Shown here: positions 1-64,000 of the stretch, one piece after another
Position numbering within the stretch: the stretch's first letter is position 1
Layout: each line of letters begins with the position of its first letter
IMG/VR virus record: IMGVR_UViG_3300029319_009044
Span: 1 to 64,000 of that record
Length of the DNA stretch: 64,000 bases
Direction: 5' to 3' (one strand)
Source: a virus
Made by a program: the position numbers and the translations under genes
The notes under the pieces: generated by a model
Seen by the model: only the letters and a program-made list of their open reading frames with translations
Told to the model about the DNA's origin: nothing
Database searches by the model: none

Positions 1-49
1 CATGCTGCTTAGCATATTCTTTATCGCTATCAGTAAGTTCTATCGTCAT
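1..49 (-). CDS. hypothetical protein, 5' part only (runs off window start): MTIELTDSDKEYAKQH...
   Basis: Manual translation; ATG at 49-47 preceded by the GGAACT-N4-TATAAT-N6 motif. Confidence 0.6.
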   Translation of the reverse strand, partial: MTIELTDSDKEYAKQH

Positions 50-73
50 ACTATTATTATAGTATAGTTCCTT
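50..73 (-). promoter_or_regulatory. GGAACT-N4-TATAAT promoter (leaderless)
   Basis: Minus strand reads AAGGAACT atac TATAAT aatagt ATG; same motif and spacing at four other sites. Confidence 0.65.
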
Positions 74-80
74 TTATTTT

Positions 81-257
81 CTACGAATTGAACTTTGCGT
101 ACCAATCCATAATTTCGTAATGAAAATCTTTTTCTGAGATATTATCCGATACTTCAATAAACCATTCAGGTTCACCAGAAGCTGGCTTCTCAAAAACATT
201 AATTTTATTCACTATAGGATCGTGACGAAAGATGTATTTTCCAATTTGTCCTTCCAT
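81..257 (-). CDS. hypothetical protein, 58 aa (MEGQIGKYIFRHDP...WYAKFNS), below the ORF-track cutoff
   Basis: Manual translation; ATG overlaps the stop of the upstream ORF (TAATG) and fills the gap exactly. Confidence 0.65.
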   Translation of the reverse strand: MEGQIGKYIFRHDPIVNKINVFEKPASGEPEWFIEVSDNISEKDFHYEIMDWYAKFNS

Positions 258-484
258 TATATTAGACTTAGTTCCTCTGTTACTAGTTTAGTTAAATATA
301 GATGGCAAAATATATCTAATTCTTCTGATATATTCTCCCCAACCATTTTTTTATCTACATAATATACTTCCATCTTCGTTATGAGAGGAATAGATTTTTT
401 AATTTCATAATACGTATGAACTAATATCCCGGGTCCAAGTTCGGACTCCGGGATATAAGTTCTATGAATATTTATCCTGCCCAC
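257..484 (-). CDS. hypothetical protein
   Basis: ORF in a tightly packed minus-strand run. Confidence 0.55.
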   Translation of the reverse strand: MGRINIHRTYIPESELGPGILVHTYYEIKKSIPLITKMEVYYVDKKMVGENISEELDIFCHLYLTKLVTEELSLI

Positions 485-1311
485 TTGATTGCTGGCTCTT
501 TAAGTATCCTGAGGGCTTTAGTCGAGAGAGTATTACCCATCAATGATCTTACAAGCTTCTCAGGTGATTGCTTTCTACTATGCGTTTCAAACTCAGTAAA
601 AGCATTTAGAGCATCCCAGCGTGACTCTCCGACGTTGCCTTGACCACTCTCGTATAGTTCAACGATCTTCTCTCGCTGATTAATCCTACGAGTAGACTCT
701 TCTTTCTCGACTGGAATAAGCTTTTGAGTAAGCTTAGCCATTTGATCTCGAGAAAACTTATTACTCTTTAGAAACTCAACAGTATCATTGAATCCAGTAA
801 AGTCTTCGATATTACGAACAATACGTCTTACCATACCTTCTACATTAGCATCAAAAGTATCAGAGTGACGAAGATTATCTCCACGACGCTTTTCAATAAG
901 ATGAAGAGCATTATCACATGCAATCCTATTAGTAGAAGGAGCGCACTTATTTGAGCTCATTCCAGTATTATCAATAACAGTATAGAAGTAACCATCAACT
1001 TTATCACCATCAACATCGATAGGCTCACCGAGCTTAGATCTAACTACTACTCGCTTACCATCACCAGCCATAGTATAACCATCATGCTGAATATTTCCTA
1101 CCCTATCACTAGCAGTATTAAGAATATCAAACATCTCTTCCATTTGAATTGGTCGATACTTCTTACCGCAACTACCAAGGTGTGCGCCATTATCGGAGCG
1201 TTCGAGAGCAAATACTCCGTTATGTTCACCGCGATCATTTTCAAGCGGTACTTTATTTACCTCAAAACGAGGTACATCTTCTAGCGTTTCTATTTCTTTT
1301 AAGAATCCCAT
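472..1311 (-). CDS. DUF932/DUF945 family (TIGR03299-like) phage/plasmid protein
   Basis: Motifs Y.PIQ.EE.F, RIACDNAL, LRH, SRWDALNAFTEF.TH typical of the family. Confidence 0.75.
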   Translation of the reverse strand: MGFLKEIETLEDVPRFEVNKVPLENDRGEHNGVFALERSDNGAHLGSCGKKYRPIQMEEMFDILNTASDRVGNIQHDGYTMAGDGKRVVVRSKLGEPIDVDGDKVDGYFYTVIDNTGMSSNKCAPSTNRIACDNALHLIEKRRGDNLRHSDTFDANVEGMVRRIVRNIEDFTGFNDTVEFLKSNKFSRDQMAKLTQKLIPVEKEESTRRINQREKIVELYESGQGNVGESRWDALNAFTEFETHSRKQSPEKLVRSLMGNTLSTKALRILKEPAIKWAG

Positions 1312-1340
1312 TTTTTTATTTTATTTTGTTCTACCTTTTT

Positions 1341-1358
1341 ATTTTAACCTAGTTCCTT
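1341..1358 (-). promoter_or_regulatory. GGAACT-N4-TAAAAT promoter for the DUF932 gene
   Basis: Minus strand AAGGAACT aggt TAAAAT, about 30 nt upstream of the ATG at 1311. Confidence 0.5.
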
Positions 1359-1796
1359 TAGATTAAATCTTTCAAATTTTTCTTCAGCTTTCTTAAAAGT
1401 ATCATAAATCTTTATCACTTCAGTAGTCAACTTTTCTTGTTTTCTAGCATCTCTTTCTTCTGTAGAATTATAATAAGCGTTATAAGAAGTAAATCTAGCT
1501 ACAGTAGTAAAGTTAAATACGTATTCTTGAAATGCATGCCTTAGTTCATGAAGTATACTACCTATAATATATCTTTTGTTTCCGTTAGTATCTAACTCCA
1601 TGGTATATAAGCGTTTACTCTTAGAAGTACGCTCCATAGTAGATTGTTCCTTTATCTTACTCTTCCATACTTTACATTCAATATTAATTTTTTTATCAAA
1701 ACCATTTTCAAATATATTAGTACAAATTTTTCCTAATAGTTCAAAATCTAATTTAGTTTCTTTTAGTATACGTTTCGTTGGATAGAAGTTTATCAT
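1344..1796 (-). CDS. putative zincin-like metallopeptidase (HEXXH)
   Basis: ILHELRHAFQ followed by Y.N..EERDAR (downstream Glu ligand). Confidence 0.65.
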   Translation of the reverse strand: MINFYPTKRILKETKLDFELLGKICTNIFENGFDKKINIECKVWKSKIKEQSTMERTSKSKRLYTMELDTNGNKRYIIGSILHELRHAFQEYVFNFTTVARFTSYNAYYNSTEERDARKQEKLTTEVIKIYDTFKKAEEKFERFNLKELG

Positions 1797-1981
1797 CCTA
1801 TTCTTTTTATAACTGGTTTATCAACTCCTTCTGAAAGAAGTTTATCTCTTACCTTTTTAGCATCTTCATAATTATCGATGCGTTCCTTATGAAAACGCAG
1901 AAGACCAGATACATTATCGCGATATTCGATAATGTATTTTCCGTATTCAAAGGGTTTTATTGGCGGTCTGCGCCTTTTCAT
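1793..1981 (-). CDS. small basic hypothetical protein
   Basis: ORF with GGAACT-N4-TATAAT-N6-ATG; 4-nt overlap with the next gene. Confidence 0.65.
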   Translation of the reverse strand: MKRRRPPIKPFEYGKYIIEYRDNVSGLLRFHKERIDNYEDAKKVRDKLLSEGVDKPVIKRIG

Positions 1982-2005
1982 ACAATAATTATATAGTAGT
2001 TCCTT
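1982..2005 (-). promoter_or_regulatory. GGAACT-N4-TATAAT promoter (leaderless)
   Basis: Minus strand AAGGAACT acta TATAAT tattgt ATG. Confidence 0.65.
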
Positions 2006-2027
2006 CCGAGTTCCACTAAATAATAAT

Positions 2028-2501
2028 GTGTTAGAACTAAAAATATTAGAATATAGTAAGGAAAAACAAGCTAAACTTCTCGAACCAGCGAAAAGAGCTC
2101 ATAAGAAACCGGATATTGGAGTAGAGATTAACAATAAGTCTGCTTATTATGTCATTAGAGACTGTGCGATGATTACTCAGAAGTATCTTGTTTTACATAT
2201 ATGGGGAACGTATAATGATCCCTTTAAAGATCTTAAAGGTAAATTTACTACAGATGATGTCACGGACTTTTTAAAAAGAGCAAAATCAGATGCTACCACA
2301 AATCAAATTAAGGATGTAATTATTTCCGCAATGCGAGATAAATTTGATACAACTGTTACTACATCTTCTTCATTTGACTACAGTGTTGAAGAAGATGATA
2401 TTTATGGTTACTACGGAGAAGCGGAGCAAACTGATGATGATTTCGTAGAGCAAGAGATGACTGAAGAGGAAATGTTTTTGAAATTCTTTTCTGTATCTTA
2501 A
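2028..2501 (+). CDS. hypothetical protein with acidic C-terminus
   Basis: GTG start 5 nt after TAAATA; stop abuts the convergent gene. Confidence 0.65.
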   Translation: MLELKILEYSKEKQAKLLEPAKRAHKKPDIGVEINNKSAYYVIRDCAMITQKYLVLHIWGTYNDPFKDLKGKFTTDDVTDFLKRAKSDATTNQIKDVIISAMRDKFDTTVTTSSSFDYSVEEDDIYGYYGEAEQTDDDFVEQEMTEEEMFLKFFSVS

Positions 2502-5500
2502 TTACCCAACTGATATTTTTAAATCAGTACCATCACGCCAAAGGTCTCCTGCTACTCCAGGATCAGACGTTGGTAAGTTTGGCATATTAACTTTAGTTGT
2601 TAGCAAATTAGTTGATATATTATCTCCATCTAACTGAATATAATTGCAAACTCCCCCAGAACCATTATCTGTTCTTAAGAAAACATCCTGATTATCAACT
2701 GAGTTTGTTATGTATAGATCACCGGTTTTATTGTTAATGTATGAATTATCGGCCGTATGAACCAGTTCTAAATCTCCACTTGATCCAGCTTGTAAGAAAA
2801 CATCATCTTGCGCTCTAATATTTTTGTAAGCTCTCGTTAAAGTACCACCACCATCTATTTGTAGATAATTAGTTACTCCTCCGGAACCATCATCAGACTG
2901 GAAGAGGATATCTCCATCGTCTTGATAGTTAGCAATGTATAAGTCATTAGTTGTATTTCTTATATTAGAATTAGTACCATCATGCCATATTGATAAATCA
3001 TAACCGGATCCGTAATATGACTGAATGTTATCTGCATTCAGTGTGCCTTTGTGATGGTTAAGTATTTCACTGTTTCCGTCTATTGTAAAATAATCAGTTG
3101 TTCCGCCACTACCATCATCAGTCTTAAAGACAATACAACCATTATCCTGAGAATTTCTAATTTCTAAATTGCAGTTTGTGGTATTAAAAAGAGTTTTAGT
3201 GCCATCATGATACATAGCAAAATCTTTGCCTGAACCTAAAGATATTAACGAGTTGTCTGGCCAATTTGTGTAAAGTGCTGTTGAAGAACTGCCATCATGT
3301 GTTGCTGAAGACCCATCTAAAAAGAAATAGGTTGCTACACCACCAGCCCCATCATCATCCTTGAAAATGATATCTTTATCGTCAGCGTATTGTGTAATTG
3401 TTAAATTACCTTCTAAATTTTCAATAGTTGTATCTGTTCCATCGTGCCTAAAACGCAAATCAGCATTATTTCCCAAACCTAAATATGAAAAATCAGGAAA
3501 TATTGTAAAAGGATGACCAGTAGAAAGGGAGCTATCTAAATAGAAGTAGGTTTCATAGCCTCCACTACCATCATCAGCTCTAAATATAATATCTTTATCA
3601 TTTGCAAAATTTGAAATGTAAAAATCACCAAGATAATTAGTTATACCAGAGTTAGTACCGTCATGACTGATCTTAAGATCACCACCATTACCAAACATCG
3701 CTTCAACACCATCTAAAACCTGTATATCTTTGGTAAACTTAACTACTGAGTTTTGTCCATCTACTCTAAAATATTCTGTAACATCACCAGAACCATCATC
3801 ACTTCTAAATATTATAGATTTATCATCCTTTTCATTTTGTATGTATAAATCTCCTTCAGTATTTGCTATTGAAGAGTCTGTACCATTATGTCTTATCTTT
3901 AAATCAGCACCAGATCCAAAGCATGCATAGTAATTATCAGCTAACGATAAACCAGTTAAAGATGCAGAACATCCAAATATCTGACCATCTCTTTCAATAC
4001 AAAATCTTGTATTGCCGTTATCTTGAACCCGAAGTAAATCATCACTATCACCATCAAGACCAGTAACATTTACTCTAATACCACTTGCGTTATTAGTAGA
4101 GCATGCTGTAATTATTGGTCCAGCTGCTTCCATGTTTATACTACTAACTCCTTTGAGCCCTTGACTACTAATAGTTCCTGCTACTGTAAGAGAGCAAGCC
4201 GGGGCGGTAGTACCTATTCCTACCTTACCATCAGAAAGAATACGCATTGCTTCTTCATCGGCTACATCAAAGGCTAGACTGTCGCCATTGTGTCTGTACC
4301 GAATCATTCCCCTATTAGAATCATCGTCATCACCAAATACAATTTGATTTTGACCTGCCGAGCCTCCTGACCTCATGAAAAATTGAGTAGTTGCATCTGT
4401 GGCAGTGTTCCGCAAACGAATATCCGCACCCGATCCTTCAACATCGAGTAAGAAATTCGGGGTACTAGTTCCTATACCAACATTACCTCCATTTAAAAAA
4501 CTATCACCACTAGAGTTTAAACAAAGTTTATTTACTCCACTACTGTTATTAAGAATAAATTCTCCATGCTGATATCCCTCACTACTCCTTTGCATAGTAG
4601 CTACCTGAATACCAGCATTATTCAAAGTAGTTATTTCACCCTTAACGGAAAGTTCTTGAGGAGGTGTATTAGTGCCTATACCGACACTACCTCCGAAGTA
4701 ATTAGGTGATGTTCCTACAGCACTAAGTTGATTTCCGGTTATATCCCCATTTGCGCTTATGTCTCCTGTAACACTAAAGCCAGATAATTCAAATTCGTAA
4801 TTAATTTCTCCAGCCGAAAGTAAAGTAGATGCATATATCCTTTCAGCATTTATTTCCCCGTTAACGGTTAAATTACCATCCATTGTACCACCATCAGCAA
4901 ATTGCTTAGCTACAGATCCTCCACCCCCGCCATATGTATCAACAGCTCTCCGTAGAGTCATTAACTGTTGCTGAAAAGTATTAGTTAAATTTGTTTGAAT
5001 ATCATCTTGTATTTTTTTAGGATCAATTATTACATTTTTATCCCCGTACTGCTCAATTACAGTAGCTGCTTCATTTTGATAATTTGCAAATTTTGATAGT
5101 AAATCTTCTTTATTTTCTTCAATTAAATCAAAAATATATGCTTTAACTTTAGATTCTTCACCTGAAAAAGATTCTTCTATAACTTGTAATTTAGTATCAA
5201 AATAAGATCTAGCTGATTGCTCCGCTTTTGTAAACTTAGACTCTAAGGCTTCTTCTATATATTTCATAGAAGAGTCTAAAGTATCCTCTAACCCTTTCTT
5301 TACATTGCCTACACGACTTAGGGTTTTATTAAAGCTCTTATTTAATTCATTATGAATATCAACTTTTGCCTTTGATATAGATACAACTTCAGCATCTAAT
5401 TGCTTAAATTTTAAATTTATATCTTCATTAAGATCATCAATTTTTAAATCTAAGTTTTCTTGTAATAAATTAAAAGATTCTTTATTTTTCTTATCTTTAT

Positions 5501-6209
5501 CTTCAACTAATTTTATTAGTGTTGAAGTATAAATTTCATCAGTTAGATCCTTTAAGTTTTCTTTTAGTAAATCAACTGACTTATTATGTTCTTGTTTTAC
5601 TGCTGTAGTTAATTCATCACTATGATCATTTAATGACTCTCTAATATAAATTTTTAGCTTATCTTTTAAATTATCCTCTAACTGTATATTAGTTTCATAC
5701 AATTCTAATTTAGTATTTTCAGTTAAATTTAAAAACTCTTCTACAAATGAATTACGAGCATTAGAAATTATATCGTTTATTTTACTCTCTTTTAAATCTA
5801 ATGACTCTACTAGTTTTTTAATTTTTGCTTCATGTTGTTGTTTCTCTAGTTTAGTACTTGAAATTCTAGCTTGATCTATTTCATGAATAATACTTTCCTT
5901 AAAAAGACCAGAACTTTTTGGTGTATTACTATTAATAGTTTTTTTGTTGACAGTATTACTATTAAATAAGATCTCTTGAGGTCCTTTATTTAAAATAAAT
6001 TGGGCTTTATACTTCTTATTACCTACTTCTACTGGTACAGATACAACAGGTTGACCTTTATAGGTAGTTTCTTTCTCTGCTATATATGTTGAACCATTTA
6101 TCTCAAATTCAAAGACATCGAAAAAAACTTCTTCTAAGCTTTCAACAGTTAAGATGTTATGATTTGAGCTAGTATAGGTAGGTTTTACCTTTTCGCTAAA
6201 CAGTTTCAT
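2502..6209 (-). CDS. large fibre-like virion protein: N-terminal coiled coil, poly-Gly hinge, G.VGIGT repeats, six ~75-aa beta repeats
   Basis: GxVGIGT motifs; repeats of DLxIxHDGTNSxI...IF(R/K)xDDGSGGxxxYFxxDG; start moved from 6215 to 6209 because TAAATA-N5-ATG fits there. Confidence 0.7.
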   Translation of the reverse strand: MKLFSEKVKPTYTSSNHNILTVESLEEVFFDVFEFEINGSTYIAEKETTYKGQPVVSVPVEVGNKKYKAQFILNKGPQEILFNSNTVNKKTINSNTPKSSGLFKESIIHEIDQARISSTKLEKQQHEAKIKKLVESLDLKESKINDIISNARNSFVEEFLNLTENTKLELYETNIQLEDNLKDKLKIYIRESLNDHSDELTTAVKQEHNKSVDLLKENLKDLTDEIYTSTLIKLVEDKDKKNKESFNLLQENLDLKIDDLNEDINLKFKQLDAEVVSISKAKVDIHNELNKSFNKTLSRVGNVKKGLEDTLDSSMKYIEEALESKFTKAEQSARSYFDTKLQVIEESFSGEESKVKAYIFDLIEENKEDLLSKFANYQNEAATVIEQYGDKNVIIDPKKIQDDIQTNLTNTFQQQLMTLRRAVDTYGGGGGSVAKQFADGGTMDGNLTVNGEINAERIYASTLLSAGEINYEFELSGFSVTGDISANGDITGNQLSAVGTSPNYFGGSVGIGTNTPPQELSVKGEITTLNNAGIQVATMQRSSEGYQHGEFILNNSSGVNKLCLNSSGDSFLNGGNVGIGTSTPNFLLDVEGSGADIRLRNTATDATTQFFMRSGGSAGQNQIVFGDDDDSNRGMIRYRHNGDSLAFDVADEEAMRILSDGKVGIGTTAPACSLTVAGTISSQGLKGVSSINMEAAGPIITACSTNNASGIRVNVTGLDGDSDDLLRVQDNGNTRFCIERDGQIFGCSASLTGLSLADNYYACFGSGADLKIRHNGTDSSIANTEGDLYIQNEKDDKSIIFRSDDGSGDVTEYFRVDGQNSVVKFTKDIQVLDGVEAMFGNGGDLKISHDGTNSGITNYLGDFYISNFANDKDIIFRADDGSGGYETYFYLDSSLSTGHPFTIFPDFSYLGLGNNADLRFRHDGTDTTIENLEGNLTITQYADDKDIIFKDDDGAGGVATYFFLDGSSATHDGSSSTALYTNWPDNSLISLGSGKDFAMYHDGTKTLFNTTNCNLEIRNSQDNGCIVFKTDDGSGGTTDYFTIDGNSEILNHHKGTLNADNIQSYYGSGYDLSIWHDGTNSNIRNTTNDLYIANYQDDGDILFQSDDGSGGVTNYLQIDGGGTLTRAYKNIRAQDDVFLQAGSSGDLELVHTADNSYINNKTGDLYITNSVDNQDVFLRTDNGSGGVCNYIQLDGDNISTNLLTTKVNMPNLPTSDPGVAGDLWRDGTDLKISVG
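2620..3925 (-). repeat. six tandem degenerate protein repeats (~70-85 aa) in the fibre
   Basis: Repeated GxGxDLxIxHDG...DDGSGG...YFxxDG in the translation; boundaries approximate. Confidence 0.8.
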
Positions 6210-6220
6210 ATACATATTTA

Positions 6221-7201
6221 TTACTTAGCTCTATATTTCTCTACGTAATATTTAACTGTTGATGATAAATTAAATTTATTTTGCTTCTTTACTGATTTAA
6301 GATTATGTTTTGAAGAAAGCTGGTATTTAAAGTCGTGTCCTTTTCTATCTTGAACGAATTCTAAGTAGTCACTTCTCTTTCTTTTATAATTAGGAAATTG
6401 ATGTTCGATCTCTTTAATGACTTTTTTAATTAATTCAAGATTATTACAAACTAAATTACCTACAATATTATATATTTTAGCAGGTACATCATCAAACAAT
6501 ACCTCTATAATTGCTTTTGCATGATCTTGAGCATGTATCCATTCTCTTATATTTTTTCCATTACCATACACAGGTACTTTTTTACCAAGTATTACTGATC
6601 TTATTATAGTAGGAATTAATTTTTCATCGTGTTGTCTAGCTCCATAATTATTACAACATCTAGTAATAGAAGCATCTATTCCAAAAGTAGTAACATAAGA
6701 TTGTACTAATAAGTCTGATCCAGCTTTAGTAGCTGAGTAAGGTGACCTAGGGGCTAAAGGACTATCTTCAGAAAAAGGAGGATCATCTTTGTCTAAATGA
6801 CCATACACTTCATCTGTAGATACATGTATCATTCTAGCTTTATGCTTCCTAACTAATTCTAAAATTTTAGAAGTGCCTACCAAATTAGAGTCAACAAAAG
6901 ATAATGGATTATCTATAGATCTATCTACATGAGATTCTGCTGCTAAGTGTAGAACATAGTCTATTTTTTTATCGATAAATTCTAAAGGATTAGCCATGTT
7001 AAGTCTCCAATGTTCATCATTAGATATATCTATAAAATGATTTTGTACTCTTTCGTCTTTTACTATATTTTCTGCAGAAGAACCTACTCCCATTTTATCA
7101 ATATTGTATATAAAAAGCTCTTTATCTTTTAGTTTTAAAAGCTCTTTAATAACATATGACCCAATAAAGCCACATCCCCCGGTTACTAGATATGTACTCA
7201 T
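6221..7201 (-). CDS. rmlB: dTDP/NDP-glucose 4,6-dehydratase
   Basis: GGCGFIGS, HLAAESHVDRS, STDEVYG, YSATK, NNYG, DRKGHD. Confidence 0.92.
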   Translation of the reverse strand: MSTYLVTGGCGFIGSYVIKELLKLKDKELFIYNIDKMGVGSSAENIVKDERVQNHFIDISNDEHWRLNMANPLEFIDKKIDYVLHLAAESHVDRSIDNPLSFVDSNLVGTSKILELVRKHKARMIHVSTDEVYGHLDKDDPPFSEDSPLAPRSPYSATKAGSDLLVQSYVTTFGIDASITRCCNNYGARQHDEKLIPTIIRSVILGKKVPVYGNGKNIREWIHAQDHAKAIIEVLFDDVPAKIYNIVGNLVCNNLELIKKVIKEIEHQFPNYKRKRSDYLEFVQDRKGHDFKYQLSSKHNLKSVKKQNKFNLSSTVKYYVEKYRAK

Positions 7202-7638
7202 TTCTTTTTAACTATATCTGGATTTTGTTTTATAGTTTGCAATGTAATCAAATCTTTTATTCTAGTAGTTGACCACTCATGAGATCTTGTGGTATAAATT
7301 ACTCTAGGTGGTAAGTCATCTCCTGTAAATGGTTTAGCTATATAATCTTCTCCTAAGATACGAATGTCAGGTTTAAAGAATTTTATTAAATCATATAACT
7401 CTTCTTCGGTTTGATACATATAGACTTCGTCTATATACTGAATTGCCATTAAAGTCTTATATCTCTCATAATACGGTATTACAGGCTTGTATTTAGTATA
7501 TCTAGTTGAAGAAGGGTCTTTTTGCAAAAAGACTAAAAATCTATTACAATGTCTTTTAGCTTCTTCAAAAGTATAAATATAACCCGGGTGAAGTAAGTCG
7601 AAACTTCCAGCAGTAAACCCTACAATTTCTTTATTCAT
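7198..7638 (-). CDS. cytidylyltransferase family protein (TagD/RfaE-II-like)
   Basis: GSFDLLHPGY (HXGH variant), ER, GEDY, RSHEWSTTRIK. Confidence 0.8.
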   Translation of the reverse strand: MNKEIVGFTAGSFDLLHPGYIYTFEEAKRHCNRFLVFLQKDPSSTRYTKYKPVIPYYERYKTLMAIQYIDEVYMYQTEEELYDLIKFFKPDIRILGEDYIAKPFTGDDLPPRVIYTTRSHEWSTTRIKDLITLQTIKQNPDIVKKK

Positions 7639-8491
7639 CCAATATTATTTTATTCAGAGCGGAATGAATAGCAAGTTCTTCATCCATAGGGTCAAAACCA
7701 TATTTAGTTTTTAATTTATCTACTGAAAGAACACAATTAGACCTATTAGCTAAACAATTTAGTTCATCAAATTGAACCCATTTCCATTTATCATTACCTA
7801 ATCCATATTCATCCATAAGCTCTATTATATTATCAGTAGCTAGAGGATTAGGCTGTACAAAATTTAATATATCTTTTTCTTTTGTTTCAACTTTATTCTT
7901 AATTACTTTCTCAATAAAATCTAACAATTGTGGAATGTAAGTTTTAGAATTTTTTAAATTTATAAGATTATTGTATTTTTTAATTTTAGTTAAGTAAGAT
8001 CGTTCATGTAACCTATCACAGAAAGGCATTCTTACTCTTAAAATTAATCCATGATCACATCCTAATTCAAATGCATGTTTACTTTTTGAATATGTAGAAG
8101 ATTCTCTATCAAAGAATCCAAAGTTAGGATAATCTTCTTCATTGAATTCTTTAGTATAATTAGTATATATGCAGCCTGAAGATATATGAATATAATTAAT
8201 ATCATAAGCTTTACATAAATTACTAAGCTTTAAAGGTGCAAAGGTATTTAATTCATAGCATAGCTCAGGTTTTCTTTCTCCTTCATCTACATTTGGTCTA
8301 CCAGTAAAACCAAAACAATTAATTACATAATCAAATTTTTCTCTTTTAAACCATTTTATAAGTTCTGATGAATTAGTATAATCAAGAAACTCTTTTCGTA
8401 CTATAGTAACATCGCTCTTTTCAATTTTTTTAAGACGTCCATAAAGGTAAGAGCCTACATATCCATGTCCAAGTATAAGTATTTTTTGCAT
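7631..8491 (-). CDS. NDP-4-keto-6-deoxyglucose 3,5-epimerase/4-reductase (NRS/ER, RmlD-superfamily SDR)
   Basis: GHGYVG, GFTGRPNVD..E, SSGCIY, YSKSK, LRVRMP, RSNC.L as in plant and giant-virus NRS/ER. Confidence 0.75.
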   Translation of the reverse strand: MQKILILGHGYVGSYLYGRLKKIEKSDVTIVRKEFLDYTNSSELIKWFKREKFDYVINCFGFTGRPNVDEGERKPELCYELNTFAPLKLSNLCKAYDINYIHISSGCIYTNYTKEFNEEDYPNFGFFDRESSTYSKSKHAFELGCDHGLILRVRMPFCDRLHERSYLTKIKKYNNLINLKNSKTYIPQLLDFIEKVIKNKVETKEKDILNFVQPNPLATDNIIELMDEYGLGNDKWKWVQFDELNCLANRSNCVLSVDKLKTKYGFDPMDEELAIHSALNKIILDE

Positions 8492-8492
8492 A

Positions 8493-9533
8493 TTAAATCT
8501 CTAATGTATTAGGTTCGTATATTTTACTATGTGTCTTTGTACATCTTACAAATGTAGCACACTTGCATAAATGTTTAAGCTTAGCAGCTCCAACATATGT
8601 ACATGTACTTCTAATACCTCCTAAAATATCTTGAACAATATAACGAATGGGTCCTTTATAAGGTATAACTACTCTTCTTCCTTCCGATGTTCTATAATCT
8701 TTGAGACCTCCATTATGCTTATCGTTAGCAATTTTGCTACTCATTCCATAAAACTCAACATATTCTTTTCCATCTATTATAATTTTCTCACCTCCACCTT
8801 CAGGAGAACCAGCTAACATAGATCCGAGCATTACAAAGTCTGCGCCAGCTCCAAACGCTTTAGCTACATCACCCGGCGTCGTACATCCACCATCAGCAAT
8901 TATATGACCATCTAAACCATGAGCAGCATCAGCACATTCAGCAATACAACTAAACTGAGGATAACCAACTCCTGTCTTAAGTCGAGTTGTACAGACACTT
9001 CCTGATCCAATACCTACTTTAATAATATCTGCTCCAGCTAAAAGTAGCTCTTCAACCATTTCACCCGTAACAACATTACCTGCTATGATATTACTTTTAG
9101 GAAAAGTTTTTCTTACTTCCTTTACAAAGTCGACAAGTGCTTGAGTATAACCATTCGCTACATCAATACATATATTACGTACTGAAGCTTTTTTATAAAT
9201 ACGAGATAATTTCTTGTAATCATATTCATTTCTTCCTACAGTTACAGCTACATGCTTACCTTTATTATCTTTAAGCTCTTCAATAAGCTCCTTTTCATCA
9301 ATGTCCTTCTTGTAACAAGTAAAGAGATCTAGATCACTTAAGGTTCTTCCTACGTCTAACGTACCAACACCATCCATGTTAGCAGCCATTATCGGTATAC
9401 CGCGGTATGAACCACCGTATTTGAATCTAAAAGTTCTTGTTAAATCCACCTCTTTACGAGATGTTAACGTAGACCTTTTAGGTCTAATCAACACATCATC
9501 GAAATCGTACTTTAATTCAGTTTCTATACGCAT
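8493..9533 (-). CDS. guaC: GMP reductase
   Basis: [58 protein letters not shown]. Confidence 0.93.
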
Positions 9534-9569
9534 GCCTTCTTAATTATAAGGCTATATTGTATATTTCAA
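9534..9569 (-). promoter_or_regulatory. sigma70-like promoter for the guaC-NRS/ER-cytidylyltransferase-rmlB operon
   Basis: TTGAAA 36 nt upstream of the ATG, with TATAAT between. Confidence 0.5.
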
Positions 9570-9769
9570 CTTGATATCTTGTCTCTTATCAACTGTAAGT
9601 TAATTTCTCCTTCTTCTAAACTATCGGAGATTTGTTGAGTTAATTCATTTCCTAGTTCGCTAAGTTCATAATCTTCTGTACTATGCAAAACTTCAGTTAA
9701 TTTATCTAACGCATCATATAATTCTTCTACACCCACTTCAAATTTTTTAAGAATTGAACTTTGTTTCAT
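9566..9769 (-). CDS. small acidic hypothetical protein
   Basis: ORF preceded by TAAATA-N6-ATG. Confidence 0.6.
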   Translation of the reverse strand: MKQSSILKKFEVGVEELYDALDKLTEVLHSTEDYELSELGNELTQQISDSLEEGEINLQLIRDKISS

Positions 9770-9799
9770 ATATTCTATTTATTTTATTAAATATAATTA

Positions 9800-10426
9800 A
9801 TGACGTTCTTAGAAGAAGTAAACTTAATTTTAGAAAAAGTTGGTCAGTATAAGCCTATCAACTTACCTTACAAATTAAATGCATTAGAGCCAGTAGTTAA
9901 CAAGCAAACTACTGACTTTCATTTTAACAAGCATTATAAGGGGTATGTTAAAAAATTAAATGCAGCTATGGGTGCTAGAAAAAAAATACCTTTGGTAGAG
10001 TTAGTTAAAAATATAAAAGGTTACAATGATAAAGTAAGAGATAATGCTGGAGGAGCTTATAATCATCAATTATTTTTTAACATGATGAAGCCAGGGGGTA
10101 GTGACTTTAACGGAGAGATTGCTGATAGAATTAAAAAACGTTTTGGTACATATGCTAAATTCAAAAAAGAGTTTATTGATAATGCAGCAAGTCAGTTTGG
10201 TTCAGGGTGGGGTTGGTTAGTTGAAAAAGATGGTAAATTAGATTTAGCAAAGACACCTAATCAAGATAATCCACTAATGCATAATATGGGTAAGCCTATA
10301 TTAGGTGTTGATGTATGGGAGCATAGCTACTACTTAATGTATGGACCAGATAGAAAAGAATGGCTAAGTAAGTTTTTCGAGATTGTTAACTGGGATTACT
10401 GCTCCGCTCTTTTGCATACTAGCTAG
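9800..10426 (+). CDS. sodA: Fe/Mn superoxide dismutase, Mn-type signature
   Basis: LPY..NALEP, HF.KH, NAGGAYNH, FGSGWGWL, TPNQD.P, DVWEHSYY. Confidence 0.9.
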   Translation: MTFLEEVNLILEKVGQYKPINLPYKLNALEPVVNKQTTDFHFNKHYKGYVKKLNAAMGARKKIPLVELVKNIKGYNDKVRDNAGGAYNHQLFFNMMKPGGSDFNGEIADRIKKRFGTYAKFKKEFIDNAASQFGSGWGWLVEKDGKLDLAKTPNQDNPLMHNMGKPILGVDVWEHSYYLMYGPDRKEWLSKFFEIVNWDYCSALLHTS

Positions 10427-11089
10427 GATAGCTTCTATTTCTGCTTTCATATAGTTTACATGATAAGTCAAAAATCTATCATCTTTAAGATAAAAAATAA
10501 CACATTTTCTACATCTCTTACTTGTCATTCTTTCATACAAGTAAGCATATAAAGATAGTTGTAGACCATATAAATTAAATTCACAGTTATGAAGATGACT
10601 CACTGGGTCTTTAAGTCTTTCACAATAAGAAGAGCTAAATCTAAAACGCTTATTAGTTTTAAAGTCGCCAATAGTAAACTCATTTTTATGTTCGTAAATT
10701 AAATCTGCAGTACCAGCGATCTTAAACTCTTCATCATATAATAAATTCTCACACAAAACATTCTTAAAAGAATCTATAGAACGTTCAGCTGCTTTATCGT
10801 ATGATTTACATAACCAACCATAATTATCTTGTACATCGCCATAACTAATATAATCTTCTAAAATTTTATGAATATTAGTACCTCTCGTACAAGCTCTTAC
10901 CTTTTCTTTCTCCCACATTTCAAGAACTAACTCTTGTGATATACCTTCTCTATCTGCTACTCGTTTGGAATGTCCATCTCTATCAAAAGGTTGTTTGTAT
11001 TTACCGAGTAGAGTAGTTACGGAAATAAACTTTTCATTTGTATCAGTATGAGTATACGTATGAGAAGCTTCGTCAAATTTAATTTTCAC
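10364..11089 (-). CDS. PD-(D/E)XK exonuclease (Cas4-like phage nuclease)
   Basis: SVTTLL, RGT.IH..LE, E..L....IAGTADL, DFKT, QLSLYAY. Confidence 0.8.
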   Translation of the reverse strand: MKIKFDEASHTYTHTDTNEKFISVTTLLGKYKQPFDRDGHSKRVADREGISQELVLEMWEKEKVRACTRGTNIHKILEDYISYGDVQDNYGWLCKSYDKAAERSIDSFKNVLCENLLYDEEFKIAGTADLIYEHKNEFTIGDFKTNKRFRFSSSYCERLKDPVSHLHNCEFNLYGLQLSLYAYLYERMTSKRCRKCVIFYLKDDRFLTYHVNYMKAEIEAILASMQKSGAVIPVNNLEKLT

Positions 11090-11176
11090 TATTCTATATT
11101 ATACTTATAGAATTATAAAATCAATAAAAATTAACGTATCTCTAGAACTACGTTGTTTTTACTATAAATATATAAA

Positions 11177-11494
11177 ATGGAACCTGAAAAATCCCTACTC
11201 AAAGAGTTTCTAAGCGGTGGTTGGGTCGTACCTTTGATAGGGGCCGGCGCTATGCTAGCGCGTTTATTATCTGGGGAAAACAATTACACTTGGGGTCAAC
11301 AACTTAAAAAGATACTAACTGCTGGTATATCAGCTGGAATAGCATGGTTTATACTTGAACAAACTGAGATTTCTTCTCTTTATAAAGCAGTTACATATGG
11401 AATTATTGGTGTTATATCACCTGAGGTTATAGAAGGTATAGTAAAACTTGGTAAAAAATTTGCAGATAATCCTGAAAAGGTTATCAAAAAGTAA
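11177..11494 (+). CDS. small multi-pass membrane protein (holin-like)
   Basis: About three hydrophobic segments, basic C-terminus, late promoter TATAAATA. Confidence 0.5.
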   Translation: MEPEKSLLKEFLSGGWVVPLIGAGAMLARLLSGENNYTWGQQLKKILTAGISAGIAWFILEQTEISSLYKAVTYGIIGVISPEVIEGIVKLGKKFADNPEKVIKK

Positions 11495-11739
11495 TGAAAC
11501 CAAAATATTTAGTATATATTTTAGCAGCTATTATTTTAGCGTTTGTTATTAGAGGGTATTTTTGCGTAGATATGGTTCATGTTTATTTAGATGCTTTAAA
11601 TAAAGGAGCTCTAACTACAGATGGAGATTTGTATTGTAGTGTAAGTGAAAATATAGAAGGATTTAAGAAGCATTTACTATTCTCAGGGGTGTTAGCAGTA
11701 GTTATTGCTGTTTGTTGCAGGTTAAAAGCACCGAAGTAA
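11494..11739 (+). CDS. small two-TM membrane protein
   Basis: Two hydrophobic segments; TAATG coupling to the upstream gene. Confidence 0.55.
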   Translation: MKPKYLVYILAAIILAFVIRGYFCVDMVHVYLDALNKGALTTDGDLYCSVSENIEGFKKHLLFSGVLAVVIAVCCRLKAPK

Positions 11740-11751
11740 ATAAATATAATT

Positions 11752-14139
11752 ATGGGAAAGAAGATATCCGAACTTACTATCGCTAGTACTCCGTATGAAG
11801 GAGAAGAGCTGTTCGCTATGGTTGAAGATAGTGCTACTGTAGCTGCTCCAATTAGCTCATTTCAATCCTTTTTATCAGGTCAGGATCATTTAGCATCGCC
11901 TCATAAAAATAATCATTTCGTTTGTGATCAAACTGTAGCTGGAAAATTAAGTGGAGAGCAATTGAACATAGGTACTCAGAATAACGCTACATTAGGTTCA
12001 CAAGCTTCCATAGCTGGTGGATGTAAACAGGCTGCTACAGGAGCTCAAACATTTATAGGAGGAGGAGACTGTAACGTAACTACAGGAGTTAACTCTGCTA
12101 TTCTAGGAGGTGAAGAAAACTGCTCTCAAGGTGCATGTGGAATAATTGTAGGAGGTAAGTGCCATGAAACAGAAACTACTGCTACATATGGTTTTATTGG
12201 CGGTGGGTTTAAAAACTGTGTGACTGCTAATTACGGTACAATTGGTGGAGGTCAATGTAATACAGGTACAACTAATGGTGGTTATGGTTTTATAGGTGCG
12301 GGTAGACGCAATGAAGTATGCGCATCAAAAGGAGGTATCATTGCTGGAGAAGATAATACTATTACAGGGTGCGATTCATTTATAGGAGCTGGAAAAGCAA
12401 ATAATGCCAGGGGTCAAAATTCAACTGTGGTAGGTGGAATTAGTTCGTGTGCTATTGGTAAAGGTTCTTTTGTTGGAGGTGGTATTGTTAACTGCGCAAC
12501 AGGGGGATGTGCTATAGCTGGAGGGGGCAGCTTAAACAAGCCCACTGGATGTGTTAGTGCAATAGTTGGTGGTATTACAAATACAGCTTCTGGAAGTGCT
12601 TCATTTATTGGAGGTGGATCAACCAATACTGCTTCAGCTAAAGCGTCTGTAGTTGGTGGTGGTTTTAACAACACTGCTGAAGGTCCTAGTGCTACTAAAG
12701 GATGCACAACTGTAGCAGGTGGTGAAACTAATATAGTTTCTCAATGCTGGGGATTTATCGGAGGAGGGTGCAACAATACTGTAAATGGTGTTGCTGGAGT
12801 AGTAGCTGGAGGCGTTGCAAATACAGCAGATGCTGATTATACTTTTATCGGAGGAGGTGAGTCAAACTTACCAGTTAATTCTAGTCACGGTGTAGTTGCA
12901 GGTGGTTGTGGAAATGTTCTAGCAGCTCCTTGCACAGTAATAGCAGGAGGTAAATCAAACTCAACTGCAGCGGGTACAGATTTTGGTATTATCGGAGGTG
13001 GAGAATCTAATGCTATTACTGCTAATGCATGCCATGGATCTATTATAGGTGGTTGTGGAAACAAAGTATGTAATGACTTTGGTACAGTTGGTGGTGGAAA
13101 AGCAAACTGCTCTGGCGCTGCATGTTCTTATGTAGGAGGTGGAGAATCTAATGATATAGCTGCTGGTAATTACTCAGTAATAGTTGGAGGTAAGGGCAGC
13201 TATACCTGTAATACAGGTGTATTTATTGGTGGAGGTTATCTTCATTGTGCATCAGGAGCAGAATGCAGTACTATAGTCGGAGGTTATGGTAATACATTAA
13301 TAACCGGAGCTAGTGGTGCATTTATAGGCGGGGGTGTTCATAATAAAGGATTAGGTCAAGGAACATTTATTGGAGGAGGAGCACTTAACTGCACTAACTC
13401 ATGCGCTGGAGGATGTTTTGCTACTATAGCAGGAGGTAGAAAGAATACAGTTGATGGAGCATTTTCAACTTTAGTAGGTGGATGTAGTAACTGTGTATCT
13501 GCTGCTTGTGGTACAGTGGTTGGAGGATATGAAAACTGTGTAGAAAGTAGTGGTGCAAGTAGCTTTATTGGAGGAGGTTATTGCAATACTGCTAATGTAA
13601 CGCAAGGTACTATTGGAGGAGGCAGAGAAAATAATGTTGATTCTGGTGAAGGAGGCTTTATTGGAGGAGGTTGTGGTAATACTACTTCTAATGCATATGC
13701 AACATTAGGTGGAGGTAAAGGTAATATTGCTTCAGGTACATGTTCTTTTGTAGGTGGAGGACAACTCAACTGTGCAACAAAACCGTGGTCATTAGTAGTG
13801 GGAGGATGTCAAAATAGAGAATCAGGTACATGTTTAAATGTTATTGTAGGAGGTATGACTAATCTTATATGCGAATCAGCTACAGCAAGTAGTATATTAG
13901 GAGGGTTTAATAATGTGTTATCTGCAAATTATGCTTTCATAGGTGGCGGATGTGGTAATAAGACACATTGTACAGCTCATCATCATTCAGCTATTGTAAC
14001 TTCAGATATAACAACAGTTTCAGCTTGCATGTTACATGCTAATTCATTATATCTCAAAAATTTACCAACAGCTGAACCACATACTGCAGGAGTAATATGG
14101 AGAGATGGTACAACACTTAAAATATCTTGCGCAAGTTAA
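11752..14139 (+). CDS. Gly/Cys-rich 14-aa-repeat adhesin or fibre protein (YadA-head-like beta-roll)
   Basis: N-terminal KISEL fibre-anchor-like motif; >40 repeats of SxI(G/V)GGxxNxAxG; about 45 Cys; late promoter. Confidence 0.7.
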   Translation: MGKKISELTIASTPYEGEELFAMVEDSATVAAPISSFQSFLSGQDHLASPHKNNHFVCDQTVAGKLSGEQLNIGTQNNATLGSQASIAGGCKQAATGAQTFIGGGDCNVTTGVNSAILGGEENCSQGACGIIVGGKCHETETTATYGFIGGGFKNCVTANYGTIGGGQCNTGTTNGGYGFIGAGRRNEVCASKGGIIAGEDNTITGCDSFIGAGKANNARGQNSTVVGGISSCAIGKGSFVGGGIVNCATGGCAIAGGGSLNKPTGCVSAIVGGITNTASGSASFIGGGSTNTASAKASVVGGGFNNTAEGPSATKGCTTVAGGETNIVSQCWGFIGGGCNNTVNGVAGVVAGGVANTADADYTFIGGGESNLPVNSSHGVVAGGCGNVLAAPCTVIAGGKSNSTAAGTDFGIIGGGESNAITANACHGSIIGGCGNKVCNDFGTVGGGKANCSGAACSYVGGGESNDIAAGNYSVIVGGKGSYTCNTGVFIGGGYLHCASGAECSTIVGGYGNTLITGASGAFIGGGVHNKGLGQGTFIGGGALNCTNSCAGGCFATIAGGRKNTVDGAFSTLVGGCSNCVSAACGTVVGGYENCVESSGASSFIGGGYCNTANVTQGTIGGGRENNVDSGEGGFIGGGCGNTTSNAYATLGGGKGNIASGTCSFVGGGQLNCATKPWSLVVGGCQNRESGTCLNVIVGGMTNLICESATASSILGGFNNVLSANYAFIGGGCGNKTHCTAHHHSAIVTSDITTVSACMLHANSLYLKNLPTAEPHTAGVIWRDGTTLKISCAS

Positions 14140-14175
14140 CTTGATTTATAATAAAAGCATACTAAATTTATTAGT

Positions 14176-15174
14176 ATGGCCACAACAGTTTTTCACATTG
14201 AAGGAGGTATAGGTAAAAATATTGCAGCTACAGCAGTTATTGCTGCGTATAAAAAAGCTAAACCTGAACGTAAAATTATAGTTGTATCAGCTTGGGCTGA
14301 AGTTTGGATGAATAATCCAAATGTTGCAAGGTTTTATGTAATAGGTAATACGCCTTACTTTTATAAAGATATTATCCAAGGTAAAGATGTTGAAATTTAC
14401 TCAGGTGATCCTTACAGAACTACAGATCATATTACTAAAAAGACCCATTTAATTAAAACGTGGTGTAAGATGGCTGGAGTAGAACATAACCATGAGGGTC
14501 CTAATCTTCATTTTAATTTTAGAGAGTTAGAAGAAGGGGCTGCTTATGTTAATCAGTTTAGAAGAGACGGTCGACCTGTTCTTCTTTTTCAACCTTTTGG
14601 AGGCCCAGGTAAAGAGCATCAACAGCATCCATATTCTTGGACAAGAGACATGCATCCAAGTCAAGCTCAAGCTGTAGTAAATAAATTAGCTCAAAAATAT
14701 AATATTGTTCATGTATGCTATGAATTTCATCCAAAATTACAAAACTGTCATCGCTTTGATAAAATTATTGGAAAGAAAGCTCTGTTTGCAATGACAGGTA
14801 ATGCAAATAAACGTTTATTTGTAGACTCTTCACTTCAGCATGCTGCAGCTGCACTTGGTCAAAAATCTGTAGTATTGTGGGTAGCAACACAGCCAAAGAT
14901 ATTTGGATATGGTATTCATAACAATATAGGACCTAAGAAAGAATATCTAGAAGGCCATATCGATTCATATTTGTTTGACTATAATTTTACAGGAACCATT
15001 TATGAATGCCCGTATAAAGATCCAGCTGATATTCATGATGTAGATGAAATAGTAGCTGCTGTTGAGCAGGAGGATAAACCTAAAGAGGAGCCTAAACAAG
15101 AACCTAAAGTGAAGCCTAAAGAAGAACCTAAAGAAGAACCTAAAGAGGAGCCTAAGAAAGATAAAAAATCTTAG
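14176..15174 (+). CDS. GT-B glycosyltransferase, GT9 (heptosyltransferase)-like, with C-terminal KEEP repeat tail
   Basis: GGIGK.IAAT...KKA.P...I.V, NP.V, FVDSSLQHAAAALG..SVVLW..T.P..FGY resemble GT9 motifs. Confidence 0.7.
   Translation: MATTVFHIEGGIGKNIAATAVIAAYKKAKPERKIIVVSAWAEVWMNNPNVARFYVIGNTPYFYKDIIQGKDVEIYSGDPYRTTDHITKKTHLIKTWCKMAGVEHNHEGPNLHFNFRELEEGAAYVNQFRRDGRPVLLFQPFGGPGKEHQQHPYSWTRDMHPSQAQAVVNKLAQKYNIVHVCYEFHPKLQNCHRFDKIIGKKALFAMTGNANKRLFVDSSLQHAAAALGQKSVVLWVATQPKIFGYGIHNNIGPKKEYLEGHIDSYLFDYNFTGTIYECPYKDPADIHDVDEIVAAVEQEDKPKEEPKQEPKVKPKEEPKEEPKEEPKKDKKS
15076..15160 (+). repeat. 12-bp tandem repeat encoding (K-E-E-P)n
   Basis: cctaaagaagaa/cctaaagaggag units, about 7 copies. Confidence 0.85.
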
Positions 15175-15968
15175 TAATACGATCCGTAAATATCGGTATC
15201 ATTTACATCCATATCCATTACATCAGTTTTAGATAAGTTATCAATATTATATGGATCTTCTTCAGTAGGATATGTCTTACCGCTTGAAGTCAATTGATCA
15301 GTAAGCGTAGTAGATAATATACCACTAAACGAATTATCATAAACTTGCTCGTTAGCTTTTTCAGCAGATAAACCATTCTGGAAGGTAAAGTCTAATCTCT
15401 TACCTCTTAATCTATAAATGTAATGACCTAATAATGGATTAAGAGAAGATATATCTTGATCCATTCGTTCAGTTATTTCATATTTAACTGAACCTCTTCC
15501 ATTAGGTCTATCACAACCTAGTACAGTTAAATCAATTACATCTCCTGATTTAGGTTCTATAGACTGACCAACAGATGAATAATCGAAGAATGCTGAAGCT
15601 GCAGTATGAAAAGTACTAATGTGTACATAAGCAGTAAATTCATCTCCTGGATCAAAACCAAATTTAGTTAAATTAACAGCATCGTCATTTAATTCAATAT
15701 ACATTTGTACCCCGGAAAGAGGCCCCTGATATTGTTTAACTGAATCTTCTCCATATAAAAGATCTGCAGCAGATAAGTTAAATGTATTAATATAATAATC
15801 TACAGGTATACCAAAATTATTAATGAGATCGTTAAAGGCTTGATCAAAAACTAATTGTTCTGCTTGTAAATTAGATGGATTAACTAACTCACCGCAAGAA
15901 GGTATAGCAGTAGCAGCTAAAACTTCTTCTGGTGTACAGTTTAATCTATTTTCATTACATACTGACAT
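15171..15968 (-). CDS. gp14: neck / head-closure protein (T4 gp14-like)
   Basis: I..FG..V.YY, D.LYGED, MYIE, TKFG...D, P..GD.I pattern. Confidence 0.65.
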   Translation of the reverse strand: MSVCNENRLNCTPEEVLAATAIPSCGELVNPSNLQAEQLVFDQAFNDLINNFGIPVDYYINTFNLSAADLLYGEDSVKQYQGPLSGVQMYIELNDDAVNLTKFGFDPGDEFTAYVHISTFHTAASAFFDYSSVGQSIEPKSGDVIDLTVLGCDRPNGRGSVKYEITERMDQDISSLNPLLGHYIYRLRGKRLDFTFQNGLSAEKANEQVYDNSFSGILSTTLTDQLTSSGKTYPTEEDPYNIDNLSKTDVMDMDVNDTDIYGSYY

Positions 15969-15969
15969 A

Positions 15970-17001
15970 TCATCTCTTGGCTAGCATTCCACATTGATTA
16001 CCTTCTTCATCTTCAAACATTTTTACCTCTACCCCAGAGTTACCTAATACCTTAGTTTGACCAGGTAGATATTGAACTCCATAAGTATTTAACGTATCAA
16101 ATAGAGGCATGCCCATTAATTTTATCTGACTAGCTGCTCCATTAAGAAGATTATTAACATGTGGACATTTATGATTATATCTTTTAGGTAAAGTATTAAG
16201 ATGTTTTTTAGATAGACCTACTCTGTTAATATTTTTTCCTACTCTCATATGAGGGTTAAGAAGTTCTTCTCCTTGATAGTATTCAAAAAAAGTTTTAAAG
16301 TTTTCCATATATATCTTATCATATGATCTAGCAATTAAATCTATAAGCTTTTCTATAATCTTAGTATTACGTAAGACTTTAAATGCTAAATTTTCTATAC
16401 TAAACTCTCCTTCTCTTTCAAGGCCTCTCTTTCTCATCTTTGAGATCTTTTGCTTTAATTTTTTAGCAACATCATTTAATTCTCTAGCTTCTTTACCTTT
16501 AACCTCGCTAAGCTTTTCTTCTAATATTTGTGTATCCTTTACAAATGCATTAGCTTTTTTATAAACATCTTTTAGATCAACTGAAGGCGGGTCATATGTC
16601 GGTTTGGTTAACCAACTATCGTCTTGAATAGAATACAAACCAGAAGCTGTATGAGGCTCGTCTTTATCTTGCACATACATTTCAACATCATGACCTCTAA
16701 AATTTATATTATGTCTTTGATTCCATATAAATCTTTTACCATCTAATGCATCTTTAACTAGATCTTCATCATCGTTTATATCCTTATAATCTATAAGAAC
16801 ATGCACATCTAAGTCTGAGAAATCGTTGTAATTGTAATTACTATTACTTCCTGTTAGAGTAATATCATGTATCTTTACATTATCTAGTTCTAGTTCATTG
16901 ATAAAATCTGAAGTAATAGCTAATAATTTTTGTCTAATCTTTGGATCAAAGCTATCATCAGACCAAAACTTTTTATTTAGAGTTTTGTTATAGATCTTCA
17001 C
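15970..17001 (-). CDS. Pol-beta-superfamily nucleotidyltransferase with extra C-terminal domain
   Basis: LTGSNSNYNY...SDLDVH, VEMYVQD, GLYS; R..GL..GEFS.ENLAFK.LR. Confidence 0.75.
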   Translation of the reverse strand: MKIYNKTLNKKFWSDDSFDPKIRQKLLAITSDFINELELDNVKIHDITLTGSNSNYNYNDFSDLDVHVLIDYKDINDDEDLVKDALDGKRFIWNQRHNINFRGHDVEMYVQDKDEPHTASGLYSIQDDSWLTKPTYDPPSVDLKDVYKKANAFVKDTQILEEKLSEVKGKEARELNDVAKKLKQKISKMRKRGLEREGEFSIENLAFKVLRNTKIIEKLIDLIARSYDKIYMENFKTFFEYYQGEELLNPHMRVGKNINRVGLSKKHLNTLPKRYNHKCPHVNNLLNGAASQIKLMGMPLFDTLNTYGVQYLPGQTKVLGNSGVEVKMFEDEEGNQCGMLAKR

Positions 17002-17014
17002 ACTTATATTTATT

Positions 17015-17052
17015 AAAAAAGCCCGAAGAGGTCTACTCTACGGGCTCTTTTA
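17015..17052 (-). terminator. intrinsic terminator, possibly bidirectional
   Basis: Minus strand GCCCGTAGAG-tagac-CTCTTCGGGC-TTTTTT hairpin; A/T runs on both sides. Confidence 0.75.
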
Positions 17053-17072
17053 ATTTAATTATTGAGCTTTTT

Positions 17073-18086
17073 TTATTCGTATGCACTTTGGCCGGCCTTA
17101 AGATCACCAACCTTATTACTTCCACCTGTTCCCATGTTAACTGTGTGATGAAGTTCTGAACCAGGATCAACTGTTCCTGAAGCAGCTTTTTCTTTAGCAG
17201 CTCCTTTAGGCTTCAAATTACCAACTTTGTTCTTTCCTCCAGTGCCCATGTCAACTGTGTGATGAAGCTCAGAACCAGGGTCAATTGCTTCTTCATCTTC
17301 TTCATATGCTACTTCAGCTTCAAAGTCTTCATCAGGCTCATCATCTCCTCCCATAGCTGCCATTAATACTTCATGAAGCTTTTCAGCTACATCTTTTGGA
17401 ATAGTAACAGTAAGATCGCCTTCATCACCACCATCATCATCGGTCTCGATTCCAAGGGCTTCAATTTCAGACATATCCTCGGCATCTTCAAATTCACCGA
17501 AGTTTTCATTAACCATTACTTTATTATAAAGTTTATCAAATACGGAAGGTTTGCTCATAAAATTATTTAGGCCATCTCGTGCAATTTTCTCGTGTTCTCC
17601 TAAAATTTCTTCATCTTCTTCTTTTTTATCATCGTCTTCTTCATCAGAATGCTTCTTACCCATAGCTTTTTTAATAGCTTTATCTTTAGATCCCATATAT
17701 TCATCTGTTTTAGATTCTACTTTACCATCACCATCATAATCTTTATCAGCTTTTTCCTCAGAATCTTCTTCAGGACCTACATTACCTGTGTAAGCTACTT
17801 GACCGTAAGTTGGACCTGTCGGCTTAGGCTCTTGACATTCTACAGGATCGTTACCATCTCCATAAGAATAACCCTTAATATTGTAAATATTATCCTTTTT
17901 ATCTTTGTCAGACATGTTATCTAAGTCAACAAGAGGTTTTCTAAACCCCCCTTCTTCCTCAGGTCCTCCTTTTACAAGAGGAGCTTCTCCTGATGTTCCA
18001 GGTGGAACCTCTTCGTTTATAACTACTTTTTTGAACACATCTTTATATGCTTCTCCTAGTGACATGAAGTCTTTACTTTTTGACAT
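17073..18086 (-). CDS. acidic low-complexity protein, probable prohead core or internal head protein
   Basis: Very D/E-rich; L/I-x-E sites; DKDYDGDGKVES motif; duplicated 24-aa C-terminal repeat; late promoter. Confidence 0.5.
   Translation of the reverse strand: MSKSKDFMSLGEAYKDVFKKVVINEEVPPGTSGEAPLVKGGPEEEGGFRKPLVDLDNMSDKDKKDNIYNIKGYSYGDGNDPVECQEPKPTGPTYGQVAYTGNVGPEEDSEEKADKDYDGDGKVESKTDEYMGSKDKAIKKAMGKKHSDEEDDDKKEEDEEILGEHEKIARDGLNNFMSKPSVFDKLYNKVMVNENFGEFEDAEDMSEIEALGIETDDDGGDEGDLTVTIPKDVAEKLHEVLMAAMGGDDEPDEDFEAEVAYEEDEEAIDPGSELHHTVDMGTGGKNKVGNLKPKGAAKEKAASGTVDPGSELHHTVNMGTGGSNKVGDLKAGQSAYE
17100..17284 (-). repeat. two copies of a ~72-bp unit encoding DPGSELHHTVxMGTGGxNKVGxLK
   Basis: Visible in DNA (aactgtgtgatgaag..c.gaaccagg.tcaa) and in protein. 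Confidence 0.85.
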
Positions 18087-18118
18087 GTAATTATTTATGC
18101 TCTTTATTAAATATTTCT
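18084..18118. promoter_or_regulatory. back-to-back TAAATA late promoters
   Basis: TAAATA on both strands, 5-6 nt before divergent start codons at 18086 and 18119. Confidence 0.7.
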
Positions 18119-19855
18119 GTGCCTGCTAAAGATAATATGTTCTATATGGGTAATAAAAACTTACCCAATGTAAATTGGAAGGGTGAATATACTAAAGAAC
18201 AAGTAAAAGACCTTAAAAAAGCTAGTAGTAATATACTTTATTTTGCTGAAAACTTTTTTCATATTATTAACCTCGATAGAGGTAAAGAAAAAATATCTCT
18301 ATATAAAGCTCAAAAACGTGCATTACGAAAGATGAGAGACAATCGATTCTTTTGCTTATTAGCTTCAAGACAGATCGGTAAGTCGACTATGATGACGATC
18401 TATATTCTATGGCAAGCATGCTTTAATAATGATCAACGTATACTTTTAGTAGCAAACAAAGAAGCTACAGCTATTGAGATATTTCAAAGGGTAAGAATGG
18501 CATATGAAGAGTTACCAAACTGGTTAAAGCCTCCTGTTAAAGAATATGCTAAGACGTCTATGACATTAGAAAATGGAAGTAGAATAGGTATTACAACTAC
18601 TACTGGTACTGCTGCACGTGGCCAGTCTGTTAACTGCTTAGTTATTGATGAGATGGCGTTTATTGAACCTCACTTAGTAGAAGAGTTTTGGAAATCAGTC
18701 TTTCCTATTATTACTTCTTCTAAAAAATCTAAAGTGTTTGTATGCTCGACGTCTAATGGTACAGATAATCTTTTCTATAAATTGTATAGCGGAGCTATAG
18801 AAGGGGATAATGGTTGGGCGCACGATAAAATAAAATGGGATGAAATTCCAGGTAGAGATGAATCTTGGGCTCAAGCTACTAAAACAGCTATTGGTTCAGC
18901 TGATGCATGGTTACAAGAGTTTGAATGTGAGTTTATACACTCAGGTGAATCAACATTAGATGATGAATTATTTGAAGAGATGATGTCTAAAGTATCAGAT
19001 CCAAAAATAATATTAGATGATGGTCATTACAAATTATGGGAAGAGCCTGATGAAAGTAGGTTATATGTAGCGGGTGTAGATATATCTGAAGGCGTAGGGG
19101 TTGATTCATCTGTTATTCAGATATTAGATATTACAGATATTAAAGATATTAAACAGGTAGCAATCTATAGAAACAATAAGATCCCACCTTTAGAGTTTAC
19201 TAATAAATTACATAAGATACTTCGTAACTGGGGGTCTCCCTTAGCTCTCATAGAGAGAAACAATTGTGGCGCACAGGTAGTGGATAGGTTATCAGAAGAT
19301 TTAAGTTACGATAAAATAGTTTCATATGGTAATAAAAATGCTCATAGAAGAAATGTAATGAGAGGTATGATAGCTCATACAAATACAAAGTATAAAGGTG
19401 TTCTCAATATGAGATACTTTATGAATGAAGTTCGAGTTGTTACGATTAGAGAGGCAGATACAGTAACTGAGTTAAGAAACTTTGTAAGGTATCCTAATGG
19501 TACTTGGAAGGCTAGAGGAGGCTTTCATGATGATAGAGTTATGGCGATGTTATATGCGTTGTTTATTCTAGAGAAAGAGATAACAGAAAGATTCTTTGAG
19601 ATAGTAGAAGTAGATGATATGGGTAAGCCATCTGTTATTGAACCTATGGATTTTGGAGTTCAATACTTTGAAGACCCTACTTCAATTTATTTAGATGAAG
19701 AGATAGTAGGAGGGGGAAATAACAATGTTTCAGCAATAGTGTTTGGTATGGGTGAAGAAGGTGAGGATGAATTAGATGAACTTAAGTCTATGGGCTTTTC
19801 TGTGCTTGGAGAGGCGCCTCCTAATAACTGGCAAGCTGGTATAATGAAAGAATAA
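18119..19855 (+). CDS. terL: terminase large subunit (T4 gp17-like)
   Basis: YFAENF, Q motif, SRQIGKST Walker A, VIDEMAF Walker B, STSNG, QEFECEF, GVDISEG, HDDRVMA; start moved to GTG 18119 after TAAATA. Confidence 0.93.
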   Translation: MPAKDNMFYMGNKNLPNVNWKGEYTKEQVKDLKKASSNILYFAENFFHIINLDRGKEKISLYKAQKRALRKMRDNRFFCLLASRQIGKSTMMTIYILWQACFNNDQRILLVANKEATAIEIFQRVRMAYEELPNWLKPPVKEYAKTSMTLENGSRIGITTTTGTAARGQSVNCLVIDEMAFIEPHLVEEFWKSVFPIITSSKKSKVFVCSTSNGTDNLFYKLYSGAIEGDNGWAHDKIKWDEIPGRDESWAQATKTAIGSADAWLQEFECEFIHSGESTLDDELFEEMMSKVSDPKIILDDGHYKLWEEPDESRLYVAGVDISEGVGVDSSVIQILDITDIKDIKQVAIYRNNKIPPLEFTNKLHKILRNWGSPLALIERNNCGAQVVDRLSEDLSYDKIVSYGNKNAHRRNVMRGMIAHTNTKYKGVLNMRYFMNEVRVVTIREADTVTELRNFVRYPNGTWKARGGFHDDRVMAMLYALFILEKEITERFFEIVEVDDMGKPSVIEPMDFGVQYFEDPTSIYLDEEIVGGGNNNVSAIVFGMGEEGEDELDELKSMGFSVLGEAPPNNWQAGIMKE

Positions 19856-19863
19856 ATATATTC

Positions 19864-20445
19864 ATGGCTAGAAACACTATGCAGCAGTCAATGCTGAACA
19901 AATCAAGAGCTGATAAGTTTTTATTAGTTTTTGATGTACCGCCTATATTAAAGGAATTTAGTAAAAAATTTAATCAAACTAATGATACTATAATACCTGA
20001 TTCTGTTCAGTTTTCTATATTTGGAGCTGCTGTACCAGAAATTACAGTACCTGCAGTAGATAATAGATATGCTGGTAATACTTTATATGTATCTTCCCAT
20101 TCTAAAAATCCTTACCCTCCTGTATCTATAGGATTTAAAATAGATAATGAATATAAAAACTACTGGGCAATGTACTCTTGGCTTAATTTATTACATGATC
20201 AAAGAGAAGGACGTTATAATGTAAGAGAGATTAACGAAAATCAACCAGATTTTCAAGATTATCAAACAGATCTTACTATATTTGGAAAGGACGAATTCAA
20301 TAATAATCGTATAAAATTTACATATACAAAAGCATTTCCTACTACTGTCGAAGCAATTAACTATAGTTATACAGATCCTGATGAAATTACTTCAGGATTT
20401 ACATTTGTTTACTCACAATTACATACAGAAGTCATCAATTTTTGA
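19864..20445 (+). CDS. tail completion / tube terminator (T4 gp3-like)
   Basis: VPEIT.P, F.ID.EY.NY..MY.W, FPT....Y pattern; position before the sheath gene. Confidence 0.55.
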   Translation: MARNTMQQSMLNKSRADKFLLVFDVPPILKEFSKKFNQTNDTIIPDSVQFSIFGAAVPEITVPAVDNRYAGNTLYVSSHSKNPYPPVSIGFKIDNEYKNYWAMYSWLNLLHDQREGRYNVREINENQPDFQDYQTDLTIFGKDEFNNNRIKFTYTKAFPTTVEAINYSYTDPDEITSGFTFVYSQLHTEVINF

Positions 20446-20477
20446 AATTATTAACCTAAATTAGGATAAATAATTTT

Positions 20478-22829
20478 ATGGCACAGCGTACAATAAACTC
20501 CCCGGGAGTAGAAATAAGAGAATCAGATCTTTCCTTTACAGCACCTGCAGCCGCCGGAACAAACGTATACGTTACCGGCTTTGCACAGCAGGGTCCTATT
20601 GATGAAGTCTTGTTAGTAAGTACTACACAAGAATTAACACAAATATATGGCCCTCCCACAAATGCTGCAGAAAAATACTTTCATTATACTATAAGTGAGC
20701 TTTTAAATTCACCTGCTACAGTTTACGCTGGTAGATTGCCATATGGTAGAGGTAATGGAGATGGATTTGGATCTAAGTATTCTGCTTTAGCTTATCCAGT
20801 TTCAGCATTTACTACCGAGTCTGGAGGCGGAGGAGGCTCTTTTGTTTCTTCAACTTTATCTCATTCAGGTTCAGGTCTATATCTCATCGATGCGCCAGTA
20901 CATTTTGAGCTTACAGAAGCTCAATATTTAGCTATTCTAGATGGCTCAGGATATACCTGGGCAGATGCTCCTTCTAATGCTAAGACTATAGAAGATGTAG
21001 CAAACATCGGTAAAGCGGGGATTATTGTTTTAAATAAAACTCAACTAGCTAATAACGATGGTTTAGAAGGCACGTATGTTGGCCTACTTGATAATACTCA
21101 AAACCCTGCTACTAATTTCTTAGCTATATCGGGTGCTAAAGCTGTACTAAGTACCGCTACTAGAACAGAATCGTTTACAGATATTCCTAATAATACTTTA
21201 ACGTTTGATTTAACATCTTCTGCTACAGATGGTTCCGGACAGAGTATATCTCGTGTAATGGAAAATCTTACTAATTACGATTTAGATAATCAAAGCTTTG
21301 ATGATTATCTGCAGTTTGGAGTATTTAAATTACGTAAGTCAATTTACGCTAATGAAGCTACTAAACTTGATTATGTATTAACTGATGTTATTGCTGGTTC
21401 TATCAACTCTTATAGAACAGAACTTAATCCTAATGGAGGAGCTGATAGATCAGTATTTTTAGAGAATGTTTCTGATGGTGCACAAAATGTTAAAGTCCTA
21501 GTTAATGATAATATATCACAAAGATTAGCAGGGCATACAGGACTTAACACAAACGGTAGTGCAAAATTAAAAGTCAAAACTACTGGTGGTTTAAGAAATG
21601 CTACTTCGTCTAATACAGGATTTAGTGCATATCCAATAACTAACAATGCTAATGTGCAAACTGCAATAGATCTAGCAGCTAAAAATACAGCTGATTTATT
21701 CCCTCTTGGTCAATTTACTAATCAAAAAGTAACTACCAAACTTCTTGGTGATATTCCAACTAAGCTTGAAAGAGCTCTTGACAATGTTAAGAATGATGAA
21801 GTTTATAACATCGATGTAGTTGTTGAAGCTGGGTTAGGTACTATTCACGCTGTAGCAAGTGCACAAACAACTAATCCATATTACTATGATGATGAAGATT
21901 ATAGCTCAAATGTTTCAACAGCAGTTGATGGATTAAGAACTTCTGGTGACTTATCAGTAGCATCAGCAATTACATTAAGAAATAATTATTCTACAATCTT
22001 TAATAAGTTTGAAAAATTTGTTAAGCCTCCATATGAAGGTGGTGATAGAGGAGATTGTATTTTTGTAGCAGATCCTATTAGACAGATTGTCATTAAAGGA
22101 GCTAATACAAAGATCTTATCTGATAAGACAAAGAATTTTCAAACTGATATTTACTGGCCTATTAGACATCAGTTTGAGAATGAAAATACTTCTTATGCAG
22201 CTGTTTACGGTAACTGGATGGCTATTAATGATAGTTATGCAGGTAAGCAATGCTGGGTTCCATCTTCAGGCTTTGCAGCAGCTGCAATGGCTAGGAATGA
22301 TGCAGTTGCGTTCCCATGGTTTGCTCCAGCAGGATTTACTAGAGGTTTAATTTCATTCGCTAATGATGCAGCAATTAATCCTAATCAGAAGCAAAGAGAT
22401 GAACTTTACAAAGCAAACATTAACCCAATAGCTCAATTCCCTGGATCAGGAATAGTAATATTTGGTCAAAAGACTTTACAGAAGAAGCCAAGTGCATTCG
22501 ATAGAATTAACGTTAGAAGGCTTTTCTTAGCACTTGAAAGACCTACTAAGCAGTTAGCTCGACAGTTTGTATTTGAGCAGAACTCAGAGTTTACTAGAAC
22601 AAGGTTAGTTAATGCATTAACACCTATATTTGAGAGAGCTAGAAACAACGAAGGATTATATGATTACTTGATTGTATGTGACGAGAGAAACAATACACCT
22701 GCGGTAATCGATGCAAATGAGTTAGTAGTAGATATCTACATTAAACCTACTAGAACAGCAGAGTTTATATTAGTTAACTTCTACGCAACAAGAACGGATG
22801 CCAATTTCCAAGAGTTAATTGGCGGTTAA
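20478..22829 (+). CDS. gp18: tail sheath protein
   Basis: SPGVEIRE.D, PWFAPAGFTRG, RDELYK..INP, GQKTLQ..PSAFDRINVRRLF, V.CDE.NNT, IKPTRTAEFI. Confidence 0.95.
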   Translation: MAQRTINSPGVEIRESDLSFTAPAAAGTNVYVTGFAQQGPIDEVLLVSTTQELTQIYGPPTNAAEKYFHYTISELLNSPATVYAGRLPYGRGNGDGFGSKYSALAYPVSAFTTESGGGGGSFVSSTLSHSGSGLYLIDAPVHFELTEAQYLAILDGSGYTWADAPSNAKTIEDVANIGKAGIIVLNKTQLANNDGLEGTYVGLLDNTQNPATNFLAISGAKAVLSTATRTESFTDIPNNTLTFDLTSSATDGSGQSISRVMENLTNYDLDNQSFDDYLQFGVFKLRKSIYANEATKLDYVLTDVIAGSINSYRTELNPNGGADRSVFLENVSDGAQNVKVLVNDNISQRLAGHTGLNTNGSAKLKVKTTGGLRNATSSNTGFSAYPITNNANVQTAIDLAAKNTADLFPLGQFTNQKVTTKLLGDIPTKLERALDNVKNDEVYNIDVVVEAGLGTIHAVASAQTTNPYYYDDEDYSSNVSTAVDGLRTSGDLSVASAITLRNNYSTIFNKFEKFVKPPYEGGDRGDCIFVADPIRQIVIKGANTKILSDKTKNFQTDIYWPIRHQFENENTSYAAVYGNWMAINDSYAGKQCWVPSSGFAAAAMARNDAVAFPWFAPAGFTRGLISFANDAAINPNQKQRDELYKANINPIAQFPGSGIVIFGQKTLQKKPSAFDRINVRRLFLALERPTKQLARQFVFEQNSEFTRTRLVNALTPIFERARNNEGLYDYLIVCDERNNTPAVIDANELVVDIYIKPTRTAEFILVNFYATRTDANFQELIGG

Positions 22830-22853
22830 TAGAAAAACTTACTAAATATTATT

Positions 22854-23396
22854 ATGGCGACAACAATTCAAAACTTCTTTACTAAAGCAGCAGAAAATCA
22901 ATTTTCAAGAGATTTTCTTTTCCGAGTTAGAAATATAACATTAACTGGAGGACTTGAATTTGTTGGTGATAACGATCTTGTTTATGCTAAAACAGCGGCG
23001 TTACCTGGAAGAAATATTGATGATAAAGTAGTAAATTACTTTGGTCAAGAGTTTCACTTACCGGGAAGAGCAACTTACCCAACAGGGGGAGGATACACTA
23101 TTTCATTTTATCATGATGAAAATTGTGCTCTTAGAACTAAGTTTGAAGCAGCTTCAAGAATTGTTTTTAACAACGAAACTTCAGTAGGTGAATATGGTAT
23201 GCCTGGAACTGAATCAGTTATTAATTTAGTTCAAGTTGATAAACAGCTAAACGACGTAAGAAACATAGAGCTTGTAGGAGCTTCAATTAGAAATATTGGT
23301 GATGTTAGTTATGATATTGCTGATGGTACTGGAGACGTTCTAAGCTTTGACGTTACTTTTGCTTACCACTTCTATAGAGACTTTGCTACATCATAA
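22854..23396 (+). CDS. gp19: tail tube protein (gp19-like)
   Basis: Follows the sheath gene; K.A.LPG, YFG..F.LPGR, final F.VTFAY. Confidence 0.75.
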   Translation: MATTIQNFFTKAAENQFSRDFLFRVRNITLTGGLEFVGDNDLVYAKTAALPGRNIDDKVVNYFGQEFHLPGRATYPTGGGYTISFYHDENCALRTKFEAASRIVFNNETSVGEYGMPGTESVINLVQVDKQLNDVRNIELVGASIRNIGDVSYDIADGTGDVLSFDVTFAYHFYRDFATS

Positions 23397-23421
23397 TTAC
23401 TCTCGCGATTAAATATTATTA

Positions 23422-24063
23422 ATGGCGTACGAGCAATATGACTTTCTAGATGGGTATAGTTATAGTGAAAGGTTCTTTCTTTCACATCCATTTCTTTGGA
23501 AGGTAGAGTTTAATTATGATAGCTCTCTTATTCCTCAGATAAATGTAGCTGCTGCTAAAAGTTATCCGGATAGTAATCAGTGGAGAGCTATTTCTGAGCC
23601 TAGGTTATTTGAACGCAATGGTAATATATTAGTAGCGAGAGAAGTAACTGTACCTAATGAAAATTCACAATTTGATATAGCTGGTGCACAAAATTTAGGA
23701 GGGTTCTTACCTGGTTATGCTCTTAACAAACGTGTTGATTTCTTATCTAAAAATCTTGCTATAAACTTTTTTGATACTCAAGATGATATAGAGCATACAT
23801 TCTTTAGACCATGGATGATAGCTATAGGTAATGATGGTCTTTTGAACAGAAAACTTTTATGTACAAACGTAATACTACGTCAATACAATAATAGAATGGA
23901 ATTAAGAAAAGGTTATATCTTTGATGATGTCTTTCCTACTAATGTTGAAGGGTATAACTTAACTTATAATGATGAAGAGTTTAAAGAAAAGTCAGTTACC
24001 TTTGCATTTAAAAACTACAGACCTCTACCTACTTTAGGACCTGGTTTACCTTTTTTCAGTTAA
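23422..24063 (+). CDS. tail-tube-fold protein (gp19/gp54-like paralogue)
   Basis: V.VP, FRPW, F.DVFPT.V...L.Y, VTFAF pattern. Confidence 0.55.
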   Translation: MAYEQYDFLDGYSYSERFFLSHPFLWKVEFNYDSSLIPQINVAAAKSYPDSNQWRAISEPRLFERNGNILVAREVTVPNENSQFDIAGAQNLGGFLPGYALNKRVDFLSKNLAINFFDTQDDIEHTFFRPWMIAIGNDGLLNRKLLCTNVILRQYNNRMELRKGYIFDDVFPTNVEGYNLTYNDEEFKEKSVTFAFKNYRPLPTLGPGLPFFS

Positions 24064-24078
24064 GCTATAATTATTAAT

Positions 24079-24846
24079 ATGCAATGCGTATTCAAGCTTC
24101 CTAATAACAAGGAGGTAATTACTAAAGAGTTTCTTTTTAAAGATGTTAGAAACTTTTTTTATAAAATGTCATTGCAGCGTAGAGCTAAAATACTAGAAGA
24201 GTTTATAATTACTAAAAATTTAAATGTAGTAGAGAAGTTAATAACTCTCATTAAGCTTCGTCAAAGATGTGTAAAGCAGTCAGTAAGTTTAAATTTAAAC
24301 AAAATTGAGAAAGAGGTTAGTGTAGATTATATTCTTAAAAGCTTTGATGAGATAATAGACATAAGAGAAGAAAGAAGTATTAATAACATTAGCTTAGTTT
24401 TAGATTATCCTTCAAAATTTATAGTTAACTCTGATAATATTTTTAGCGTTATTCAAAAAATAAAAATTGATGAACAGGAAATAGATTTAAATGAAGTTAC
24501 ACAAAAAGAGTTTATTGAAATAACTAACTCTTTACCTGCTGAAGTTCTTAAGTTATTAACAGATTATATAGAAAGTAAAAAGCATGCTCTTTATGTAAAC
24601 TTATTTGAAGGTAGTGATAGTATAGAGTTAAATTTTTTAAATGAATCTCCGTTTATATTATTAGAGAGTTTATACAATTTTATTGATCCTTATACATTCA
24701 GAGAGTATCTATTTGTTTTAAGTAGAAGAATGAAAGATGTTACATTTTTACTCAATAGTACTTTTATTGATATACTTGATTACATGGAACTTTATAAACG
24801 AGAAAATGAAGACGATGGAGAGAAAGTTGCAAAAATAGATAACTAG
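24079..24846 (+). CDS. baseplate hub assembly protein (gp26/gp51-like)
   Basis: Resembles the neighbouring gp26-like gene (L.YP, I.I.E.E.D, F...LP); synteny. Confidence 0.45.
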   Translation: MQCVFKLPNNKEVITKEFLFKDVRNFFYKMSLQRRAKILEEFIITKNLNVVEKLITLIKLRQRCVKQSVSLNLNKIEKEVSVDYILKSFDEIIDIREERSINNISLVLDYPSKFIVNSDNIFSVIQKIKIDEQEIDLNEVTQKEFIEITNSLPAEVLKLLTDYIESKKHALYVNLFEGSDSIELNFLNESPFILLESLYNFIDPYTFREYLFVLSRRMKDVTFLLNSTFIDILDYMELYKRENEDDGEKVAKIDN

Positions 24847-24858
24847 GTAAATATTAAC

Positions 24859-25599
24859 ATGGCTACTTCTACTAGCGACTTTATTAATAAGCTTACTGAA
24901 CTTAAAAAAGATTTCAAAGTCTTTATACCATCTTTAAAAAAAGAAGCAAGTGCTAAACAAATAACTCTTAAGCAGCAAAAAGATATTATATCTACTGCTA
25001 TTAACGGAGTGTTAGGTGCGCTTCAATTTACTAAATCAGTAAATGATGTTATAAATGAGAATATAGAAGGTAAAGAATTTTATACTTTTGATAGAGTACC
25101 TATTTTATTAGCTTTAAGAGCTCATTCATTAGGTGATAAAATCAAAGCTGATAATGATGAGTTGGTTTCATTAAAGCCTGTGTTGTTAAAAGCTAAAAAA
25201 GTACCGGCTTTTAAGCTAAGTAAAGCTGTTAGTATTGATTCAATAAAAGTAGATCTTCGTATACCAACTTTAAAAGAAGAGAATGTGATAGTAAAGAGAT
25301 GTATTCAAGAAATAGATAATTTGAAATCTGAGAATCTTTCTGAAGCTATGGGACTAATTTATATCTTTGAGTTGTTAAAAACTATTAAATCTATAACTGT
25401 TGATGAAGAAACAGTCGACTTTAATGACCTTAAAGTAACTGATAGGGTTAAGATTATTGAACAATTACCTTTAGATCTTTATGATGATATAACATCATTT
25501 TTAGAACAGGTTACAAGATATGAAGCAGATCTGTTAACTATTGATGATACTTCGATTACTATCGACGCTTCACTGTTTGATGCCACTACTGCTACATAA
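24859..25599 (+). CDS. baseplate hub subunit (gp26-like)
   Basis: IPS, ILLALRA.S.G, L..PTL, I..I....E..D, IE.LP pattern. Confidence 0.55.
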   Translation: MATSTSDFINKLTELKKDFKVFIPSLKKEASAKQITLKQQKDIISTAINGVLGALQFTKSVNDVINENIEGKEFYTFDRVPILLALRAHSLGDKIKADNDELVSLKPVLLKAKKVPAFKLSKAVSIDSIKVDLRIPTLKEENVIVKRCIQEIDNLKSENLSEAMGLIYIFELLKTIKSITVDEETVDFNDLKVTDRVKIIEQLPLDLYDDITSFLEQVTRYEADLLTIDDTSITIDASLFDATTAT

Positions 25600-25607
25600 A
25601 TATATAT

Positions 25608-27059
25608 GTGGCAGAAGAAGATCAAATAGGCATACTTAGAAAATTAATGTCCGGTTTTAGTGGTAAAACCGTAAAGGATGGTATTGAAAGAGATATAGTT
25701 AAAAAAATTAATCCTACTTTAACCTCAGCTGAAAAGACGAGAATTAAAAACGAAGCTACTATATTTGCTGAGGCTCAACTAGCCGTTCAAAGAAAAAACG
25801 AAAAAGACGAGAAAGGAGAAACATCTCGTGTTACTCCTGCAGCTGCTGCTAAGACTGCTATAGAAAAAGCTAAAGAAGAAAAGCCTCCTAAATTAAAATT
25901 TCCTTTACTATTAGCCTTAGGTGCTGGTATTACAGCTTTTGCAGCTTGGATAGCAGATTTTATTGGACCTGTAGCTGAGTTTGTAGCTAAAACATTACCT
26001 AAGCTACTAAAGCCAATGGGTAAACTAGCTGGAGGTTTCTTTAAAGCCATGAAAGGTGGTAAGTTAGGTCAAGTACTAGCAGGATTAGCTAAAGGCATAG
26101 GTGGTCGTTTACTTAAATTTGGTAGATTTATTCCGGTTATAGGTTCTCTGTTTAGTTTTGGTTTTGGTATATCTCGATTTAAGAAAGGAGAGTATATACC
26201 AGCTGTTTTTGAATTTTTATCAGGTATATTAAATCTTCTTCCTACTGGTTTAGGCAATGTAGCATCAATGATAATTGACGGGGGCTTGCTATTATATGAT
26301 TTAAATAGAGCTAAAAGAGAAAAAGAAGGGGTTAAACCTGCTGGAGGTTTTGATATGTGGGGTAAGATAAAAAACTTTGCTTTAAACTTACCCGGGGTAA
26401 AAAATATTATAAGTATGGGTAAAGGCATAGGGGCTATATTTGCTGGTGATTTTGCTAAAGCAGGAGAACATTTTAACGAAGCACTTCCGTTTGTTGGTGG
26501 TTTGGTCAGTTGGTTAGCTAAAGCTGGGGCGAGTGTAAAAGCAGGAGCTGGATTTGTTTTCGGTAAAGCAGGAGACTTTTTTGGATCTATAAAAGATAAA
26601 TTTGTAAATATATTTAAATCAATTGTCAATTCAGTAGTAAATGCTATTAAGAGATTTGCTAGTATGTTTATGAGAGTAGGTAAAGGTGTAGGAGCTGCTT
26701 TTAAAGCTTTAGTACCAGGAGGGGAATCTCCTTTAGAGGCTTTTCAAAGAGTTGTATTTGCTGACGCGCCAGGTGATAGTAAAACTGTAACTGCTTCTTT
26801 AAAAAGTATAGCTACTGATAATGGTATTAAAGATGTAAAAGACCAGGCTGTAGCTAGTGAGGTTAGCAAGTCTAATGTATATCTTGAACAGTTAGTAAAA
26901 ATAATGGCTGTTATGGCTAATAACCAAGGCAATACTGCTGCACCTGTTGTAGTGCAGACCCCTCCTAATAACGATATGTCAGGTTCAATGCAAGGGCCTA
27001 GTTATTCTGATGCAAGAACTAATTTTTTTAACTCTACCTATAGTATGAACCCAACGTAA
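25608..27059 (+). CDS. tape-measure / hub-like protein (gp29-like)
   Basis: Ala/Gly/Lys-rich amphipathic helices, RFIPVIG; position in the hub cluster. Confidence 0.55.
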   Translation: MAEEDQIGILRKLMSGFSGKTVKDGIERDIVKKINPTLTSAEKTRIKNEATIFAEAQLAVQRKNEKDEKGETSRVTPAAAAKTAIEKAKEEKPPKLKFPLLLALGAGITAFAAWIADFIGPVAEFVAKTLPKLLKPMGKLAGGFFKAMKGGKLGQVLAGLAKGIGGRLLKFGRFIPVIGSLFSFGFGISRFKKGEYIPAVFEFLSGILNLLPTGLGNVASMIIDGGLLLYDLNRAKREKEGVKPAGGFDMWGKIKNFALNLPGVKNIISMGKGIGAIFAGDFAKAGEHFNEALPFVGGLVSWLAKAGASVKAGAGFVFGKAGDFFGSIKDKFVNIFKSIVNSVVNAIKRFASMFMRVGKGVGAAFKALVPGGESPLEAFQRVVFADAPGDSKTVTASLKSIATDNGIKDVKDQAVASEVSKSNVYLEQLVKIMAVMANNQGNTAAPVVVQTPPNNDMSGSMQGPSYSDARTNFFNSTYSMNPT

Positions 27060-27080
27060 TCTAAGAGATAAATAATTAAA

Positions 27081-28574
27081 ATGGCAGAGCAAGATCCATA
27101 TGAAGGAATAAGAAGCGGAAATACTCCGGGTTCATATGATATTGTTAGGTCATATGACTGGACATCTATTCCAAAAAACTCTCAGTTAAGAAACGAAGCA
27201 CCTTCAGCTTATATTACTGCTTATGAATTAGAGTATTCTCAACTGCGTTCATTTATTGATGGTTATATGAATATTTTATCTCCGCAAAATAGTACTGGAG
27301 CTTATTCTGGTAAAGGTGCTGGTTTAGATTTTTATAAAGGATTATATAGTGTAGATTCTACACCTATTGCAAGATTTAATTTTCCATTTTTTGGAGATAG
27401 TTTTCGTTCATTTAGTTCTGAATTTGCTGATACCTTTTCACCTATAAGTCAGAGAGGAGCTCAAATGTTTGGTGGTAAAGAAATACAAGGTTTATTTGCT
27501 GGTGCTGAGAGTCTAGTAGGAGGTGGAATAGCAGCTGTTAATGCTTTAGCTTCATTTGGTGATAACACTGGTGGTAACATCGGAGGTGGTTCTTTAGCAG
27601 ATAAAGTAGCTAAAAATGTTTCTGGAGCTGCTACTACAGTTACTAATAAATTAGGTTTAAATCCAGGTATGCAAACAATAGGTGCTCCTGGTACATATAT
27701 AGAGACTCCTAAATTTTATCAATATAGTAACACAGATAATGGAATACAAATAGCATTTACTTTATCTAATACTTTAGATGATGATTCAATAGAGAAAAAT
27801 TTTAAATTTATTTGTGATTTCACAAAGATAAATAGACCTTATCGTTATGGACCTATAGGTATGACTTTTCCTGCTATATATAATTTAGTAGTACCAGGAT
27901 TAAGATATATACAATGGGCATCATTAGAAGGATTTGATGTAAGTTTGTTAGGTAACAGAAGAAAAATAGGTGATCATATTATACCAGAAGCTTATGTATG
28001 TCAATTTAATTTTAGATCTCTAACTGTAGAGCCATCAAACTTTATTGATGAAATTTGTGAAGGAAGTACCATGGGAGGAGGTAAGTTTAGTACTTTTAGT
28101 GAATATAATAAAGATAGATTAGAAGAAGAAGTTGAAATACAGAAAGGTAAAGATGTTAGAAGGCGTAAGCTTCAAAGTAGAAGAGAGCTTTTTGAAGCTC
28201 AAAATCAAGGCGAGCAACAAACACAACAACCATTTATACCAGGACAGGTATCTCAACAGGTTAATAGAGAAGGTAGTATAGGGAACCAACGTAGAGTATT
28301 TTTAGGAAGAGACGAAAACGGTAATCCTATTTATGGAGGATCTACTACTACTAGCGCTTCACCAAGTGAGTTGGAAAATAGAAGATTTCAAAGAGAGGTA
28401 ATAGAACAACAAGAAAGACTAAGAGCTATAGAAAGAGGTGAAGGTCCATTAAATCAGTATTTCAATAATCTTAAAAACAATAATGCTACACAGGGGTTAA
28501 CCCCGAGGTTAAGTAGTGAGGAGAAAAAAAGTTTGGAAAATTATTTAAAAGATTTGAGAGAAAAGCAACAATAA
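27081..28574 (+). CDS. baseplate tail-tube cap (gp48-like) with C-terminal extension
   Basis: Synteny; E.PK.Y, F.L.N, P.IY.L.VPG, PEAY motifs. Confidence 0.4.
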   Translation: MAEQDPYEGIRSGNTPGSYDIVRSYDWTSIPKNSQLRNEAPSAYITAYELEYSQLRSFIDGYMNILSPQNSTGAYSGKGAGLDFYKGLYSVDSTPIARFNFPFFGDSFRSFSSEFADTFSPISQRGAQMFGGKEIQGLFAGAESLVGGGIAAVNALASFGDNTGGNIGGGSLADKVAKNVSGAATTVTNKLGLNPGMQTIGAPGTYIETPKFYQYSNTDNGIQIAFTLSNTLDDDSIEKNFKFICDFTKINRPYRYGPIGMTFPAIYNLVVPGLRYIQWASLEGFDVSLLGNRRKIGDHIIPEAYVCQFNFRSLTVEPSNFIDEICEGSTMGGGKFSTFSEYNKDRLEEEVEIQKGKDVRRRKLQSRRELFEAQNQGEQQTQQPFIPGQVSQQVNREGSIGNQRRVFLGRDENGNPIYGGSTTTSASPSELENRRFQREVIEQQERLRAIERGEGPLNQYFNNLKNNNATQGLTPRLSSEEKKSLENYLKDLREKQQ

Positions 28575-28589
28575 GGTTTAAAATAAATT

Positions 28590-28985
28590 ATGAGTTTAAC
28601 AGGAAAAACAGGAAAATATCAAGACGAGGTACCAGCATTACCTGGATTACCGTTAAATCGTTATGAGCGTATATTTAAATTATTTACTGAACCTAATAAT
28701 GGTAAAGAATTTTATTTTTATAATATTCTTAATAAAATAGAGTTTCCATCTAACATTGATAATAGTTTGTTAGATACATATATAGTAAAATCAAAACAAG
28801 CTTTAACTACAACCTCGTATGAGATATACGGTGATATTCATAGTTGGTGGATTATATATTTGTTAAACAAAGAAATTATAGGTAATAGTTTTTTTGCAGA
28901 AGGAGGTCAAGAGTTAACTTTTATTAAAAAAAATAAAAGAGGCTTAATTTACCAACAAATGACTGATGTTACACTCAATAGCTAA
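28590..28985 (+). CDS. gp53: baseplate wedge protein gp53-like (LysM-like)
   Basis: SYEIYG....WWIIYLLN. Confidence 0.7.
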   Translation: MSLTGKTGKYQDEVPALPGLPLNRYERIFKLFTEPNNGKEFYFYNILNKIEFPSNIDNSLLDTYIVKSKQALTTTSYEIYGDIHSWWIIYLLNKEIIGNSFFAEGGQELTFIKKNKRGLIYQQMTDVTLNS

Positions 28986-30581
28986 ATGTCAAAATCATAC
29001 AAAAGTTCAGTTGATGATGACTCATTTAAATTTAAATTAAATGGGGGTGAGTATTATTGCTATTTTCTTATAAGTAATAATCCTGAACCACCTAAAGAGT
29101 TTACCGGGAAAGATCTTGCTGAAGGTGTGCTTTTGACTAAATCAGCTATAGTAAGTTTAGATATTCATGAGAATTTTTTTGCTCCGGAGATAGTAGGTAC
29201 TATTACTATCAATAACCCATTTAACTATATGGAAGATGAACATCTTACTAGTGGAGATGGAGAGGATTATTTACATATTAACTTTGTAGATTATGAAACA
29301 TATAAAACAGGTGATTATACTTCAGAAGCATTAAGATATAGTTTCGTAATTACTGATGAACAAAATAGTATATCAAAAACTGATAGAAGTAACAATCTAA
29401 AAACTTATACTTTAGTTGATAAAAATTTTTATAGATTCAATAAAACTTTTCCTAAGGATACTAAATTTCCTCTCACTAATGATGCAACACCTATTGGTAA
29501 GGTAATATATAATGAAGTATTAGGACCATTATTTGAATTAAGTAGTATAGTAGCATCAAACGAAAAAGGTCAAGATTTAAATTGGGATGAAGGTAATCAT
29601 ATTCTCAATAGCAATAATGGGGATTTTCCTTTCACTTTTCAATCATTGCATCCAGGTAAGCATTGGAGATATTCTGATGTATTAAAATATTTACTTAGAT
29701 ATAATTATAGTTTTACGGATAGTGGGTTACCGGCGCAAACGTTTATGCAGTTTAACAGAGATAATGAAACATATAGCTTATTACCGTTAGATTCATACTT
29801 TAAAGAAAATGATAAATTTACTATAGAAGCTTTAGGAGTTGGTGATTTATTATCTGAAGGAAAAAATCAAAAATTTGAATCGATTAATAAGAATAACCCA
29901 GTAAGCAATACTAATATTAAATTTAATCGATATACAGGCTTATTACATAATACTGATTTAACTACCCCATATACTACCTACACTAATGAGTACTTTATGG
30001 ATTATAAAGTTACTAATAACTATTTAGAATTAGGAGATAGTAAAGAAACAACTATAAGGATAAATGAAGTTATTGGTCAATGGGAAAATGATTTTGTAAG
30101 AAATTTTAAATTAGCTGGGGGAATGGCAAAACCTTTTATACCTTTTAATAAAAGCTCAGATAGGCCCGTAAAACCTTTTGGTTTACCTAATTTTCCAGAA
30201 GAAGATTGTATTAACTTGGTTAAAGCTCAAATGGTATCAAACTTAACTTTTTTCAATTTACAACTTACTCTGGATATAGCAGGCGATACAGCTAGAAGAC
30301 CAGGAAGATTTATAGATATATTTAAACTTTCTGAACAAGAAGGTACATCAGATGCTAAGTTACTTGGAAAATGGTTTATTACTAATGTGCATCATAGATT
30401 TATAAAAGATAAATATCAAACTGTAATAATATGTATCAAGCCTTATGTAGGACCTGATCATAATTATGTTCCGAGAACTGTTGAAGAAGCAGCAGTTTTA
30501 CCTTTACCTTGGACGGGAGAAGCTGACCCAAGTTTTATGAACCCCGATATTTCAGCAGCCGGCTCAAGCCCTAGTTACTAA
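28986..30581 (+). CDS. baseplate hub protein (gp27-like)
   Basis: I.EN.F.P...G.I.I, C-terminal GD..RRPG.FI.I...GKWFIT.V.H.F. Confidence 0.6.
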   Translation: MSKSYKSSVDDDSFKFKLNGGEYYCYFLISNNPEPPKEFTGKDLAEGVLLTKSAIVSLDIHENFFAPEIVGTITINNPFNYMEDEHLTSGDGEDYLHINFVDYETYKTGDYTSEALRYSFVITDEQNSISKTDRSNNLKTYTLVDKNFYRFNKTFPKDTKFPLTNDATPIGKVIYNEVLGPLFELSSIVASNEKGQDLNWDEGNHILNSNNGDFPFTFQSLHPGKHWRYSDVLKYLLRYNYSFTDSGLPAQTFMQFNRDNETYSLLPLDSYFKENDKFTIEALGVGDLLSEGKNQKFESINKNNPVSNTNIKFNRYTGLLHNTDLTTPYTTYTNEYFMDYKVTNNYLELGDSKETTIRINEVIGQWENDFVRNFKLAGGMAKPFIPFNKSSDRPVKPFGLPNFPEEDCINLVKAQMVSNLTFFNLQLTLDIAGDTARRPGRFIDIFKLSEQEGTSDAKLLGKWFITNVHHRFIKDKYQTVIICIKPYVGPDHNYVPRTVEEAAVLPLPWTGEADPSFMNPDISAAGSSPSY

Positions 30582-30593
30582 TAAATATTTTAA

Positions 30594-31919
30594 ATGCCAT
30601 CACATAATACAGATAATGAACCACTAGTGGTAGAAGAGATGCTTGTAGAAGCAACTATACCAGATGAAGGTAATATTGGTGAAATAACTCCTACAATAAT
30701 TACTGGTGCTGCTGAACCTACACCTGAACCTACAACTCAAACAACTACCGGTAGATCAGCTTGTATAGATAAATTAGTAAATGAACTAGTTGATGATGTA
30801 AATGGTTTTTTTAATGTAAAAGCTCAGGTATTACGTTCTCTTTTTATTAATAAAAAACAGTTTGAAAATTTAATAGTAAGAGATTGTGATGGTAAATTAC
30901 AAGGTGATTTTATGCATAATTTTTCAGAGTCTGAACTAGACTTTATGGAAAATTACTTAAAAGTTTTTGAGTTAGGTTTAAATCAATTAGAACGATTTAT
31001 GCGTATGTTAGCTTCTGCTGAAGGCCTATTAAGATTAGATGAATGTACCATACTTTACTATTTACGTCAACTACTTAATGGACCATATTCATGCGCTGCA
31101 TATGATCTATCTCGTTTAATTTCTGGGCAAGATATAAATTTATTAGCTTCAGTAAATGATGGGATAGGTACATTAGGTAACGCAGTTAGGAGTAACGCAG
31201 CAACTACTGTTTATGGTTTAGAACCATTTAATGCAGCTTTAGATCTTTATAATAAATTACCTCCATTTATGCAAAAAAATATAAACGACGGTACTAAAAC
31301 TACTACTAATGTTTTTAACTATAACTTTGAGCAAAATATTTACAATGATAATACTTTACCATTTATAGATAAGTTTCCTGAATTGAGAGTTAATAATGAG
31401 TACTCTACAGGTTTTAATAACTTTGCTGCTGGTAATCTTATGTTAAAGGATATACCGTTCTTTAATACTCTTCGTGATATATCAAATAATATTTTTGAAA
31501 GCATAAGAGCAGCTTTAGGACCTGCTGCGTATAGACTTTTCGAATTTAGAAAGTTTGTAAATATATTTTATATTGAAGGTAGTAAAGCATTCAGTGTCTT
31601 AAATGGGGTTAATCGATTACTAATTTCTTTAGATAGAACAGAATATACTGTTAAGAATAGAATTATAAAACAAAAATGTCAAAATGCTTTAACTAATATT
31701 TTAGGATTTCCTATAGAAAATGATAGGACTTATGAACTTCAGATGCAATTAGGAAGCGGTGTTTATGATATATACACTCTTAATGGACTATTTGGAGGTT
31801 CAGTTGGTAGAACTTCTAAGCAAGAAGTAACTGATGAGGAGTTAGAGCAAGCTGATGTTAGTGTTGTTACTAAAGATATTTGTGAAGATGAAGATGACTG
31901 CAAAGAATTTAATTTTTAA
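30594..31919 (+). CDS. hypothetical late (probably virion) protein
   Basis: TAAATA-N6-ATG; Pro/Thr-rich N-terminus; C-terminal C-(D/E)5-C-x4-F. Confidence 0.6.
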   Translation: MPSHNTDNEPLVVEEMLVEATIPDEGNIGEITPTIITGAAEPTPEPTTQTTTGRSACIDKLVNELVDDVNGFFNVKAQVLRSLFINKKQFENLIVRDCDGKLQGDFMHNFSESELDFMENYLKVFELGLNQLERFMRMLASAEGLLRLDECTILYYLRQLLNGPYSCAAYDLSRLISGQDINLLASVNDGIGTLGNAVRSNAATTVYGLEPFNAALDLYNKLPPFMQKNINDGTKTTTNVFNYNFEQNIYNDNTLPFIDKFPELRVNNEYSTGFNNFAAGNLMLKDIPFFNTLRDISNNIFESIRAALGPAAYRLFEFRKFVNIFYIEGSKAFSVLNGVNRLLISLDRTEYTVKNRIIKQKCQNALTNILGFPIENDRTYELQMQLGSGVYDIYTLNGLFGGSVGRTSKQEVTDEELEQADVSVVTKDICEDEDDCKEFNF

Positions 31920-32176
31920 ACATCACCATTTTCATCTATTTTCATATCTTCATAAGGTCCAACTATGGCTCTATAATATTCTTGCTTACAGCATTCTAAT
32001 GCTCCAATCATCTCATTTAAATTAGAATAATTTTTACCGTAAGCTCTTATAAAGTTATCAATAAAAACTGTAACTACATAGTTTAACTCTCCAGCATTTT
32101 GAGGTACATAATTTAACCCCGCAGCGTTAAGTTTATCTTCTACGTCTTCTCTTTGTGATGGTTTAATGTAAGGCAT
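31916..32176 (-). CDS. conserved small phage protein (MPYI...GELNY...EYYR...YED.KI.ENGDV; DUF6899-like)
   Basis: Recognisable motif string; family name from memory. Confidence 0.6.
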   Translation of the reverse strand: MPYIKPSQREDVEDKLNAAGLNYVPQNAGELNYVVTVFIDNFIRAYGKNYSNLNEMIGALECCKQEYYRAIVGPYEDMKIDENGDV

Positions 32177-33089
32177 TTTCTAAATTTACTAAACAGGCAA
32201 AAGCGTTAATTTCTTTATCTACTACAAACGCACTTTTATATAAATGATCAGCAATAGTAGCTATACAAGTCTTCTTTTTGTTATCTTCTAAATTAGAGCT
32301 GTATGTAAAATTTAAAAAGTTAGCTAACAAAGTATCATAATCTCCTTGAAATCTATCTTCATTTTCAATAAGATATTTTCTAGCTTCTAAACATTTATTA
32401 CTAGCTAATTTTTTGTAAATTGTTTCGAGAAGCTCGTTATCGCTATTAATGTTAGCAATACACAGCTCTGAATCAATAACGTTCTTTTGAAGCTCATTGA
32501 TCGCCTTCCGAAGATCGGGGAAGTGACGCTTAACGAGTTGGATGAATTTAATTTTTTGTTCATCTGATACTTTAATATTTTCTTTTTTAAGGATATAATA
32601 GCATCGCTTAACAGCAAGTTCTACTACAGGTTTAATATCTAAAGCTTGACAGCGAGATTGCAAGGCAGGAATAATTTTATGCTTATAATTAGCAGTAAGT
32701 ATAAACCTACAATACTTAGCAAACGTTTCCATAGTATTTCGCAAAGCAGCTTGCGCTTGAGGGGTAAGTCCATCTGCTTCATCTAGAATTACTACCTTTA
32801 CCCCACCGTCAAAAGATTTAGTTTGAGCGAAATTAGTAATATTATGTCTGATAGTATCGATCCCAGACTCATCAGAAGCATTAATATAAAGATAATTACA
32901 TCCGAGTATATCGTTAACAATAACTCTTGCAAGCGTGGTCTTACCAGTACCGGGATTACCAACAAAAAGAAGATTAGGAATTTCATTTTTAAACTCTTTA
33001 ACTATATTACGGGTACGTTCATCTAAGATAATATCATCTAGCTTAGCAGGACGATACTTCTCTACCCAAATTTTATCAAAGTCAATCAT
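32163..33089 (-). CDS. gp44: clamp loader AAA+ subunit (T4 gp44 / RFC-like)
   Basis: WVEKYRP, GNPGTGKTT, NASDE.GID, ILDEADGL, AQAALR, SRC, FPDLRK.IN. Confidence 0.92.
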   Translation of the reverse strand: MIDFDKIWVEKYRPAKLDDIILDERTRNIVKEFKNEIPNLLFVGNPGTGKTTLARVIVNDILGCNYLYINASDESGIDTIRHNITNFAQTKSFDGGVKVVILDEADGLTPQAQAALRNTMETFAKYCRFILTANYKHKIIPALQSRCQALDIKPVVELAVKRCYYILKKENIKVSDEQKIKFIQLVKRHFPDLRKAINELQKNVIDSELCIANINSDNELLETIYKKLASNKCLEARKYLIENEDRFQGDYDTLLANFLNFTYSSNLEDNKKKTCIATIADHLYKSAFVVDKEINAFACLVNLENALH

Positions 33090-33091
33090 AA

Positions 33092-33514
33092 TTATTTACC
33101 AGAAGAACCAAAGCCTTTTTCACCACGAAGCGACTCTTCAATCTCACCTTCACTAACTTCAACATCATGATTATTATAAACTACAAACTGAGCAATTCTA
33201 TCACCTGCTTTGACTTCGTAATCTTTATCAGTTAAGTTATATAGCTTGATTCCAGCACTACCTCTATATCCGGAATCAATAATTCCCGGATGAGGCAGAA
33301 TACCATGTTTAAAGCCTAGGCCAGATCTACCTTCAATTCTAACCCAATAACCAGGCTCAATATATGCAAACTTTAACCCTACCTCAATAACAGCAGATCC
33401 CTTAGCAGGAATTACTTTATCTTCAACACAAGTAACATCTAATCCAGTATCGTCCTTATGATTCTTCGAAGGAAGGACAGCACTCTCGTCAGTCTTCTTA
33501 AATTTTAATATCAT
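33092..33514 (-). CDS. dut: trimeric dUTPase
   Basis: GLDV, GRSGLG, GIIDSGYRG, GDRIAQ, RGEKGFGSSG. Confidence 0.95.
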   Translation of the reverse strand: MILKFKKTDESAVLPSKNHKDDTGLDVTCVEDKVIPAKGSAVIEVGLKFAYIEPGYWVRIEGRSGLGFKHGILPHPGIIDSGYRGSAGIKLYNLTDKDYEVKAGDRIAQFVVYNNHDVEVSEGEIEESLRGEKGFGSSGK

Positions 33515-33549
33515 ATATACTATAATAAGATACTTTGCAAAATATTCAA
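33515..33549 (-). promoter_or_regulatory. sigma70-like promoter for dut-gp44
   Basis: TTGAAT 35 nt upstream of the ATG, with a TATTAT -10. Confidence 0.45.
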
Positions 33550-33570
33550 GGGTAGATTAAATATATGTAA

Positions 33571-34011
33571 ATGGCTGAAGAATTAGATGAAGCTGTAAAT
33601 GATATTATTGCTCAATTGAAGCAAAATAATAAAGTTGTTAAGGCTCCCGTAGAAGAAAGTTTTCTTAATAAAGAAGACTTGGAAGATTTTCTTATTCAAA
33701 ATTCAGGTAAGCTTATTAAAAAATCTCTCAGTATAGTAGATAATGTAAATGATTATATTTCATCTGCACCTGAAAATAGAGATGTAGCAGCATTAGCTGA
33801 GCTTATAAAAGCTTCTTCATCTGCTATTGAGACTCTTAATAAATTACATGTAGCTAAAGAAAGAAATGAGACACAGATAGAGGTTAAAAAGATAGACGTA
33901 GAGAGTAAAGAGAGATTGAATATTGCTGATAATCAAACTAAAGTACTTTTATCAAGAGATGATATTATGAAAGCTCTTATTGAAGACGAAAAAGAAGTTA
34001 TAGACGTCTAA
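33571..34011 (+). CDS. putative terminase small subunit (gp16-like)
   Basis: Helical; P..RDVAALAELIKA...AIE.L.KL resembles T4-like TerS; late promoter. Confidence 0.5.
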   Translation: MAEELDEAVNDIIAQLKQNNKVVKAPVEESFLNKEDLEDFLIQNSGKLIKKSLSIVDNVNDYISSAPENRDVAALAELIKASSSAIETLNKLHVAKERNETQIEVKKIDVESKERLNIADNQTKVLLSRDDIMKALIEDEKEVIDV

Positions 34012-34580
34012 TAAGCACTAGGACCGGGTACAAGATCACCTAAGTATTGCTGAGTATAAGAATCAGCTGCTGTAGATGGTGTAGCAGGATCAGAAGGAAT
34101 ATCAGTGTTACTATCTGGTAGAGATCTTTCGGGGTTTTCTCGAGCTTGTGGAGCTTCTGTTTTTTCTGCTTCTTCAGGCTTGATATTAACGTTGCTATCT
34201 CTTTTTACTGCATCTGGAATAGGGGGTAAGTTAGGGTAATATTCAACCGATTGGCCAAGATTACTTGGAATAGAAACATGATGGGTATAACGCCCTCCTC
34301 CGGAATCTAAAGCTAAGTCCAATACAACGTCAAGAGTAGTAGTATCAGCATTTGCTGGGTATCGAGCTGAAGTTGTATCTTTAATACCTACAACTCGGAC
34401 ATTTAATCCAGAGTCGATCATTTGTTGTAGTAATTCTTGAGTATTAGATCCAAGTTTTTTAAACTCATCAGTACTCTTAAAGTTATCGTTAAACTTAAAA
34501 CAATCACCTACTAGGAATCCTCCACGCTCGTATCTTCTCATATATGATTCATGCAGATTAATAAACTTTTTGTCAGCCAT
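34008..34580 (-). CDS. hypothetical late protein (possible internal head protein)
   Basis: Start moved from 34604 to 34580 (TAAATA-N6-ATG); N-terminal KF..L.E motif. Confidence 0.6.
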   Translation of the reverse strand: MADKKFINLHESYMRRYERGGFLVGDCFKFNDNFKSTDEFKKLGSNTQELLQQMIDSGLNVRVVGIKDTTSARYPANADTTTLDVVLDLALDSGGGRYTHHVSIPSNLGQSVEYYPNLPPIPDAVKRDSNVNIKPEEAEKTEAPQARENPERSLPDSNTDIPSDPATPSTAADSYTQQYLGDLVPGPSAY

Positions 34581-34625
34581 AATATTATTTATGCTACCTT
34601 GCATTGAATCATACAGTTCGGGCTG

Positions 34626-34892
34626 CTAATCTTTAAGAAACTCTGCTAAAGTATGGTAAGCAGTAAAGACTTCAATTTGATCTTCAGTAGCAGCTCCTAA
34701 ATCTTCCTCTATTTCGAAAGAATGAGATGTATGAGCTACTTTCTTAATAACCCATCTATTATCTTTTAAATACACTTCTCCAAATAACATAGAGGGAAGA
34801 TCTAATTTTTCATAAACAACATCCTTTACTGCATGTGCTAAATCAGAATTGGAGACATCTACACTTATACTAGCTTTACCATTAACGACCAT
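34626..34892 (-). CDS. hypothetical protein
   Basis: ORF with GGAACT-N4-TATAAT-N6-ATG. Confidence 0.65.
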   Translation of the reverse strand: MVVNGKASISVDVSNSDLAHAVKDVVYEKLDLPSMLFGEVYLKDNRWVIKKVAHTSHSFEIEEDLGAATEDQIEVFTAYHTLAEFLKD

Positions 34893-34916
34893 AATCTAAT
34901 TATATTATAGTTCCTT
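34893..34916 (-). promoter_or_regulatory. GGAACT-N4-TATAAT promoter (leaderless)
   Basis: Minus strand AAGGAACT ataa TATAAT tagatt ATG. Confidence 0.65.
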
Positions 34917-34946
34917 AATTCTGATATGCTACATTAAATATAATAA

Positions 34947-35435
34947 ATGGCGCTCATTAAATTAACAGATATAGCAGCTAGCGAGTTAGATAATTCTTCT
35001 CTCGAAAATGGTTATCTTTATAAAGATTTGTTTTTAGATTTAGATACTGCTGTTTATTATAACAGAGAACTTAACAAGAGTTCAGTTCTTAAAGATGTAC
35101 AAGGTTTATTTGATGAGAATGCTATCCGAAATAGTATTACAAACATTTTTTTAACTGCTCCAGGTGAAAAAATATTAAGTCCTGAGTTTGGATTAGATCT
35201 TAGACGCTACTTATTTGAACCTATTTCTGAGTTTAATGCTTTTGCTATTAAGGATGATATTAGAAATCGATTACCTATAATGGAACCAAGAATAGAGATA
35301 GATAGAGTAGGTGTTATACCTAATGCGGATTTAAATGAGTATCAAATAACTTTGCAAATTAATATTCCTTCTTTAAATGTGTATGGTATATCACTAAGAT
35401 CAACATTAAATAACAACGGATATTTTATATTTTAA
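34947..35435 (+). CDS. gp25: baseplate wedge subunit gp25
   Basis: YKDL.L, AI.NSI.NI.LT.PGEK...PEFG..L..YLFEP, EPR. Confidence 0.9.
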   Translation: MALIKLTDIAASELDNSSLENGYLYKDLFLDLDTAVYYNRELNKSSVLKDVQGLFDENAIRNSITNIFLTAPGEKILSPEFGLDLRRYLFEPISEFNAFAIKDDIRNRLPIMEPRIEIDRVGVIPNADLNEYQITLQINIPSLNVYGISLRSTLNNNGYFIF

Positions 35436-35437
35436 TT

Positions 35438-37273
35438 ATGGCTAAATCAAATAAAGATAACGAATTTCTAGAGTTTAACTTACCTCAAAACGCATATGTT
35501 GCTTTTGATGCTGTAAGTCTAAAAGATTATATAGTTAATAGACTTAATACAAATGAAAAGTTTACTGATCAAAATTATGATGGTAGTAATTTAGCTGCTG
35601 TAATAGATATTATTGCATATTCATATCATGTTTTGTTATTTTATTTAAACCAGACAGCCTCTGAAGTTAATTTTAATCAAGCTTCTATTTATGAAAATAT
35701 GAACAAGATAGTTAAGCTGATTGGTTATAAACCTTCTGGTAAACAAACATCTATAGTTCCTATTAATGCAGTTGGTTCAGCTGACATGGCTATAGGTAGT
35801 TATACCATAAGAAAAAATTCTTACTTTTTAGCTGATGGAATTCAATACAATTTTATAGATGATTATTCTTTTAATAAAACAACTACTGGATCAGAAACTA
35901 TAAAAACATTAAACGATACAGTAGTTTTATATCAGGGTACTGTAAAAGAATATCCTGATTATATAGCTCAAGGAGAAGAGTTTGAGCTTTTACCTATAGT
36001 TGTAAAAAATGTAGTAGATACCAATACTGATAAGTTTATAGCAGATAATACTATAGATGTATATGTAAAAGAAGCAGGTAACAGTACATACTATCTTTAT
36101 AAAGAAGTTGATAGTTTATATCTTTCTAATTCTACAGAAAGGGTATATGAAAAGAGGCTAAATGAAAATGGATTTTATGAAATTAAATTTGGAAGCGGTG
36201 TTTTTGGTAAAAAGCTAGCTGCAGGTGATATAGTTTCAGTAAATTATCTTCAATCAGATAATGCTCAAGGAATAATTAGTAAAAATGTAATAAATGGAAA
36301 TAAAATATTCATTTATGATTCACTAAGACAAAGAAGTATTTTTCAAGATACATTTGCTAATAAAGATGAAACAACATTTATCGATAATACTAATAGTTCA
36401 CTCTTAACTATAAATAACCCTCAAGCTTCTACTTCTCTTTCAGATGAAGAGACAGTAGATGAAATACGTAAAAATGCTCCTAAAGCATTTGCTTCTCAAT
36501 TAAGATTAGTAACTGAGTCTGATTATGAGTCTTTTATAGAGAAAAATTTAGCTAATGTTACTAATAGTGTAAAAGTTGTAAATAACGATTCATACATAAA
36601 TGAATATATAAAATATTTTTATGATATATGTATTGATCCAAATAAAGTAAATAGAGTTTTAATAAATCAAATTAATTTTGCTGATTCATGTGATTTTAAT
36701 AATATTAATGTTTTTTGTGCTCCATCATTTACTATTACAGAGGATAAAGCATTTCCCCCATATCTCTCTGAATCATTTAAAAATTTATTAGTCGAAACTT
36801 GTAAGGATAGAAAGATGGTCTCAAATACGGTAGTTCCTCGTGATCCGATTTACATGGCTTACGGGTTAGGTTTTACTAATTCAGCTGATTTAACTCTAGA
36901 TATTTTAGATCAAACTTTTCTTTATATAGTACGAGAAGTTAATAATAAAATTAACAAAGATACACTAAAAGCCAGAGCTGGTAATTTGATAAAAGCATTC
37001 TTTAATCCAAGTAATAATAATCTTGGTCAAAATTTAAAACTAAGTGAATTAGCTAATGATATATTATCTTTAGAAGGAGTTAGAAGAATTTATACTAAAA
37101 ATGATTCTAATGATAGTAGTATAGATACTGTTTCTTTTTTATCCTTTAATCCGGTTTACGAAACAAGCGATATAGCTTTAGTTAATCAAGATATAACTTT
37201 ACCATATTTCAAGTTCCCATATATGTATTCGCCGTTATCGATAACTAATCGTATTAAAGTAATAGATGAGTAA
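35438..37273 (+). CDS. gp6: baseplate wedge subunit gp6
   Basis: FTD.NY.GSN...IDI.AY, LIGYKP, YEIKFG.G.FG..L, E..DEIR.NAP..F..Q.RLVT..DY. Confidence 0.88.
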   Translation: MAKSNKDNEFLEFNLPQNAYVAFDAVSLKDYIVNRLNTNEKFTDQNYDGSNLAAVIDIIAYSYHVLLFYLNQTASEVNFNQASIYENMNKIVKLIGYKPSGKQTSIVPINAVGSADMAIGSYTIRKNSYFLADGIQYNFIDDYSFNKTTTGSETIKTLNDTVVLYQGTVKEYPDYIAQGEEFELLPIVVKNVVDTNTDKFIADNTIDVYVKEAGNSTYYLYKEVDSLYLSNSTERVYEKRLNENGFYEIKFGSGVFGKKLAAGDIVSVNYLQSDNAQGIISKNVINGNKIFIYDSLRQRSIFQDTFANKDETTFIDNTNSSLLTINNPQASTSLSDEETVDEIRKNAPKAFASQLRLVTESDYESFIEKNLANVTNSVKVVNNDSYINEYIKYFYDICIDPNKVNRVLINQINFADSCDFNNINVFCAPSFTITEDKAFPPYLSESFKNLLVETCKDRKMVSNTVVPRDPIYMAYGLGFTNSADLTLDILDQTFLYIVREVNNKINKDTLKARAGNLIKAFFNPSNNNLGQNLKLSELANDILSLEGVRRIYTKNDSNDSSIDTVSFLSFNPVYETSDIALVNQDITLPYFKFPYMYSPLSITNRIKVIDE

Positions 37274-39473
37274 TATAAAGACAGATTACGCTCTTTTTGA
37301 TGTAATAGATTATAAGGGAGAAAATAAGCTTTCTTCATATAATTTAGATCTTACACCTTTAACATTTAAAGCTAGAATACCAGAGGATGATGGGAGAGAT
37401 ATACCACTAAACGATCAAAAGGTAACTTTTGAGTTTGGTGATGGTACTTTTGGTAGTAATCTTTCTTCTAGCCATGTTTACCAATATCCCGGTGAATATA
37501 CTGTTAAAATGATTATAAGGGATTGTAAAAATAACTCAGTTTTAGCATACTACAGTACACCCGTAACTATTCATGACTTTGTAAAAAACACCTTTTCAGT
37601 AGAATTATCTCCAACTAATGCTACTACTATAGGTCTTTCAGCAGGTCAAATAACTGGACCTTTTACAGTAAAATCTCAAACTCCTTTTTATCAAGATTTT
37701 CAAGATATATACTATAGTATTTCAGGGTGTGACTTTGATAACTATTTTAATCTACCTACTAATAGATTTAATAGTTTAAAAAAATATTTTTCTATTTACG
37801 AGAGAGTATATTTACCTACTTTATCTAGCTTTGAATATGTTGAATTAGAAAAAATTAGCCTCACTGGGGCAAATATATATGCTAGAGTAGCTTCTAATGA
37901 ATTATTAGTACAGGGTTTGAGTTCAAGTTTATCAAGTGTTTATGCAGGTATTTCAGGTTCAAAAGAAATTTATATCAAAACTGATGATCAATCAGATAAT
38001 TTAAACATATCGTTTTTTAAAGATAGGTCTAATATTTTTGCTGATAGCTTTACAGGATATAAGAATAATGATTATACTAATAACCTTAACATTACTCTAT
38101 CATCTAATGTATTACCTACTTCTGCTCAAACACTTAGTGCTATAAAATTTTCTTCTAATGGAATATTTGGTGAAGGTATAGAGCAAGAACCGTTTCCAGT
38201 AAATAAAGTTCAATATAAAGGTTTAGGTATACCGTTTATTATTGCACCAGTCAATAACGATAACTATACTATGAAAGCTTTATCAGCAGGTACCCCATTT
38301 TTTGCTTTATTGTCAGGTGATGTTGAAAGTAGGCCTGCACACTATAGAGCAGCATTAACTGTGCCAACTAGTTATTATACTATATCTAGTTTAGCTAACA
38401 CCTTATCATCTATAGATACTAATTTTTGGTATAGAGGCGTACTTACTTTTGATGACTCCTTTAATAGTGAAATATCTGGTAGCCCTATAAGGTTATTCTT
38501 AAGTGCCGGTAATCAATATTCATTTAATACTAATTCGCAACTTTTGTCTACAGTAACTGGAACAACAGTTATATCAGCTTATCCTAAAAATTATTACGAG
38601 TTTTATAAGCATAATGAAAACTTTGACTTTGAAAGAAATATTAAAGATATGCGCTTTCAGGATATATTATTAGATAAAAATATATTCTTTGATGATTTTA
38701 TAGGTACTATATTTGGTAATGTAAGTAGTAGATATGATATACTAGGTAAAAAGCTTTATGAAAAGGTCTTTAACTTTGTTTCAAATAATGCTGATATCGA
38801 TATGTGTGATATTAATGCATTGGTAAGTATGTCAGATATGACTGATGACTATGGAATTATATTTGATAAAGCTTTAGCTCAAGAACCAGCAGAAGTAAAA
38901 AGATTTTTAGATACCTTAAGTGTAAATTATAATAAATTTAGAGGAGGTCAAAATAAATTTGATGAAAACTTCGATCCACAAGGAACTACTACTAAAGCAG
39001 TATATGGTAAAAATTTAGGAGATAAGATTGATTCCTTAACTTATGAAGTTACTGCAGGTAATGATTTAGTAGCATATGAAAAATTTAGTAACACGTATTT
39101 ACGTTTAAATACGTTTCAACCATTAAGTTCTCTTAGTGCTGTAAATACTGGAGCTGTAGCGAAAAATACTAATACTTATATGCTCAGTGATTATAGTAAT
39201 GAATCCTATAATGCGACGCTTAGTGGTGGTGATACATGGGGTTGGGGGTTAATTTTACCAGATACTTATAATATTGAAACTGTAAATAAATTTTATGAAT
39301 TTTATTCTTTATCAGCAACGTATGATAATACTGTTCTTAATGGTTTAATTGATTATAATAATGGTTTAACTACAGTTAATTTTACTGAACCTTTAGATGG
39401 ACTAGAAGGAGACAATAATATCTTTGATATTGTTATACGAAATTCGTTATTTAGTAGTCTATCTCTGTTTTAA
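37266..39473 (+). CDS. baseplate-associated protein with N-terminal PKD/Ig-like domain
   Basis: FGDGT.....SHVY.YPG.YTV (PKD); directly after gp6. Confidence 0.6.
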   Translation: MSNIKTDYALFDVIDYKGENKLSSYNLDLTPLTFKARIPEDDGRDIPLNDQKVTFEFGDGTFGSNLSSSHVYQYPGEYTVKMIIRDCKNNSVLAYYSTPVTIHDFVKNTFSVELSPTNATTIGLSAGQITGPFTVKSQTPFYQDFQDIYYSISGCDFDNYFNLPTNRFNSLKKYFSIYERVYLPTLSSFEYVELEKISLTGANIYARVASNELLVQGLSSSLSSVYAGISGSKEIYIKTDDQSDNLNISFFKDRSNIFADSFTGYKNNDYTNNLNITLSSNVLPTSAQTLSAIKFSSNGIFGEGIEQEPFPVNKVQYKGLGIPFIIAPVNNDNYTMKALSAGTPFFALLSGDVESRPAHYRAALTVPTSYYTISSLANTLSSIDTNFWYRGVLTFDDSFNSEISGSPIRLFLSAGNQYSFNTNSQLLSTVTGTTVISAYPKNYYEFYKHNENFDFERNIKDMRFQDILLDKNIFFDDFIGTIFGNVSSRYDILGKKLYEKVFNFVSNNADIDMCDINALVSMSDMTDDYGIIFDKALAQEPAEVKRFLDTLSVNYNKFRGGQNKFDENFDPQGTTTKAVYGKNLGDKIDSLTYEVTAGNDLVAYEKFSNTYLRLNTFQPLSSLSAVNTGAVAKNTNTYMLSDYSNESYNATLSGGDTWGWGLILPDTYNIETVNKFYEFYSLSATYDNTVLNGLIDYNNGLTTVNFTEPLDGLEGDNNIFDIVIRNSLFSSLSLF

Positions 39474-39488
39474 GGATAAATATGTTTA

Positions 39489-42359
39489 ATGGATAACATT
39501 ACTACAGGGTTTCCAAATGTTAATCAATCTATTACTAATCCTAATGTAAATAGTGATGAAGCATTAGATAAATTTGCACCTTATACTTTTTTACAGTTTA
39601 TCGAAACTGTAAGTGAAAGCTATAAGCCTGAGACACTTACTGCTTTCTACAACAACTACTTAAATAAGTGGAATACTAGAAATAAAGGTCTTAGTACTTC
39701 GAATGCTGATACTATAGTAGATAGATACAGAGACTTCTTAAAAGATATTACTTTAAATTTTTCCTCTAATGCAGAGAGAAAATTCTTAACTCAATTAGAT
39801 TTTACTGACAAATATGATTTGCAAATAGCAATGTCATTTTATAGTAAGAAGATAAGAAATATAGTTACTTACTATAAAAAGAAGCGTAACACTCTACATT
39901 ACACATTAACTAAAAGTAAAGTTAAAGGAAGTAGTATAGGGGTAGAGCAGGCAACTAAAGATTTAGTTATTGATTTTTTAGAAAATAGAAGTACAGGTGA
40001 AATCGATTATAATATTTCAGACTTAAAGAACAATCTATCTGTTTCAATAACAGAATATTATGATAATTATTCTCAATATTTTAATAAGCCTCCAAATGTA
40101 GAGGAGTACGGAGCTAATTATAAAGAGTATGAACCAGGTGGTTTACCAGAGGGTGACAATTTGTTTTTATCTTTAGAAACTGAAATTATAGATAAAATAT
40201 TTTCTTCGGTATCACAAAATATAAGAAATTTAAAAGAAGCAAATAATGTTCTAGATTCTAAAAAGAAACAAACTGAAAAGTATATAGGTACTGATTTTTA
40301 TTACCTTTCTACTGATAGAAATGGTAAGCCTGATATTGGTTTATTATTTGAAGCTGAAAAACCTTATGCAAACTTTTTAAACCAAGATTATCCAAGTACT
40401 GCCTCAATTTTTTCTGATGATATTATAAGTGAAAGAGACTTAGGATTTTTTAGATCTCACAATTCTGCAATAGCTACTATCCAAGGAAAAAGAATAGATT
40501 TTTATGAGAAGACTTCATATAAACCTAACCAACTTTACATATTTCCTGATCCTAATTTATTTACTAATAATAAAGGTATTTTAACTTTTATAGTAGATAC
40601 TACAGGTTCAATAAACAATAGAAGTAAAGGTGTTGCTATTAATCAACCTAACCCAGACAAAGAAAGTACCACATTCATAGGCTATTCTTCTGAAATAGGT
40701 AAAGAGAGAAATTTAGATACTGATCTTTCTTATCTTTATGATCAAGGTTATATCGATCAAAACAAAAAAGATATTTTTGGTAATATTTTTGGTTTAGTAA
40801 AAGATAATAATTATTATAGAGAAAATTTAACTACTGAAACTCCTAAAAATATTAAAAATTTAGTTATTAACGGTTATCAGTTTTTTGATGATTTATATGG
40901 TGAAGGTTTTAGTTTTAATTACGGTACAGAAGATTCTACCACTTATTCAGAAACTTTACGTTCTGGTATATCGTCATTTACTGGTGGGTTAACTGCAGGT
41001 GGTGATCTTAAGCCTGATACGCCCTTATCAGCTTATCATATTTTTAGTAGATTTTTTACTCCTTATCAAGAATTAAAACTTCCTACAAACTATCTTGAAG
41101 TAGATTATACAAGACCAGAATCTATTACATTTAATGCTAATGTATTAGAAGGAGCTTACTTTAGATTCTCAGATAATGAAACATTAGCAGATCCTGTTAG
41201 ATCTGGATTAAGTGCATTTACCGATTCTGCAGATCAATTTTATTTTTCCGATTTAGTAGAAGCAGGAATAGGTTATTATGATGGTAATTCTACTGTAGTT
41301 AGAGCTTTATGTGATAATACTGGCCCGGGTACAGCGTACACTGCAGGTGTTTCACTATATCAAGGGTTTTCAGGTAACTTTACTTATAATGTTAGGTTAT
41401 CTGGTAGTAATGGAGTTGAGAATTACGATGGTAGTAGATTTACTGATAATATCATATTTGATTATAAGCAAGCTGAACGAAGTTTTGATTATAAGGATGA
41501 TGTTTTTGATGTAACTGCCTTTTCTACTGTTGATAGTTCCAAAGAAAGCTTATTTGATCGTAAAAAACATTTAGGTAAAATTTACATAAAAAATGTAAAT
41601 AAAAATTCACAATTCCCAGCTGTAAAAGAATTAACTGATACTCTTACTTATTTATCTAGTAAATATAACTCTTCAGTATGTAACGAGCTTTCAACTAAGG
41701 TAGTTGATTTTGATATTATATATCAAACTCTCTTCATTGAAACAAGTTCATTTTTAGTTACTGAAAGAACTGTATATGAAAATAATGAATTTATTTCTCC
41801 TAATACATTTACCAATTCTTTGAATATAAATACTAACTTTTTTGATAAAGTGAGTAATAGACTTAGAGTAGATAGTAATGTATTTTTTGTAAAAATGGAG
41901 AGAGAGCAGAATGATTTTAAGGATATTAGACTATATCCTAAAATTTATAAGTATAGCTATAAAGATGATAAAACTGAGCAAATATTTCCAACTACAGGTA
42001 ATACTGCTGCTGCAGCTTCTTGTTATTTTGATTTATCTACATTTAATTCTGTTTATGTTGAATGTGGTAAGCCTAATTTAACTTATAGTAGTGATAACGA
42101 ACAATTTAATTTAGCAGTATTATTAAAAGATCAGAATAAAGCTCCATTATTAGTTAATTACTTATTTGAATATAAAGATAGTGTTAAATTTTTAGATTCT
42201 GCTTCTTTCGAGAGTAATAATAGTAGATTTACAGATAATTTCTTTAATTCTAATACAGGTTTAATAGATTTAAGTAATGTTAATTTTGCATTAACATCAC
42301 AAACTCCGCAAGTTTCAGCCTTTTTTACATCAGCATCATCAGCAGCTTTAATATTATGA
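39489..42359 (+). CDS. large virion structural protein, unknown function
   Basis: Late promoter; in the baseplate block. Confidence 0.55.
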   Translation: MDNITTGFPNVNQSITNPNVNSDEALDKFAPYTFLQFIETVSESYKPETLTAFYNNYLNKWNTRNKGLSTSNADTIVDRYRDFLKDITLNFSSNAERKFLTQLDFTDKYDLQIAMSFYSKKIRNIVTYYKKKRNTLHYTLTKSKVKGSSIGVEQATKDLVIDFLENRSTGEIDYNISDLKNNLSVSITEYYDNYSQYFNKPPNVEEYGANYKEYEPGGLPEGDNLFLSLETEIIDKIFSSVSQNIRNLKEANNVLDSKKKQTEKYIGTDFYYLSTDRNGKPDIGLLFEAEKPYANFLNQDYPSTASIFSDDIISERDLGFFRSHNSAIATIQGKRIDFYEKTSYKPNQLYIFPDPNLFTNNKGILTFIVDTTGSINNRSKGVAINQPNPDKESTTFIGYSSEIGKERNLDTDLSYLYDQGYIDQNKKDIFGNIFGLVKDNNYYRENLTTETPKNIKNLVINGYQFFDDLYGEGFSFNYGTEDSTTYSETLRSGISSFTGGLTAGGDLKPDTPLSAYHIFSRFFTPYQELKLPTNYLEVDYTRPESITFNANVLEGAYFRFSDNETLADPVRSGLSAFTDSADQFYFSDLVEAGIGYYDGNSTVVRALCDNTGPGTAYTAGVSLYQGFSGNFTYNVRLSGSNGVENYDGSRFTDNIIFDYKQAERSFDYKDDVFDVTAFSTVDSSKESLFDRKKHLGKIYIKNVNKNSQFPAVKELTDTLTYLSSKYNSSVCNELSTKVVDFDIIYQTLFIETSSFLVTERTVYENNEFISPNTFTNSLNINTNFFDKVSNRLRVDSNVFFVKMEREQNDFKDIRLYPKIYKYSYKDDKTEQIFPTTGNTAAAASCYFDLSTFNSVYVECGKPNLTYSSDNEQFNLAVLLKDQNKAPLLVNYLFEYKDSVKFLDSASFESNNSRFTDNFFNSNTGLIDLSNVNFALTSQTPQVSAFFTSASSAALIL

Positions 42360-42892
42360 ATACTTATAACTTATCTATTTCTTCAACTAAAGACGATATC
42401 AATCAAAAGATAATTTTGAATGATATAGATTTATTTGATCTAACTGAAGTTACATTAGATATTTCTAACATATATACAGAAATATTTCCTAATTATTTAA
42501 GTATTGATTGGGGTGACGGTTCTCCTACTATTCAGCCTGATATAAAAATATATCGAGATTACAAAACAGAGTCAATATTTCCTGAACTTGATAAGGGAGT
42601 AACTCCAGTTACTTTTAGTAATAGTTATACCCATAGATATTTTCCTTCTTCTTATGCATTAAAAAAAGCGGTAACCTTCAAGATGAACGTGGGATATATA
42701 ACTGGTGAAACTTTGCAACTAAGCGCGCCTCTTGTAGTTAATTCACAAAGTTATTATGAAAATGTAGATGATATAGATATAATTGGATTAGATCTTATAA
42801 ATGATGTTAATAATAGTTCTAGAGTTTCATTTATAACTAAAAAGAACAATTATATAGTACAGCTAGATAACAAAACTTATAAAGAGAACTAG
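42356..42892 (+). CDS. virion protein with PKD-like motif
   Basis: IDWGDGS...H.Y. Confidence 0.55.
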   Translation: MNTYNLSISSTKDDINQKIILNDIDLFDLTEVTLDISNIYTEIFPNYLSIDWGDGSPTIQPDIKIYRDYKTESIFPELDKGVTPVTFSNSYTHRYFPSSYALKKAVTFKMNVGYITGETLQLSAPLVVNSQSYYENVDDIDIIGLDLINDVNNSSRVSFITKKNNYIVQLDNKTYKEN

Positions 42893-42907
42893 GAATAAAT
42901 ATATAAA

Positions 42908-45256
42908 ATGGGATGTTTAGTAAAATCAAGTTTAAGTGCTTTAAGCTCAGTACAAGGTACTGTATGCCCTACTGATTTAACTTTAGATCAATATACACAG
43001 ACTTTTAATGGTGATTTTAAATTTAATTTTATTTCAGCACTTTCGGGTATTCAAGACTTTAAAAAATTAAATTTTACTAATTTTTACCTAACTACAGATT
43101 TTTTACTTGACGAGGTTACTTCGTTTAAAGAAATAAAAATAAAGCCAGAATCATTTTTTACTACTTTAAATTTTTCTACTTCAAGTGATAATTATTTAAT
43201 TTTTGAAGCTGCATCTTTAAGCTCATTTAAAACAGAAGATAACATTATACAAGCTGAATTTTACGGTACTACTTCTTTCACTAAAATTTTATCTGATGCA
43301 GATAATTACGAAATAAAATTTATTGATGATTTTACTTGCAGTGTTAGTACTATTTACAATAATATTAGATATTTTCTTGTAGTAAGTGATGATGAGCAAG
43401 ATAGCAATAATAGAAGAAGAGTCTTATTTGTAGCTGAAAATAAATTATCTTTAACTGGTAGTTATTTAGAGTATAATTTATTAAAATATAAAAGAGATAG
43501 CTTTATAAATTTATTTTCAAATAAAGGAGGGAAATATGCTATAGTAAATGACGGTGGAAAGTTATACGCTCAAAAATTAGATACTACTGCTAAGTTAAAT
43601 CAATTTTATGTAGCTAATAATTCTATAAAGCTCGATCAAGAAATAAACCTTACTGTACCATCTCCATATAATACCTCTTTTATTACATATGATAATGCTG
43701 GTAATGTAGACAATACAAAAAGTGATTTTAATTTACCTTCAAATTATCTATTTTATAGTAATAGTAATAAAGTAGAGCTAGACTTCAATTTTTATAATTT
43801 AAAAAACATAGTTAATACTCAAGATCAATTTACTTCATCAAATACATTGCTTTCTACTTCTGAAACTACTATTTACAGTCAAGACTTACGAAAATATACA
43901 TCTATATTTTCAGATATTGATAGCGAATATAATGAAGTGTTAGCTTTAAATTTCGTATATAATAACTTTGATTTAGTAATAAAACCCGGTACTACCTATT
44001 TTAAAGCTCCATCGTCAATGCAACCTTTTACAAAGCTCAATATTAATGATACTAAGTTTGTAAAGTGTGGTTCATTTGCTTTTAAGAGACCAGATTTATC
44101 TGATAGAGTATATAGATTAGATGACAACTCCATAAAAGATAAAAATATAACTTATCTTTGTACTTGGTTATCAGGAGCAATAGGTAAAGAAGGTATATGG
44201 GTTGATAGATATTATTACCCTGATTTAGTATCAAAAGAAACTGCTTTAGCTGCATCTCCTGTTTATAATGTTACCTATCAAGATTCAGTAGAAAATTTAA
44301 TAATGAGTAACTCTACTTTAAAGAGTTCAGTTGAAAAGAAATTATATTTAGATAAAAAGAGTGATTTAACTTTTGAGCCTGGTAAGAGATATAAGTATGT
44401 AAGAATATCAAAAGATGATTTTATAAGAGAGTCTCCTACTAATTTTTGTAAAACAGCTAGAATTAATAATAAAGTTAATAACTATTATACAACTATAAAT
44501 GACAACGGTGGCTTTACGTTAGGATTTACTATACAAAATGATACTGGTGATTTTTCAATAATTTCCGAAAGTAACGATATAAATGGAGGTATAGATTTTG
44601 ATAAAACAGGAAATAGCATAACCTTTACATTTAGTTTATTTGACAATAGTACGGTGGGTAATACTTTAGAAAGTAGAATTTTACAAAATACTTTTACTCA
44701 TACATTTACTATTGACCCTTACGAAAAGAATAATATATTTTTATCGTTTAATGCAATTAGGGGAATTTGTAATTTATATTTAAATTCAAATATTATTTAT
44801 AATTTTGAGATAAATGCATACCAACTTTATACCAAGAGAATATTGTTTGGAGATATATTTTTAAACTGGAGCGAAGGCAGTGAAAATAAAAAACGAGAAA
44901 TTTTATTTAATGAAGCTACTTCAAAGCAATTTATATCTGATTTATTTTTAACTCTTGAACCTTTAGAAGAATACAAAGAATTAGCTTATGTATTTGGAAC
45001 TAATATAGATAATATTCAAGACTTAACTATTTCGTTACCTTGCGGAATGAGAAATCTTACCGATACTATAAAAGCAGTAAATTCTATTAATACTAATCTC
45101 AAAAATAAGAGTAATGTTATAGATATTAATATAAAGAATATAGAAATAAGTACAGATATAGAAAATGAAGTTAGAGATGTAGTATTATCAAATATAGTGA
45201 AATCTCTGCCTAAAACTACAGTAATAAATAACGTTAAATTTAATAATTACAAATGA
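42908..45256 (+). CDS. large virion structural protein, unknown function
   Basis: Late promoter; beta-rich, possible LamG-like C-terminal part. Confidence 0.55.
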   Translation: MGCLVKSSLSALSSVQGTVCPTDLTLDQYTQTFNGDFKFNFISALSGIQDFKKLNFTNFYLTTDFLLDEVTSFKEIKIKPESFFTTLNFSTSSDNYLIFEAASLSSFKTEDNIIQAEFYGTTSFTKILSDADNYEIKFIDDFTCSVSTIYNNIRYFLVVSDDEQDSNNRRRVLFVAENKLSLTGSYLEYNLLKYKRDSFINLFSNKGGKYAIVNDGGKLYAQKLDTTAKLNQFYVANNSIKLDQEINLTVPSPYNTSFITYDNAGNVDNTKSDFNLPSNYLFYSNSNKVELDFNFYNLKNIVNTQDQFTSSNTLLSTSETTIYSQDLRKYTSIFSDIDSEYNEVLALNFVYNNFDLVIKPGTTYFKAPSSMQPFTKLNINDTKFVKCGSFAFKRPDLSDRVYRLDDNSIKDKNITYLCTWLSGAIGKEGIWVDRYYYPDLVSKETALAASPVYNVTYQDSVENLIMSNSTLKSSVEKKLYLDKKSDLTFEPGKRYKYVRISKDDFIRESPTNFCKTARINNKVNNYYTTINDNGGFTLGFTIQNDTGDFSIISESNDINGGIDFDKTGNSITFTFSLFDNSTVGNTLESRILQNTFTHTFTIDPYEKNNIFLSFNAIRGICNLYLNSNIIYNFEINAYQLYTKRILFGDIFLNWSEGSENKKREILFNEATSKQFISDLFLTLEPLEEYKELAYVFGTNIDNIQDLTISLPCGMRNLTDTIKAVNSINTNLKNKSNVIDINIKNIEISTDIENEVRDVVLSNIVKSLPKTTVINNVKFNNYK

Positions 45257-47376
45257 TAGACTATTTTAAATATACTACTGGTAATTTATTTACTCTAAGC
45301 GGAGCAGAATATGATGGACTGTTTAATATAACAGATGGAAAAGCATTCACCGGTAAGTCTTATTCTACATCATCTAAACTTTTAAGCGCAAGTCAGACTT
45401 TTTTAACTAATTGCTTTTTGAATTCGTTTGAATTCGATAGAACTACATCGCCAGTAGATAGTAATTTGATAGAACCTCCAATTATATCTCCTAGAAATAT
45501 AATAGATCAAAATTTTATAGATAGAAATTTACAAATTTTAAATATAAATAATTTGAAGATTTTTGCTCAAAATATTACTGCTAATCCTGATCTCTTTGAT
45601 TTTATAAATTCTGTAGAAAGTAAGGATAGTTACTTTTTAGGGCTGTCTAGTAGTTCTAAAGATATTCGCAATGATGATACTAAAGTATCTAAAACAAATA
45701 GCTTTCCTATTCAAATAGATCCTTTTTCATATATTGATAAAGTACCAGGTTTAGATGTCTTAGATGATACTAAGGATAGTATAATATTTGTATATGACGA
45801 TGAATCATACTACTATTTTACTACTACTTCTACTAATTCTTATACATTTTCTGGCTCCTTTGTAAACGGGGGCAGTTTACTTAGAATAGAAGAAGATGTA
45901 TTTCAAGGTGCAGAAAGATTTTCATATGATAATAATACTGACACGCTCTATGCAGTTACAAATAATGAAAATAACTTTACTTTAAATTTATATGATAATA
46001 GTTTTGTAGCTCCTTGCAGAGTGTTAAAATTAGTTGATCAAATTACTATTGATGATGAAATTGTTGATGGTAGAGTTAGTATAGGTAAAGACATAGTAGG
46101 GTATAGACACGTTGAAGATAATATTATAAAAATAAAACTATTAGTAAAATATACTTTTGAGGATATTATTAATATATTATCATCTAATCCTGCAGAAGAA
46201 ATAATAGATTTTGATATTAGAGATTCAGATGATTCAATATTAGTATTAACTTCTCTGAATGGCTTTGATGCAGAAGAATACTACCTCTATCATTTAGATA
46301 TTGATATAGTGAGTAAAGGATCAGGTAATTATATTTTACCGTTTACACCTAAAGTACTTAAAAGATATAAGCCAGATGTAAATTATGATAAAAAACCAGG
46401 TGAAGTTGATATTTATTTTTCTGGTAATGATTCTAATATTTTAACTATATACGACGAAGGGGCTGTATCTACTAGATTTATAACCAATCCAGAAAATGTT
46501 GCTGGGTTTCCATATAGTAAAAATTTATTATATCTTGAAGACATGTATTTTGATGGAACTCTTGAAAAGTTTAATACTATAGAGAAAAAATTTAATTCAA
46601 ATTTACTACCATCCAATAATTATAACAATTTAAACTTTTTAGTAGCTAAAAATAGTTCAGATTTATTTTATGTACTTCATAATATAGGAAGAATATATCT
46701 TATAAAAGAGAGTAAAATACCCTATAAAAGTTTTATTCCTAATGATCTTAAAACTTTATTTGAAAAAATAATTAGCTGTGAATCTAGTATAGGTATTTCT
46801 CTAAATAGTGAATTACAAAATATTATTAAAGATTCAGTAAATGTATTTTTAAATGCAAGTGTAATACCTTATGAAGAAATGCGAGAAGGTATACCAGTTC
46901 TAGGAAAATACGTATCATATGAAGGTATAGATATTAATTTTCGTAATCTAGAGTTTCATGAAAATGAAGAAATAAATTTTAATAATGTGTCGAGAGTTTT
47001 TAATGAAATTTATAACTTACAAAAAACTATTTTTAATATTATAACTACAGGTGAGGATATTGAAGTAAGTGATTTACCTCCAGTTTTAATTGAAGAAGAT
47101 ACATTAACTGAAGTGCTGAATAATCAATATACTAGTGGAGGTGAGTATATAGTTAGAGAGACTGGAGAGGAATACATAGGTTTTTATCATATACACCCTG
47201 AAAAAGGAGCTATGGTAGGACCTCTACATGTTGCAACACCTCATAATTACTTAGACCCATTTATTGAGCAAGATAATGAAACCTCTTCTATTATTAATCA
47301 AACTACTATTCAAAGCACTTCTAGAAGCTCAACATCTAGTGGTACGTCTAGTGGTACATCAGGATCTTCATATTAA
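45253..47376 (+). CDS. virion structural protein, unknown function
   Basis: YT.G...Y.G module at both ends; Ser/Gly tail ending in SSY. Confidence 0.55.
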   Translation: MIDYFKYTTGNLFTLSGAEYDGLFNITDGKAFTGKSYSTSSKLLSASQTFLTNCFLNSFEFDRTTSPVDSNLIEPPIISPRNIIDQNFIDRNLQILNINNLKIFAQNITANPDLFDFINSVESKDSYFLGLSSSSKDIRNDDTKVSKTNSFPIQIDPFSYIDKVPGLDVLDDTKDSIIFVYDDESYYYFTTTSTNSYTFSGSFVNGGSLLRIEEDVFQGAERFSYDNNTDTLYAVTNNENNFTLNLYDNSFVAPCRVLKLVDQITIDDEIVDGRVSIGKDIVGYRHVEDNIIKIKLLVKYTFEDIINILSSNPAEEIIDFDIRDSDDSILVLTSLNGFDAEEYYLYHLDIDIVSKGSGNYILPFTPKVLKRYKPDVNYDKKPGEVDIYFSGNDSNILTIYDEGAVSTRFITNPENVAGFPYSKNLLYLEDMYFDGTLEKFNTIEKKFNSNLLPSNNYNNLNFLVAKNSSDLFYVLHNIGRIYLIKESKIPYKSFIPNDLKTLFEKIISCESSIGISLNSELQNIIKDSVNVFLNASVIPYEEMREGIPVLGKYVSYEGIDINFRNLEFHENEEINFNNVSRVFNEIYNLQKTIFNIITTGEDIEVSDLPPVLIEEDTLTEVLNNQYTSGGEYIVRETGEEYIGFYHIHPEKGAMVGPLHVATPHNYLDPFIEQDNETSSIINQTTIQSTSRSSTSSGTSSGTSGSSY

Positions 47377-47384
47377 ATAAAGTT

Positions 47385-49616
47385 ATGGCAGGCATAGGTG
47401 AAAGTTTAAAAGGATTAAGAATAGCTGACTATTATTCTTCATTGTTGCATGTTAGTGGAGCTAATATATCTCTATTAGGTGATAACAAAATATATGATGG
47501 TGTTGGTAATACTACAGGTCTTTCTTTGAGTAGTATAGATGATAGAGTTAGTTTTAACCATTACATATATCCTGAAGGTTTTGATAGTGTTAATGAGTGG
47601 ATTGATGCATTTTATCCAATTAATAGTATAATCTTAACTGCAACTAATAATAATCCTACTAATAGAATAGCTGGTACTAAATGGGTCTTAGATAGTGGTG
47701 GCAGATTTTTTGTAGGTGTAGGTGGCTCTGATAAAGAATTTTCTCCAGGTGGTGATGGAGTTAATTCTGGTGACTTAGCTGGCGAATATACAGTAAAACT
47801 TAATGGAAGTAATTTACCAGCTCATACACATGATATTAATTTAGGAACTTCAACTTTAGGAGATACATCTTTAACTAATGTTTTTAGTTATTATTTTGGA
47901 CCTACTATTAATCCACGGGGGTTAACTGAAGAAAAAGCATATACTACTACTAATGACCTACTTCCTAATGTGTCAGATAACCCTTTTTCATATTTCTTAA
48001 ATCAAGATGAAATTGAAGCATTTCAAAATAATACTTACTTTGACGGTCATGATAATTATAGAGATTTTTTAATTAAAAAAAGACATGATGAAGGATTTAA
48101 ATATAGTGATGCTGATTTTGATCCTAAACTAGCTAGTTATTCATTAGCAGGGTGGGGAGGCTCTGTTGTAGGAGGACCAGGGTGGGGTGGTTTTATTAAC
48201 ACTAATATACCTAATACAAAAACTTTTATACCTAATAGCCCTAGACCAGTTGGTGTTGAATGGAGTTCTCAAAATGTAGTATTAGAAACTGCAGACTTCG
48301 ATCCTAGAGATGCAGATAGGGTACACCCAGGAAGATTAGGTTCTGAAGATTTATTAAAAGCTAGAAATATAATTATTGATGTGTTAGGTAAAGAGGAAGC
48401 AGCTATAGCATTAGCTAATGTAGATCGTTTAAAAGAATTAAATGAAATAGTGGAAATCGCTCAAACTGACAATGTATATTTAAACGGGCAAGTTAGAGGA
48501 TCAACTACAGTACCTTCTTCTAATACTGGTAGTACTGTAGCTCATAATAATATAAACCCTAGTTATGGTTTTTATGTTTGGAGAAGAGTACCATTAGATT
48601 TCGTAGAAGAGGAAATAGATAAAGGAGGTGGAGCTACAGTTATTCCAACTTCAACTCTATTTAAAGGAACTATCACTACTAATAAAGAAAATTTACAACT
48701 AGATGAATGGGCTAAAGATAGAGGGTGGGATGGTTTAGGTCCAGCAGAAATAACTATAAGTGAAAATGTATACATTTATTCAGATGATACTGAGTTACCT
48801 GCATTAACTACAGGAAATTGGCCTGGGGGATTAACTTTAATTAATAATGGCTTTATTATGGGCAGAGGTGGAGATGGTGGCTCATTGAGATCGGTTTTAA
48901 CTTTAGACAAACCTATAGCGGAAGGTAAAAATATATGGGATGGAAATGATGGAGGAGATGCTATATTTATAAACACTACTGATAGTATAACTATTACCAA
49001 TAATGGTGGAATAGCTGGTGGCGGAGGTGGTGGAGCTGGTAGTGGTACCGGTAACTTTGGTGGAGGAGGAGGCGGTGCAGGTGGCGGTAACGGTGGTTTA
49101 GGAGCTGGACCTTCTAGGGATCAATATGAATTAGGAGGCCCTGGTGGTGGACCAGGTTTACCTGGAGAAGATGGCAATAACTGGAAAAATTTAGATACTG
49201 ATGCTATAGCTGGAAGAACACGTGCATTTTTACAAGGAAGGGGTGGTGAAGCTGGTGGAGGAGGATCAGGAGGTTTTAAAAGAAAAGGTAACGATCCTCA
49301 TGGAGGCGGTGGAGGTGGTGGAAGAGTATTATCTCTTACTGCATCAGGAGGATCCGGAGGTGCCTACGGTGGAGGTGATGGCGGATCTACTAACGAAGCT
49401 GGAGAATCAGTAAGTTCAAGAGAAAACTTTCCATGGGGTAATGCTGCTGGTGGAGGAGGATGGGGAGCTGATGGAGGAGATTGTTTTAACTCTAGAAGAG
49501 TATCTGGTGTTGCAAGAATAGCGCCTAAAGGTGGTAAAGGAGGAAAAGCAATATTTTCTATTTTAAATGCAAGCTTTACAATTAATGGTGGAATAGTTTA
49601 TGGTACTATAGACTAG
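47385..49616 (+). CDS. gp10-C-terminal-like baseplate/fibre protein fused to a gp38-like glycine-rich adhesin domain
   Basis: YPI.SI, NP, GT.W, GRF.VG, LPAHTH, HNN..P.Y..YVW.R; then LINNG.I.GRGG.GG, NNG.IAGGGGGG. Confidence 0.65.
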   Translation: MAGIGESLKGLRIADYYSSLLHVSGANISLLGDNKIYDGVGNTTGLSLSSIDDRVSFNHYIYPEGFDSVNEWIDAFYPINSIILTATNNNPTNRIAGTKWVLDSGGRFFVGVGGSDKEFSPGGDGVNSGDLAGEYTVKLNGSNLPAHTHDINLGTSTLGDTSLTNVFSYYFGPTINPRGLTEEKAYTTTNDLLPNVSDNPFSYFLNQDEIEAFQNNTYFDGHDNYRDFLIKKRHDEGFKYSDADFDPKLASYSLAGWGGSVVGGPGWGGFINTNIPNTKTFIPNSPRPVGVEWSSQNVVLETADFDPRDADRVHPGRLGSEDLLKARNIIIDVLGKEEAAIALANVDRLKELNEIVEIAQTDNVYLNGQVRGSTTVPSSNTGSTVAHNNINPSYGFYVWRRVPLDFVEEEIDKGGGATVIPTSTLFKGTITTNKENLQLDEWAKDRGWDGLGPAEITISENVYIYSDDTELPALTTGNWPGGLTLINNGFIMGRGGDGGSLRSVLTLDKPIAEGKNIWDGNDGGDAIFINTTDSITITNNGGIAGGGGGGAGSGTGNFGGGGGGAGGGNGGLGAGPSRDQYELGGPGGGPGLPGEDGNNWKNLDTDAIAGRTRAFLQGRGGEAGGGGSGGFKRKGNDPHGGGGGGGRVLSLTASGGSGGAYGGGDGGSTNEAGESVSSRENFPWGNAAGGGGWGADGGDCFNSRRVSGVARIAPKGGKGGKAIFSILNASFTINGGIVYGTID

Positions 49617-49645
49617 TATTTAAAGGTTCTGACATAAATAATAGT

Positions 49646-50815
49646 ATGCCTGAAAGTTTAGAGAATCAATTTATATCTGATTTATATACTTCTCTTTTAC
49701 ATTTAAGTGGTGCAGAGTTAGGTGAGAAAGGTCCTTTAAATAAAGTTTTTGACGGCGCAGGTAATTCTACCGGGTTAGCGTTAAGTGGTGATAGGGTAAT
49801 TGTAAATAACTATATTTACCCCAAAGGTTTTACTACTAGAGACCCTCTAGAATGGTTAGATAGTTTTTATCCTATAGGTAGTATTCAATTAACACTAGAT
49901 GATAATAATCCAACTGACAGAATTGCTGGTACAGTATGGACGAGGGTAGCAGAAGGAAGATTTTTAGTAGGAACTGGTACTTTAACTGATAAAAATGGAG
50001 TTACAAGAGAATTTTGTCCTGGTGGAGCTGAAGAAGAAGCTAATGATCAACGAAATGGAAATGGTGATTTAGCTGGTGAGTATACAACTACTTTAACAGA
50101 AGAAAATTTACCAGCACATACCCATGATGTTAATATAGGAGCTACAGATGTACAAATATCTAATCCTGCAGGAAATAGTACTTCAACACAATCACCTAAT
50201 GTTGGTACAGTTAATTCAACTCAAGATTTTCAAGAGCAACAAAGAGCTAGACAATCTCTAGGTAGAAAAGTATATGCATATCCTGGTGAGTATGATTCTT
50301 CTCTTTTAATAGATTTTAGAAGTGCAGCATTTAGAGATGACTGGAGAGATTATCCATGGTTGTATGCTTTAGACTTTGGTTTTGATAGAGGAACTGCTGC
50401 TAATTATTCAGCTGCAACAAGAGCACTTTATACTACTAGTTGGGCAACTAAATATCAATTTAAAGAAATGATAGGAATATGGAACGGTGAAACTAGGTTT
50501 GTATCTGATTCAAAGGTTCAGGTAGGAGTTACAACTGGTGGTAGAGGCGGTCGTGTAGTAACCGGTGAAATAAGATTATCTAAATCTCCTTATCAGTATG
50601 CCTTAGAATTAGGTGCTGTTGATATAGGAAATGCAACAGCTGGGGATTTTGTTAAACAAAATAATACAGTACCTACAGTTACAGCACCATCTGATATAAT
50701 AAATAGAGATGAGAGTGTTAACAATACTAGAGTATCAGCTTCAGTAGGTGAAAGTTTAGCACATAATAATATACCTCCATCATATGGTGTTTATGTATGG
50801 AAAAGAATAATGTAA
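49646..50815 (+). CDS. gp10-C-terminal-like baseplate/fibre protein (paralogue of 47385)
   Basis: Same N-terminal ~150 aa and C-terminal HNNIPPSYGVYVWKR. Confidence 0.65.
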   Translation: MPESLENQFISDLYTSLLHLSGAELGEKGPLNKVFDGAGNSTGLALSGDRVIVNNYIYPKGFTTRDPLEWLDSFYPIGSIQLTLDDNNPTDRIAGTVWTRVAEGRFLVGTGTLTDKNGVTREFCPGGAEEEANDQRNGNGDLAGEYTTTLTEENLPAHTHDVNIGATDVQISNPAGNSTSTQSPNVGTVNSTQDFQEQQRARQSLGRKVYAYPGEYDSSLLIDFRSAAFRDDWRDYPWLYALDFGFDRGTAANYSAATRALYTTSWATKYQFKEMIGIWNGETRFVSDSKVQVGVTTGGRGGRVVTGEIRLSKSPYQYALELGAVDIGNATAGDFVKQNNTVPTVTAPSDIINRDESVNNTRVSASVGESLAHNNIPPSYGVYVWKRIM

Positions 50816-50819
50816 GTTT

Positions 50820-52307
50820 ATGGCAAATATAACTATAGTAAAATTAAAAGTTAGACGCGGATCAGATGCGCAACGAAAAACTATTGTTTTAGATCAAGGA
50901 GAAATAGGTTATACTCTTGATACTAGGCGTTTATTTGTTGGTGATGGTTCAACTTTTGGAGGACAATCAGTAGGTACTAAAAATATAGGACCTTTCGCAA
51001 ATGTAGCAAGTTTAGGACCTGATAGCTCTCCAGGTATGCAAGTAGGAGATATAGGATATGCAGATAGTAAGTTATATATGCTTACATCTACTAATTATAA
51101 CGATTCGTTATCTGGTTATGCATATATAGGTAATTTACCCGATGATACATTTTTAGAATTTGATTCAAATAATAAACTTACTATTAGAAAAGAAGCCTTT
51201 AATGCAGAATTTTTTACTCCTACATTTTTTGGGGAAGGTTTATTATCTGCTGCAGGTGGTGTAGCTTCAGTTAACACTAATAGTGATTATTTTGAGATAT
51301 CAGCAAGCTCAATTACACCTGTAGCTAATTCGATTACCGAAAGAGAAATTAAAACTACAGCTTTATCTTCAGGATTAGTAGGCGGTAATAGTACTCCTTT
51401 AAAAGTTAATATTGACCCTGAACAATTTGAATTTGATGTAAATAGTAAAATTAAATTAAAATCTTTAGGAGCTACAACTATACCGGTATCGAGTTGGGCC
51501 GGTCAAGATGGTAATAACTTAGTAGGAAGTGGTTTATCTATTGATGCTATTACTAATAAACTTAAAACAGATTTAAGAACAGTTAATATCGATACATTTT
51601 CAGTATCTGATGGTAAATTATCTCTATTTGGAGCTACTTCTTCTGCTCAAGAATTTCCATTCTTAACTACAAAAGACGGGTTAATTAAAAAAATTCAAAC
51701 TTCTATTTATGATGTAGTAACTGGTACAGGAAGCAATACTAAGAGTGCTATACCTGTAGGAACTCTCTTACCTCATGCTAGAGCTTTTACTAATTCAGTA
51801 CCTGAAGGATTCTTACTTGCTAATGGTCGAAATTTAAGTCAAACTGAATATTCAGAACTTTATGATGTTATAGGTACTAGTTACGGTGCTGGGGATGGTT
51901 CTGGTAATACTTTTAGTCTACCTAACTTAACAGGCGGGGGCATGCCAGCCGTATTATATGGTGCAGGTGCTATAGCTCCTATAGCAGGAGATTTTACAGG
52001 TTCTCAAAAATTCTTAGATGGAGATACTAGTTCATCAGGTGCTATATTAAGCGGATTTGGTGTAAACTTTATAATAAAATATACTGAAGACCCTATTACA
52101 AATATCTTTAATGGAGCTCCTAATGCTGTATCTATTGAAGGAATAGGTAGAAATGATAACCAAGTATTTAAAGGTAAAGATCATACCGGTGCTACTGTTA
52201 GTTTAAGTTCTGCCGGTTTTATAACTTTTGCATTATCTGGAAATGTAAGGAATCCTGATAGTGATGGTGCATTTGATAAATTTGCAATTCCAATTTTTAA
52301 CTATTAA
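50820..52307 (+). CDS. tail fibre with Mtd-N-like anchor and tail-collar domain
   Basis: KVRRG.....L.QGE.GY..DT..LFVGDG; PVGT..P......P.GFLLANG..L...Y.ELY.VIGT.YG...F.LPNL. Confidence 0.75.
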   Translation: MANITIVKLKVRRGSDAQRKTIVLDQGEIGYTLDTRRLFVGDGSTFGGQSVGTKNIGPFANVASLGPDSSPGMQVGDIGYADSKLYMLTSTNYNDSLSGYAYIGNLPDDTFLEFDSNNKLTIRKEAFNAEFFTPTFFGEGLLSAAGGVASVNTNSDYFEISASSITPVANSITEREIKTTALSSGLVGGNSTPLKVNIDPEQFEFDVNSKIKLKSLGATTIPVSSWAGQDGNNLVGSGLSIDAITNKLKTDLRTVNIDTFSVSDGKLSLFGATSSAQEFPFLTTKDGLIKKIQTSIYDVVTGTGSNTKSAIPVGTLLPHARAFTNSVPEGFLLANGRNLSQTEYSELYDVIGTSYGAGDGSGNTFSLPNLTGGGMPAVLYGAGAIAPIAGDFTGSQKFLDGDTSSSGAILSGFGVNFIIKYTEDPITNIFNGAPNAVSIEGIGRNDNQVFKGKDHTGATVSLSSAGFITFALSGNVRNPDSDGAFDKFAIPIFNY

Positions 52308-52316
52308 ATATTAACA

Positions 52317-54020
52317 ATGTCGATAGAAATTTTAGAAAATACTTTAATTAAACTTCTAGTAAGAAGAGGTACTGATAATGATAGAGGTAATATCATTTTA
52401 GAAAGTGGTGAACTTGGATTTACTACTGATACCCAAGATTTATATATAGGTGATGGAGCTACTAAGGGAGGGTTAATCGTTGGTAACAAATATAAAGGAA
52501 AGGCAGGTAATGTTACATCTCTAGCTCCTTGTGTTACTGGAGATTATGCTTTTGAAACTGATACTAATACTCTTAAAATATTACAGGGGGGAACAGGATC
52601 TAATGCTACTGACTGGTTAAAAGTTGCTAACTTACTAAGTGCTGGTGATGGAACAATATCAATAGTAGATGATAAATCTATAAAAGTTGGAATTTTATCT
52701 TCTGGCAATTTTTCACCTGATTGTTTAGGAGATTCTCTACAAATACTATCTGATAAAATATCTTTAAGTTCTACAATAACTATAGATAGAATAAACCGGA
52801 AAACAACAACTGCTACTAGCTACTTAACTCTACCTTCAAAATTAAAGATAAACAGTATAGATTACGATTTCCCGAGTGTAGCACCTACTGATAATGCATT
52901 TTTAGGATCTAATTCGTCTGGTGTGTTAAATTGGTCTATTCCAGGTTTAGTTGAATCAGTAGTAGCACCTTCTACTGCTAGTGTTTTACCTGTAGGTACT
53001 ATTGTACCTTTTGCATCAGGTAGTGTTGCTGTGCCTTATGGCTGGTTAGAATGCGATGGAGCTGAATATGCAAGTAATTCTATATATTCAGATCTTTCAG
53101 CTGTTATACATACTGCTTATAATACTCCTGCTGCGACTGCAGATCATTTTAGAGTGCCTAATCTAAATGGTAAGGTGTTATATGGAACGTCTTTAGAAGA
53201 TCCAGCTACTAGTACATTAATGCCTGTAACTACAGCATCAAATACTAATACTTTTAGAAACCTTTCTGCTACAGGAATGAATTATATTATAAAAGCTATA
53301 GGTGGGGTTACTATTCCTACTTTTACTATAGGAAAGAACCTTTCAGCTTTTGTTACTACTCCTTCTGGATCTAAAAAGTATGATAAAACTGATACTGCTT
53401 TTAATCCGTTAAGCGGTTCAATTGAAATTGAAAGACCAGCTCCCGGACAAGTTGTATTTAATAACGCAGGTATTCAAACTGGAACTGATGGATTTACGTT
53501 TCCTGATGGTATACACCATGTAAAATATACTGTTACTGGTTCAGGTACAAAAGGAGGTGCTGCGCCTGGAGGTGCAGGAGCAACTGCTATTGGTTATCTT
53601 TCAGCTACTCCAGGAACAAACTTTACTATAGAAGTAGGTTCAGGATTCAATTCTGCTGACGCTCCTGTTAATGGTAATCAATCTGCTATTAGACTTACAG
53701 ACGGTACTGCTATAGTAACTGCTGAAGGAGGAATATATGAAGGTGATAAAGCACAAAATGCTGCAGAAAATCAATTACAAATTCCAACAGCTATTGCAAG
53801 TGGGGTTATTGATACTTCAAACGCTCATGTACTTAACGGTTATGTTATACAAGGAGGATCAGGATTAAATGATACTAGCAGCGGTGGTGATGAAGAATCA
53901 ATTGGTGCAGCTTCATATTTTGGAACTGCTCCTGCTCCAGGTGGAGGTCAAGCTAGTCATGATGGCAATCCTATAGGTCCTCCGCCAGGAAATGGTGTTG
54001 TAATTATAGAATGGTCGTAG
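52317..54020 (+). CDS. tail fibre with Mtd-N-like anchor, tail-collar domain and Gly-rich tip
   Basis: VRRG...GELGFTTDT..LYIGDG; PVGTIVPFA...PYGWLECDG...FRVPNL; ends G.GVVIIEW. Confidence 0.75.
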   Translation: MSIEILENTLIKLLVRRGTDNDRGNIILESGELGFTTDTQDLYIGDGATKGGLIVGNKYKGKAGNVTSLAPCVTGDYAFETDTNTLKILQGGTGSNATDWLKVANLLSAGDGTISIVDDKSIKVGILSSGNFSPDCLGDSLQILSDKISLSSTITIDRINRKTTTATSYLTLPSKLKINSIDYDFPSVAPTDNAFLGSNSSGVLNWSIPGLVESVVAPSTASVLPVGTIVPFASGSVAVPYGWLECDGAEYASNSIYSDLSAVIHTAYNTPAATADHFRVPNLNGKVLYGTSLEDPATSTLMPVTTASNTNTFRNLSATGMNYIIKAIGGVTIPTFTIGKNLSAFVTTPSGSKKYDKTDTAFNPLSGSIEIERPAPGQVVFNNAGIQTGTDGFTFPDGIHHVKYTVTGSGTKGGAAPGGAGATAIGYLSATPGTNFTIEVGSGFNSADAPVNGNQSAIRLTDGTAIVTAEGGIYEGDKAQNAAENQLQIPTAIASGVIDTSNAHVLNGYVIQGGSGLNDTSSGGDEESIGAASYFGTAPAPGGGQASHDGNPIGPPPGNGVVIIEWS

Positions 54021-54052
54021 TTGCTTTTAATTTACTTTAATATAACTAAAGT

Positions 54053-54217
54053 ATGGAAGAAGTTATAGTAGAAGGTTTAGATTACGAAGATTTTGTTACA
54101 ATTAAAAATATACTAATAAACAATACCTCTTTTAAGTGTAATGAAAAAGATTTATTATCTAACAATCTTATAATTTTAGAAAAAATAGAAAAAATTATTG
54201 AGGTATTCAATGAATAA
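54053..54217 (+). CDS. hypothetical protein, 54 aa (MEEVIVEGLDYEDF...), below the ORF-track cutoff
   Basis: Manual translation; fills the gap between neighbours. Confidence 0.55.
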   Translation: MEEVIVEGLDYEDFVTIKNILINNTSFKCNEKDLLSNNLIILEKIEKIIEVFNE

Positions 54218-54225
54218 ATACTTGT

Positions 54226-54438
54226 ATGAATGCAAGTGTCTGGAAAGGTTGTTCTTTATGTGAAGAATTTTCAGACTATGTTTTGTATGATGATTTAAAT
54301 GATAGTATTCTCGTAAATATACATGAGGATTACTTAAAAATTATTAGGAAAGAATTAATGAAAATAGGATACTACTTAGTGTTTAAAACTAAGCTTGAGA
54401 TAACTAATTCCTATACCTGTACTTTTATAAAGGGTTGA
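54226..54438 (+). CDS. small hypothetical protein
   Basis: TAAATA-N5-ATG; CxxC near the N-terminus. Confidence 0.55.
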   Translation: MNASVWKGCSLCEEFSDYVLYDDLNDSILVNIHEDYLKIIRKELMKIGYYLVFKTKLEITNSYTCTFIKG

Positions 54439-54455
54439 GTAATTAAATATAATTA

Positions 54456-55322
54456 ATGGGCTTTCCAGTTGACATAAAACTACCTGATCAAGCGAGATAT
54501 TATACTTTTATAGAAACTAGTAAAAGATTTAATTCTAACTATGATATTACATGGTCTTTTGAGTATAAGCTTCCTGAAACAAGTATACCTAATAATAATA
54601 ATTATGAACTAGGATTTAGTACTTTTATTACTAATTTATCTGCTCCTTTATCTTCATTACCGGGTCAATATATTGGTGATCAAGATCCTGGTGTGAGCTT
54701 GTCAGCAGTAGCTCTTCTTACAGAAGGAGCAGCACCTGAACTCTTAAGAACACAAAGTGATGATACTTTGGTTTATGATGGAGGTACACTTAGTGGCTCT
54801 ATTGTAAAAATAGCTTTTGATTCAACCGGAAGATATGCACTTTCAGCTAGAGATGATAGACCAGGGGTAACTGAAGCTGAAATAAATAGGCAGTCTTTAG
54901 TAGTAAGAGATTATCAATTGAATGTAAGAGCAAATTCACCTCTTTCTACTATATCTAATGTTTTTAGTACGTTATCAACTAATACATTTAGAACGTTAAG
55001 ATTTAGGTATGTAAATTTAGGTCAAAAAGTACATATTGATTTTAGAGAAAGCGATACTACTGAATTTACCTTACTAACTACTATAAACATCGAACCAAGA
55101 TTAACTGGTTTAGATAATTTAGAGAATTTTTATTGTGGTTTCTCGCTTTCAACTCCAATTTCAACAACTGATACGGGGCTATCTGCTAGAGATTTCTTTT
55201 TACGTAATTTTAATGTAGAAGGGTATGTAGGAACAGAAGTTCTCACTGAAACTGTCATGACCCCTCCGTTATCTGTTAATTCTAATATACAGTATACTAC
55301 TGTAACTAATATAACCGCATAA
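54456..55322 (+). CDS. virion protein, possible ConA/legume-lectin-like fold
   Basis: Beta-strand pattern, IAFDS.G, LRFRY...V.ID; late promoter. Confidence 0.45.
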   Translation: MGFPVDIKLPDQARYYTFIETSKRFNSNYDITWSFEYKLPETSIPNNNNYELGFSTFITNLSAPLSSLPGQYIGDQDPGVSLSAVALLTEGAAPELLRTQSDDTLVYDGGTLSGSIVKIAFDSTGRYALSARDDRPGVTEAEINRQSLVVRDYQLNVRANSPLSTISNVFSTLSTNTFRTLRFRYVNLGQKVHIDFRESDTTEFTLLTTINIEPRLTGLDNLENFYCGFSLSTPISTTDTGLSARDFFLRNFNVEGYVGTEVLTETVMTPPLSVNSNIQYTTVTNITA

Positions 55323-58300
55323 TGAATATATCTAAACTAAATGTTCTAAATATAGAAACTAAAAATACACAACTACCTAAATTAGGAGGTGGTGGTGTTG
55401 AAGGATCATATTCTCAAGCAGAAGGTACAGTATTCGTTTCAAAGATAGAAGTAGATAAATTTTATTATCCAGAATTAAGTTATCAAATATTTGATAATAA
55501 TGGAGATACTGATGCTTTTGGAGATCCGTTAATAAGCTTTAGTGGTAATACTCACTTAACTGATATTGAAGGTAAATATTTTATAATTGTTGAACAAACT
55601 TTAGAAGGTATAGCTGATCCTAATAATGGTAGTATGAATTTTACTCTTCAGTTTACTAATGCAGAAGAGGATATAGGTATACCTTTAAACGTTTCTTTAA
55701 TAGTAACTAATGAAGAGGGTGATGTATCAGGTGTAAGTACAACTCCTCAAGTTGGTACATGTCCTTCAAGTACATGTCCTCCGAGTATATGTCCATCTAT
55801 ACAAAGACCAGAACTAAGTGTAAACGTAGAAGAGGTAGTACCTATACAAAGACCTGAATTAACTACTTATGTTGAAGAGGTAGTACCTATACAAAGATCA
55901 GAACAAAGTGTAAATGTAGAACAAGTAGTACCTATACAAAGACCAGAACTAAGTGTAAACGTAGAAGAAGTAGTACCTATACAAAGATCAGAACAAAGTG
56001 TAAATGTAGAGGGTGTTGTTCCTATACAAAGACCTGAACTAACTACATGTGTTTTAAGTGATTTAAGAGTAGTAAGTACTACAAAGGTTCCAGAACCTAC
56101 AGTAAATGTTAATAAAGATTGTGCTGGTGTCATTAGTTGTGTTGAGAAACCAGGAGCCGGCTGTAGACAAACTGTTGATGAAACTGCGGTGCCAAGGTTA
56201 GGTGATTGTGATTATCAAGAGCCAACTGCTATTACTGAAGAGGAGTATCTAGGCATAGTTGAAGATGAACCAACTATAGTTACAGAGACTGAAGAATCCA
56301 CTGCTACTACAGAAGAGGAGTATTTAGGTATAGAGACTGAAAGGGAAGAAATAGTTACTAATGTAAATAGAGTAATACCAATATCTACTACAGAAGAATC
56401 CACTGCTACTACAGAAGAGGAGTATTTAGGTATAGTAGAAGATGAACCTTCCTTTATTGAAGAAGAAATAGTTCCTGAGGAATCACAATCAATAATTATA
56501 GATCCTATTAATGTTGCTACAGGTCAAGAGTTAAAGGACGCACTAGGTAAGGCACCTATTATTAATATAGTAAGTGACATAACTCTTACTGAATTTTTAT
56601 ATATTCCTGGTAATACTACTATTAGAGGTATTAATAATCCTAGAGTACTATCAACAGCAGGTGCAGCTTTTAACATTAGAGAAGATAACATTACTTTAAC
56701 AGGATTTACTTTAGCTAATGCAGATGGTAATAACGGTTATGGAATAGAGATTGGTAGAAAAGGGGGAAGAGCTAGTTTAAATGCACCGAAAAATATTATT
56801 ATTGACTCTTTGACGTTCGATGGTATAGCTGGATCCACTGATAAAGCTACTGCTATAAATGTTTCAGGTTATCAATTCGTAAGTACATTAGTTGAACCAT
56901 TTAGAACAGTTCCTGGATTATTAGAAGGAGCTAGTTTAATAAAAAATGTAAAAATAACAAATAACATTTTTAAAAATATTCCTAATACTGCTTTAGAGAT
57001 ATGGAACGCAGAAGATGTAGTAGTTGATTCTAATATATTTGAAACTACTCGAGGTACCCATACAACAAGAGGTAATGCTGTAAGAGCTAATTCGTTAGTA
57101 AATGCAAGATTTACTAGTAATACGTTGAAAGATATAGGAAGATCTGGTATAGAAATTACCGGTAATGGTACTGTAGGTGTATTAGTACAAGATAATAAAA
57201 TTGAAAAGTTTGGTACACAAACCAATTTAGTTCGCACTTTTACTTCTGGTATTACTATAGTACAAGGTGCTAATGAAGTTACAATTAAAGATAATACTAT
57301 AGAAGGTAGTGGTAAAGGTGGTGGTATTGAAATGGCTCAAAACTCTTCTAACTTTCTAATAGAAAATAATACAATATCTAACGTAAACAAAGGTATATCT
57401 ATTTCAGCTCATGTTGATTCATTTAATGTTAAAAATAATATTATAAATTACTTACAATATGGTATTCAAACTTATCAAGCTTGGAATGGTAGAATAAATT
57501 CAAATATATTAACCCAGCCTGATTCACCCGAAGTAGCCAATCCTGCAATATCAATAGAACAGAGTAATGGCATAGTTGTAGTCTTGAATACGATCAATGG
57601 TGATTTTTATGAAAGTAATGATGAGAAGGCAATATTAGTTTATGCTAATTACCCAACTCAGGAATCAAAATTACTCTACGCTGGTGGTACAAGAGAAAAT
57701 AGATTAGCTATGTTAGATTATGCTAGAGGTATACCTAATATATATGATCAAGTTTATAAGCCAGCAGCTTCAAAAGTAGATGATGTTATAGCTAATACTT
57801 TAGAAAATAACATAGTAAACGGAGATCCAGATAGCAGGGTTTTTTTTTCTCAAAGTAGCAGAGTAGTTTTACCTAGTGGAGTAGCTGGTACTACTGGAAG
57901 GAAAGAATTTGAAGTTTTAGTTCTTGAGCAAAAAGAAATTATAGAAATAATAGATACTTCTTTTAATACTGCTGTAATAAATGATACCGGTACGTGTCAA
58001 ACAATACAAGAAGTAATAGTTGATAACCAAAATGTTACTCCACCTGAAGAAGATACATCAACAGTACTAATTGAGGAGGATAAAATTAATAATACTGTAA
58101 CGTTTACTACTGTTGAGACAGTTGAAACTGTAAATAAAGATGATCTCAATATAGTAACCGTAGATGTTGATCCAACATTAGGTTTTTGTTCAACTAATAC
58201 TGAAGAAACACCTGAATTACCAACAACAACTTGCACAAATTTACTCGTTAATTGTGTGAATATAAAAAATTGTGGTTCTTTATGTACAACTACAACACCA

Positions 58301-59317
58301 GTAAGAAATCCTGAAACTACATGCCAGGTAGATACTACAATTACATTTAATAATGATACAACATGCTCAACTGGTTCAACTTGTGAAGTAGATAGAACTA
58401 TTACAGTTGATACATGTGAAGTCAAAACTTGTGATACTATATGTATACCAGGTACTTGTGTTACCGGACCAACTTTATGTAATACTATAGATATTTGCGA
58501 AACACCAACAGTTGTTGTTGATACTATCGATAATCTCTTTGGAACAGATATAGAGACGGAGACTACTACTACTTGTAACCCCCCTATAATAGTTGATCAA
58601 GGTACATGTATTGATGTATGTGCTCCCGGGCCAACAACTTGTCTACCTCCTTTAACTACTGATATATGTGACACTGATAGACCTATAGTTTGTCTACCTG
58701 GTCCGTTTGATATAATTACAGATACTGAAATTAGCTTACCGGGACCAACAACTGATATACCAGATATTACTACTATACCTGAGCCTACAACTTGTATACC
58801 AACGCCAACTGGTGGTTGCTGTCCTCCTACAGAAACTGTAACATGTGTACCTAGGCGTATATGTATACCTGGACCAATTACTCCGCCTGTAGAAATTATT
58901 CCACCACCTGTTATAGTTGACCCACCGATTACCTTTCCACCGCCTATTATTTTTACACCACCACCAGAAATACCTCCATTTATTCCTGCAGACTGTGGTA
59001 AGCCTCCTATACCTAGAGTAGGTGTTCCAGTAGGTGAAGATCCTATCGTTCCTGTTGAAGATGCACCTGAGCCAGAAGTACAACCACCAGTTATTGAAGC
59101 TCCTGTATTACTTTATCCAGCTCCTGTTCTACCATTAACCCAACCGTTTCTAAGTAATATTAATTTTAATACTAATATAACTAAAAAAACTCCTACTCCA
59201 TACTCTTTTGAGGAAGAAGAAACTTCTACCACTATCGATAGACCAACGCCAGAGGATACAGCTTTAAAACAACAGTTATGTGATGACGAAGAAGATTGTG
59301 ATACTTTAGGATTTTAA
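55322..59317 (+). CDS. 1331-aa modular protein: repeats, right-handed beta-helix (pectin-lyase-like), Cys/Thr-rich and Pro-rich stalk
   Basis: PbH1-like I.NN.I/GI.I repeats at about 56500-57620; TTC/DTC repeats; poly-Pro. Confidence 0.65.
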   Translation: MNISKLNVLNIETKNTQLPKLGGGGVEGSYSQAEGTVFVSKIEVDKFYYPELSYQIFDNNGDTDAFGDPLISFSGNTHLTDIEGKYFIIVEQTLEGIADPNNGSMNFTLQFTNAEEDIGIPLNVSLIVTNEEGDVSGVSTTPQVGTCPSSTCPPSICPSIQRPELSVNVEEVVPIQRPELTTYVEEVVPIQRSEQSVNVEQVVPIQRPELSVNVEEVVPIQRSEQSVNVEGVVPIQRPELTTCVLSDLRVVSTTKVPEPTVNVNKDCAGVISCVEKPGAGCRQTVDETAVPRLGDCDYQEPTAITEEEYLGIVEDEPTIVTETEESTATTEEEYLGIETEREEIVTNVNRVIPISTTEESTATTEEEYLGIVEDEPSFIEEEIVPEESQSIIIDPINVATGQELKDALGKAPIINIVSDITLTEFLYIPGNTTIRGINNPRVLSTAGAAFNIREDNITLTGFTLANADGNNGYGIEIGRKGGRASLNAPKNIIIDSLTFDGIAGSTDKATAINVSGYQFVSTLVEPFRTVPGLLEGASLIKNVKITNNIFKNIPNTALEIWNAEDVVVDSNIFETTRGTHTTRGNAVRANSLVNARFTSNTLKDIGRSGIEITGNGTVGVLVQDNKIEKFGTQTNLVRTFTSGITIVQGANEVTIKDNTIEGSGKGGGIEMAQNSSNFLIENNTISNVNKGISISAHVDSFNVKNNIINYLQYGIQTYQAWNGRINSNILTQPDSPEVANPAISIEQSNGIVVVLNTINGDFYESNDEKAILVYANYPTQESKLLYAGGTRENRLAMLDYARGIPNIYDQVYKPAASKVDDVIANTLENNIVNGDPDSRVFFSQSSRVVLPSGVAGTTGRKEFEVLVLEQKEIIEIIDTSFNTAVINDTGTCQTIQEVIVDNQNVTPPEEDTSTVLIEEDKINNTVTFTTVETVETVNKDDLNIVTVDVDPTLGFCSTNTEETPELPTTTCTNLLVNCVNIKNCGSLCTTTTPVRNPETTCQVDTTITFNNDTTCSTGSTCEVDRTITVDTCEVKTCDTICIPGTCVTGPTLCNTIDICETPTVVVDTIDNLFGTDIETETTTTCNPPIIVDQGTCIDVCAPGPTTCLPPLTTDICDTDRPIVCLPGPFDIITDTEISLPGPTTDIPDITTIPEPTTCIPTPTGGCCPPTETVTCVPRRICIPGPITPPVEIIPPPVIVDPPITFPPPIIFTPPPEIPPFIPADCGKPPIPRVGVPVGEDPIVPVEDAPEPEVQPPVIEAPVLLYPAPVLPLTQPFLSNINFNTNITKKTPTPYSFEEEETSTTIDRPTPEDTALKQQLCDDEEDCDTLGF
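55795..56050 (+). repeat. six 45-bp tandem units (VVPIQR[PS]E[LQ]xxxVEE)
   Basis: ctatacaaaga recurs every 45 nt. Confidence 0.9.
56232..56450 (+). repeat. three dispersed copies encoding TEEEYLGI; two share 43 identical nt
   Basis: gaagaatccactgctactacagaagaggagtatttaggtatag at about 56291 and 56393. Confidence 0.85.
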
Positions 59318-59550
59318 ATATTACCTAGAGAAGACTCTACTTTAAGATCATGCTTCATAGAGTGAAATCTTTCGTCAATATACTTTTGAAACGCAAGAGG
59401 TTTTATCCATTTATCATTAGTTGTATTAACATCCTCTTTACTATCAACTACTTGTAAAGCTTCAATTAAACAGCACCATCTAACTAATTCATCGAACTCC
59501 ATAGTCTTAGTAGTACCATCTTTTAAATTAAAAGTATATTTTTTATTCAT
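59314..59550 (-). CDS. hypothetical protein
   Basis: ORF with GGAACT-N4-TATAAT-N5-ATG. Confidence 0.65.
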   Translation of the reverse strand: MNKKYTFNLKDGTTKTMEFDELVRWCCLIEALQVVDSKEDVNTTNDKWIKPLAFQKYIDERFHSMKHDLKVESSLGNI

Positions 59551-59571
59551 ATATAATTATATTATAGTTCC
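59551..59571 (-). promoter_or_regulatory. GGAACT-N4-TATAAT promoter (leaderless)
   Basis: Minus strand GGAACT ataa TATAAT tatat ATG, embedded in the end of the upstream gene. Confidence 0.6.
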
Positions 59572-60011
59572 GTTCCCGGCTTATATTCAGAAGTAATTTT
59601 TATATCTTCTTGTTTATCCTCTTTTTTAAGCTCAACATTTTGTTCAGTATATAAAGGCTGTGTGAGTAAAGTTGGTGTAACGGAAAATTCTATTCTAAAT
59701 TCATTATTGCATTGTTCACATATATATGTTTCTTCTAAGTTATAAAATAGGTTTGTAGTATGAATATAGTTACCACAGGGGCAGGGTATTTTTGCTTCGC
59801 TTAAACTTAAAAGCTGATCTAGTTCTTGCTCAAAATCATTAGTAAGGGTTTGTACTTGGTTAATTTTAGAAGATCTATAGACAAAAGCTACTACAAACTG
59901 AATAACAAATGTAAGTGCAAACGTTTCCCAAAAACCTATTAAATTTTTTAAACCAAAACTAAAACCTAGGGATACTAATAAAGTAATTATAATAGACCTC
60001 AAAAGAGTCAT
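59562..60011 (-). CDS. two-TM membrane protein with zinc ribbon
   Basis: Two N-terminal hydrophobic helices; CPCG...CEQC. Confidence 0.6.
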   Translation of the reverse strand: MTLLRSIIITLLVSLGFSFGLKNLIGFWETFALTFVIQFVVAFVYRSSKINQVQTLTNDFEQELDQLLSLSEAKIPCPCGNYIHTTNLFYNLEETYICEQCNNEFRIEFSVTPTLLTQPLYTEQNVELKKEDKQEDIKITSEYKPGTEL

Positions 60012-60364
60012 ATAGCTATTTTAGCTAGATCTTCTGGAATATCAAGTACTAATTCGTTTATCTTATCAATTTTATTGTTAATATTGTCTATTGCTCCTTT
60101 ATTTATACCTTTATGTGGTAACTCAGTTGGACCTTCTATAGGTTGATTTTTTATACGAGATAACATATTTCTTAATTCAGCTAAAGATACAAATACATTA
60201 CCAAGCATTTCATTCATTACATTAAAATCATAAGGTAGTATAGGTGGTGCTTTTTGATGTTTTTCATCTTCTTTATATTTCATTTCTTGTCCACTAGTCG
60301 ACATTTTATAATTAACAGGCGTGTCATCTTTATTAACACTATAAGGAAATTCCGCTCCATTCAT
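60008..60364 (-). CDS. hypothetical protein
   Basis: TAAATA-N6-ATG. Confidence 0.6.
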   Translation of the reverse strand: MNGAEFPYSVNKDDTPVNYKMSTSGQEMKYKEDEKHQKAPPILPYDFNVMNEMLGNVFVSLAELRNMLSRIKNQPIEGPTELPHKGINKGAIDNINNKIDKINELVLDIPEDLAKIAI

Positions 60365-60396
60365 GTAATTATTTATGCTAGAGAATAAATATTTTT
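60362..60396. promoter_or_regulatory. back-to-back TAAATA late promoters
   Basis: Same 18-mer and same start-to-start spacing as 18084-18118. Confidence 0.7.
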
Positions 60397-60831
60397 ATGA
60401 CTAAATTTGAGAGACGTTTTTTTAGAAATCTACATGAGCAAAATGACGAAAGAGAAGCATTTGAAGCTGAATTAGATGATAATACCGATCCTGGTGATTT
60501 TGATGTAGATACACAGGTTGATGATACAGTAGTAGATGAAGATCCTAGTGTAAAAGCTGCTCAAGCAGTTAATGAACGTAATGAAGCTATGAAAGAAGAG
60601 CTTAGAGGTTGGATTGGTAAGATGGAAGAATTTTTAGACTATCTTAATGGAGAAGAAGCTGGTTCAATACAACAGCAATTAGCTAATGCAGAACCAGATA
60701 CTATTTTTGATAGAATGAAAGCTTCTGAGCAAAGAAAATTAGCTCGGGTAGCTACTGAACTTGCAGGCGTTACTGAATCATTTAAAGGATATTTAGCACA
60801 GACAGGTAATTCTCAGTTTAAGTATGTTTAA
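60397..60831 (+). CDS. acidic hypothetical late protein (possible head-associated)
   Basis: TAAATA-N5-ATG; N-terminal KFE..F...L.E. Confidence 0.6.
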   Translation: MTKFERRFFRNLHEQNDEREAFEAELDDNTDPGDFDVDTQVDDTVVDEDPSVKAAQAVNERNEAMKEELRGWIGKMEEFLDYLNGEEAGSIQQQLANAEPDTIFDRMKASEQRKLARVATELAGVTESFKGYLAQTGNSQFKYV

Positions 60832-61876
60832 TTAGATTTCTATACTTTTTAATTTCTGATAACTTAACAATACCTTCGAGTCCTTCGAAGGTATTTTTTT
60901 CTATAAACTGCCATCTTATTTCATCTATTTGAGTTGCCATAGCAATATCATTAAAGTCTTTAAATCTCTTTCCAAACTTTTCAGGCCATATAAATACTTT
61001 CTCTTTTTGTTTAAGTAAAGCCTCAGATTTTACTAATGAAGCTTGATCAACCCACTGAGAATCAAGTATCCACACCTTATCATACCATTTCAAAGAGTTT
61101 AGCTGCTGCTCTTGTCTTTGAGTAAAAGATCTACCGCGTTCAGTAATACCTGCTACTGCTATAGAATTTTTAGTAAAGAAAGCATTTAAAGGCCCTTCAA
61201 AAATATAAACTTTATCATGATCATTAGATACCTTATCAATATTAAACAAAGTTTTTTCTGCTTGTACTTTACCTAAATACTTAGGTTTAGTTTTATTATC
61301 TTTATTTAAAACTGTACGAGTTTGATAAAACTCTATTTCTCCAACTTCATTAATAAAGGGTATAACTAATCGATTTTTATGAACTTTATCAACTAATGAA
61401 ACATATAAATTAGTAGGTCGATTTACAGCAGTATCTAATCTACGTTCTTTAATAAGATATCTAACAGCTGTAACAACATTATTGCTATTATAATAGTCAA
61501 GTTGAAACTCATCAGACAAATTAATACTATCTTTAGGTAAGGTTTCGACCTGAATAGGCTTTTGTAATCCCTCTTTACTTTCAAGTATATCTTTTGTATC
61601 AGGAACATATTCTTTAAGTTCGTTAATTATATCAGTATCAGAGCTTTTAGATACTTCTTTTATCCATCGTAAAGGTTTACCTGACCAGCCACAGTTATGA
61701 CAAAATATATTTTCATTTTTAGGAATATAATAACATCTTCTTTTCTTTCCTAATGATTTTCCCTCTCTACATATAGGGCAACTACACTGATATACATTAT
61801 TAAATTTATTATACTTAGGGTAATATCCCAGTTCAAAGAATTTAAGTATAACAAAATCTTCAGGAAGTGATATCAT
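60818..61876 (-). CDS. gp61: DNA primase (T4 gp61-like)
   Basis: CPIC...FCHNCG zinc finger, RLVIPF, Q.R, PKY, FEGP, WP...KDFND. Confidence 0.88.
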   Translation of the reverse strand: MISLPEDFVILKFFELGYYPKYNKFNNVYQCSCPICREGKSLGKKRRCYYIPKNENIFCHNCGWSGKPLRWIKEVSKSSDTDIINELKEYVPDTKDILESKEGLQKPIQVETLPKDSINLSDEFQLDYYNSNNVVTAVRYLIKERRLDTAVNRPTNLYVSLVDKVHKNRLVIPFINEVGEIEFYQTRTVLNKDNKTKPKYLGKVQAEKTLFNIDKVSNDHDKVYIFEGPLNAFFTKNSIAVAGITERGRSFTQRQEQQLNSLKWYDKVWILDSQWVDQASLVKSEALLKQKEKVFIWPEKFGKRFKDFNDIAMATQIDEIRWQFIEKNTFEGLEGIVKLSEIKKYRNLIKHT

Positions 61877-62744
61877 TTAATTTATTATAAAGACTTTCCA
61901 TAAAAAATAAATTATACCAGTTTTCTTTTTTAGATAATATTCTTTCAAAAGAATGTTCTTTGCAAAACTTTAAAAAGGTCTTATAACAAGACTTTATTTT
62001 TACTTCAAGTTGCTCTCTATAGTACTCCTTTTCTTCCGGAATAGTTTCGTATTTATCTAAACAAAATATATCTGCGTTTCGTTTAAATATTTTTTGCTGA
62101 GATTCATTTAAAATAAATCCTGGATCGTTTAGGTATTTTTTTACTGAAGCTTGACCAAATCTTGGTATGCCTGGTACGTTATCAGATTTATCACCTGTTA
62201 AACACTTAGCTATATACCACTCATCAACATCCTTATAACCAGTTTCCTTTTCAAAACAATTTATGTCAAAATACTTTTTTCTTATAGGGTCATATAAAGT
62301 ACATTCTTCACTAACTAATTGTAAAAAGTCCCTATCTACTGATACTATAATCTTTTCACCTTGTTTTTCTCTACAAATATATGCTACTACATCATCTGCT
62401 TCAAGTTGACAAGGAAAAATAGAATTAATACCCATTGATCTAAGAATAGATTTAATAACTTCATTATTTTGATGAGGTGAGGTATCTTTAGACCTATTAC
62501 CTTTATAGCTTTCTAAAACATCCTTACGAATATTCTTTTTATAGATAGGCTTTTCATCCCATACAAAAATAGTATTATCCGGAACAAATAGCTTCACGTA
62601 GGAGCTTACCGCATTAAGCGTAAAGTAAATATGAAAGTTATTAACCTTTTCTTGAGAATGAGTTTCGGTTTTTTTAGACTGATTCTTTGCTGTATAATAT
62701 GTTCGGTGTATTAAATTGTTGCCGTCTATTATCAGAGTTTTCAT
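61860..62744 (-). CDS. rnh: RNase H / 5'-3' exonuclease (T4 rnh-like, FEN family)
   Basis: IIDGNNL, YKGNR, EADD, SVDRDFLQL, GDKSDNVPGI. Confidence 0.88.
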   Translation of the reverse strand: MKTLIIDGNNLIHRTYYTAKNQSKKTETHSQEKVNNFHIYFTLNAVSSYVKLFVPDNTIFVWDEKPIYKKNIRKDVLESYKGNRSKDTSPHQNNEVIKSILRSMGINSIFPCQLEADDVVAYICREKQGEKIIVSVDRDFLQLVSEECTLYDPIRKKYFDINCFEKETGYKDVDEWYIAKCLTGDKSDNVPGIPRFGQASVKKYLNDPGFILNESQQKIFKRNADIFCLDKYETIPEEKEYYREQLEVKIKSCYKTFLKFCKEHSFERILSKKENWYNLFFMESLYNKLNDITS

Positions 62745-62979
62745 TTTTATTATATTGAGACTCTACTACCTCATATACATCATTAGGAAGTTCTTCTACT
62801 AATTTAATTATATCATTGTTCCTTCCGGAATCAAATGCTTCTAATGGTACTATTACATTATCCATTTTAGGTATAGAAAGACAACCTATAAAATCGTTTT
62901 GTATATCAACAACAGCAAACATTTGACCAACATAGTCACCAGTTTGTACAGCATATATTTGTTGCTTAGAGTATTTCAT
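62674..62979 (-). CDS. hypothetical protein
   Basis: ORF in the minus-strand run; 71-nt overlap with rnh. Confidence 0.55.
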   Translation of the reverse strand: MKYSKQQIYAVQTGDYVGQMFAVVDIQNDFIGCLSIPKMDNVIVPLEAFDSGRNNDIIKLVEELPNDVYEVVESQYNKNENSDNRRQQFNTPNILYSKESV

Positions 62980-63286
62980 CTGGACCAGGAGGATTTAATC
63001 CTTTAATAGTTTGTATTTCAGAAGCGAAATATTTCATTAAAAAGGAATTTAGAGCTTCTTTTTGTTGCGGTGTAGCTGCAGCTTTAATATCTATATGTTT
63101 ACCGGTAAAATCATAACCTAATAAAATATAACTATCTAAATATTCACTTAATATACTTGCGAGTCTATTTGCTAAGTCTTGACGTTTTTTAAATTTTTTT
63201 TTCTCTTTAAGGTTATCTTTAAGAGCGCGTTCGACCATCTCTCTTAATTCTTCATCTTCATGAGAGCTATGATCTTGATCTTCCAT
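62966..63286 (-). CDS. hypothetical protein
   Basis: TAAATA-N5-ATG. Confidence 0.6.
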   Translation of the reverse strand: MEDQDHSSHEDEELREMVERALKDNLKEKKKFKKRQDLANRLASILSEYLDSYILLGYDFTGKHIDIKAAATPQQKEALNSFLMKYFASEIQTIKGLNPPGPDEIL

Positions 63287-63290
63287 ATGT

Positions 63291-63626
63291 TTATTTATTC
63301 AAAAAATTATTTTCATTCTTTTGTCTAACACCACTCTTAAGTAATTTTTGTACTACTACTTCAATAGAGTCAGTTTTTAAGCTAAAACTATTTTTGAACA
63401 TTTGATTACCGTCGTTAAATTGAAATAAATACTCACCTTTGAATGGGGTGTTTTCAAAACAAGTTACATATACAGATGCTCCAGAAGGGTCGATTAACAC
63501 TGTCCATTTACGAGGGTCGCTTTCACTATACTTATCAAAAATTCTTAAAGTAACAAAATCATTATCTTTAAGTCTTTTAATAAAATAACCGGGAGTTTTT
63601 AATTTATTCTTTTTTTGATTAATCAT
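63291..63626 (-). CDS. hypothetical protein
   Basis: TAATG coupling with the upstream gene. Confidence 0.6.
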   Translation of the reverse strand: MINQKKNKLKTPGYFIKRLKDNDFVTLRIFDKYSESDPRKWTVLIDPSGASVYVTCFENTPFKGEYLFQFNDGNQMFKNSFSLKTDSIEVVVQKLLKSGVRQKNENNFLNK

Positions 63627-64000
63627 TACTGTGTTAAAGCTGAAATTATGTATCTTAATTTAATATCGTTTTCTTCAATATCAAATACTACTACACCATA
63701 TTCAGTATTAATTTTTACTCTAATATTATCATTTAGCAAAGATAGTAATCTAATATTGTCTAAGTTAATTGCGATAGGTTCTAAGCTAAAATTTACTTTA
63801 CCAAGACTTAAGGTAAAATTATCAGTATTATGACGAGCTCTATCAGTAAGTTCCGCCATTAAACTACCTTCTTCAGTATAAAAATATATCTTATTAGTTT
63901 CACTAGCAAACGTACTACCTTTAAAGAGTCTTTGAATAGTAGCTTTATTTAAATTAAAATTAGTATCGAATTTGAAACTATTAATTTTATCTATATTAAT
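63626..64000 (-). CDS. probable sliding clamp (gp45/PCNA-like), C-terminal part; begins beyond the window
   Basis: Frame is open upstream of the 63859 ATG to the window end (INIDKINSFKFDTNFNLNKATIQRLFKGSTFASE...); clamp-like end G...F......LRYIISAL; replication context. Confidence 0.55.
   Translation of the reverse strand: MNIDKINSFKFDTNFNLNKATIQRLFKGSTFASETNKIYFYTEEGSLMAELTDRARHNTDNFTLSLGKVNFSLEPIAINLDNIRLLSLLNDNIRVKINTEYGVVVFDIEENDIKLRYIISALTQ

Follow-up and report, generated by a model that had tools for sequence, protein, structure and literature searches.

A virus-only GT9-clan glycosyltransferase paired with an adhesin-like fibre in a marine T4-like phage: a candidate system for fibre glycosylation

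The glycosyltransferase and sugar genes of marine T4-like phages are usually filed as auxiliary modifiers of the host surface. The locus described here raises the question of whether such genes may act on the phage's own fibres. It occupies positions 2502-15174 of the 64-kb stretch of DNA that we analysed (the window), within a 171-kb record from an uncultured marine T4-like phage. An initial annotation had read it as a candidate virion glycosylation system made up of an NDP-sugar operon, a GT9-like transferase and two fibre proteins, and every gene it listed was found where it had been placed (Table 1). The phage resembles the pelagimyophages of Zaragoza-Solas et al. (2020, PMC7029224) as a T4-like marine myovirus of ~32% GC with a CsgG curli gene and a GMP reductase, and in the occurrence of rfaE-like and glycosyltransferase genes among the fibres; that paper, in contrast, singled out neither the GT9-like family nor a tight pairing with fibres. 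In the same study GuaC is reported as particular to a 'deep ecotype' pelagimyophage (PMC7029224). The host is probably SAR11; the nearest cellular homologues of GuaC, from Flavobacteriaceae at 57-60% identity, are uninformative for the host. A megablast search of GenBank phages with the whole region gave no match, and neither psbA nor tRNA genes were found within the window.

Table 1. Features of the locus and of the wider phage record, with the basis of each assignment
Feature	Coordinates	Strand	Basis or remark
Fibre A	2502..6215	-	PHROG tail-fibre families; own TAAATA motif
NDP-glucose 4,6-dehydratase, RmlB-like, 326 aa	6221..7201	-	TIGR01181, PDB matches, motifs
Small PF01467 nucleotidyltransferase, 146 aa	7198..7638	-	TagD/ECT/HldC-like
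Bifunctional NDP-4-keto-6-deoxyglucose 3,5-epimerase/4-reductase (NRS/ER or UGER type), 286 aa	7631..8491	-	PDB matches
GMP reductase GuaC, 346 aa	8493..9533	-	NF003470, 492.6 bits vs cut-off 397
TAAATA, second copy	11165-11170	+	Ahead of 11177-11494
Pair of small co-directional genes, 105 and 81 aa	11177..11739	+	Start of late unit, before fibre B
TAAATA late-promoter-like motif	11737..11742	+	9 nt ahead of fibre B start
Fibre B, adhesin-like, 795 aa	11752..14139	+	UspA1-head-like repeats
Fibre B C-terminal module, 35 residues	14032..14136	+	In common with fibre A
GT9-clan GT-B transferase, 332 aa	14176..15174	+	Predicted fold, donor motif
Tandem GT2 transferase	97156-98454		Frame confirmed

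The transferase had been called GT9-like, a label that Pfam leaves below threshold (PF01075, 17.8 bits against a cut-off of 22) and that the fold strongly upholds. Its AF2 model (pLDDT 94.8) has a GT-B fold, and the GT9 structures matched it with VIA Z scores of 20-24 (3tov, 23.8; WaaF, 21.3; WaaC, 20.6; TibC, 20.4), compared with ~11.5 for the next unrelated GT-B protein. Superpositions of 3tov, WaaF and WaaC on the model covered 248-272 residues with an rmsd of 3.1-3.4, Foldseek matched the model to GT9 structures with E values from 8e-13 to 4e-9, and hhalign aligned the protein to the WaaF C-domain with a probability of 92%. NCBIfam gave no match, and PF01075 reached E<=0.01 in only 12 of 70 relatives (best 2.8e-5). 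The model strongly supports assignment of the protein as a GT9-clan GT-B enzyme. Residues 1-300 form its core; the Lys/Glu/Pro-rich tail (301-332) is present in this genome only.

The putative donor motif of the transferase, D-[ST]-G-x-x-H-x-AAA, aligns to those of WaaF and WaaC. Both D217-S218-x3-H222-AAA and G10-G11-x-G13-K14 are kept in at least 62 of the 70 relatives; residue by residue, D217 is conserved in 67, S218 in 68 and H222 in 68, and A224-A226 are also kept. In the β1-α1 loop, where GT9 enzymes carry the catalytic Asp, 68 of the 70 have Lys (K14), a correspondence to WaaC D13 and TibC D110 that derives from structural-alignment offsets (model 2 = WaaC 1; model 1 = TibC 96) and not from residue-level superposition. 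This replacement of Asp by Lys may mean a chemistry different from that of classical inverting glycosyltransfer. Because ~20 residues are near-invariant over relatives that are 27-68% identical, we argue that the transferase is a live enzyme. Some family members are fused to GT25 or to FkbM methyltransferase domains, and the family therefore probably works in glycan assembly. It comprises 681 clusters at 50% identity; its Atlas clusters are 98-100% viral, with no cellular clusters, and the family is virus-only. A tblastn search with the transferase returned a single match, to the unannotated Marine virus AG-345-L05 (38.6% identity).

The transferase gene begins 36 nt past the stop codon of fibre B, the spacing originally given, and its predicted linkage to fibre genes was conserved over divergent phage lineages. 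Among relatives at 52-88% identity, every transferase gene for which upstream DNA is available follows a fibre gene at a distance of 18-53 nt, and the partner fibres range from 277 to 1413 aa with two different N-terminal types. At locus L163, the first 455 residues of the fibre are homologous to fibre A, and the transferase homologue follows after 53 nt. Relatives at 30-45% identity mostly follow, at a distance of 0.4-4 kb, giant fibres that are Gly-rich or collagen-like, the latter with GXY runs of up to 837 residues, and often have genes for sulfotransferase, APS kinase, 2OG-Fe(II) oxygenase, carbamoyltransferase, methyltransferase or GT8 enzymes nearby. Since no 2OG oxygenase, GT25 or sulfotransferase was found in this phage's own record, the tailoring enzymes of sister lineages are not part of its system. 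A small ATP-sulfurylase-like enzyme encoded near distant transferases was considered as a close homologue of the nucleotidyltransferase in Table 1 and rejected (E 0.25).

The reverse search, from fibre B to transferase, recovered only three already-known contigs, fibre B being too variable. A locus search with relative P0182 found nothing, and relatives P0126 and P0151 lie on contigs of 1-1.5 kb from which gene context is absent. Shared ancestry by itself can preserve synteny inside a phage structural region, and many of these loci are mutually close relatives.

Gly makes up 21% of fibre B and Cys 5.7% (45 residues), and the spacing of its GG pairs has modes at 14, 15 and 16, corresponding to the Gly/Asn-rich 14-16-residue head repeats of the YadA/UspA1 type. 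Phmmer matched it to the UspA1 head (3pr7) in two stretches with an E value of 4e-12. A YadA-type C-terminal membrane anchor or secretion signal is absent, with no Pfam match, and the N-terminus is of a phage-fibre type common to the short fibres of related phages. What fibre B has in common with YadA and UspA1 is thus the head repeat, not family membership. Among relatives it is only 49-59% identical, compared with 85-100% for neighbouring genes, with both termini conserved.

Fibre A has 1237 aa if read from its first ATG. Translation more likely starts at the ATG at 6209, which gives 1235 aa and lies 5 nt past a TAAATA motif. An N-terminal domain is followed by a long coiled coil, six ~65-residue repeats and a C-terminal module (2505-2609) that recurs in fibre B. 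The sharing of a C-terminal module by the two fibres, as first described, is real, but extends over only about 26-35 residues (16 of 26 identical, E 8e-8). An alignment of 11 fibres gave the consensus L-P-T-x-[DE]-P ... G ... [WY] ... L-[KR]-[IV]-S, and the module occurs in none of the remaining ORFs of the 171-kb record. Structure prediction returned a homotrimer with a score of 0.78, against 0.01 for the best control, and the module is better explained as a predicted trimerisation element than as a glycosylation module. Homology to fibritin or foldon was sought by phmmer and profile searches of the PDB and rejected: these gave only chance matches to antibody J-regions, and foldon is a functional analogy only.

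The fibre B and transferase genes appear to form one late transcription unit. Of 186 gene starts, 62 have a TAAATA no more than 20 nt away, compared with 1.7% of random windows, and the motif marks structural genes; it precedes fibre B and does not precede the transferase, and no terminator-like site was found between the two. It is this shorter motif, just ahead of start codons, that carries the informative signal; the 8-mer TATAAATA was found 10 times in the window against 22 expected, showing no enrichment. The two small genes at the start of the unit are 88-100% identical in close relatives. The 81-aa product has a hydrophobic Cys-Cys tail, and a holin-like hint for these genes is weak and below cut-off.

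On the minus strand, the order GuaC, NRS/ER-like, nucleotidyltransferase, RmlB-like is closely packed (1-nt gap, 8-nt overlap and 4-nt overlap), and the fibre A gene follows 5 nt beyond the last. The description of these four genes as an operon upstream of a fibre was right as to contiguity and coordinates, but the set is a mosaic of auxiliary genes. GuaC is, by its family score, an ordinary nucleotide-metabolism gene and not a sugar enzyme. The nucleotidyltransferase, once called a cytidylyltransferase, is TagD/ECT/HldC-like and not of the RmlA type that acts on sugar-1-phosphates; H-P-G-Y replaces HxGH in it, as in 117 of the 120 homologues listed. Both genes are mosaic passengers: the relatives at 58% identity are without them and keep the dehydratase and NRS/ER-like genes. 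The adjacency of fibre A and the sugar genes is likewise not conserved; fibre A is absent from loci L003, L007 and L008, three close relatives, and present in L153 at 63% identity.

The remaining two enzymes, the pair originally proposed to make rhamnose, retain their catalytic residues. The dehydratase matches TIGR01181 with an E value of 9e-96 (320.7 bits, below the equivalog cut-off of 365), has PDB matches to dTDP-glucose 4,6-dehydratases down to 5e-69 and to Mimivirus R141 (6vlo) at 2e-44, and contains the GxxGxxG, T-D-E and YxxxK motifs. The best PDB matches of the NRS/ER-like protein are Arabidopsis NRS/ER (4qqr, 2.2e-20) and Mimivirus L780 (7jid, 2.2e-18), with RmlD (1vl0) at 2.1e-5. 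Its S-S-G-C-I-Y, Y-S-K-S-K and L-T-K-I segments, which cover the SDR S/T-Y-K triad and the Cys and Lys of epimerisation, align to their L780 counterparts and to what we take, by counting along the alignment only, to be T113/C115, Y144/K148 and K183 in 4qqr. In L780, Cys108 and Lys175, the epimerisation acid/base pair, have been shown by mutagenesis to be catalytic (PMC9614988). Together the two phage enzymes should constitute a complete two-enzyme route whose predicted product is NDP-L-rhamnose. How closely this route is tied to the transferase varies. In the 58% lineage the pair lies beside the fibre and transferase genes, and at the 52% locus L027 the NRS/ER-like gene does so; here the rhamnose genes are 4.5 kb from the transferase, on the opposite strand and within the mosaic auxiliary cluster, and in the 30-45% lineages they are unlinked to it.

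Several characterised systems resemble parts of this locus. In the E. coli bacterial autotransporter heptosyltransferase (BAHT) systems TibC-TibA and Aah-AIDA-I (4rap/4rb4), a cytoplasmic enzyme hyperglycosylates an adjoining repetitive adhesin of β-solenoid type (PMC4358343). The analogy drawn to them earlier is supported by gene arrangement, a transferase encoded beside a repetitive adhesin-like gene, and by the GT9-clan GT-B core, which superimposes on TibC over 262 residues (Z 20.4, rmsd 2.9), but the hallmarks of BAHTs are absent. Model residues 1-300 correspond to TibC 96-390, leaving the phage protein without the N-terminal β-barrel that stands before the catalytic domain in BAHTs (PMC4358343). 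It also lacks the four-Cys iron finger (TibC C339, C342, C358 and C370); it has four Cys in all, none conserved in 75% or more of relatives, with C97 and C278 in the majority consensus (WC, CPY) and no clustered CxxC. Unlike TibC, it has Lys at the D110 position and belongs to a virus-only family, and it is paired with a trimeric fibre, UspA1-head-like or collagen-like, rather than with a monomeric autotransporter passenger. The closest structures are those of WaaC, WaaF and the Veillonella GT9 protein 3tov, which share the D-[ST]-x3-H-x-AAA donor motif. In contrast to WaaC and WaaF, the phage protein is sub-threshold in Pfam, aligns in sequence over the C-terminal domain only and is encoded beside a fibre instead of in an LPS core operon; GGxGK stands in place of the xxxGD loop that bears D13 of WaaC.

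Mimivirus R141 and L780, a UDP-glucose 4,6-dehydratase and a UDP-L-rhamnose synthase, supply fibril glycosylation (PMC9614988). The phage has the same two-enzyme architecture, as do plants with NRS/ER, a reductase far nearer to these than to bacterial RmlD, the Cys/Lys epimerisation pair and, similarly, a sugar supply encoded by the virus and presumably serving a surface fibre. However, its host is bacterial, its dehydratase is nearest to the RmlB of bacteria and archaea, and the Mimivirus transferases are unrelated. In mycobacteriophages, glycosyltransferases whose genes adjoin structural genes are reported to decorate virion proteins (Freeman et al. 2023, PMC10527164). That system modifies capsid and tail-tube proteins at their C-termini, its enzymes come from other families and its hosts are actinobacterial; glycosylation was demonstrated there, whereas here it is inferred.

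We propose that fibre B and the transferase are a late-expressed substrate-enzyme pair by which the phage glycosylates its own fibre, a proposal whose chances of being right and wrong we consider about equal. Fibre B would be translated in the cytoplasm late in infection, and a soluble GT9-clan enzyme made from the same late transcript would move sugar from a nucleotide-sugar onto its side chains while trimers assemble or earlier, so that the virion would be released with a glycosylated adhesin-like fibre. The dehydratase and NRS/ER-like enzyme would turn host UDP- or dTDP-glucose into NDP-L-rhamnose and enlarge the donor pool. We infer that fibre B is the acceptor and that rhamnose, as opposed to host ADP-heptose or some other sugar, is donated; the modified residues would be Ser/Thr, Asn or Cys. 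To our knowledge, all characterised GT9 enzymes, BAHTs apart, act on LPS cores, and we know of none that uses NDP-rhamnose. In favour of fibre glycosylation we counted the fold, the motif, the fibre linkage, the late layout, the virus-only family and the donor supply; against it we counted the GT9 precedent in LPS, the missing BAHT features for adhesin recognition, the Lys for Asp and the unlinked rhamnose genes of the 30-45% lineages.

The same enzymes might instead remodel the host envelope, altering LPS core, O-chain or capsule during infection, which could block superinfection or keep progeny from being trapped on debris; the fibre would then be a neighbour only through joint membership of a host-range hypervariable region. 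Among GT9 relatives of solved structure, WaaC and WaaF are LPS heptosyltransferases, the GT25 fusion partner is annotated as LPS biosynthesis, Zaragoza-Solas et al. read the glycosyltransferases and rfaE of pelagimyophage host-recognition clusters as modifiers of the host O-chain (PMC7029224), and the cyanomyovirus literature reads such genes likewise (PMC12801897). However, the apparently late expression in a unit with a structural gene, the 18-53 nt adjacency that persists though the fibre is swapped, the 2OG oxygenases beside collagen-like fibres, which suggest protein modification, and the absence of the family from cellular clusters all argue against it, as does the record itself: no Wzx flippase, Wzy polymerase, WaaL ligase or WbaP-type initiating transferase gene was found in the 171 kb. 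We regard envelope remodelling as possible but rather unlikely. Modification of DNA is a further use to which the transferase and NDP-rhamnose might be put, with sugars added to modified phage bases as a protection against restriction, and T-even GT-B enzymes and diverse phage transferases do glycosylate DNA, as cited in PMC12619734. The fold is specifically of the GT9 type, however, the gene sits in a late structural unit away from replication genes, its conserved partner is a fibre, and the tandem GT2 transferase is a better candidate, so that we give this explanation scarcely any credence. The tandem GT2 could also be an alternative user of rhamnose.

It is also conceivable that the GT-B protein has no catalytic role and instead acts as a chaperone in fibre assembly or is itself part of the virion. 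A chaperone gene commonly comes directly after a phage fibre gene, as with T4 gp38 and lambda Tfa, and GT9-fold subunits of the PnsB1 type have a structural role in plant NDH complexes; such subunits of NDH-PSI supercomplexes score Z 18-19 against our model, and the replacement of the canonical catalytic Asp by Lys points the same way. Against this stand the near-invariance of the donor motif and ~20 other residues down to 27% identity, and the domain fusions and neighbouring glycan-tailoring enzymes, which fit an active enzyme. We consider a purely structural function very unlikely.

If fibre B is indeed glycosylated by its neighbour, such self-decoration would change the reading of the transferase family as a whole, whose clusters are all aquatic and viral. 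Virion glycosylation, so far a matter of mycobacteriophages and giant viruses, would then also include the most abundant ocean myoviruses. Host recognition and particle stickiness would gain a chemical layer, with relevance for adsorption and for aggregation with marine organic matter, and the family would provide a GT-B protein glycosyltransferase that is compact and has an unusual loop in its active site. A bolder version, which we think unlikely, is that the family represents a new protein glycosyltransferase class, with Lys for Asp, that uses phage-made NDP-L-rhamnose or links sugar to the abundant fibre Cys and coats the receptor-binding fibres of abundant ocean myoviruses. Were that so, glycosylation of virions, accompanied in sister lineages by sulfation, carbamoylation or methylation, would contribute to host range and defence evasion throughout marine T4-like phages as a layer that is widespread but unrecognised.

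The profile and structure search of the transferase, described in the initial annotation as GT9-like, upheld a GT9-clan fold but not assignment to the GT9 family itself. The Pfam GT9 match fell below threshold (17.8 versus 22 bits), PHROGs places the protein in a family of unknown function, and homology searches returned an otherwise unannotated family of 1157 clusters at 90% identity (681 at 50%), whose Atlas clusters are 98–100% viral. An AlphaFold model built with 70 diverse relatives (pLDDT 94.8, pTM 0.92) was closest to 3tov (structural Z of 23.8), WaaF (21.3), WaaC (20.6) and TibC (20.4), with the next GT-B group at ~11.5; solved GT9 enzymes ranked far above all other GT-B folds (Foldseek E 8e-13 to 4e-9), and profile comparison aligned the C-terminal domain to WaaF with 92% probability. 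The GT9 donor motif (D217, S218, H222 and a run of Ala) is nearly invariant. The N-terminal loop reads G-G-x-G-K, and its Lys14, found in 68 of the 70 relatives, would occupy the catalytic-base position of WaaC D13 and TibC D110, as placed by structural-alignment offsets rather than residue-by-residue superposition. From model and motifs, the transferase is predicted, almost with certainty, to be active on sugar nucleotides.

The autotransporter heptosyltransferases (BAHTs) TibC and Aah are characterized by an N-terminal beta-barrel, a four-Cys iron finger and dodecamer-forming inserts (PMC4358343). In contrast, the phage transferase has none of these; its model can be aligned to TibC residues 96–390 only, and the family consensus contains just two cysteines, C97 and C278. 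Membership of GT9 proper or of the BAHTs was rejected on the sub-threshold Pfam match, the Lys14 loop and the missing hallmarks. Because a GT9-clan fold and a conserved donor motif are combined with the absence of BAHT hallmarks, we treat the transferase as a new, separate virus-specific family inside the GT9 structural clan. Fusions to GT25 or FkbM methyltransferase domains occur in some relatives. Only in this genome does the transferase have a C-terminal tail, of ~32 residues with Pro-Lys-Glu-Glu-Pro-type repeats; its relatives end at ~296–300 aa.

We compared related viral loci carrying transferase or fibre homologues. Among relatives at 52–88% identity (L002–L028), the transferase lies 18–45 nt downstream of a Cys-rich ORF wherever upstream DNA is included. 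In the closest group this ORF is a ~813-aa fibre 49–59% identical to fibre B, with flanking genes 85–100% identical; its counterpart in the 58% group is only 277–327 aa long but retains the same N-terminal 45 residues and C-terminal module. Locus L163 has a 1413-aa fibre that is homologous to fibre A, not fibre B, over its N-terminal 455 residues; 53 nt after it comes a transferase with 59% identity to ours. At 30–45% identity (L029–L064) the transferase mostly has a giant Gly-rich fibre 0.4–4 kb upstream, in several cases a collagen-like one with uninterrupted GXY runs of 200–837 residues; four loci (L044 and L062–L064) have no fibre within the sequence available. Genes lying between fibre and transferase, or after the latter, encode a sulfotransferase, APS kinase, a small ATP-sulfurylase-like nucleotidyltransferase, 2OG-Fe(II) oxygenases, a carbamoyltransferase, GT8, a second GT9-like gene and a 969-aa GT4-GT9-FkbM fusion. 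These changing neighbours are cytoplasmic enzymes that tailor glycans or hydroxylate proteins. Since the fibre is retained while the other neighbours vary, the constant partner of the transferase family is a fibre gene, not one particular sugar pathway, across what are perhaps 6–10 independent lineages rather than 60, because many of the sampled loci are closely related.

Several features of sister lineages were observed alongside. Sulfotransferase genes flank the transferase in four loci (table), and L039 also carries APS kinase and the small ATP-sulfurylase-like nucleotidyltransferase; together these genes look like phage PAPS supply and sulfation beside fibres. Genes for 2OG-Fe(II) oxygenases occur immediately after the transferase in L053 and, in L029, between it and the fibre. 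The QueF-like gene of L163, with homologues in L155–L159, hints at 7-deazaguanine metabolism adjoining structural genes.

Positions of the features discussed, in the window, the whole record (G000) and related loci
Feature	Sequence	Position	Strand	Remarks
Fibre A	window	2502–6215	−	
RmlB-like	window	6221–7201	−	
PF01467 nucleotidyltransferase	window	7198–7638	−	146 aa
NRS/ER-like	window	7631–8491	−	
GuaC	window	8493–9533	−	
67-aa ORF	window	9566–9769	−	Late-promoter motif; heads the GuaC to RmlB-like series
Fe/Mn superoxide dismutase	window	9800–10426	+	Sod_Fe_N E 4e-20, Sod_Fe_C E 9e-34; own TAAATA
PD-(D/E)XK nuclease-family protein	window	10364–11089	−	E 1.4e-6; between sugar genes and fibre unit
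Fibre B	window	11752–14139	+	795 aa
Transferase	window	14176–15174	+	332 aa
Repeat tail of transferase	window	15076–15171	+	
Protein without family match	window	15171–15968	−	265 aa
Tandem GT2	G000	97156–98454	+	532-aa frame, two GT2 domains; outside window, near replication genes
CsgG curli gene	G000	140983–141603		
Sulfotransferase	L039	4366–7692 (sulfation region)		
Sulfotransferase	L027	9648–10439		
Sulfotransferase	L029	8693–9619		
Sulfotransferase	L163	10185–11003		
Giant collagen-like fibre	L053	3–3665		Proline-poor, Ser/Thr/Gln-rich; Gly-X-Y runs 525–837 across the three fibres
Giant collagen-like fibre	L054	3–4439		As L053
Giant collagen-like fibre	L051	3–4241		As L053
QueF-like nitrile reductase	L163	3619–4563		QueF_N E 2e-30; just upstream of fibre-A-type genes
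Methylthioribose-1-phosphate isomerase-like (IF-2B family) and nucleoside/MTA phosphorylase-like	L153	2281–4010		E 2e-71 and E 2e-40; between nucleotidyltransferase and dehydratase

Every gene of the initial annotation was present as described. On the minus strand, GuaC, the NRS/ER-like gene, the nucleotidyltransferase and the RmlB-like gene are 1 nt apart at the first junction and overlap by 8 nt and 4 nt at the next two, with fibre A 5 nt further; the plus strand carries a single co-directional block made up of two small genes, fibre B and the transferase. The motif TAAATA occurs within 20 nt of 62 of the 186 predicted gene starts of the whole 171-kb record, compared with 1.7% of random windows, mostly 5–6 nt (up to ~10) before the start codon. 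Because it is enriched at starts and marks structural genes, including sheath, baseplate and fibre genes, we read TAAATA as a putative late promoter, similar to the T4 type with very short leaders. It was found upstream of 11177, fibre B and fibre A; it was absent ahead of the transferase, where only the one-mismatch TAAATT occurs, and ahead of guaC through rmlB. The fibre A copy coincides in part with the first ATG; 5 nt beyond it is the ATG at 6209, from which the 1235 aa previously assigned to this fibre are counted. The superoxide dismutase is 87–95% conserved among close relatives. The PD-(D/E)XK protein is ~70% conserved even in the 58% lineage and so belongs to the stable backbone of the region.

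Fibre B has 14–16-residue repeats, 45 Cys and a match (E 4e-12) to the head domain of UspA1, a trimeric autotransporter adhesin of Moraxella. Neither an anchor nor a signal peptide was found in it; thus it shares the UspA1 repeat, not the family. Fibre A consists of a long Lys/Glu-rich coiled coil and six ~65-residue repeats, and matches phage tail-fibre PHROGs and, weakly, Bdellovibrio fibre proteins. The C-terminal module said to be shared by the two fibres is indeed present in both, and in no other ORF of the record, but their similarity is confined to the last 26–35 residues. When three copies were modelled from an alignment of the module from 11 fibres, the trimer scored 0.78 against 0.01 for the best of 3 controls; runs agreed in at least 93% of contacts, with partner pLDDT of at least 88. 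Of proteins solved as one-chain pairs, 20 of 30 reach the score mark used, as does 1 of 23 solved as single chains; these counts are only rough for the module because it had its own alignment and three copies, not two. The model supports binding, and the module is a candidate trimerisation element. Searches by sequence did not connect it to the T4 fibritin foldon, and any likeness is therefore one of role and position only.

We examined the sugar genes for their likely product. The RmlB-like protein is an NDP-glucose 4,6-dehydratase by homology (TIGR01181 9e-96; PDB matches down to 5e-69) with GxxGxxG, T-D-E and YxxxK present. The NRS/ER-like protein matches Arabidopsis NRS/ER (2e-20) and Mimivirus L780 (2e-18), RmlD reaching only 2e-5, and retains the SDR triad and the Cys and Lys that drive epimerisation in L780, as established by mutagenesis (PMC9614988). 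Given these matches and the retained catalytic residues, the pair should convert UDP- or dTDP-glucose to NDP-L-rhamnose, as had been proposed; in Mimivirus the same two-enzyme product feeds fibril glycans (PMC9614988). The pair remains beside the fibre and transferase genes in the 58% lineage; locus L027 (52%) showed just an NRS/ER-like gene, together with an RmlA-type nucleotidyltransferase, and in more distant lineages the rhamnose pair and transferase are not linked. The nucleotidyltransferase of 146 aa is a member of the TagD/ECT/HldC superfamily, with H-P-G-Y as a family-wide variant of the HxGH motif; the HldE adenylyltransferase domain scores highest in NCBIfam and PHROGs, and ethanolamine-phosphate and glycerol-3-phosphate cytidylyltransferases are best in the PDB. 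A dedicated sugar operon was not borne out: GuaC is, judged by its sequence, a bona fide GMP reductase, and the L153 cluster holds two inserted genes (table), so the "operon" is a mosaic of auxiliary genes. Nor is fibre A fixed beside it, since in L003, L007 and L008 a homologue of 2028–2501 abuts the rmlB homologue with no fibre A between; in L153 that position is still occupied by a fibre A with 63% identity. Apart from the transferase, the tandem GT2 is the sole glycosyltransferase detected in the record, and it could equally use phage-made NDP-rhamnose.

The window is the first 64 kb of an IMG/VR virus record of 170.9 kb, 81% complete by CheckV. Encoded on it are many fibre-like proteins, a baseplate wedge protein, a tail sheath and a T4-type large terminase that shares ~35–38% identity with the terminases of "far-T4" phages. 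Its GC content (~32%), CsgG curli gene, GMP reductase and lack of psbA, which was searched for and not found in the window, agree with those of the pelagimyophages in Zaragoza-Solas et al., among which deep-water PMP-MAVG-4 fits best (PMC7029224). From these matching features the host is probably SAR11. The closest cellular relatives of GuaC are from Flavobacteriaceae (57–60% identity). The gene at 15171–15968 probably encodes the small subunit of the terminase; in L027 its homologue (35% identical) stops 3 nt short of the gene for the large subunit.

What does the transferase modify? We give about even chances to glycosylation of a fibre or other virion protein. This reading is favoured by the predicted transcription of the transferase late and together with the fibre, by their close spacing, which persists when the fibre is replaced, by neighbours in sister lineages that modify proteins or tailor glycans next to collagen-like fibres, by the soluble cytoplasmic nature of the enzyme and by the confinement of its family to viruses. 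The absence from the record of any detectable Wzx, Wzy/WaaL or initiating phosphoglycosyltransferase points the same way. If this reading holds, rhamnose is a possible but rather doubtful candidate for the sugar moved. Remodelling of the host envelope, which we consider unlikely though worth weighing, would agree with known GT9 biochemistry and with the LPS-type annotation of the fusion partners, and synteny within the structural region may be inherited rather than functional; the pelagimyophage paper reads such genes as host O-chain modifiers (PMC7029224). A role as chaperone only is very improbable given the conserved donor motif, and action on DNA is similarly improbable in view of the fold, the gene context and the separate tandem GT2 near the replication genes.

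Pairs of an adhesin and a GT9 enzyme are established in E. coli. Virion glycosylation is likewise established, by virus-encoded pathways in giant viruses and by phage enzymes in mycobacteriophages. Literature searches returned no paper on the transferase family or its fibre pairing, the nearest being PMC7029224.

Follow-up and report, generated by a model that had tools for sequence, protein, structure and literature searches.

A cysteine-rich fibre beside a GT9-like glycosyltransferase in marine T4-like phages: plausible S-glycosylation of a virion protein

What purpose might 45 cysteines serve in a single phage fibre, and does the glycosyltransferase (GT) encoded directly behind that fibre act on them? 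The question is raised by the genome of an uncultured marine T4-like phage (IMG/VR record IMGVR_UViG_3300029319_009044, 170,908 bp), the first 64,000 nucleotides of which, referred to here as the window, were analysed. The answer that we propose is that the fibre is probably modified by the phage itself, perhaps via a sugar-to-sulfur bond, and putative S-glycosylation of the fibre cysteines is plausible.

The fibre gene, its cysteines and its neighbours

The fibre ORF (11752..14139, + strand) encodes a tail-fibre-like protein of 795 aa. The features of the locus are as follows.

2502..6215, - strand: second fibre of 1237 aa (0.7% Cys), sharing its C-terminal module with the 11752 fibre
6221-7201, - strand: dTDP-glucose 4,6-dehydratase-like (RmlB-like) gene, candidate sugar-donor gene
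7198-7638, - strand: RfaE-domain-II/TagD-like nucleotidyltransferase, candidate sugar-donor gene
7631-8491, - strand: RmlD-like reductase, candidate sugar-donor gene
11163..11170, + strand: TATAAATA, resembling a T4-type late promoter, 6 nt upstream of the start codon (ATG) at 11177
11177..11739, + strand: two small co-oriented ORFs (105 aa and 81 aa) preceding the fibre
11752..11901, + strand: fibre N-terminus (aa 1-50, MGKKISELT...), the anchor domain, from alignment
12010..13986, + strand: ~42 beta-roll coils (aa 87-745), from the 3pr7 match, the Pfam domains of homologs and the AF2 model
13987..14139, + strand: C-terminal module (aa 746-795, ...LKNLPTAEPHTAGVIWRDGTTLKISCAS) and stop codon, common to the 2502 fibre and many phage fibres
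14176..15063, + strand: GT-B fold core of the GT (aa 1-296), closest fold family GT9, from AF2 and Foldseek
15064..15174, + strand: tail of the GT (aa 297-332), low in complexity and rich in Lys/Glu/Pro, pLDDT ~50

The original prediction placed about 45 cysteines (~5.7%) in this protein, and the translation bore this out, yielding exactly 45 (5.66%) together with 21.4% Gly. The fibre ranks first in Cys content among the 127 ORFs of at least 150 aa in the whole record (median 1.14%; second-highest ORF 3.1%), lies ~6-fold above the other ORFs of the window (mean 0.95%) and is ~5-fold enriched relative to the genome-wide Cys fraction of 1.2%, an excess that is specific to the fibre gene (binomial P ~6e-17). 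Other Gly-rich fibres in the window contain 0.1-0.7% Cys, and the fibre P0123 possesses 18.7% Gly yet a single Cys. The 2502 fibre, whose gene follows directly downstream of the sugar genes, offers a Cys-poor reference within the same genome; the isolated cysteines that had been noticed in its repeats are present (DNGCIVF against DDKDIIF; GGVCNY against GGVTNY).

The repeat of the fibre, first described as 14 aa long, proved to have a period of 14-20 aa with a mode of 15 and the coil consensus h-h-G-G-(G)-x-x-N-x-a-x-G-x-x-s. Forty-two of the 45 cysteines lie within the ~42 coils. As had been predicted, they occupy several variable positions, i.e., GG-C (8), GGx-C (4), N-C (10), the +5 to +7 registers located 2-3 residues before the next coil (13) and +3 (4). 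Overall, they are confined to registers -2, -1, +1 and +3 to +7, and none was found at a core register (-6 to -3, 0, +2). The outer strand carries approximately 23, and about 19 are placed where subunits meet (the seams), a setting that might leave no room for a bulky sugar and in which disulfides between chains are conceivable.

Between the fibre stop codon and the start of the GT gene lie 36 nt, with no terminator-like site between the two genes; the adjacency is conserved in ~25 loci. TATAAATA is likely to mark the start of a late unit spanning 11177-15174, its promoter function being deduced from sequence. Within this unit, the 105-aa ORF gave a weak holin-like match and the 81-aa ORF encodes four Cys; members of the lineage to which the window belongs (L003, L006-L009, L156, L158) keep the pair ahead of the fibre. 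Genes of the RmlB-like and RmlD-like kinds likewise lie beside the fibre-GT pair in four other loci (L016, L160, L161, L168). For an ADP-heptose donor the window offers only the RfaE-domain-II-like nucleotidyltransferase, whose match fell below its cut-off; its RmlB-like and RmlD-like genes point to a 6-deoxyhexose rather than ADP-heptose as the candidate donor.

Predicted folds of the fibre and the glycosyltransferase

The fibre resembles the beta-roll heads of UspA1 and YadA, and its modelled form is compatible with a trimer. The UspA1 head (3pr7) matched the fibre over two stretches (phmmer E 4e-12), and homologs of the fibre carry PF21300, PF18792 and PF05658; Pfam gave no match to the fibre protein (P0001) itself. 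The UspA1/YadA heads (3pr7, 3ntn) consist of 14-16-aa GGG-x-x-N repeats wound into a left-handed beta-roll, the form also expected for the phage fibre, but the UspA1 repeats contain no Cys in the aligned stretch. The phage protein further differs in having neither an anchor barrel (no Pfam match to the YadA membrane anchor) nor a coiled-coil stalk (no long helix in the model), and its termini are phage fibre modules (LPTxxP...LKIS at the C-terminus). Searches with the fibre by tblastn against 50,697 phage records and against PHROG families, as well as a word-index search with its N-terminal 60 aa, returned no match.

The AF2 model of the fibre was all-beta, with pLDDT values of 60-85 in the repeats. 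Since Foldseek found nothing at E<=0.001 for the 795-aa monomer model (pLDDT 65), and the BpaC head only at a probability of 0.47, this model was left out of the geometry. A trimer model of aa 560-795 scored 0.95, compared with 0.00 for the best of three controls, a pass that may reflect likeness to already solved head trimers, UspA1 among them, or the predictor having memorised these; in calibration, the score mark was reached by 20 of 30 one-chain pairs and by one of 23 single-chain proteins. Contacts agreed between runs to at least 97%, with partner pLDDT values of at least 91. In the model, the interface is regular in all 11 coils and the C-terminal module forms a dense trimer interface. 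Registers -1 to +5 make no contact with another chain, and at the seams register -2 lies against registers +6 to +8 of the neighbouring chain. Cys exposure was judged from registers, ortholog substitution partners and the list of trimer interface contacts. All three agree with the exposure that had been predicted, given that no core registers are used, that 21 of the 45 cysteines exchange with D/E/K/R/Q/N/H in orthologs, and that the contacts fall as described.

The GT is predicted to adopt a GT-B fold closest to GT9. Its AF2 model (pLDDT 88) opens with a Rossmann strand at residues 3-8, and the top Foldseek matches were 3tov, 1psw (WaaF), 6dfe/2h1h (WaaC) and 4rb4 (TibC), with E values of 1e-11 to 1e-7. 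By sequence, the protein stayed below the gathering score of PF01075 (E 0.002, 17.8 bits against a cut-off of 22), with the match confined to residues 215-244, i.e., the C-terminal DSSLQHAAAALG stretch; it reached 15.5 bits against 437 for the NCBIfam RfaC model, and a profile of 37 homologs found no match among PDB sequences. The GT matched phrog_8954 and has 1157 homologs, mostly marine, which are 292-307 aa long and mostly lack the low-complexity tail. Amongst its own cysteines, C97 and C278 are invariant in homologs and C181 nearly so, with no CxxC pairs. Neither a second GT9-like gene nor a sulfotransferase above the cut-off was found in this genome.

Cysteine richness and turnover across related loci

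We counted every locus holding a GT homolog (52-88% identity) together with upstream DNA. In these ~25 related loci, which comprise four fibre architectures, the gene directly upstream of the GT was Cys-rich (2.9-7.2%), with a fibre-to-GT gap of 20-50 nt that survives complete replacement of the fibre shaft; Cys richness itself persists through three unrelated shaft sequences. As a control set, we used a degenerate DNA pattern to find 74 fibres with an NLPTSDPGV C-terminus. The six with a GT contained 2.3-8.2% Cys and the 68 without one at most 1.2%; the latter possess 7-18% Gly, and neither a GT9-like nor a sulfotransferase gene was found in their loci. Two fibres that carry the same N-terminal anchor without a GT had 0.5% and 1.4% Cys, and the median among beta-roll homologs (n=120) was 0.49%. 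When GT-linked fibres were compared with other fibres, Cys was the only strongly discriminating residue (z 15), Ser being unchanged and Thr lower.

The expectation that Cys richness tracks with the GT therefore held in the ~25 loci and in the controls, but the association is not exclusive to the GT, because Cys-rich beta-roll fibres also occur beside sulfotransferases. In two such loci (L032, L035) the fibre is followed by a PF00685 sulfotransferase and in a third (L034) an arylsulfotransferase-like protein follows it; none of the stretches fetched for these loci contains a GT9 gene. In a fourth locus with a Cys-rich beta-roll fibre (L001), neither enzyme was seen on a contig of only 3.6 kb, and a more distant GT homolog (L155, 38.6% identity) has no Cys-rich neighbour. 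The lineages are also not fully independent, since all GT-linked fibres share one N-terminal anchor family, a very large phage fibre family with 5346 library proteins at E<=0.001.

Amongst ortholog fibres, Cys content is kept at 3.7-7.2% and positions turn over: cysteines occur in 120 alignment columns, of which ~7-8 are invariant, and Cys identity (48%) is about equal to overall identity. The invariant residues may be structural. Three orthologs have both C332 and C340, and the remaining ones have neither. No Cys-Cys spacing was enriched over a register-preserving null, and spacings of 1-2 residues were depleted (z ~ -2.5), which fits separate sites better than pairs. The cysteines thus do not behave as a fixed disulfide-paired set, nor, in keeping with the original prediction, do they form a simple ladder, same-register cysteines in adjacent coils numbering ~2-3 against ~2.3 expected (hand count). 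Its suggestion of cross-linking after lysis drew no support from the pairing statistics. No sequon around Cys was shared across the three fibre architectures, and neither CxxC nor HxH recurred. Replacement of Ser/Thr by Cys was not seen, the residues lost in Cys-rich homologs being Ala, Asp and Glu, and a diversity-generating retroelement was rejected as the source of variation as the record contains no reverse transcriptase. As for phage-encoded disulfide machinery, the record, which is 81% complete, yielded neither a DsbA nor a thioredoxin gene.

A candidate fibre-modification module and its alternatives

We tentatively propose, as a reading that may well be wrong, that fibre and GT form a late-expressed, two-gene virion-modification module in which the GT S-glycosylates the fibre cysteines. 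The fibre would fold in the reducing host cytoplasm into a trimeric, left-handed beta-roll shaft between the common phage N-terminal anchor and the common C-terminal trimerisation module. Its ~45 cysteines would remain free surface thiols because only non-core repeat positions are occupied. The co-transcribed GT9-fold enzyme would then take the folded fibre as acceptor, in the manner of TibC and Aah acting on beta-helical adhesins, and attach sugars to its thiols, most likely in S-linkage, from either a phage-made NDP-6-deoxyhexose or host ADP-heptose. The outcome would be a glycan-coated fibre whose glycan pattern shifts as Cys positions turn over. A broader version, in which marine T4-like phages S-glycosylate their own fibres with a minimal GT9-fold enzyme, sulfotransferases add to this in sister lineages and Cys relocation reshuffles the glycans, is possible but doubtful.

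Several known systems resemble parts of this module. As in the phage, a GT9-type GT-B enzyme adjoins a long beta-solenoid repeat protein in TibC/TibA and Aah/AIDA-I (bacterial autotransporter heptosyltransferases, BAHT), systems in which the enzyme hyperglycosylates the adhesin in the cytoplasm at many repeat positions (PMC4358343). The phage enzyme differs from TibC in that its ~296 core residues lack the N-terminal beta-barrel and the four-Cys iron finger which, with a beta-hairpin thumb, are hallmarks of the BAHT family (PMC4358343). The gene order, fibre then GT, is a further difference from these systems, and whereas TibC modifies Ser (PMC4358343, eLife 2014), the candidate substrate in the phage, a virion fibre predicted to be trimeric, stands out by enrichment of Cys, not Ser. 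The only well-established bacterial enzymes that sugar a Cys thiol of a ribosomal product are the glycocin S-glycosyltransferases SunS, ThuS and pallidocin PalS (for example PMC6405829), whose substrate gene adjoins the transferase gene, as the candidate substrate gene does in the phage. The phage GT is GT-B/GT9-like, not GT2, and its putative acceptor offers ~45 cysteines per chain. Glycocin S-glycosyltransferases act on one or two cysteines in small peptides. To our knowledge, the known protein S-glycosyltransferases all belong to GT2 (GT-A fold), and GT9-fold enzymes are known only as O-transferases, none of them known to make S-glycosides. In mycobacteriophages of the Che8, Corndog and Myrna type, GTs encoded beside structural genes reportedly decorate virion proteins, in work of 2023 ascribed to Freeman et al.; those glycans are said to be O-linked, on C-terminal tails of capsid and tail-tube proteins, with different GT families responsible and without a signature in Cys.

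The GT might instead O-glycosylate Ser/Thr with heptose or hexose, as TibC and Aah do, with the fibre cysteines separately oxidising after lysis to sporadic disulfides. Intra- and inter-chain disulfides formed in oxic seawater would toughen the fibre, and the two traits would simply co-occur in one long-lived, exposed fibre type. We consider this fairly unlikely. GT9/BAHT enzymes do act on Ser of beta-helical adhesins, and O-acceptors abound, Ser and Thr making up ~18% of the fibre; however, Ser/Thr are not enriched in GT-linked fibres, where Cys stands out at z 15, and the loss of Cys richness without the GT would be left unexplained. Disulfides are made more credible by the 19 seam cysteines, with register -2 facing +6 to +8, by the joint presence or absence of C332 and C340, and by documented disulfide-linked phage fibres and tails, as in Pam3 (PMC9942802) and a siphovirus tail tube (PMC13576161). 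In Pam3, an aquatic cyanophage myovirus, fibre and baseplate cysteines form functional disulfides after assembly, but these are few, fixed and position-specific, whereas those of the present fibre are many, statistically unpaired and rapidly turned over (PMC9942802). Fixed pairs were accordingly disfavoured, as the cysteines are conserved no better than average residues and no spacing is enriched, close ones being depleted; in addition, the number of cysteines is odd in four of the six orthologs, and seam pairs numbered five of eight against 4.2 expected (partly hand count).

A further explanation, which we judge improbable, is that the fibre cysteines are functional free thiols, engaged in thiol-disulfide exchange with a receptor or in soft-metal binding, and that the GT and sulfotransferases modify another virion protein or the host envelope, or add a thiol-shielding glycan. 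The cysteines are indeed exposed, unpaired and evenly spaced, the sulfotransferase-only loci indicate that an enzyme other than a GT can be the partner, and the 2502 fibre beside the sugar genes could be the real acceptor. Against this, the 20-50 nt adjacency outlasts shaft replacement, a sign that the GT is partnered with the fibre itself; metal-binding motifs such as CxxC or HxH do not recur, and free thiols would be expected to oxidise before long in oxic seawater. Very improbable, and already disfavoured, is a functionless Cys richness arising as a side effect of repeat codons rich in G/T (the fibre gene has a strong G skew of 0.35 and a GC content of 41.6%, compared with ~32% elsewhere) or as a quirk of the single anchor family beside a moron site that holds transferases, since equally Gly-rich fibres (P0123, the 68 controls without either enzyme) contain 0-1% Cys, beta-roll homologs are Cys-poor, and Cys richness is kept across three unrelated shafts and lost in same-anchor fibres without the GT.

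Our literature searches turned up neither a description of S-glycosylated virions nor one linking Cys-rich fibres of phages to glycosyltransferases. If the fibre is the substrate of the GT, hyperglycosylation of beta-solenoid adhesins would extend from bacterial pathogens to abundant marine phages, the GT having more than 1100 homologs, mostly in ocean metagenomes. If the cysteines are the acceptors, the enzymology would be new, representing the first S-glycosyltransferase of GT9 fold and, if true, the first Cys-linked glycosylation on any virion, and phages would possess a new means of diversifying a receptor-binding surface. For the virions, glycans of this kind could alter which hosts are infected, how sticky the particles are and how they decay at sea.

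Cysteine content and fold of the fibre

The fibre and the features compared with it are encoded as follows.

11752-14139 (+): the fibre, 795 aa
11752-11901 (+): N-terminal anchor of the fibre, 50 aa, M-x-x-K-I-S-x-L...
14176-15174 (+): glycosyltransferase (GT), starting 36 nt past the fibre stop
2502-6215 (-): second fibre, 1237 aa
47385-49616 (+): Gp10_C-domain and gp38-like glycine-rich adhesin fibre with long poly-Gly runs

The fibre contains 45 Cys (5.66%; Gly 21.4%), and the mean of the window's 53 other ORFs is 0.95%. Of the 127 ORFs with 150 aa or more in the entire record (IMG/VR contig, 170,908 bp, 81% complete), it has the highest Cys content (median 1.14%, second 3.1%), with a binomial probability for the excess of ~6e-17. 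Composition alone is insufficient to explain this: the gp38-like fibre (47385-49616) combines 18.7% Gly with 1 Cys, and across the best 120 database homologs of the repeats the median Cys content is 0.49%. The isolated Cys quoted for the second fibre in the original prediction were found in its sequence. A further Cys-rich putative virion protein (55322-59317, +; 1331 aa, 37 Cys, 2.8%) is a right-handed beta-helix (PF13229) with about five tandem ~20-aa units near its N-terminus (VVPIQRPELSVNVEE); most of its Cys lie in a C-terminal Cys/Thr/Pro-rich tail, and no transferase adjoins it.

The anchor's family is very large, with 5346 proteins matching at E<=0.001. Among the matches listed (library proteins P0246-P0395), the 102 of at least 200 aa have a median Cys content of 0.58%, most being Cys-poor with unrelated shafts. 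The fibre shaft is built of ~42 coils, each 14-20 aa long (mode 15), and follows the consensus h-h-G-G-(G)-x-x-N-x-a-x-G-x-x-s; the C-terminal module (...LKNLPTAEPHTAGVIWRDGTTLKIS) is common to the second fibre. The fibre itself had no match in Pfam or PHROGs; it matched the solved head structure of UspA1, a Moraxella adhesin (3pr7, E 4e-12), and its homologs carry LbR_Ice_bind, UspA1_rep, YadA_head and Peptidase_S74 domains. The monomer model was all-beta at moderate confidence (pLDDT 65) and gave no significant match in a fold search. A three-copy model of residues 560-795 scored 0.95 vs 0.00 for the best of three controls, a mark attained by 20 of the 30 one-chain pairs and 1 of the 23 single chains with solved structures, with a custom alignment as input and three copies, unlike the calibration set. 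The trimer runs had at least 97% contact agreement and partner pLDDT of at least 91; this pass may reflect likeness, because solved head trimers exist.

Cysteine richness and the glycosyltransferase

By sequence, the GT gave a sub-cut-off match to Pfam Glyco_transf_9 (E 0.002). Its AF2 model was confident (pLDDT 88), and the top PDB fold matches were all GT9 (3tov, WaaF 1psw, WaaC and TibC; E 1e-11 to 1e-7). Unlike the adhesin heptosyltransferase TibC, whose family is marked by an N-terminal barrel and a four-Cys iron finger (PMC4358343), the phage GT has neither. More than 1100 homologs were found, largely in Tara and other marine metagenomes, and 50,697 deposited phage records yielded one copy only, which is distant. 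The GT ends in a 36-aa Lys/Glu/Pro-rich repeat (KPKEEP...; 15064-15174, +), modelled as disordered and absent from most homologs (292-307 aa). The surroundings of the two genes are as follows.

Late-promoter-like site TATAAATA: 6 nt upstream of 11177, where the co-oriented block's first gene starts
Sugar genes, opposite strand, upstream of the fibre block: dTDP-glucose 4,6-dehydratase-like; RfaE-domain-II/TagD-like nucleotidyltransferase; RmlD-like reductase

No terminator-like site was found between the fibre and GT genes. The minus-strand run at 6221-9533 reads GMP reductase, RmlD-like, small RfaE-domain-II/TagD-like and dTDP-glucose 4,6-dehydratase-like, straight into the second fibre gene, which may be co-expressed with this sugar-donor pathway. 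Directly upstream of the fibre block are a phage Fe/Mn superoxide dismutase (9800-10426, +) and a PD-(D/E)XK nuclease (10364-11089, -), and the order SOD-nuclease-fibre-GT is kept in the window's lineage (related loci L003, L006-L009, L156 and L158).

Within the data reached, Cys richness tracks with the GT. We compared 27 GT-homolog loci from IMG/VR (52-88% identity), and in all that include upstream DNA a Cys-rich gene (2.9-7.2%) ends 20-50 nt before the GT; the same arrangement was present in five further loci from other assemblies. The shafts in these loci are of four kinds: UspA1-like 15-mers of ~800 aa; UspA1-like 15-mers of only 257 aa; short fibres (277-487 aa) that mostly lack UspA1-like repeats; and YadA-like 14-mers (NSNFLGxxAGxGATxA) with Cys at the x positions. 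As a control, 74 IMG/VR fibres with the C-terminal motif NLPTSDPGV were examined: Cys content was 2.3-8.2% in the six with the GT vs at most 1.2% in the 68 without it, and none of those 68 loci held a GT9-like or sulfotransferase gene. A locus with the synteny and anchor of the YadA-like lineage (L165) has no GT and a fibre with 0.5% Cys, and in L166 and L167, where anchor and C-terminus are likewise kept but the GT is missing, the fibre has 1.4%. Cys was the only strong discriminator between GT-linked and unlinked fibres (4.6%, n=11, vs 0.3%, n=48; z 15); Ser was equal, and Thr and Asp were lower in GT-linked fibres. One N-terminal anchor family is common to all GT-linked fibres; the lineages are therefore related, and nominal Fisher values overstate their independence.

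Placement and turnover of the cysteines

With the conserved Asn of each repeat set to 0, the subunits of the model meet at registers -5 to -2 and +6 to +10 in 11 of 11 modelled coils, and registers -1 to +5 make no contact with another chain. The 42 repeat Cys occupy registers -2 (8), -1 (4), +1 (10), +3 (4), +4 (1), +5 (4), +6 (7), +7 (2), +9 (1) and +11 (1), with none at -6 to -3, 0 or +2 (inner strand, inward-pointing), which places ~23 on the outer strand and ~19 at inter-subunit seams. When all 45 Cys were classed in an 8-sequence ortholog alignment, 21 exchanged with D/E/K/R/Q/N/H, 12 with small residues only and three with hydrophobic residues. Nine were classed invariant, including C547, without an aligned counterpart, and C427, gapped in two rows, so that seven are invariant across every ortholog spanning them. 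Both placement and exchange partners bear out the proposal that the Cys are exposed, at several registers, and form no ladder.

The main alternative, which we consider rather unlikely, is Ser/Thr O-glycosylation with sporadic disulfides formed after lysis. In six full-length orthologs (47-82% identity) the Cys number 40-54 per protein, an odd total in four. Of the 120 columns in their alignment that hold a Cys, just seven are invariant, and Cys identity (48%) is not above overall identity; this is an unusual pattern for Cys in disulfide bonds, which normally rank with the most conserved residues. Against a null that reshuffled Cys among the columns permitting them, none of the separations between 1 and 20 was enriched (maximum z 1.8), and separations 1 and 2 were rarer than in this null (z -2.5 and -2.4). 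Seam Cys able to meet across chains (register -2 with +5 to +7, same or previous coil) co-occurred in 5 of 8 cases vs 4.2 expected (hand count). C233 and C248, both invariant and at register +1 of adjacent coils, are the strongest candidates for a pair with a structural role. Functional disulfides do have phage precedent, in Pam3 (PMC9942802).

Group-transfer enzymes beside Cys-rich fibres

In other marine T4-like phages, Cys-rich beta-roll fibres are followed directly by a PF00685 sulfotransferase (L032, 11400-12230, and L035, 9239-10069; 4.4% Cys) or by an arylsulfotransferase (PF05935)-like protein (L034, 8282-9736; 4.5%). Their N-termini are unlike the GT-linked anchor, and no GT9-like gene was found in these three fetched loci. 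A PF00685 sulfotransferase also lies 3' of the GT in four GT-linked loci; such three-gene cassettes of Cys-rich fibre, GT9-like enzyme and PF00685 sulfotransferase occur in L160 (4193-6712), L161 (3726-6676), L012 and L027. Immediately upstream of these cassettes, the opposite strand carries RmlD-like and NTP-transferase genes. In a Kyanoviridae single-cell virus (L155; MH319754.1, 120618-133439), a GT homolog of 38.6% identity is flanked by a sulfotransferase and a carbamoyltransferase; it has no Cys-rich neighbour there, and the Laminin_G_3 protein upstream (916 aa) has 1% Cys. Taken as a whole, these loci therefore indicate that Cys-rich fibres pair with adjacent group-transfer enzymes generally, beyond this GT.

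We tentatively regard the Cys as a feature needed by the enzyme, most simply as putative S-linked acceptors, because only enzyme-linked fibres show the Cys signature, which outlasts shaft replacement, and because the Cys behave as separate exposed sites, not pairs. The sulfotransferase-only loci count against Cys as S-linked acceptors of the GT, as does the fact that we know of no S-transferase of GT9 fold. Free-thiol or metal functions of the same exposed sites are improbable, and Cys richness without function, given its excess over composition, is very unlikely. The original prediction, that exposed Cys are modified by the adjoining GT or cross-link after lysis, is thus partly supported: the Cys appear as separate exposed sites, rather than buried or paired, and their richness follows the GT. 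Literature searches turned up neither S-linked glycans on virions nor any description of a Cys-rich signature in marine phage fibres linked with enzymes of this sort. Bacteria are known to pair adhesins with GT9-type transferases, and mycobacteriophages to glycosylate their virions. On the basis of fold, timing and conserved adjacency, the fibre and GT are best explained as a module for fibre modification, of TibC/TibA type.

Follow-up and report, generated by a model that had tools for sequence, protein, structure and literature searches.

Why should the tail proteins of a single phage, most of them unrelated to one another, carry the same three residues over and over again? The question is raised by the window analysed here, a stretch of 64,000 nucleotides from the genome of an uncultured marine T4-like phage, in which the original prediction saw [LIV]-S-[AGS] concentrated in non-homologous outer virion proteins and proposed a convergently selected recognition motif. 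The tail module (37266-59317) holds the main carriers, which are listed below with L-S-[AGS] counts against expectation unless another motif is named.

37266..39473, plus strand: 735-aa baseplate protein, directly 3' of gp6; 22 [LIV]S[AGS], of which 16 are L-S-[AGS] (1.4 expected)
39489..42359, plus strand: 956-aa protein, family unassigned; 4 against 1.4, orthologues 5-8
42908..45256, plus strand: 782-aa protein; 5 against 1.1, with tandem pairs at aa 9/12 and 42/45
45253..47376, plus strand: 707-aa protein; 4 against 1.1
49646..50815, plus strand: 389-aa protein with a gp10_C domain; 2 against 0.5, orthologues 2-3
50820..52307, plus strand: 495-aa fibre protein (Mtd_N and tail-collar domains); 8 [LIV]S[AGS], of which 6 are L-S-[AGS] (1.2 expected), orthologues 5-8
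52317..54020, plus strand: 567-aa fibre protein (Mtd_N and collar domains), paralogue of the preceding one; 8 against 1.2
54456..55322, plus strand: 288-aa protein without a Pfam family; 6 against 0.6, orthologues 4-6

The hand counts on which the prediction was based (22, 8, 8 and 6 in the proteins beginning at 37266, 50820, 52317 and 54456) are exact, and recounting also confirmed the absence of sites from GuaC and gp6 and the single site in terminase. Across the tail module, L-S-[AGS] is found 53 times where 10.6 copies are expected, an excess of about fivefold, and the remaining 48,014 aa of the genome are flat (65 vs 50.4). When all 8,000 tripeptides were scored in the tail module, LSA ranked first (p = 1e-13), LSS second and LSG ninth; LSA kept the first rank after removal of the 735-aa protein (p = 4e-9, about 4e-5 after Bonferroni correction). 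Composition-preserving shuffles, under which the enrichment might have vanished, left it in place both in the 735-aa protein (22 [LIV]S[AGS] vs 3.3, z = 11) and in the 11 other tail ORFs pooled (50 vs 25, z = 5.3), and the excess persisted in local shuffles within blocks of 10-40 aa (z = 8-12). Every orthologue set of the enriched tail proteins keeps it.

The motif itself is narrower than predicted. Outside the 735-aa family L-S-[AGS] occurs 37 times against 9.0 (z = 9.4) and [IV]S[AGS] 13 times against 16, so that the excess is real but its first position is restricted to Leu. Among x-S-A tripeptides, Leu alone exceeds expectation (21 vs 2.3), every other residue being at or below it; among L-x-A tripeptides, Ser is found 21 times against 2.3 and Thr 4 times against 2.4. 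The excess at the third position amounts to 9x for Ala, 4x for Ser and 3.5x for Gly, with Glu, Lys and Arg depleted. Other third residues, Thr in place of Ser, Ile or Val in place of Leu and the reversed motif are all flat in the tail module, and no excess is seen for Asp and Asn, whose side chains make the same turns as that of Ser. The reversed motif, the control motifs and the block shuffles rule out global or local composition bias. Codons at the sites vary, with Ser encoded by both TCN and AGY and Leu by four codons, and this diversity places the signal at the protein level, ruling out a DNA-level word such as a restriction, Chi-like or methylation site.

Within the virion the motif is confined to the periphery. 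The sheath, tube, gp6, portal and scaffold proteins have no sites, and all six sites of gp15 lie in a C-terminal extension beyond the Pfam core. The expectation that outer virion proteins are enriched holds for most tail proteins, but fails for the 1331-aa beta-helix protein at 55322 (0 sites) and the 743-aa gp10_C/gp38 protein at 47385 (1 site), two cases that are counted against a sequon. The enriched proteins are mostly unrelated by BLAST, apart from the paralogue pairs 50820/52317 and 47385/49646. Clusters that had been pointed out in 42908, in 11752 and in the hinge of the 2502 fibre are present; taken singly, neither 11752 nor 2502 shows a significant excess. Two proteins encoded outside the tail module are of interest here.

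15171..15968, minus strand: 265-aa protein, family unassigned; 4 [LIV]S[AGS] against 1.0 (p = 0.011), with an enriched orthologue in the relative G001
2502..6215, minus strand: 1237-aa fibre; 7 sites against 5.2, no overall enrichment, with a cluster at aa 466-497 inside the repeat signature ISAxG..LSAxG..NYFxG

The history of the motif can be followed in the 735-aa protein, which consists of an N-terminal PKD domain (Pfam), tandem Ig-like beta-sandwich domains over aa 10-445 and a C-terminal alpha/beta region. Its AF2 model (pLDDT 72.6) matches S-layer proteins, adhesins and Hoc in Foldseek, and nucleotide and protein searches against isolated phages returned no match. More than 100 homologues exist, all of them enriched, down to 28% identity. 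At 30-36% identity at least half of the sites occupy new alignment columns, and the motif forms 69 distinct site groups, compared with 15-42 for non-[IV] control motifs. Motif serines are conserved in 82% of cases, compared with 56% for other serines; among the replacements listed, Ala accounts for less than 0.4% at motif serines and for 5.6% at other serines, the main replacements being Cys and Thr. Some sites are fixed over deep divergence (aa 23, 187, 279 and 413 of the protein in the window), and a few alternate between Ser and Cys (LCA). Such fixed deep sites and the Ser/Cys alternation fit a structural role and are counted against a sequon.

The enrichment belongs to one lineage. In the relative G001 the motif is kept (144 vs 59.6), whereas the tail modules of T4, pelagiphage HTVC008M and cyanophage S-SRM01 show no enrichment, and the Ig-like domains of T4 Hoc contain no site. 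These three phages rule out a general trait of T4-like tail or Ig-like proteins.

Strict Leu/Ser specificity, the near absence of Ser-to-Ala replacement and the lack of a common flank or structural context, together with the gain of new positions in diverged homologues, the peripheral distribution and the absence from other T4-like phages, argue for L-S-[AGS] as a recognition motif that is maintained convergently and has the Ser hydroxyl at its centre. This part of the prediction is well supported. The word behaves as short linear motifs do: its residues are specific, its density is kept despite positional turnover, and it is independent of structural context. The preferred reading goes one step further, and we give it a probability of roughly 45%: judging from the sequences, the tag may be read by a phage glycosyltransferase that O-glycosylates the motif Ser, with a sugar cassette extending the glycan. 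Under this model, a tag kept and repeatedly created in peripheral virion proteins of one marine T4-like lineage, namely in the baseplate periphery, in the fibres and in domains added to neck and head proteins, would be recognised by three features: the side chain of Leu, the hydroxyl of Ser and the small, uncharged residue that follows. Its reader would most likely be a phage-encoded cytoplasmic enzyme acting on Ser during virion assembly; further transferases from a swappable cassette would then extend the glycan, and related phages could thereby differ in the sugars that they display at shared attachment sites.

A structural or assembly function, involving no covalent modification, is somewhat unlikely. 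It would place Leu in the hydrophobic core, use a hydrogen bond from the Ser hydroxyl to the backbone and require a small third residue for tight packing in beta-rich proteins, or else have the motif contact a lineage-specific assembly chaperone. The enriched proteins are indeed all beta-rich, many sites stay at fixed positions across deep divergence, Cys and Thr are the chief substitutes for Ser, and the giant fibre proteins of relatives share with the 2502 hinge a repeated signature, GNISAxGxLSAxGP..NYFxG, that contains the motif. However, the sites have no common position in secondary structure: 47% of motif serines are at most one residue away from a strand boundary, against a background of 38-43%, and motif Leu is found in strands less often than other Leu, Ile or Val. 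This lack of positional preference rules out a strand-capping or helix-capping role. The beta-branched residues favoured in strands (Ile, Val and Thr) are not enriched, nor are the turn-forming Asp and Asn; homologous or analogous proteins of T4, the pelagiphage and the cyanophage, Hoc included, do without the motif; and sites turn over while their density stays.

Improbable, too, is a non-catalytic docking tag, in which patches of L-S-[AGS] at the periphery of the virion would be bound either by a phage protein (for decoration, cement or fibre attachment) or by a component of the host surface. The evidence from specificity and distribution is the same as for a sequon, and one enriched protein, the 288-aa product of 54456, is possibly lectin-like, although this is a lead only. 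Three residues spread over strands and loops in many orientations would nevertheless make a poor docking surface, docking would not call for dozens of sites on each virion protein, and the analysis found no candidate reader of this kind.

Little probability likewise attaches to ancient shared ancestry, that is, to one very divergent beta-sandwich family with an inherited liking for L-S-small that spread by domain shuffling. In phage structural proteins Ig-like domains occur promiscuously, the 735-aa protein strings several of them together, the gp15 sites all fall in an added C-terminal module, and two paralogue pairs exist. Against this, most enriched proteins have no BLAST match to one another, nor does the 735-aa protein match itself internally, and site flanks in the tail module resemble one another no more than random windows do (-15.5 vs -15.6), with no extended logo around the sites. 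A domain of about 100 aa carries 3-5 sites at non-equivalent positions and irregular spacing, diverged homologues gain new sites, and only one of eight sites is common by descent to the paralogues 50820 and 52317. The flanks, the irregular spacing and the lack of internal BLAST matches also rule out a hidden or tandem repeat as the source in the tail module; a repeat origin holds only for the 2502 hinge and for the giant fibre in G001. Chance is effectively refuted: the motif was chosen after looking at the data, and in the tail modules of other phages, too, some tripeptides reach very low p-values, but those are overlapping repeat words, whereas L-S-[AGS] is not repeat-derived, leads the tripeptide ranking with and without the 735-aa protein, exceeds what global shuffles, local shuffles or the reversed motif produce, and is replicated in independent relatives.

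To return to O-glycosylation, the genome contains three sets of genes from which the enzymes could be drawn.

14176..15174, plus strand: GT9-fold glycosyltransferase from a marine family found only in phages; weakly supported candidate reader
6221..8491, minus strand: sugar-nucleotide operon with an RmlB-like 4,6-dehydratase, a small nucleotidyltransferase (rfaE domain II / TagD-like) and an RmlD-like reductase
97144-110048: sugar island with two GT2 transferases, a GT10-like transferase, Gmd, C- and FkbM-methyltransferases, WavE and an NTP-transferase-RpiB protein

The AF2 model of the 14176 protein has a pLDDT of 88.4, and its Foldseek matches are 3tov (E 1e-12), WaaF (5e-11), WaaC (4e-9) and TibC (9e-9). 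It scores 17.8 bits against Pfam Glyco_transf_9, below the cut-off of 22; PF01075 is carried by 15-50% of members in sister clusters of its family. The GT9-like protein is present in G000 and G001, both motif-rich, and the G001 copy is 72% identical to that of this genome (68% for the first GT2). The marine virus AG-345-L05 has a homologue at 38.6% identity but no motif enrichment, which weakens the GT9-like gene as sole determinant and is counted against a sequon. Where this genome has its sugar cassette, G001 has an entirely different one, and it lacks the RmlB-like operon, including the nucleotidyltransferase, whose rfaE domain II match is sub-threshold (65.8 bits vs 181.5). This nucleotidyltransferase is the only trace of an ADP-heptose donor pathway. 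Being motif-rich without either, G001 rules out the glycan island and the RmlB operon as determinants of the motif; that neither is conserved along with it is likewise counted against a sequon.

A second possible reader is the GT2 N-domain of a 528-aa transferase encoded at 97144-98730, which matches the glycosyltransferases of Myrna, Catera and Nappy at 24-27% identity (E 5e-8 to 8e-6, a weak similarity) and not those of Che8 and Corndog; its homologues in isolated phages are cluster-C (Myrna-type) glycosyltransferases only. The weakness of the similarity to Myrna (about 25%, E about 1e-6) is another observation counted against a sequon. A conserved 404-aa protein encoded at 77723-78937 is a further candidate. 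The sugar genes could equally serve DNA (hyper)modification or modification of the host surface. Overall, a sugar on the motif Ser, added by one of these enzymes, is an inference that we regard as plausible.

To our knowledge, virion glycosylation in phages has so far been demonstrated in a few mycobacteriophages only. The sites in these phages reportedly lie in capsid and tail-tube subunits, and we know of no sequon of the L-S-small type described for them, nor of phage O-glycosylation with a simple Leu-Ser-small sequon. Glycosylation of virions by phage-encoded glycosyltransferases is shown for Che8, Corndog and Myrna (work of Freeman et al. in 2023, as given in PMC12363180). Like these phages, the present one encodes its own glycosyltransferases and sugar-nucleotide enzymes, and virion structural proteins are the proposed acceptors. 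Unlike them, it has Gram-negative-type marine bacteria rather than mycobacteria as hosts, and the acceptors proposed for it belong to the baseplate and the fibres, where a tripeptide defines many internal sites.

Bacterial systems offer further parallels. TibC and AAH are autotransporter heptosyltransferases (BAHT) that O-heptosylate many adhesin serines in the cytoplasm; they recognise a structural strand-loop-strand motif, not a tripeptide. The 14176 protein shares their GT9-type GT-B fold in its predicted structure, with TibC among the closest solved structures, and the proposed multi-site Ser modification of a beta-rich surface protein before assembly would resemble theirs before export; in contrast to them, it matches LPS heptosyltransferases equally well or better. 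HMW1C/NGT (N-x-S/T) and the O-glycosylation system of Bacteroidetes (D-(S/T)-(A/I/L/V/M/T)), which acts in the periplasm, likewise use a three-residue sequon to direct many glycosylations on surface proteins, and the HMW1 adhesin is glycosylated in the cytoplasm when folded. L-S-[AGS] is a different word, and neither known sequon is enriched in the tail module (N[^P][ST] 101 vs 103.6; D[ST][AILVMT] 33 vs 31.7). D-G-Y is found 0 times against 1.7 and [ST]GS is mildly raised (17 vs 8.4), compared with z = 14 for L-S-[AGS]. No bacterial O-glycosylation system with such a sequon is known (PMC12645811).

More tentatively still, the lineage may possess a general virion O-glycosylation system. A conserved priming transferase, either the GT2 N-domain (stand-alone or fused) or the GT9-fold protein, would read L-S-[AGS] at dozens of baseplate, fibre and add-on sites throughout a widespread marine T4-like group, and a hypervariable cassette lying behind the conserved transferase would build a strain-specific, serotype-like glycan on them. 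Even without glycosylation, a highly specific three-residue word was selected throughout the history of a protein family and arose anew in unrelated proteins. If glycosylation is correct, an abundant group of marine phages would bear, on the structures with which they recognise the host, a sugar coat that varies between strains; this would matter for host range and adsorption, for the avoidance of decoys and for the stability of particles at sea. Many 'cell-wall' sugar genes of marine phages would thereby gain a concrete function, and the motif would serve glyco-engineering as an acceptor tag both compact and portable.

The 170,908-bp virus record, a single contig whose initial 64 kb form the window, represents a T4-like myovirus with a G+C content of about 32%. 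Its gp6 and major capsid protein share 27-34% identity, and no more, with those of any isolated phage, the nearest matches being cyanophages and Pelagibacter phage HTVC008M; marine metagenomes are rich in its close relatives. The original prediction held that [LIV]-S-[AGS] is enriched in outer virion proteins as a selected recognition motif, most simply for Ser O-glycosylation. Many of these proteins (ORFs are named by start coordinate) lie in one module:

35438-59317, baseplate and fibre module: gp6, a 735-aa PKD protein (37266-39473), four large family-less proteins, two gp10_C proteins, two Mtd_N plus collar fibre proteins, a 288-aa protein and a 1331-aa beta-helix protein

Within it, 50820-54020 holds two neighbouring paralogous fibre genes, each with an Mtd_N domain (major tropism determinant N-terminus) and a phage tail-collar domain.

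Recounting reproduced the reported 22 motif copies in the 735-aa protein, 8 in 50820, 8 in 52317 and 6 in 54456, and confirmed one site in terminase and none in GuaC or gp6. The enrichment persists against composition-preserving shuffles (n=2,000): 22 vs 3.4±1.7 expected in the 735-aa protein, p=0.0005-0.018 in the remaining proteins named, and 50 vs 25 (z=5.3) in eleven other tail ORFs pooled without the 735-aa protein. The motif as claimed was too broad, however, since the Leu form is raised throughout the module but the Ile and Val forms ([IV]S[AGS]) only in the 735-aa family. L-S-[AGS] occurs 53 times vs 10.6 expected in the module (16 vs 1.4 in the 735-aa protein; 37 vs 9.0, z=9.4, in the remainder) and 65 times vs 50.4 in the rest of the genome; the slight surplus there is owed largely to gp15, to three small ORFs and to two unknown ORFs next to the portal and gp23 genes.

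Each residue of the motif contributes to this specificity. In x-S-A, Leu at the first position is observed 21 times vs 2.3 expected, and all remaining residues are at or below expectation; in L-x-A, the middle position gives 21 vs 2.3 for Ser and 4 vs 2.4 for Thr. At the third position of L-S-x, Ala reaches 9x, Ser 4x, Gly 3.5x and Thr 2.3x expectation, with Glu, Lys and Arg below it. Control motifs are flat in the module, namely reversed [AGS]SL, LT[AGS], LN[AGS], LD[AGS], LS[^AGS], [^LIV]S[AGS] and [FYWM]S[AGS]. L-S-[AGS] gives z=14.2, compared with a mild rise only for [ST]GS (z=3.2); no D-G-Y tripeptide was found when counted here.

The sites are also retained over evolution. In orthologue sets drawn from 30 IMG/VR loci, counts are kept in every set even at 45-50% identity (50820, 5-8; 52317, 4-8; 54456, 4-6; about 1 expected in each). 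The 735-aa family, with >120 members ranging from 93% down to 28% identity, is enriched without exception (L-S-[AGS] 5-17 vs 1-3 expected). One member comes from P0112, a remote relative in a different assembly (G+C 37%; 36% identical when aligned); this member has 14 vs 1.4 and neighbours a 565-aa protein with 4 vs 0.5. Certain sites (window residues 23, 187, 279, 374/381 and 413) persist over deep divergence, and in homologues at 30-36% identity at least half of the sites fall in columns without a site in the window protein. Across the family, 69 distinct site groups were counted vs 15-42 for non-[IV] control motifs, a number somewhat inflated by alignment error; in the reliable alignment range (53-60% identity) there are 8-9 new sites vs about 3 expected. 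Motif Ser is conserved at 82% vs 56% for other Ser, and is replaced by Thr (8.7%), Cys (2.4%) or Asn (1.6%), with replacement by Ala below the listing floor of 0.4% vs 5.6% at other Ser. This pattern indicates that the hydroxyl (or thiol) matters, not small size alone.

The L-S-[AGS] enrichment is genuine: it is highly specific, lies at the protein level, is confined to this lineage, and selection maintains it. The motif has the character of a short linear recognition motif with the Ser hydroxyl at its centre. Residue specificity, retention and the rarity of Ser-to-Ala replacement all agree with the predicted selected recognition motif. Modification of the Ser is tentatively favoured, with a probability of about 0.45; its simplest form would be O-glycosylation, carried out by a phage transferase that is conserved.

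That the motif instead serves structure or assembly in its own right is rather doubtful. An AlphaFold2 model of the 735-aa protein, built from a 69-sequence alignment (mean pLDDT 72.6), renders residues 10-445 well, as a string of beta-sandwich domains that contain 17 motif sites; its Foldseek matches are multi-Ig-domain proteins (S-layer proteins SbsB and Haloferax, adhesins, filamin, phage Hoc). Motif Ser lies within one residue of a strand boundary in 47% of cases vs 38% for all positions and 43% for other Ser, so strand capping was rejected. Motif Ser is in strands in 59% of cases vs 46-49%, and motif Leu in 47% vs 63% for other Leu/Ile/Val; these figures argue against any single structural role. 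A non-catalytic docking site, which would likewise use a short recognition motif, is improbable.

The outer location largely stood. No L-S-[AGS] occurs in conserved machine parts (gp6, portal, putative scaffold, and a 783-aa putative sheath and 180-aa putative tube, both assigned from gene position alone), and the six [LIV]S[AGS] sites of gp15 all fall within residues 245-360, a lineage-specific extension past the Pfam core (9-219). Two of the large outer proteins break the pattern, with no site in the 1331-aa right-handed beta-helix protein (55322-59317) and one in a 743-aa gp10_C/gp38 protein. The beta-helix protein has strong dipeptide biases of its own (TC 16 vs 4.6, CxP 11 vs 3.1, EE 24 vs 10), which suggest a Cys-containing repeat. 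A 795-aa Gly-rich protein (11752-14139) shows strong periodic biases (FI 13 vs 1.7, IxG 31 vs 11, GG 65 vs 36), and its last 26 residues are shared, at 62% identity, with the 1237-aa fibre (2502-6215).

Common ancestry too old to detect is also a poor explanation. The enriched proteins were said to be non-homologous, which holds by BLAST for most pairs but fails for 50820/52317, 47385/49646 and the tips of 11752/2502. A hidden tail repeat matters as an artefact because tail modules of other phages likewise yield very low tripeptide p-values, there from overlapping words (ITL-TLT, SFE-FEG-VFE) out of internal repeats. It was rejected here, given no extended logo, irregular spacing, no internal BLAST repeats and flanks that resemble one another no better than random windows of the same proteins do (mean BLOSUM score -15.5 vs -15.6±0.5). 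A repeat does explain one case, a relative's 3,476-aa fibre (G001 124996-135426), where most of 28 sites lie inside GNISAxGxLSAxGP..NYFxG, a signature that holds two tandem motif copies and recurs about every 100-120 residues; it appears once in the hinge of the 1237-aa fibre (aa 466-510). Also rejected were a DNA-level word (site Ser codons TCA/TCT/AGT/AGC/TCG, Leu codons TTA/CTT/CTA/TTG), local composition (z=8-12 remains after shuffling inside 10-, 20- or 40-residue blocks) and a general trait of T4-like tail proteins (T4 14 vs 16.0, HTVC008M 24 vs 17.5, S-SRM01 17 vs 12.3; T4 Hoc, built of Ig-like domains, has none). Chance is hardly credible, as among all 8,000 tripeptides in the module LSA ranks first (p=1e-13), LSS second and LSG ninth, LSA remains first without the 735-aa protein (p=4e-9), and none of the three stands out in the genome's other 48,014 residues.

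Under the glycosylation reading, L-S-[AGS] would be a new sequon: a 2025 review gives PglL and Maf systems no defined sequon and other O-oligosaccharyltransferases only Ala-rich or C-terminal Ser contexts (PMC12645811), and the module shows no enrichment of N-x-S/T or D-[ST]-[AILVMT]. Candidate enzymes and sugar genes are as follows:

6221-8491, RmlB-like dehydratase, small nucleotidyltransferase and RmlD-like reductase
14176-15174, predicted GT9-type GT-B enzyme, confident fold (pLDDT 88)
97144-110048 of the whole record (G000), outside the window, sugar island: double GT2, GT10-like enzyme, Gmd, C-methyltransferase, FkbM methyltransferase, WavE, NTP-transferase-RpiB fusion and epimerase

The GT9-type protein is one of >1,100 members of a marine family restricted to phages; its nearest solved structures are Veillonella GT9, WaaF, WaaC and TibC, the last a protein Ser-heptosyltransferase acting in the cytoplasm. 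The sole isolated-phage matches to the N-terminal GT2 domain of the 528-aa transferase, at about 25% identity and E about 1e-6, are cluster-C mycobacteriophage glycosyltransferases, those of Myrna among them; PMC12363180, citing Freeman et al. 2023, names Myrna as one of three phages reported with glycosylated virion proteins. Other genes were observed nearby or elsewhere. A GT2_5-family glycosyltransferase adjoining a stand-alone glutamine amidotransferase (G000 68800-70121, outside the window; both kept in G001 at 73-75%) is associated more probably with DNA modification than with the virion. An Fe/Mn superoxide dismutase gene (9800-10426; both Pfam domains, E 1e-20 to 1e-34) adjoins a GMP reductase/IMPDH-family gene (8493-9533), and a TnsA-like endonuclease gene (G000 117984-118421, outside the window) lies within the head-gene block, with an unknown 410-aa ORF on one side and the prohead protease on the other.

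Co-occurrence of the motif with glycosyltransferases was compared in two other viruses. A GT9-like homologue (38.6% identity) occurs in one phage-database record only, marine virus AG-345-L05, which lacks motif enrichment (65 vs 51.8, no outlier ORF) and has no GT2 N-domain, 404-aa protein (G000 77723-78937) or 735-aa family member. In G001, a relative of 154.6 kb with about 60% identity, the motif is still enriched (144 vs 59.6 overall; 15 vs 1.5 in the 735-aa family member, 4 vs 0.4 in the gp15 orthologue), and the GT9-like protein (72%), the 404-aa protein (74%) and the first GT2 domain, here encoded by a gene of its own (68%), are retained as well. Missing from G001 are the RmlD gene, the nucleotidyltransferase gene and all remaining sugar-island genes. 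Separately, a 105-aa protein with a faint holin-like match (11177-11494; 4 [LIV]S[AGS] vs 0.5 expected) is 100% identical in G001, unusually conserved for this genome pair.

In the syntenic position that follows the conserved GT2, G001 carries about 13 kb of unlike sugar genes:

G001 90296-103937, RmlC-like epimerase, SDR, B12-radical-SAM enzyme, E1-type dehydrogenase, DegT aminotransferase, another GT2 and a radical-SAM/SPASM protein

Between these two phages, at about 60% protein identity, the island's flanks and first GT2 gene are conserved and its interior is wholly different, with GDP-6-deoxyhexose/methyltransferase genes in G000 and RmlC/DegT/B12-radical-SAM/E1-dehydrogenase genes in G001. 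The sugar chemistry can therefore be exchanged against a constant background of the motif and a few transferases. The same data equally show the motif to be independent of most sugar genes. This arrangement fits a conserved priming enzyme with a variable glycan, in which a phage transferase would act on the motif Ser and the exchangeable cassette would supply a differing glycan.
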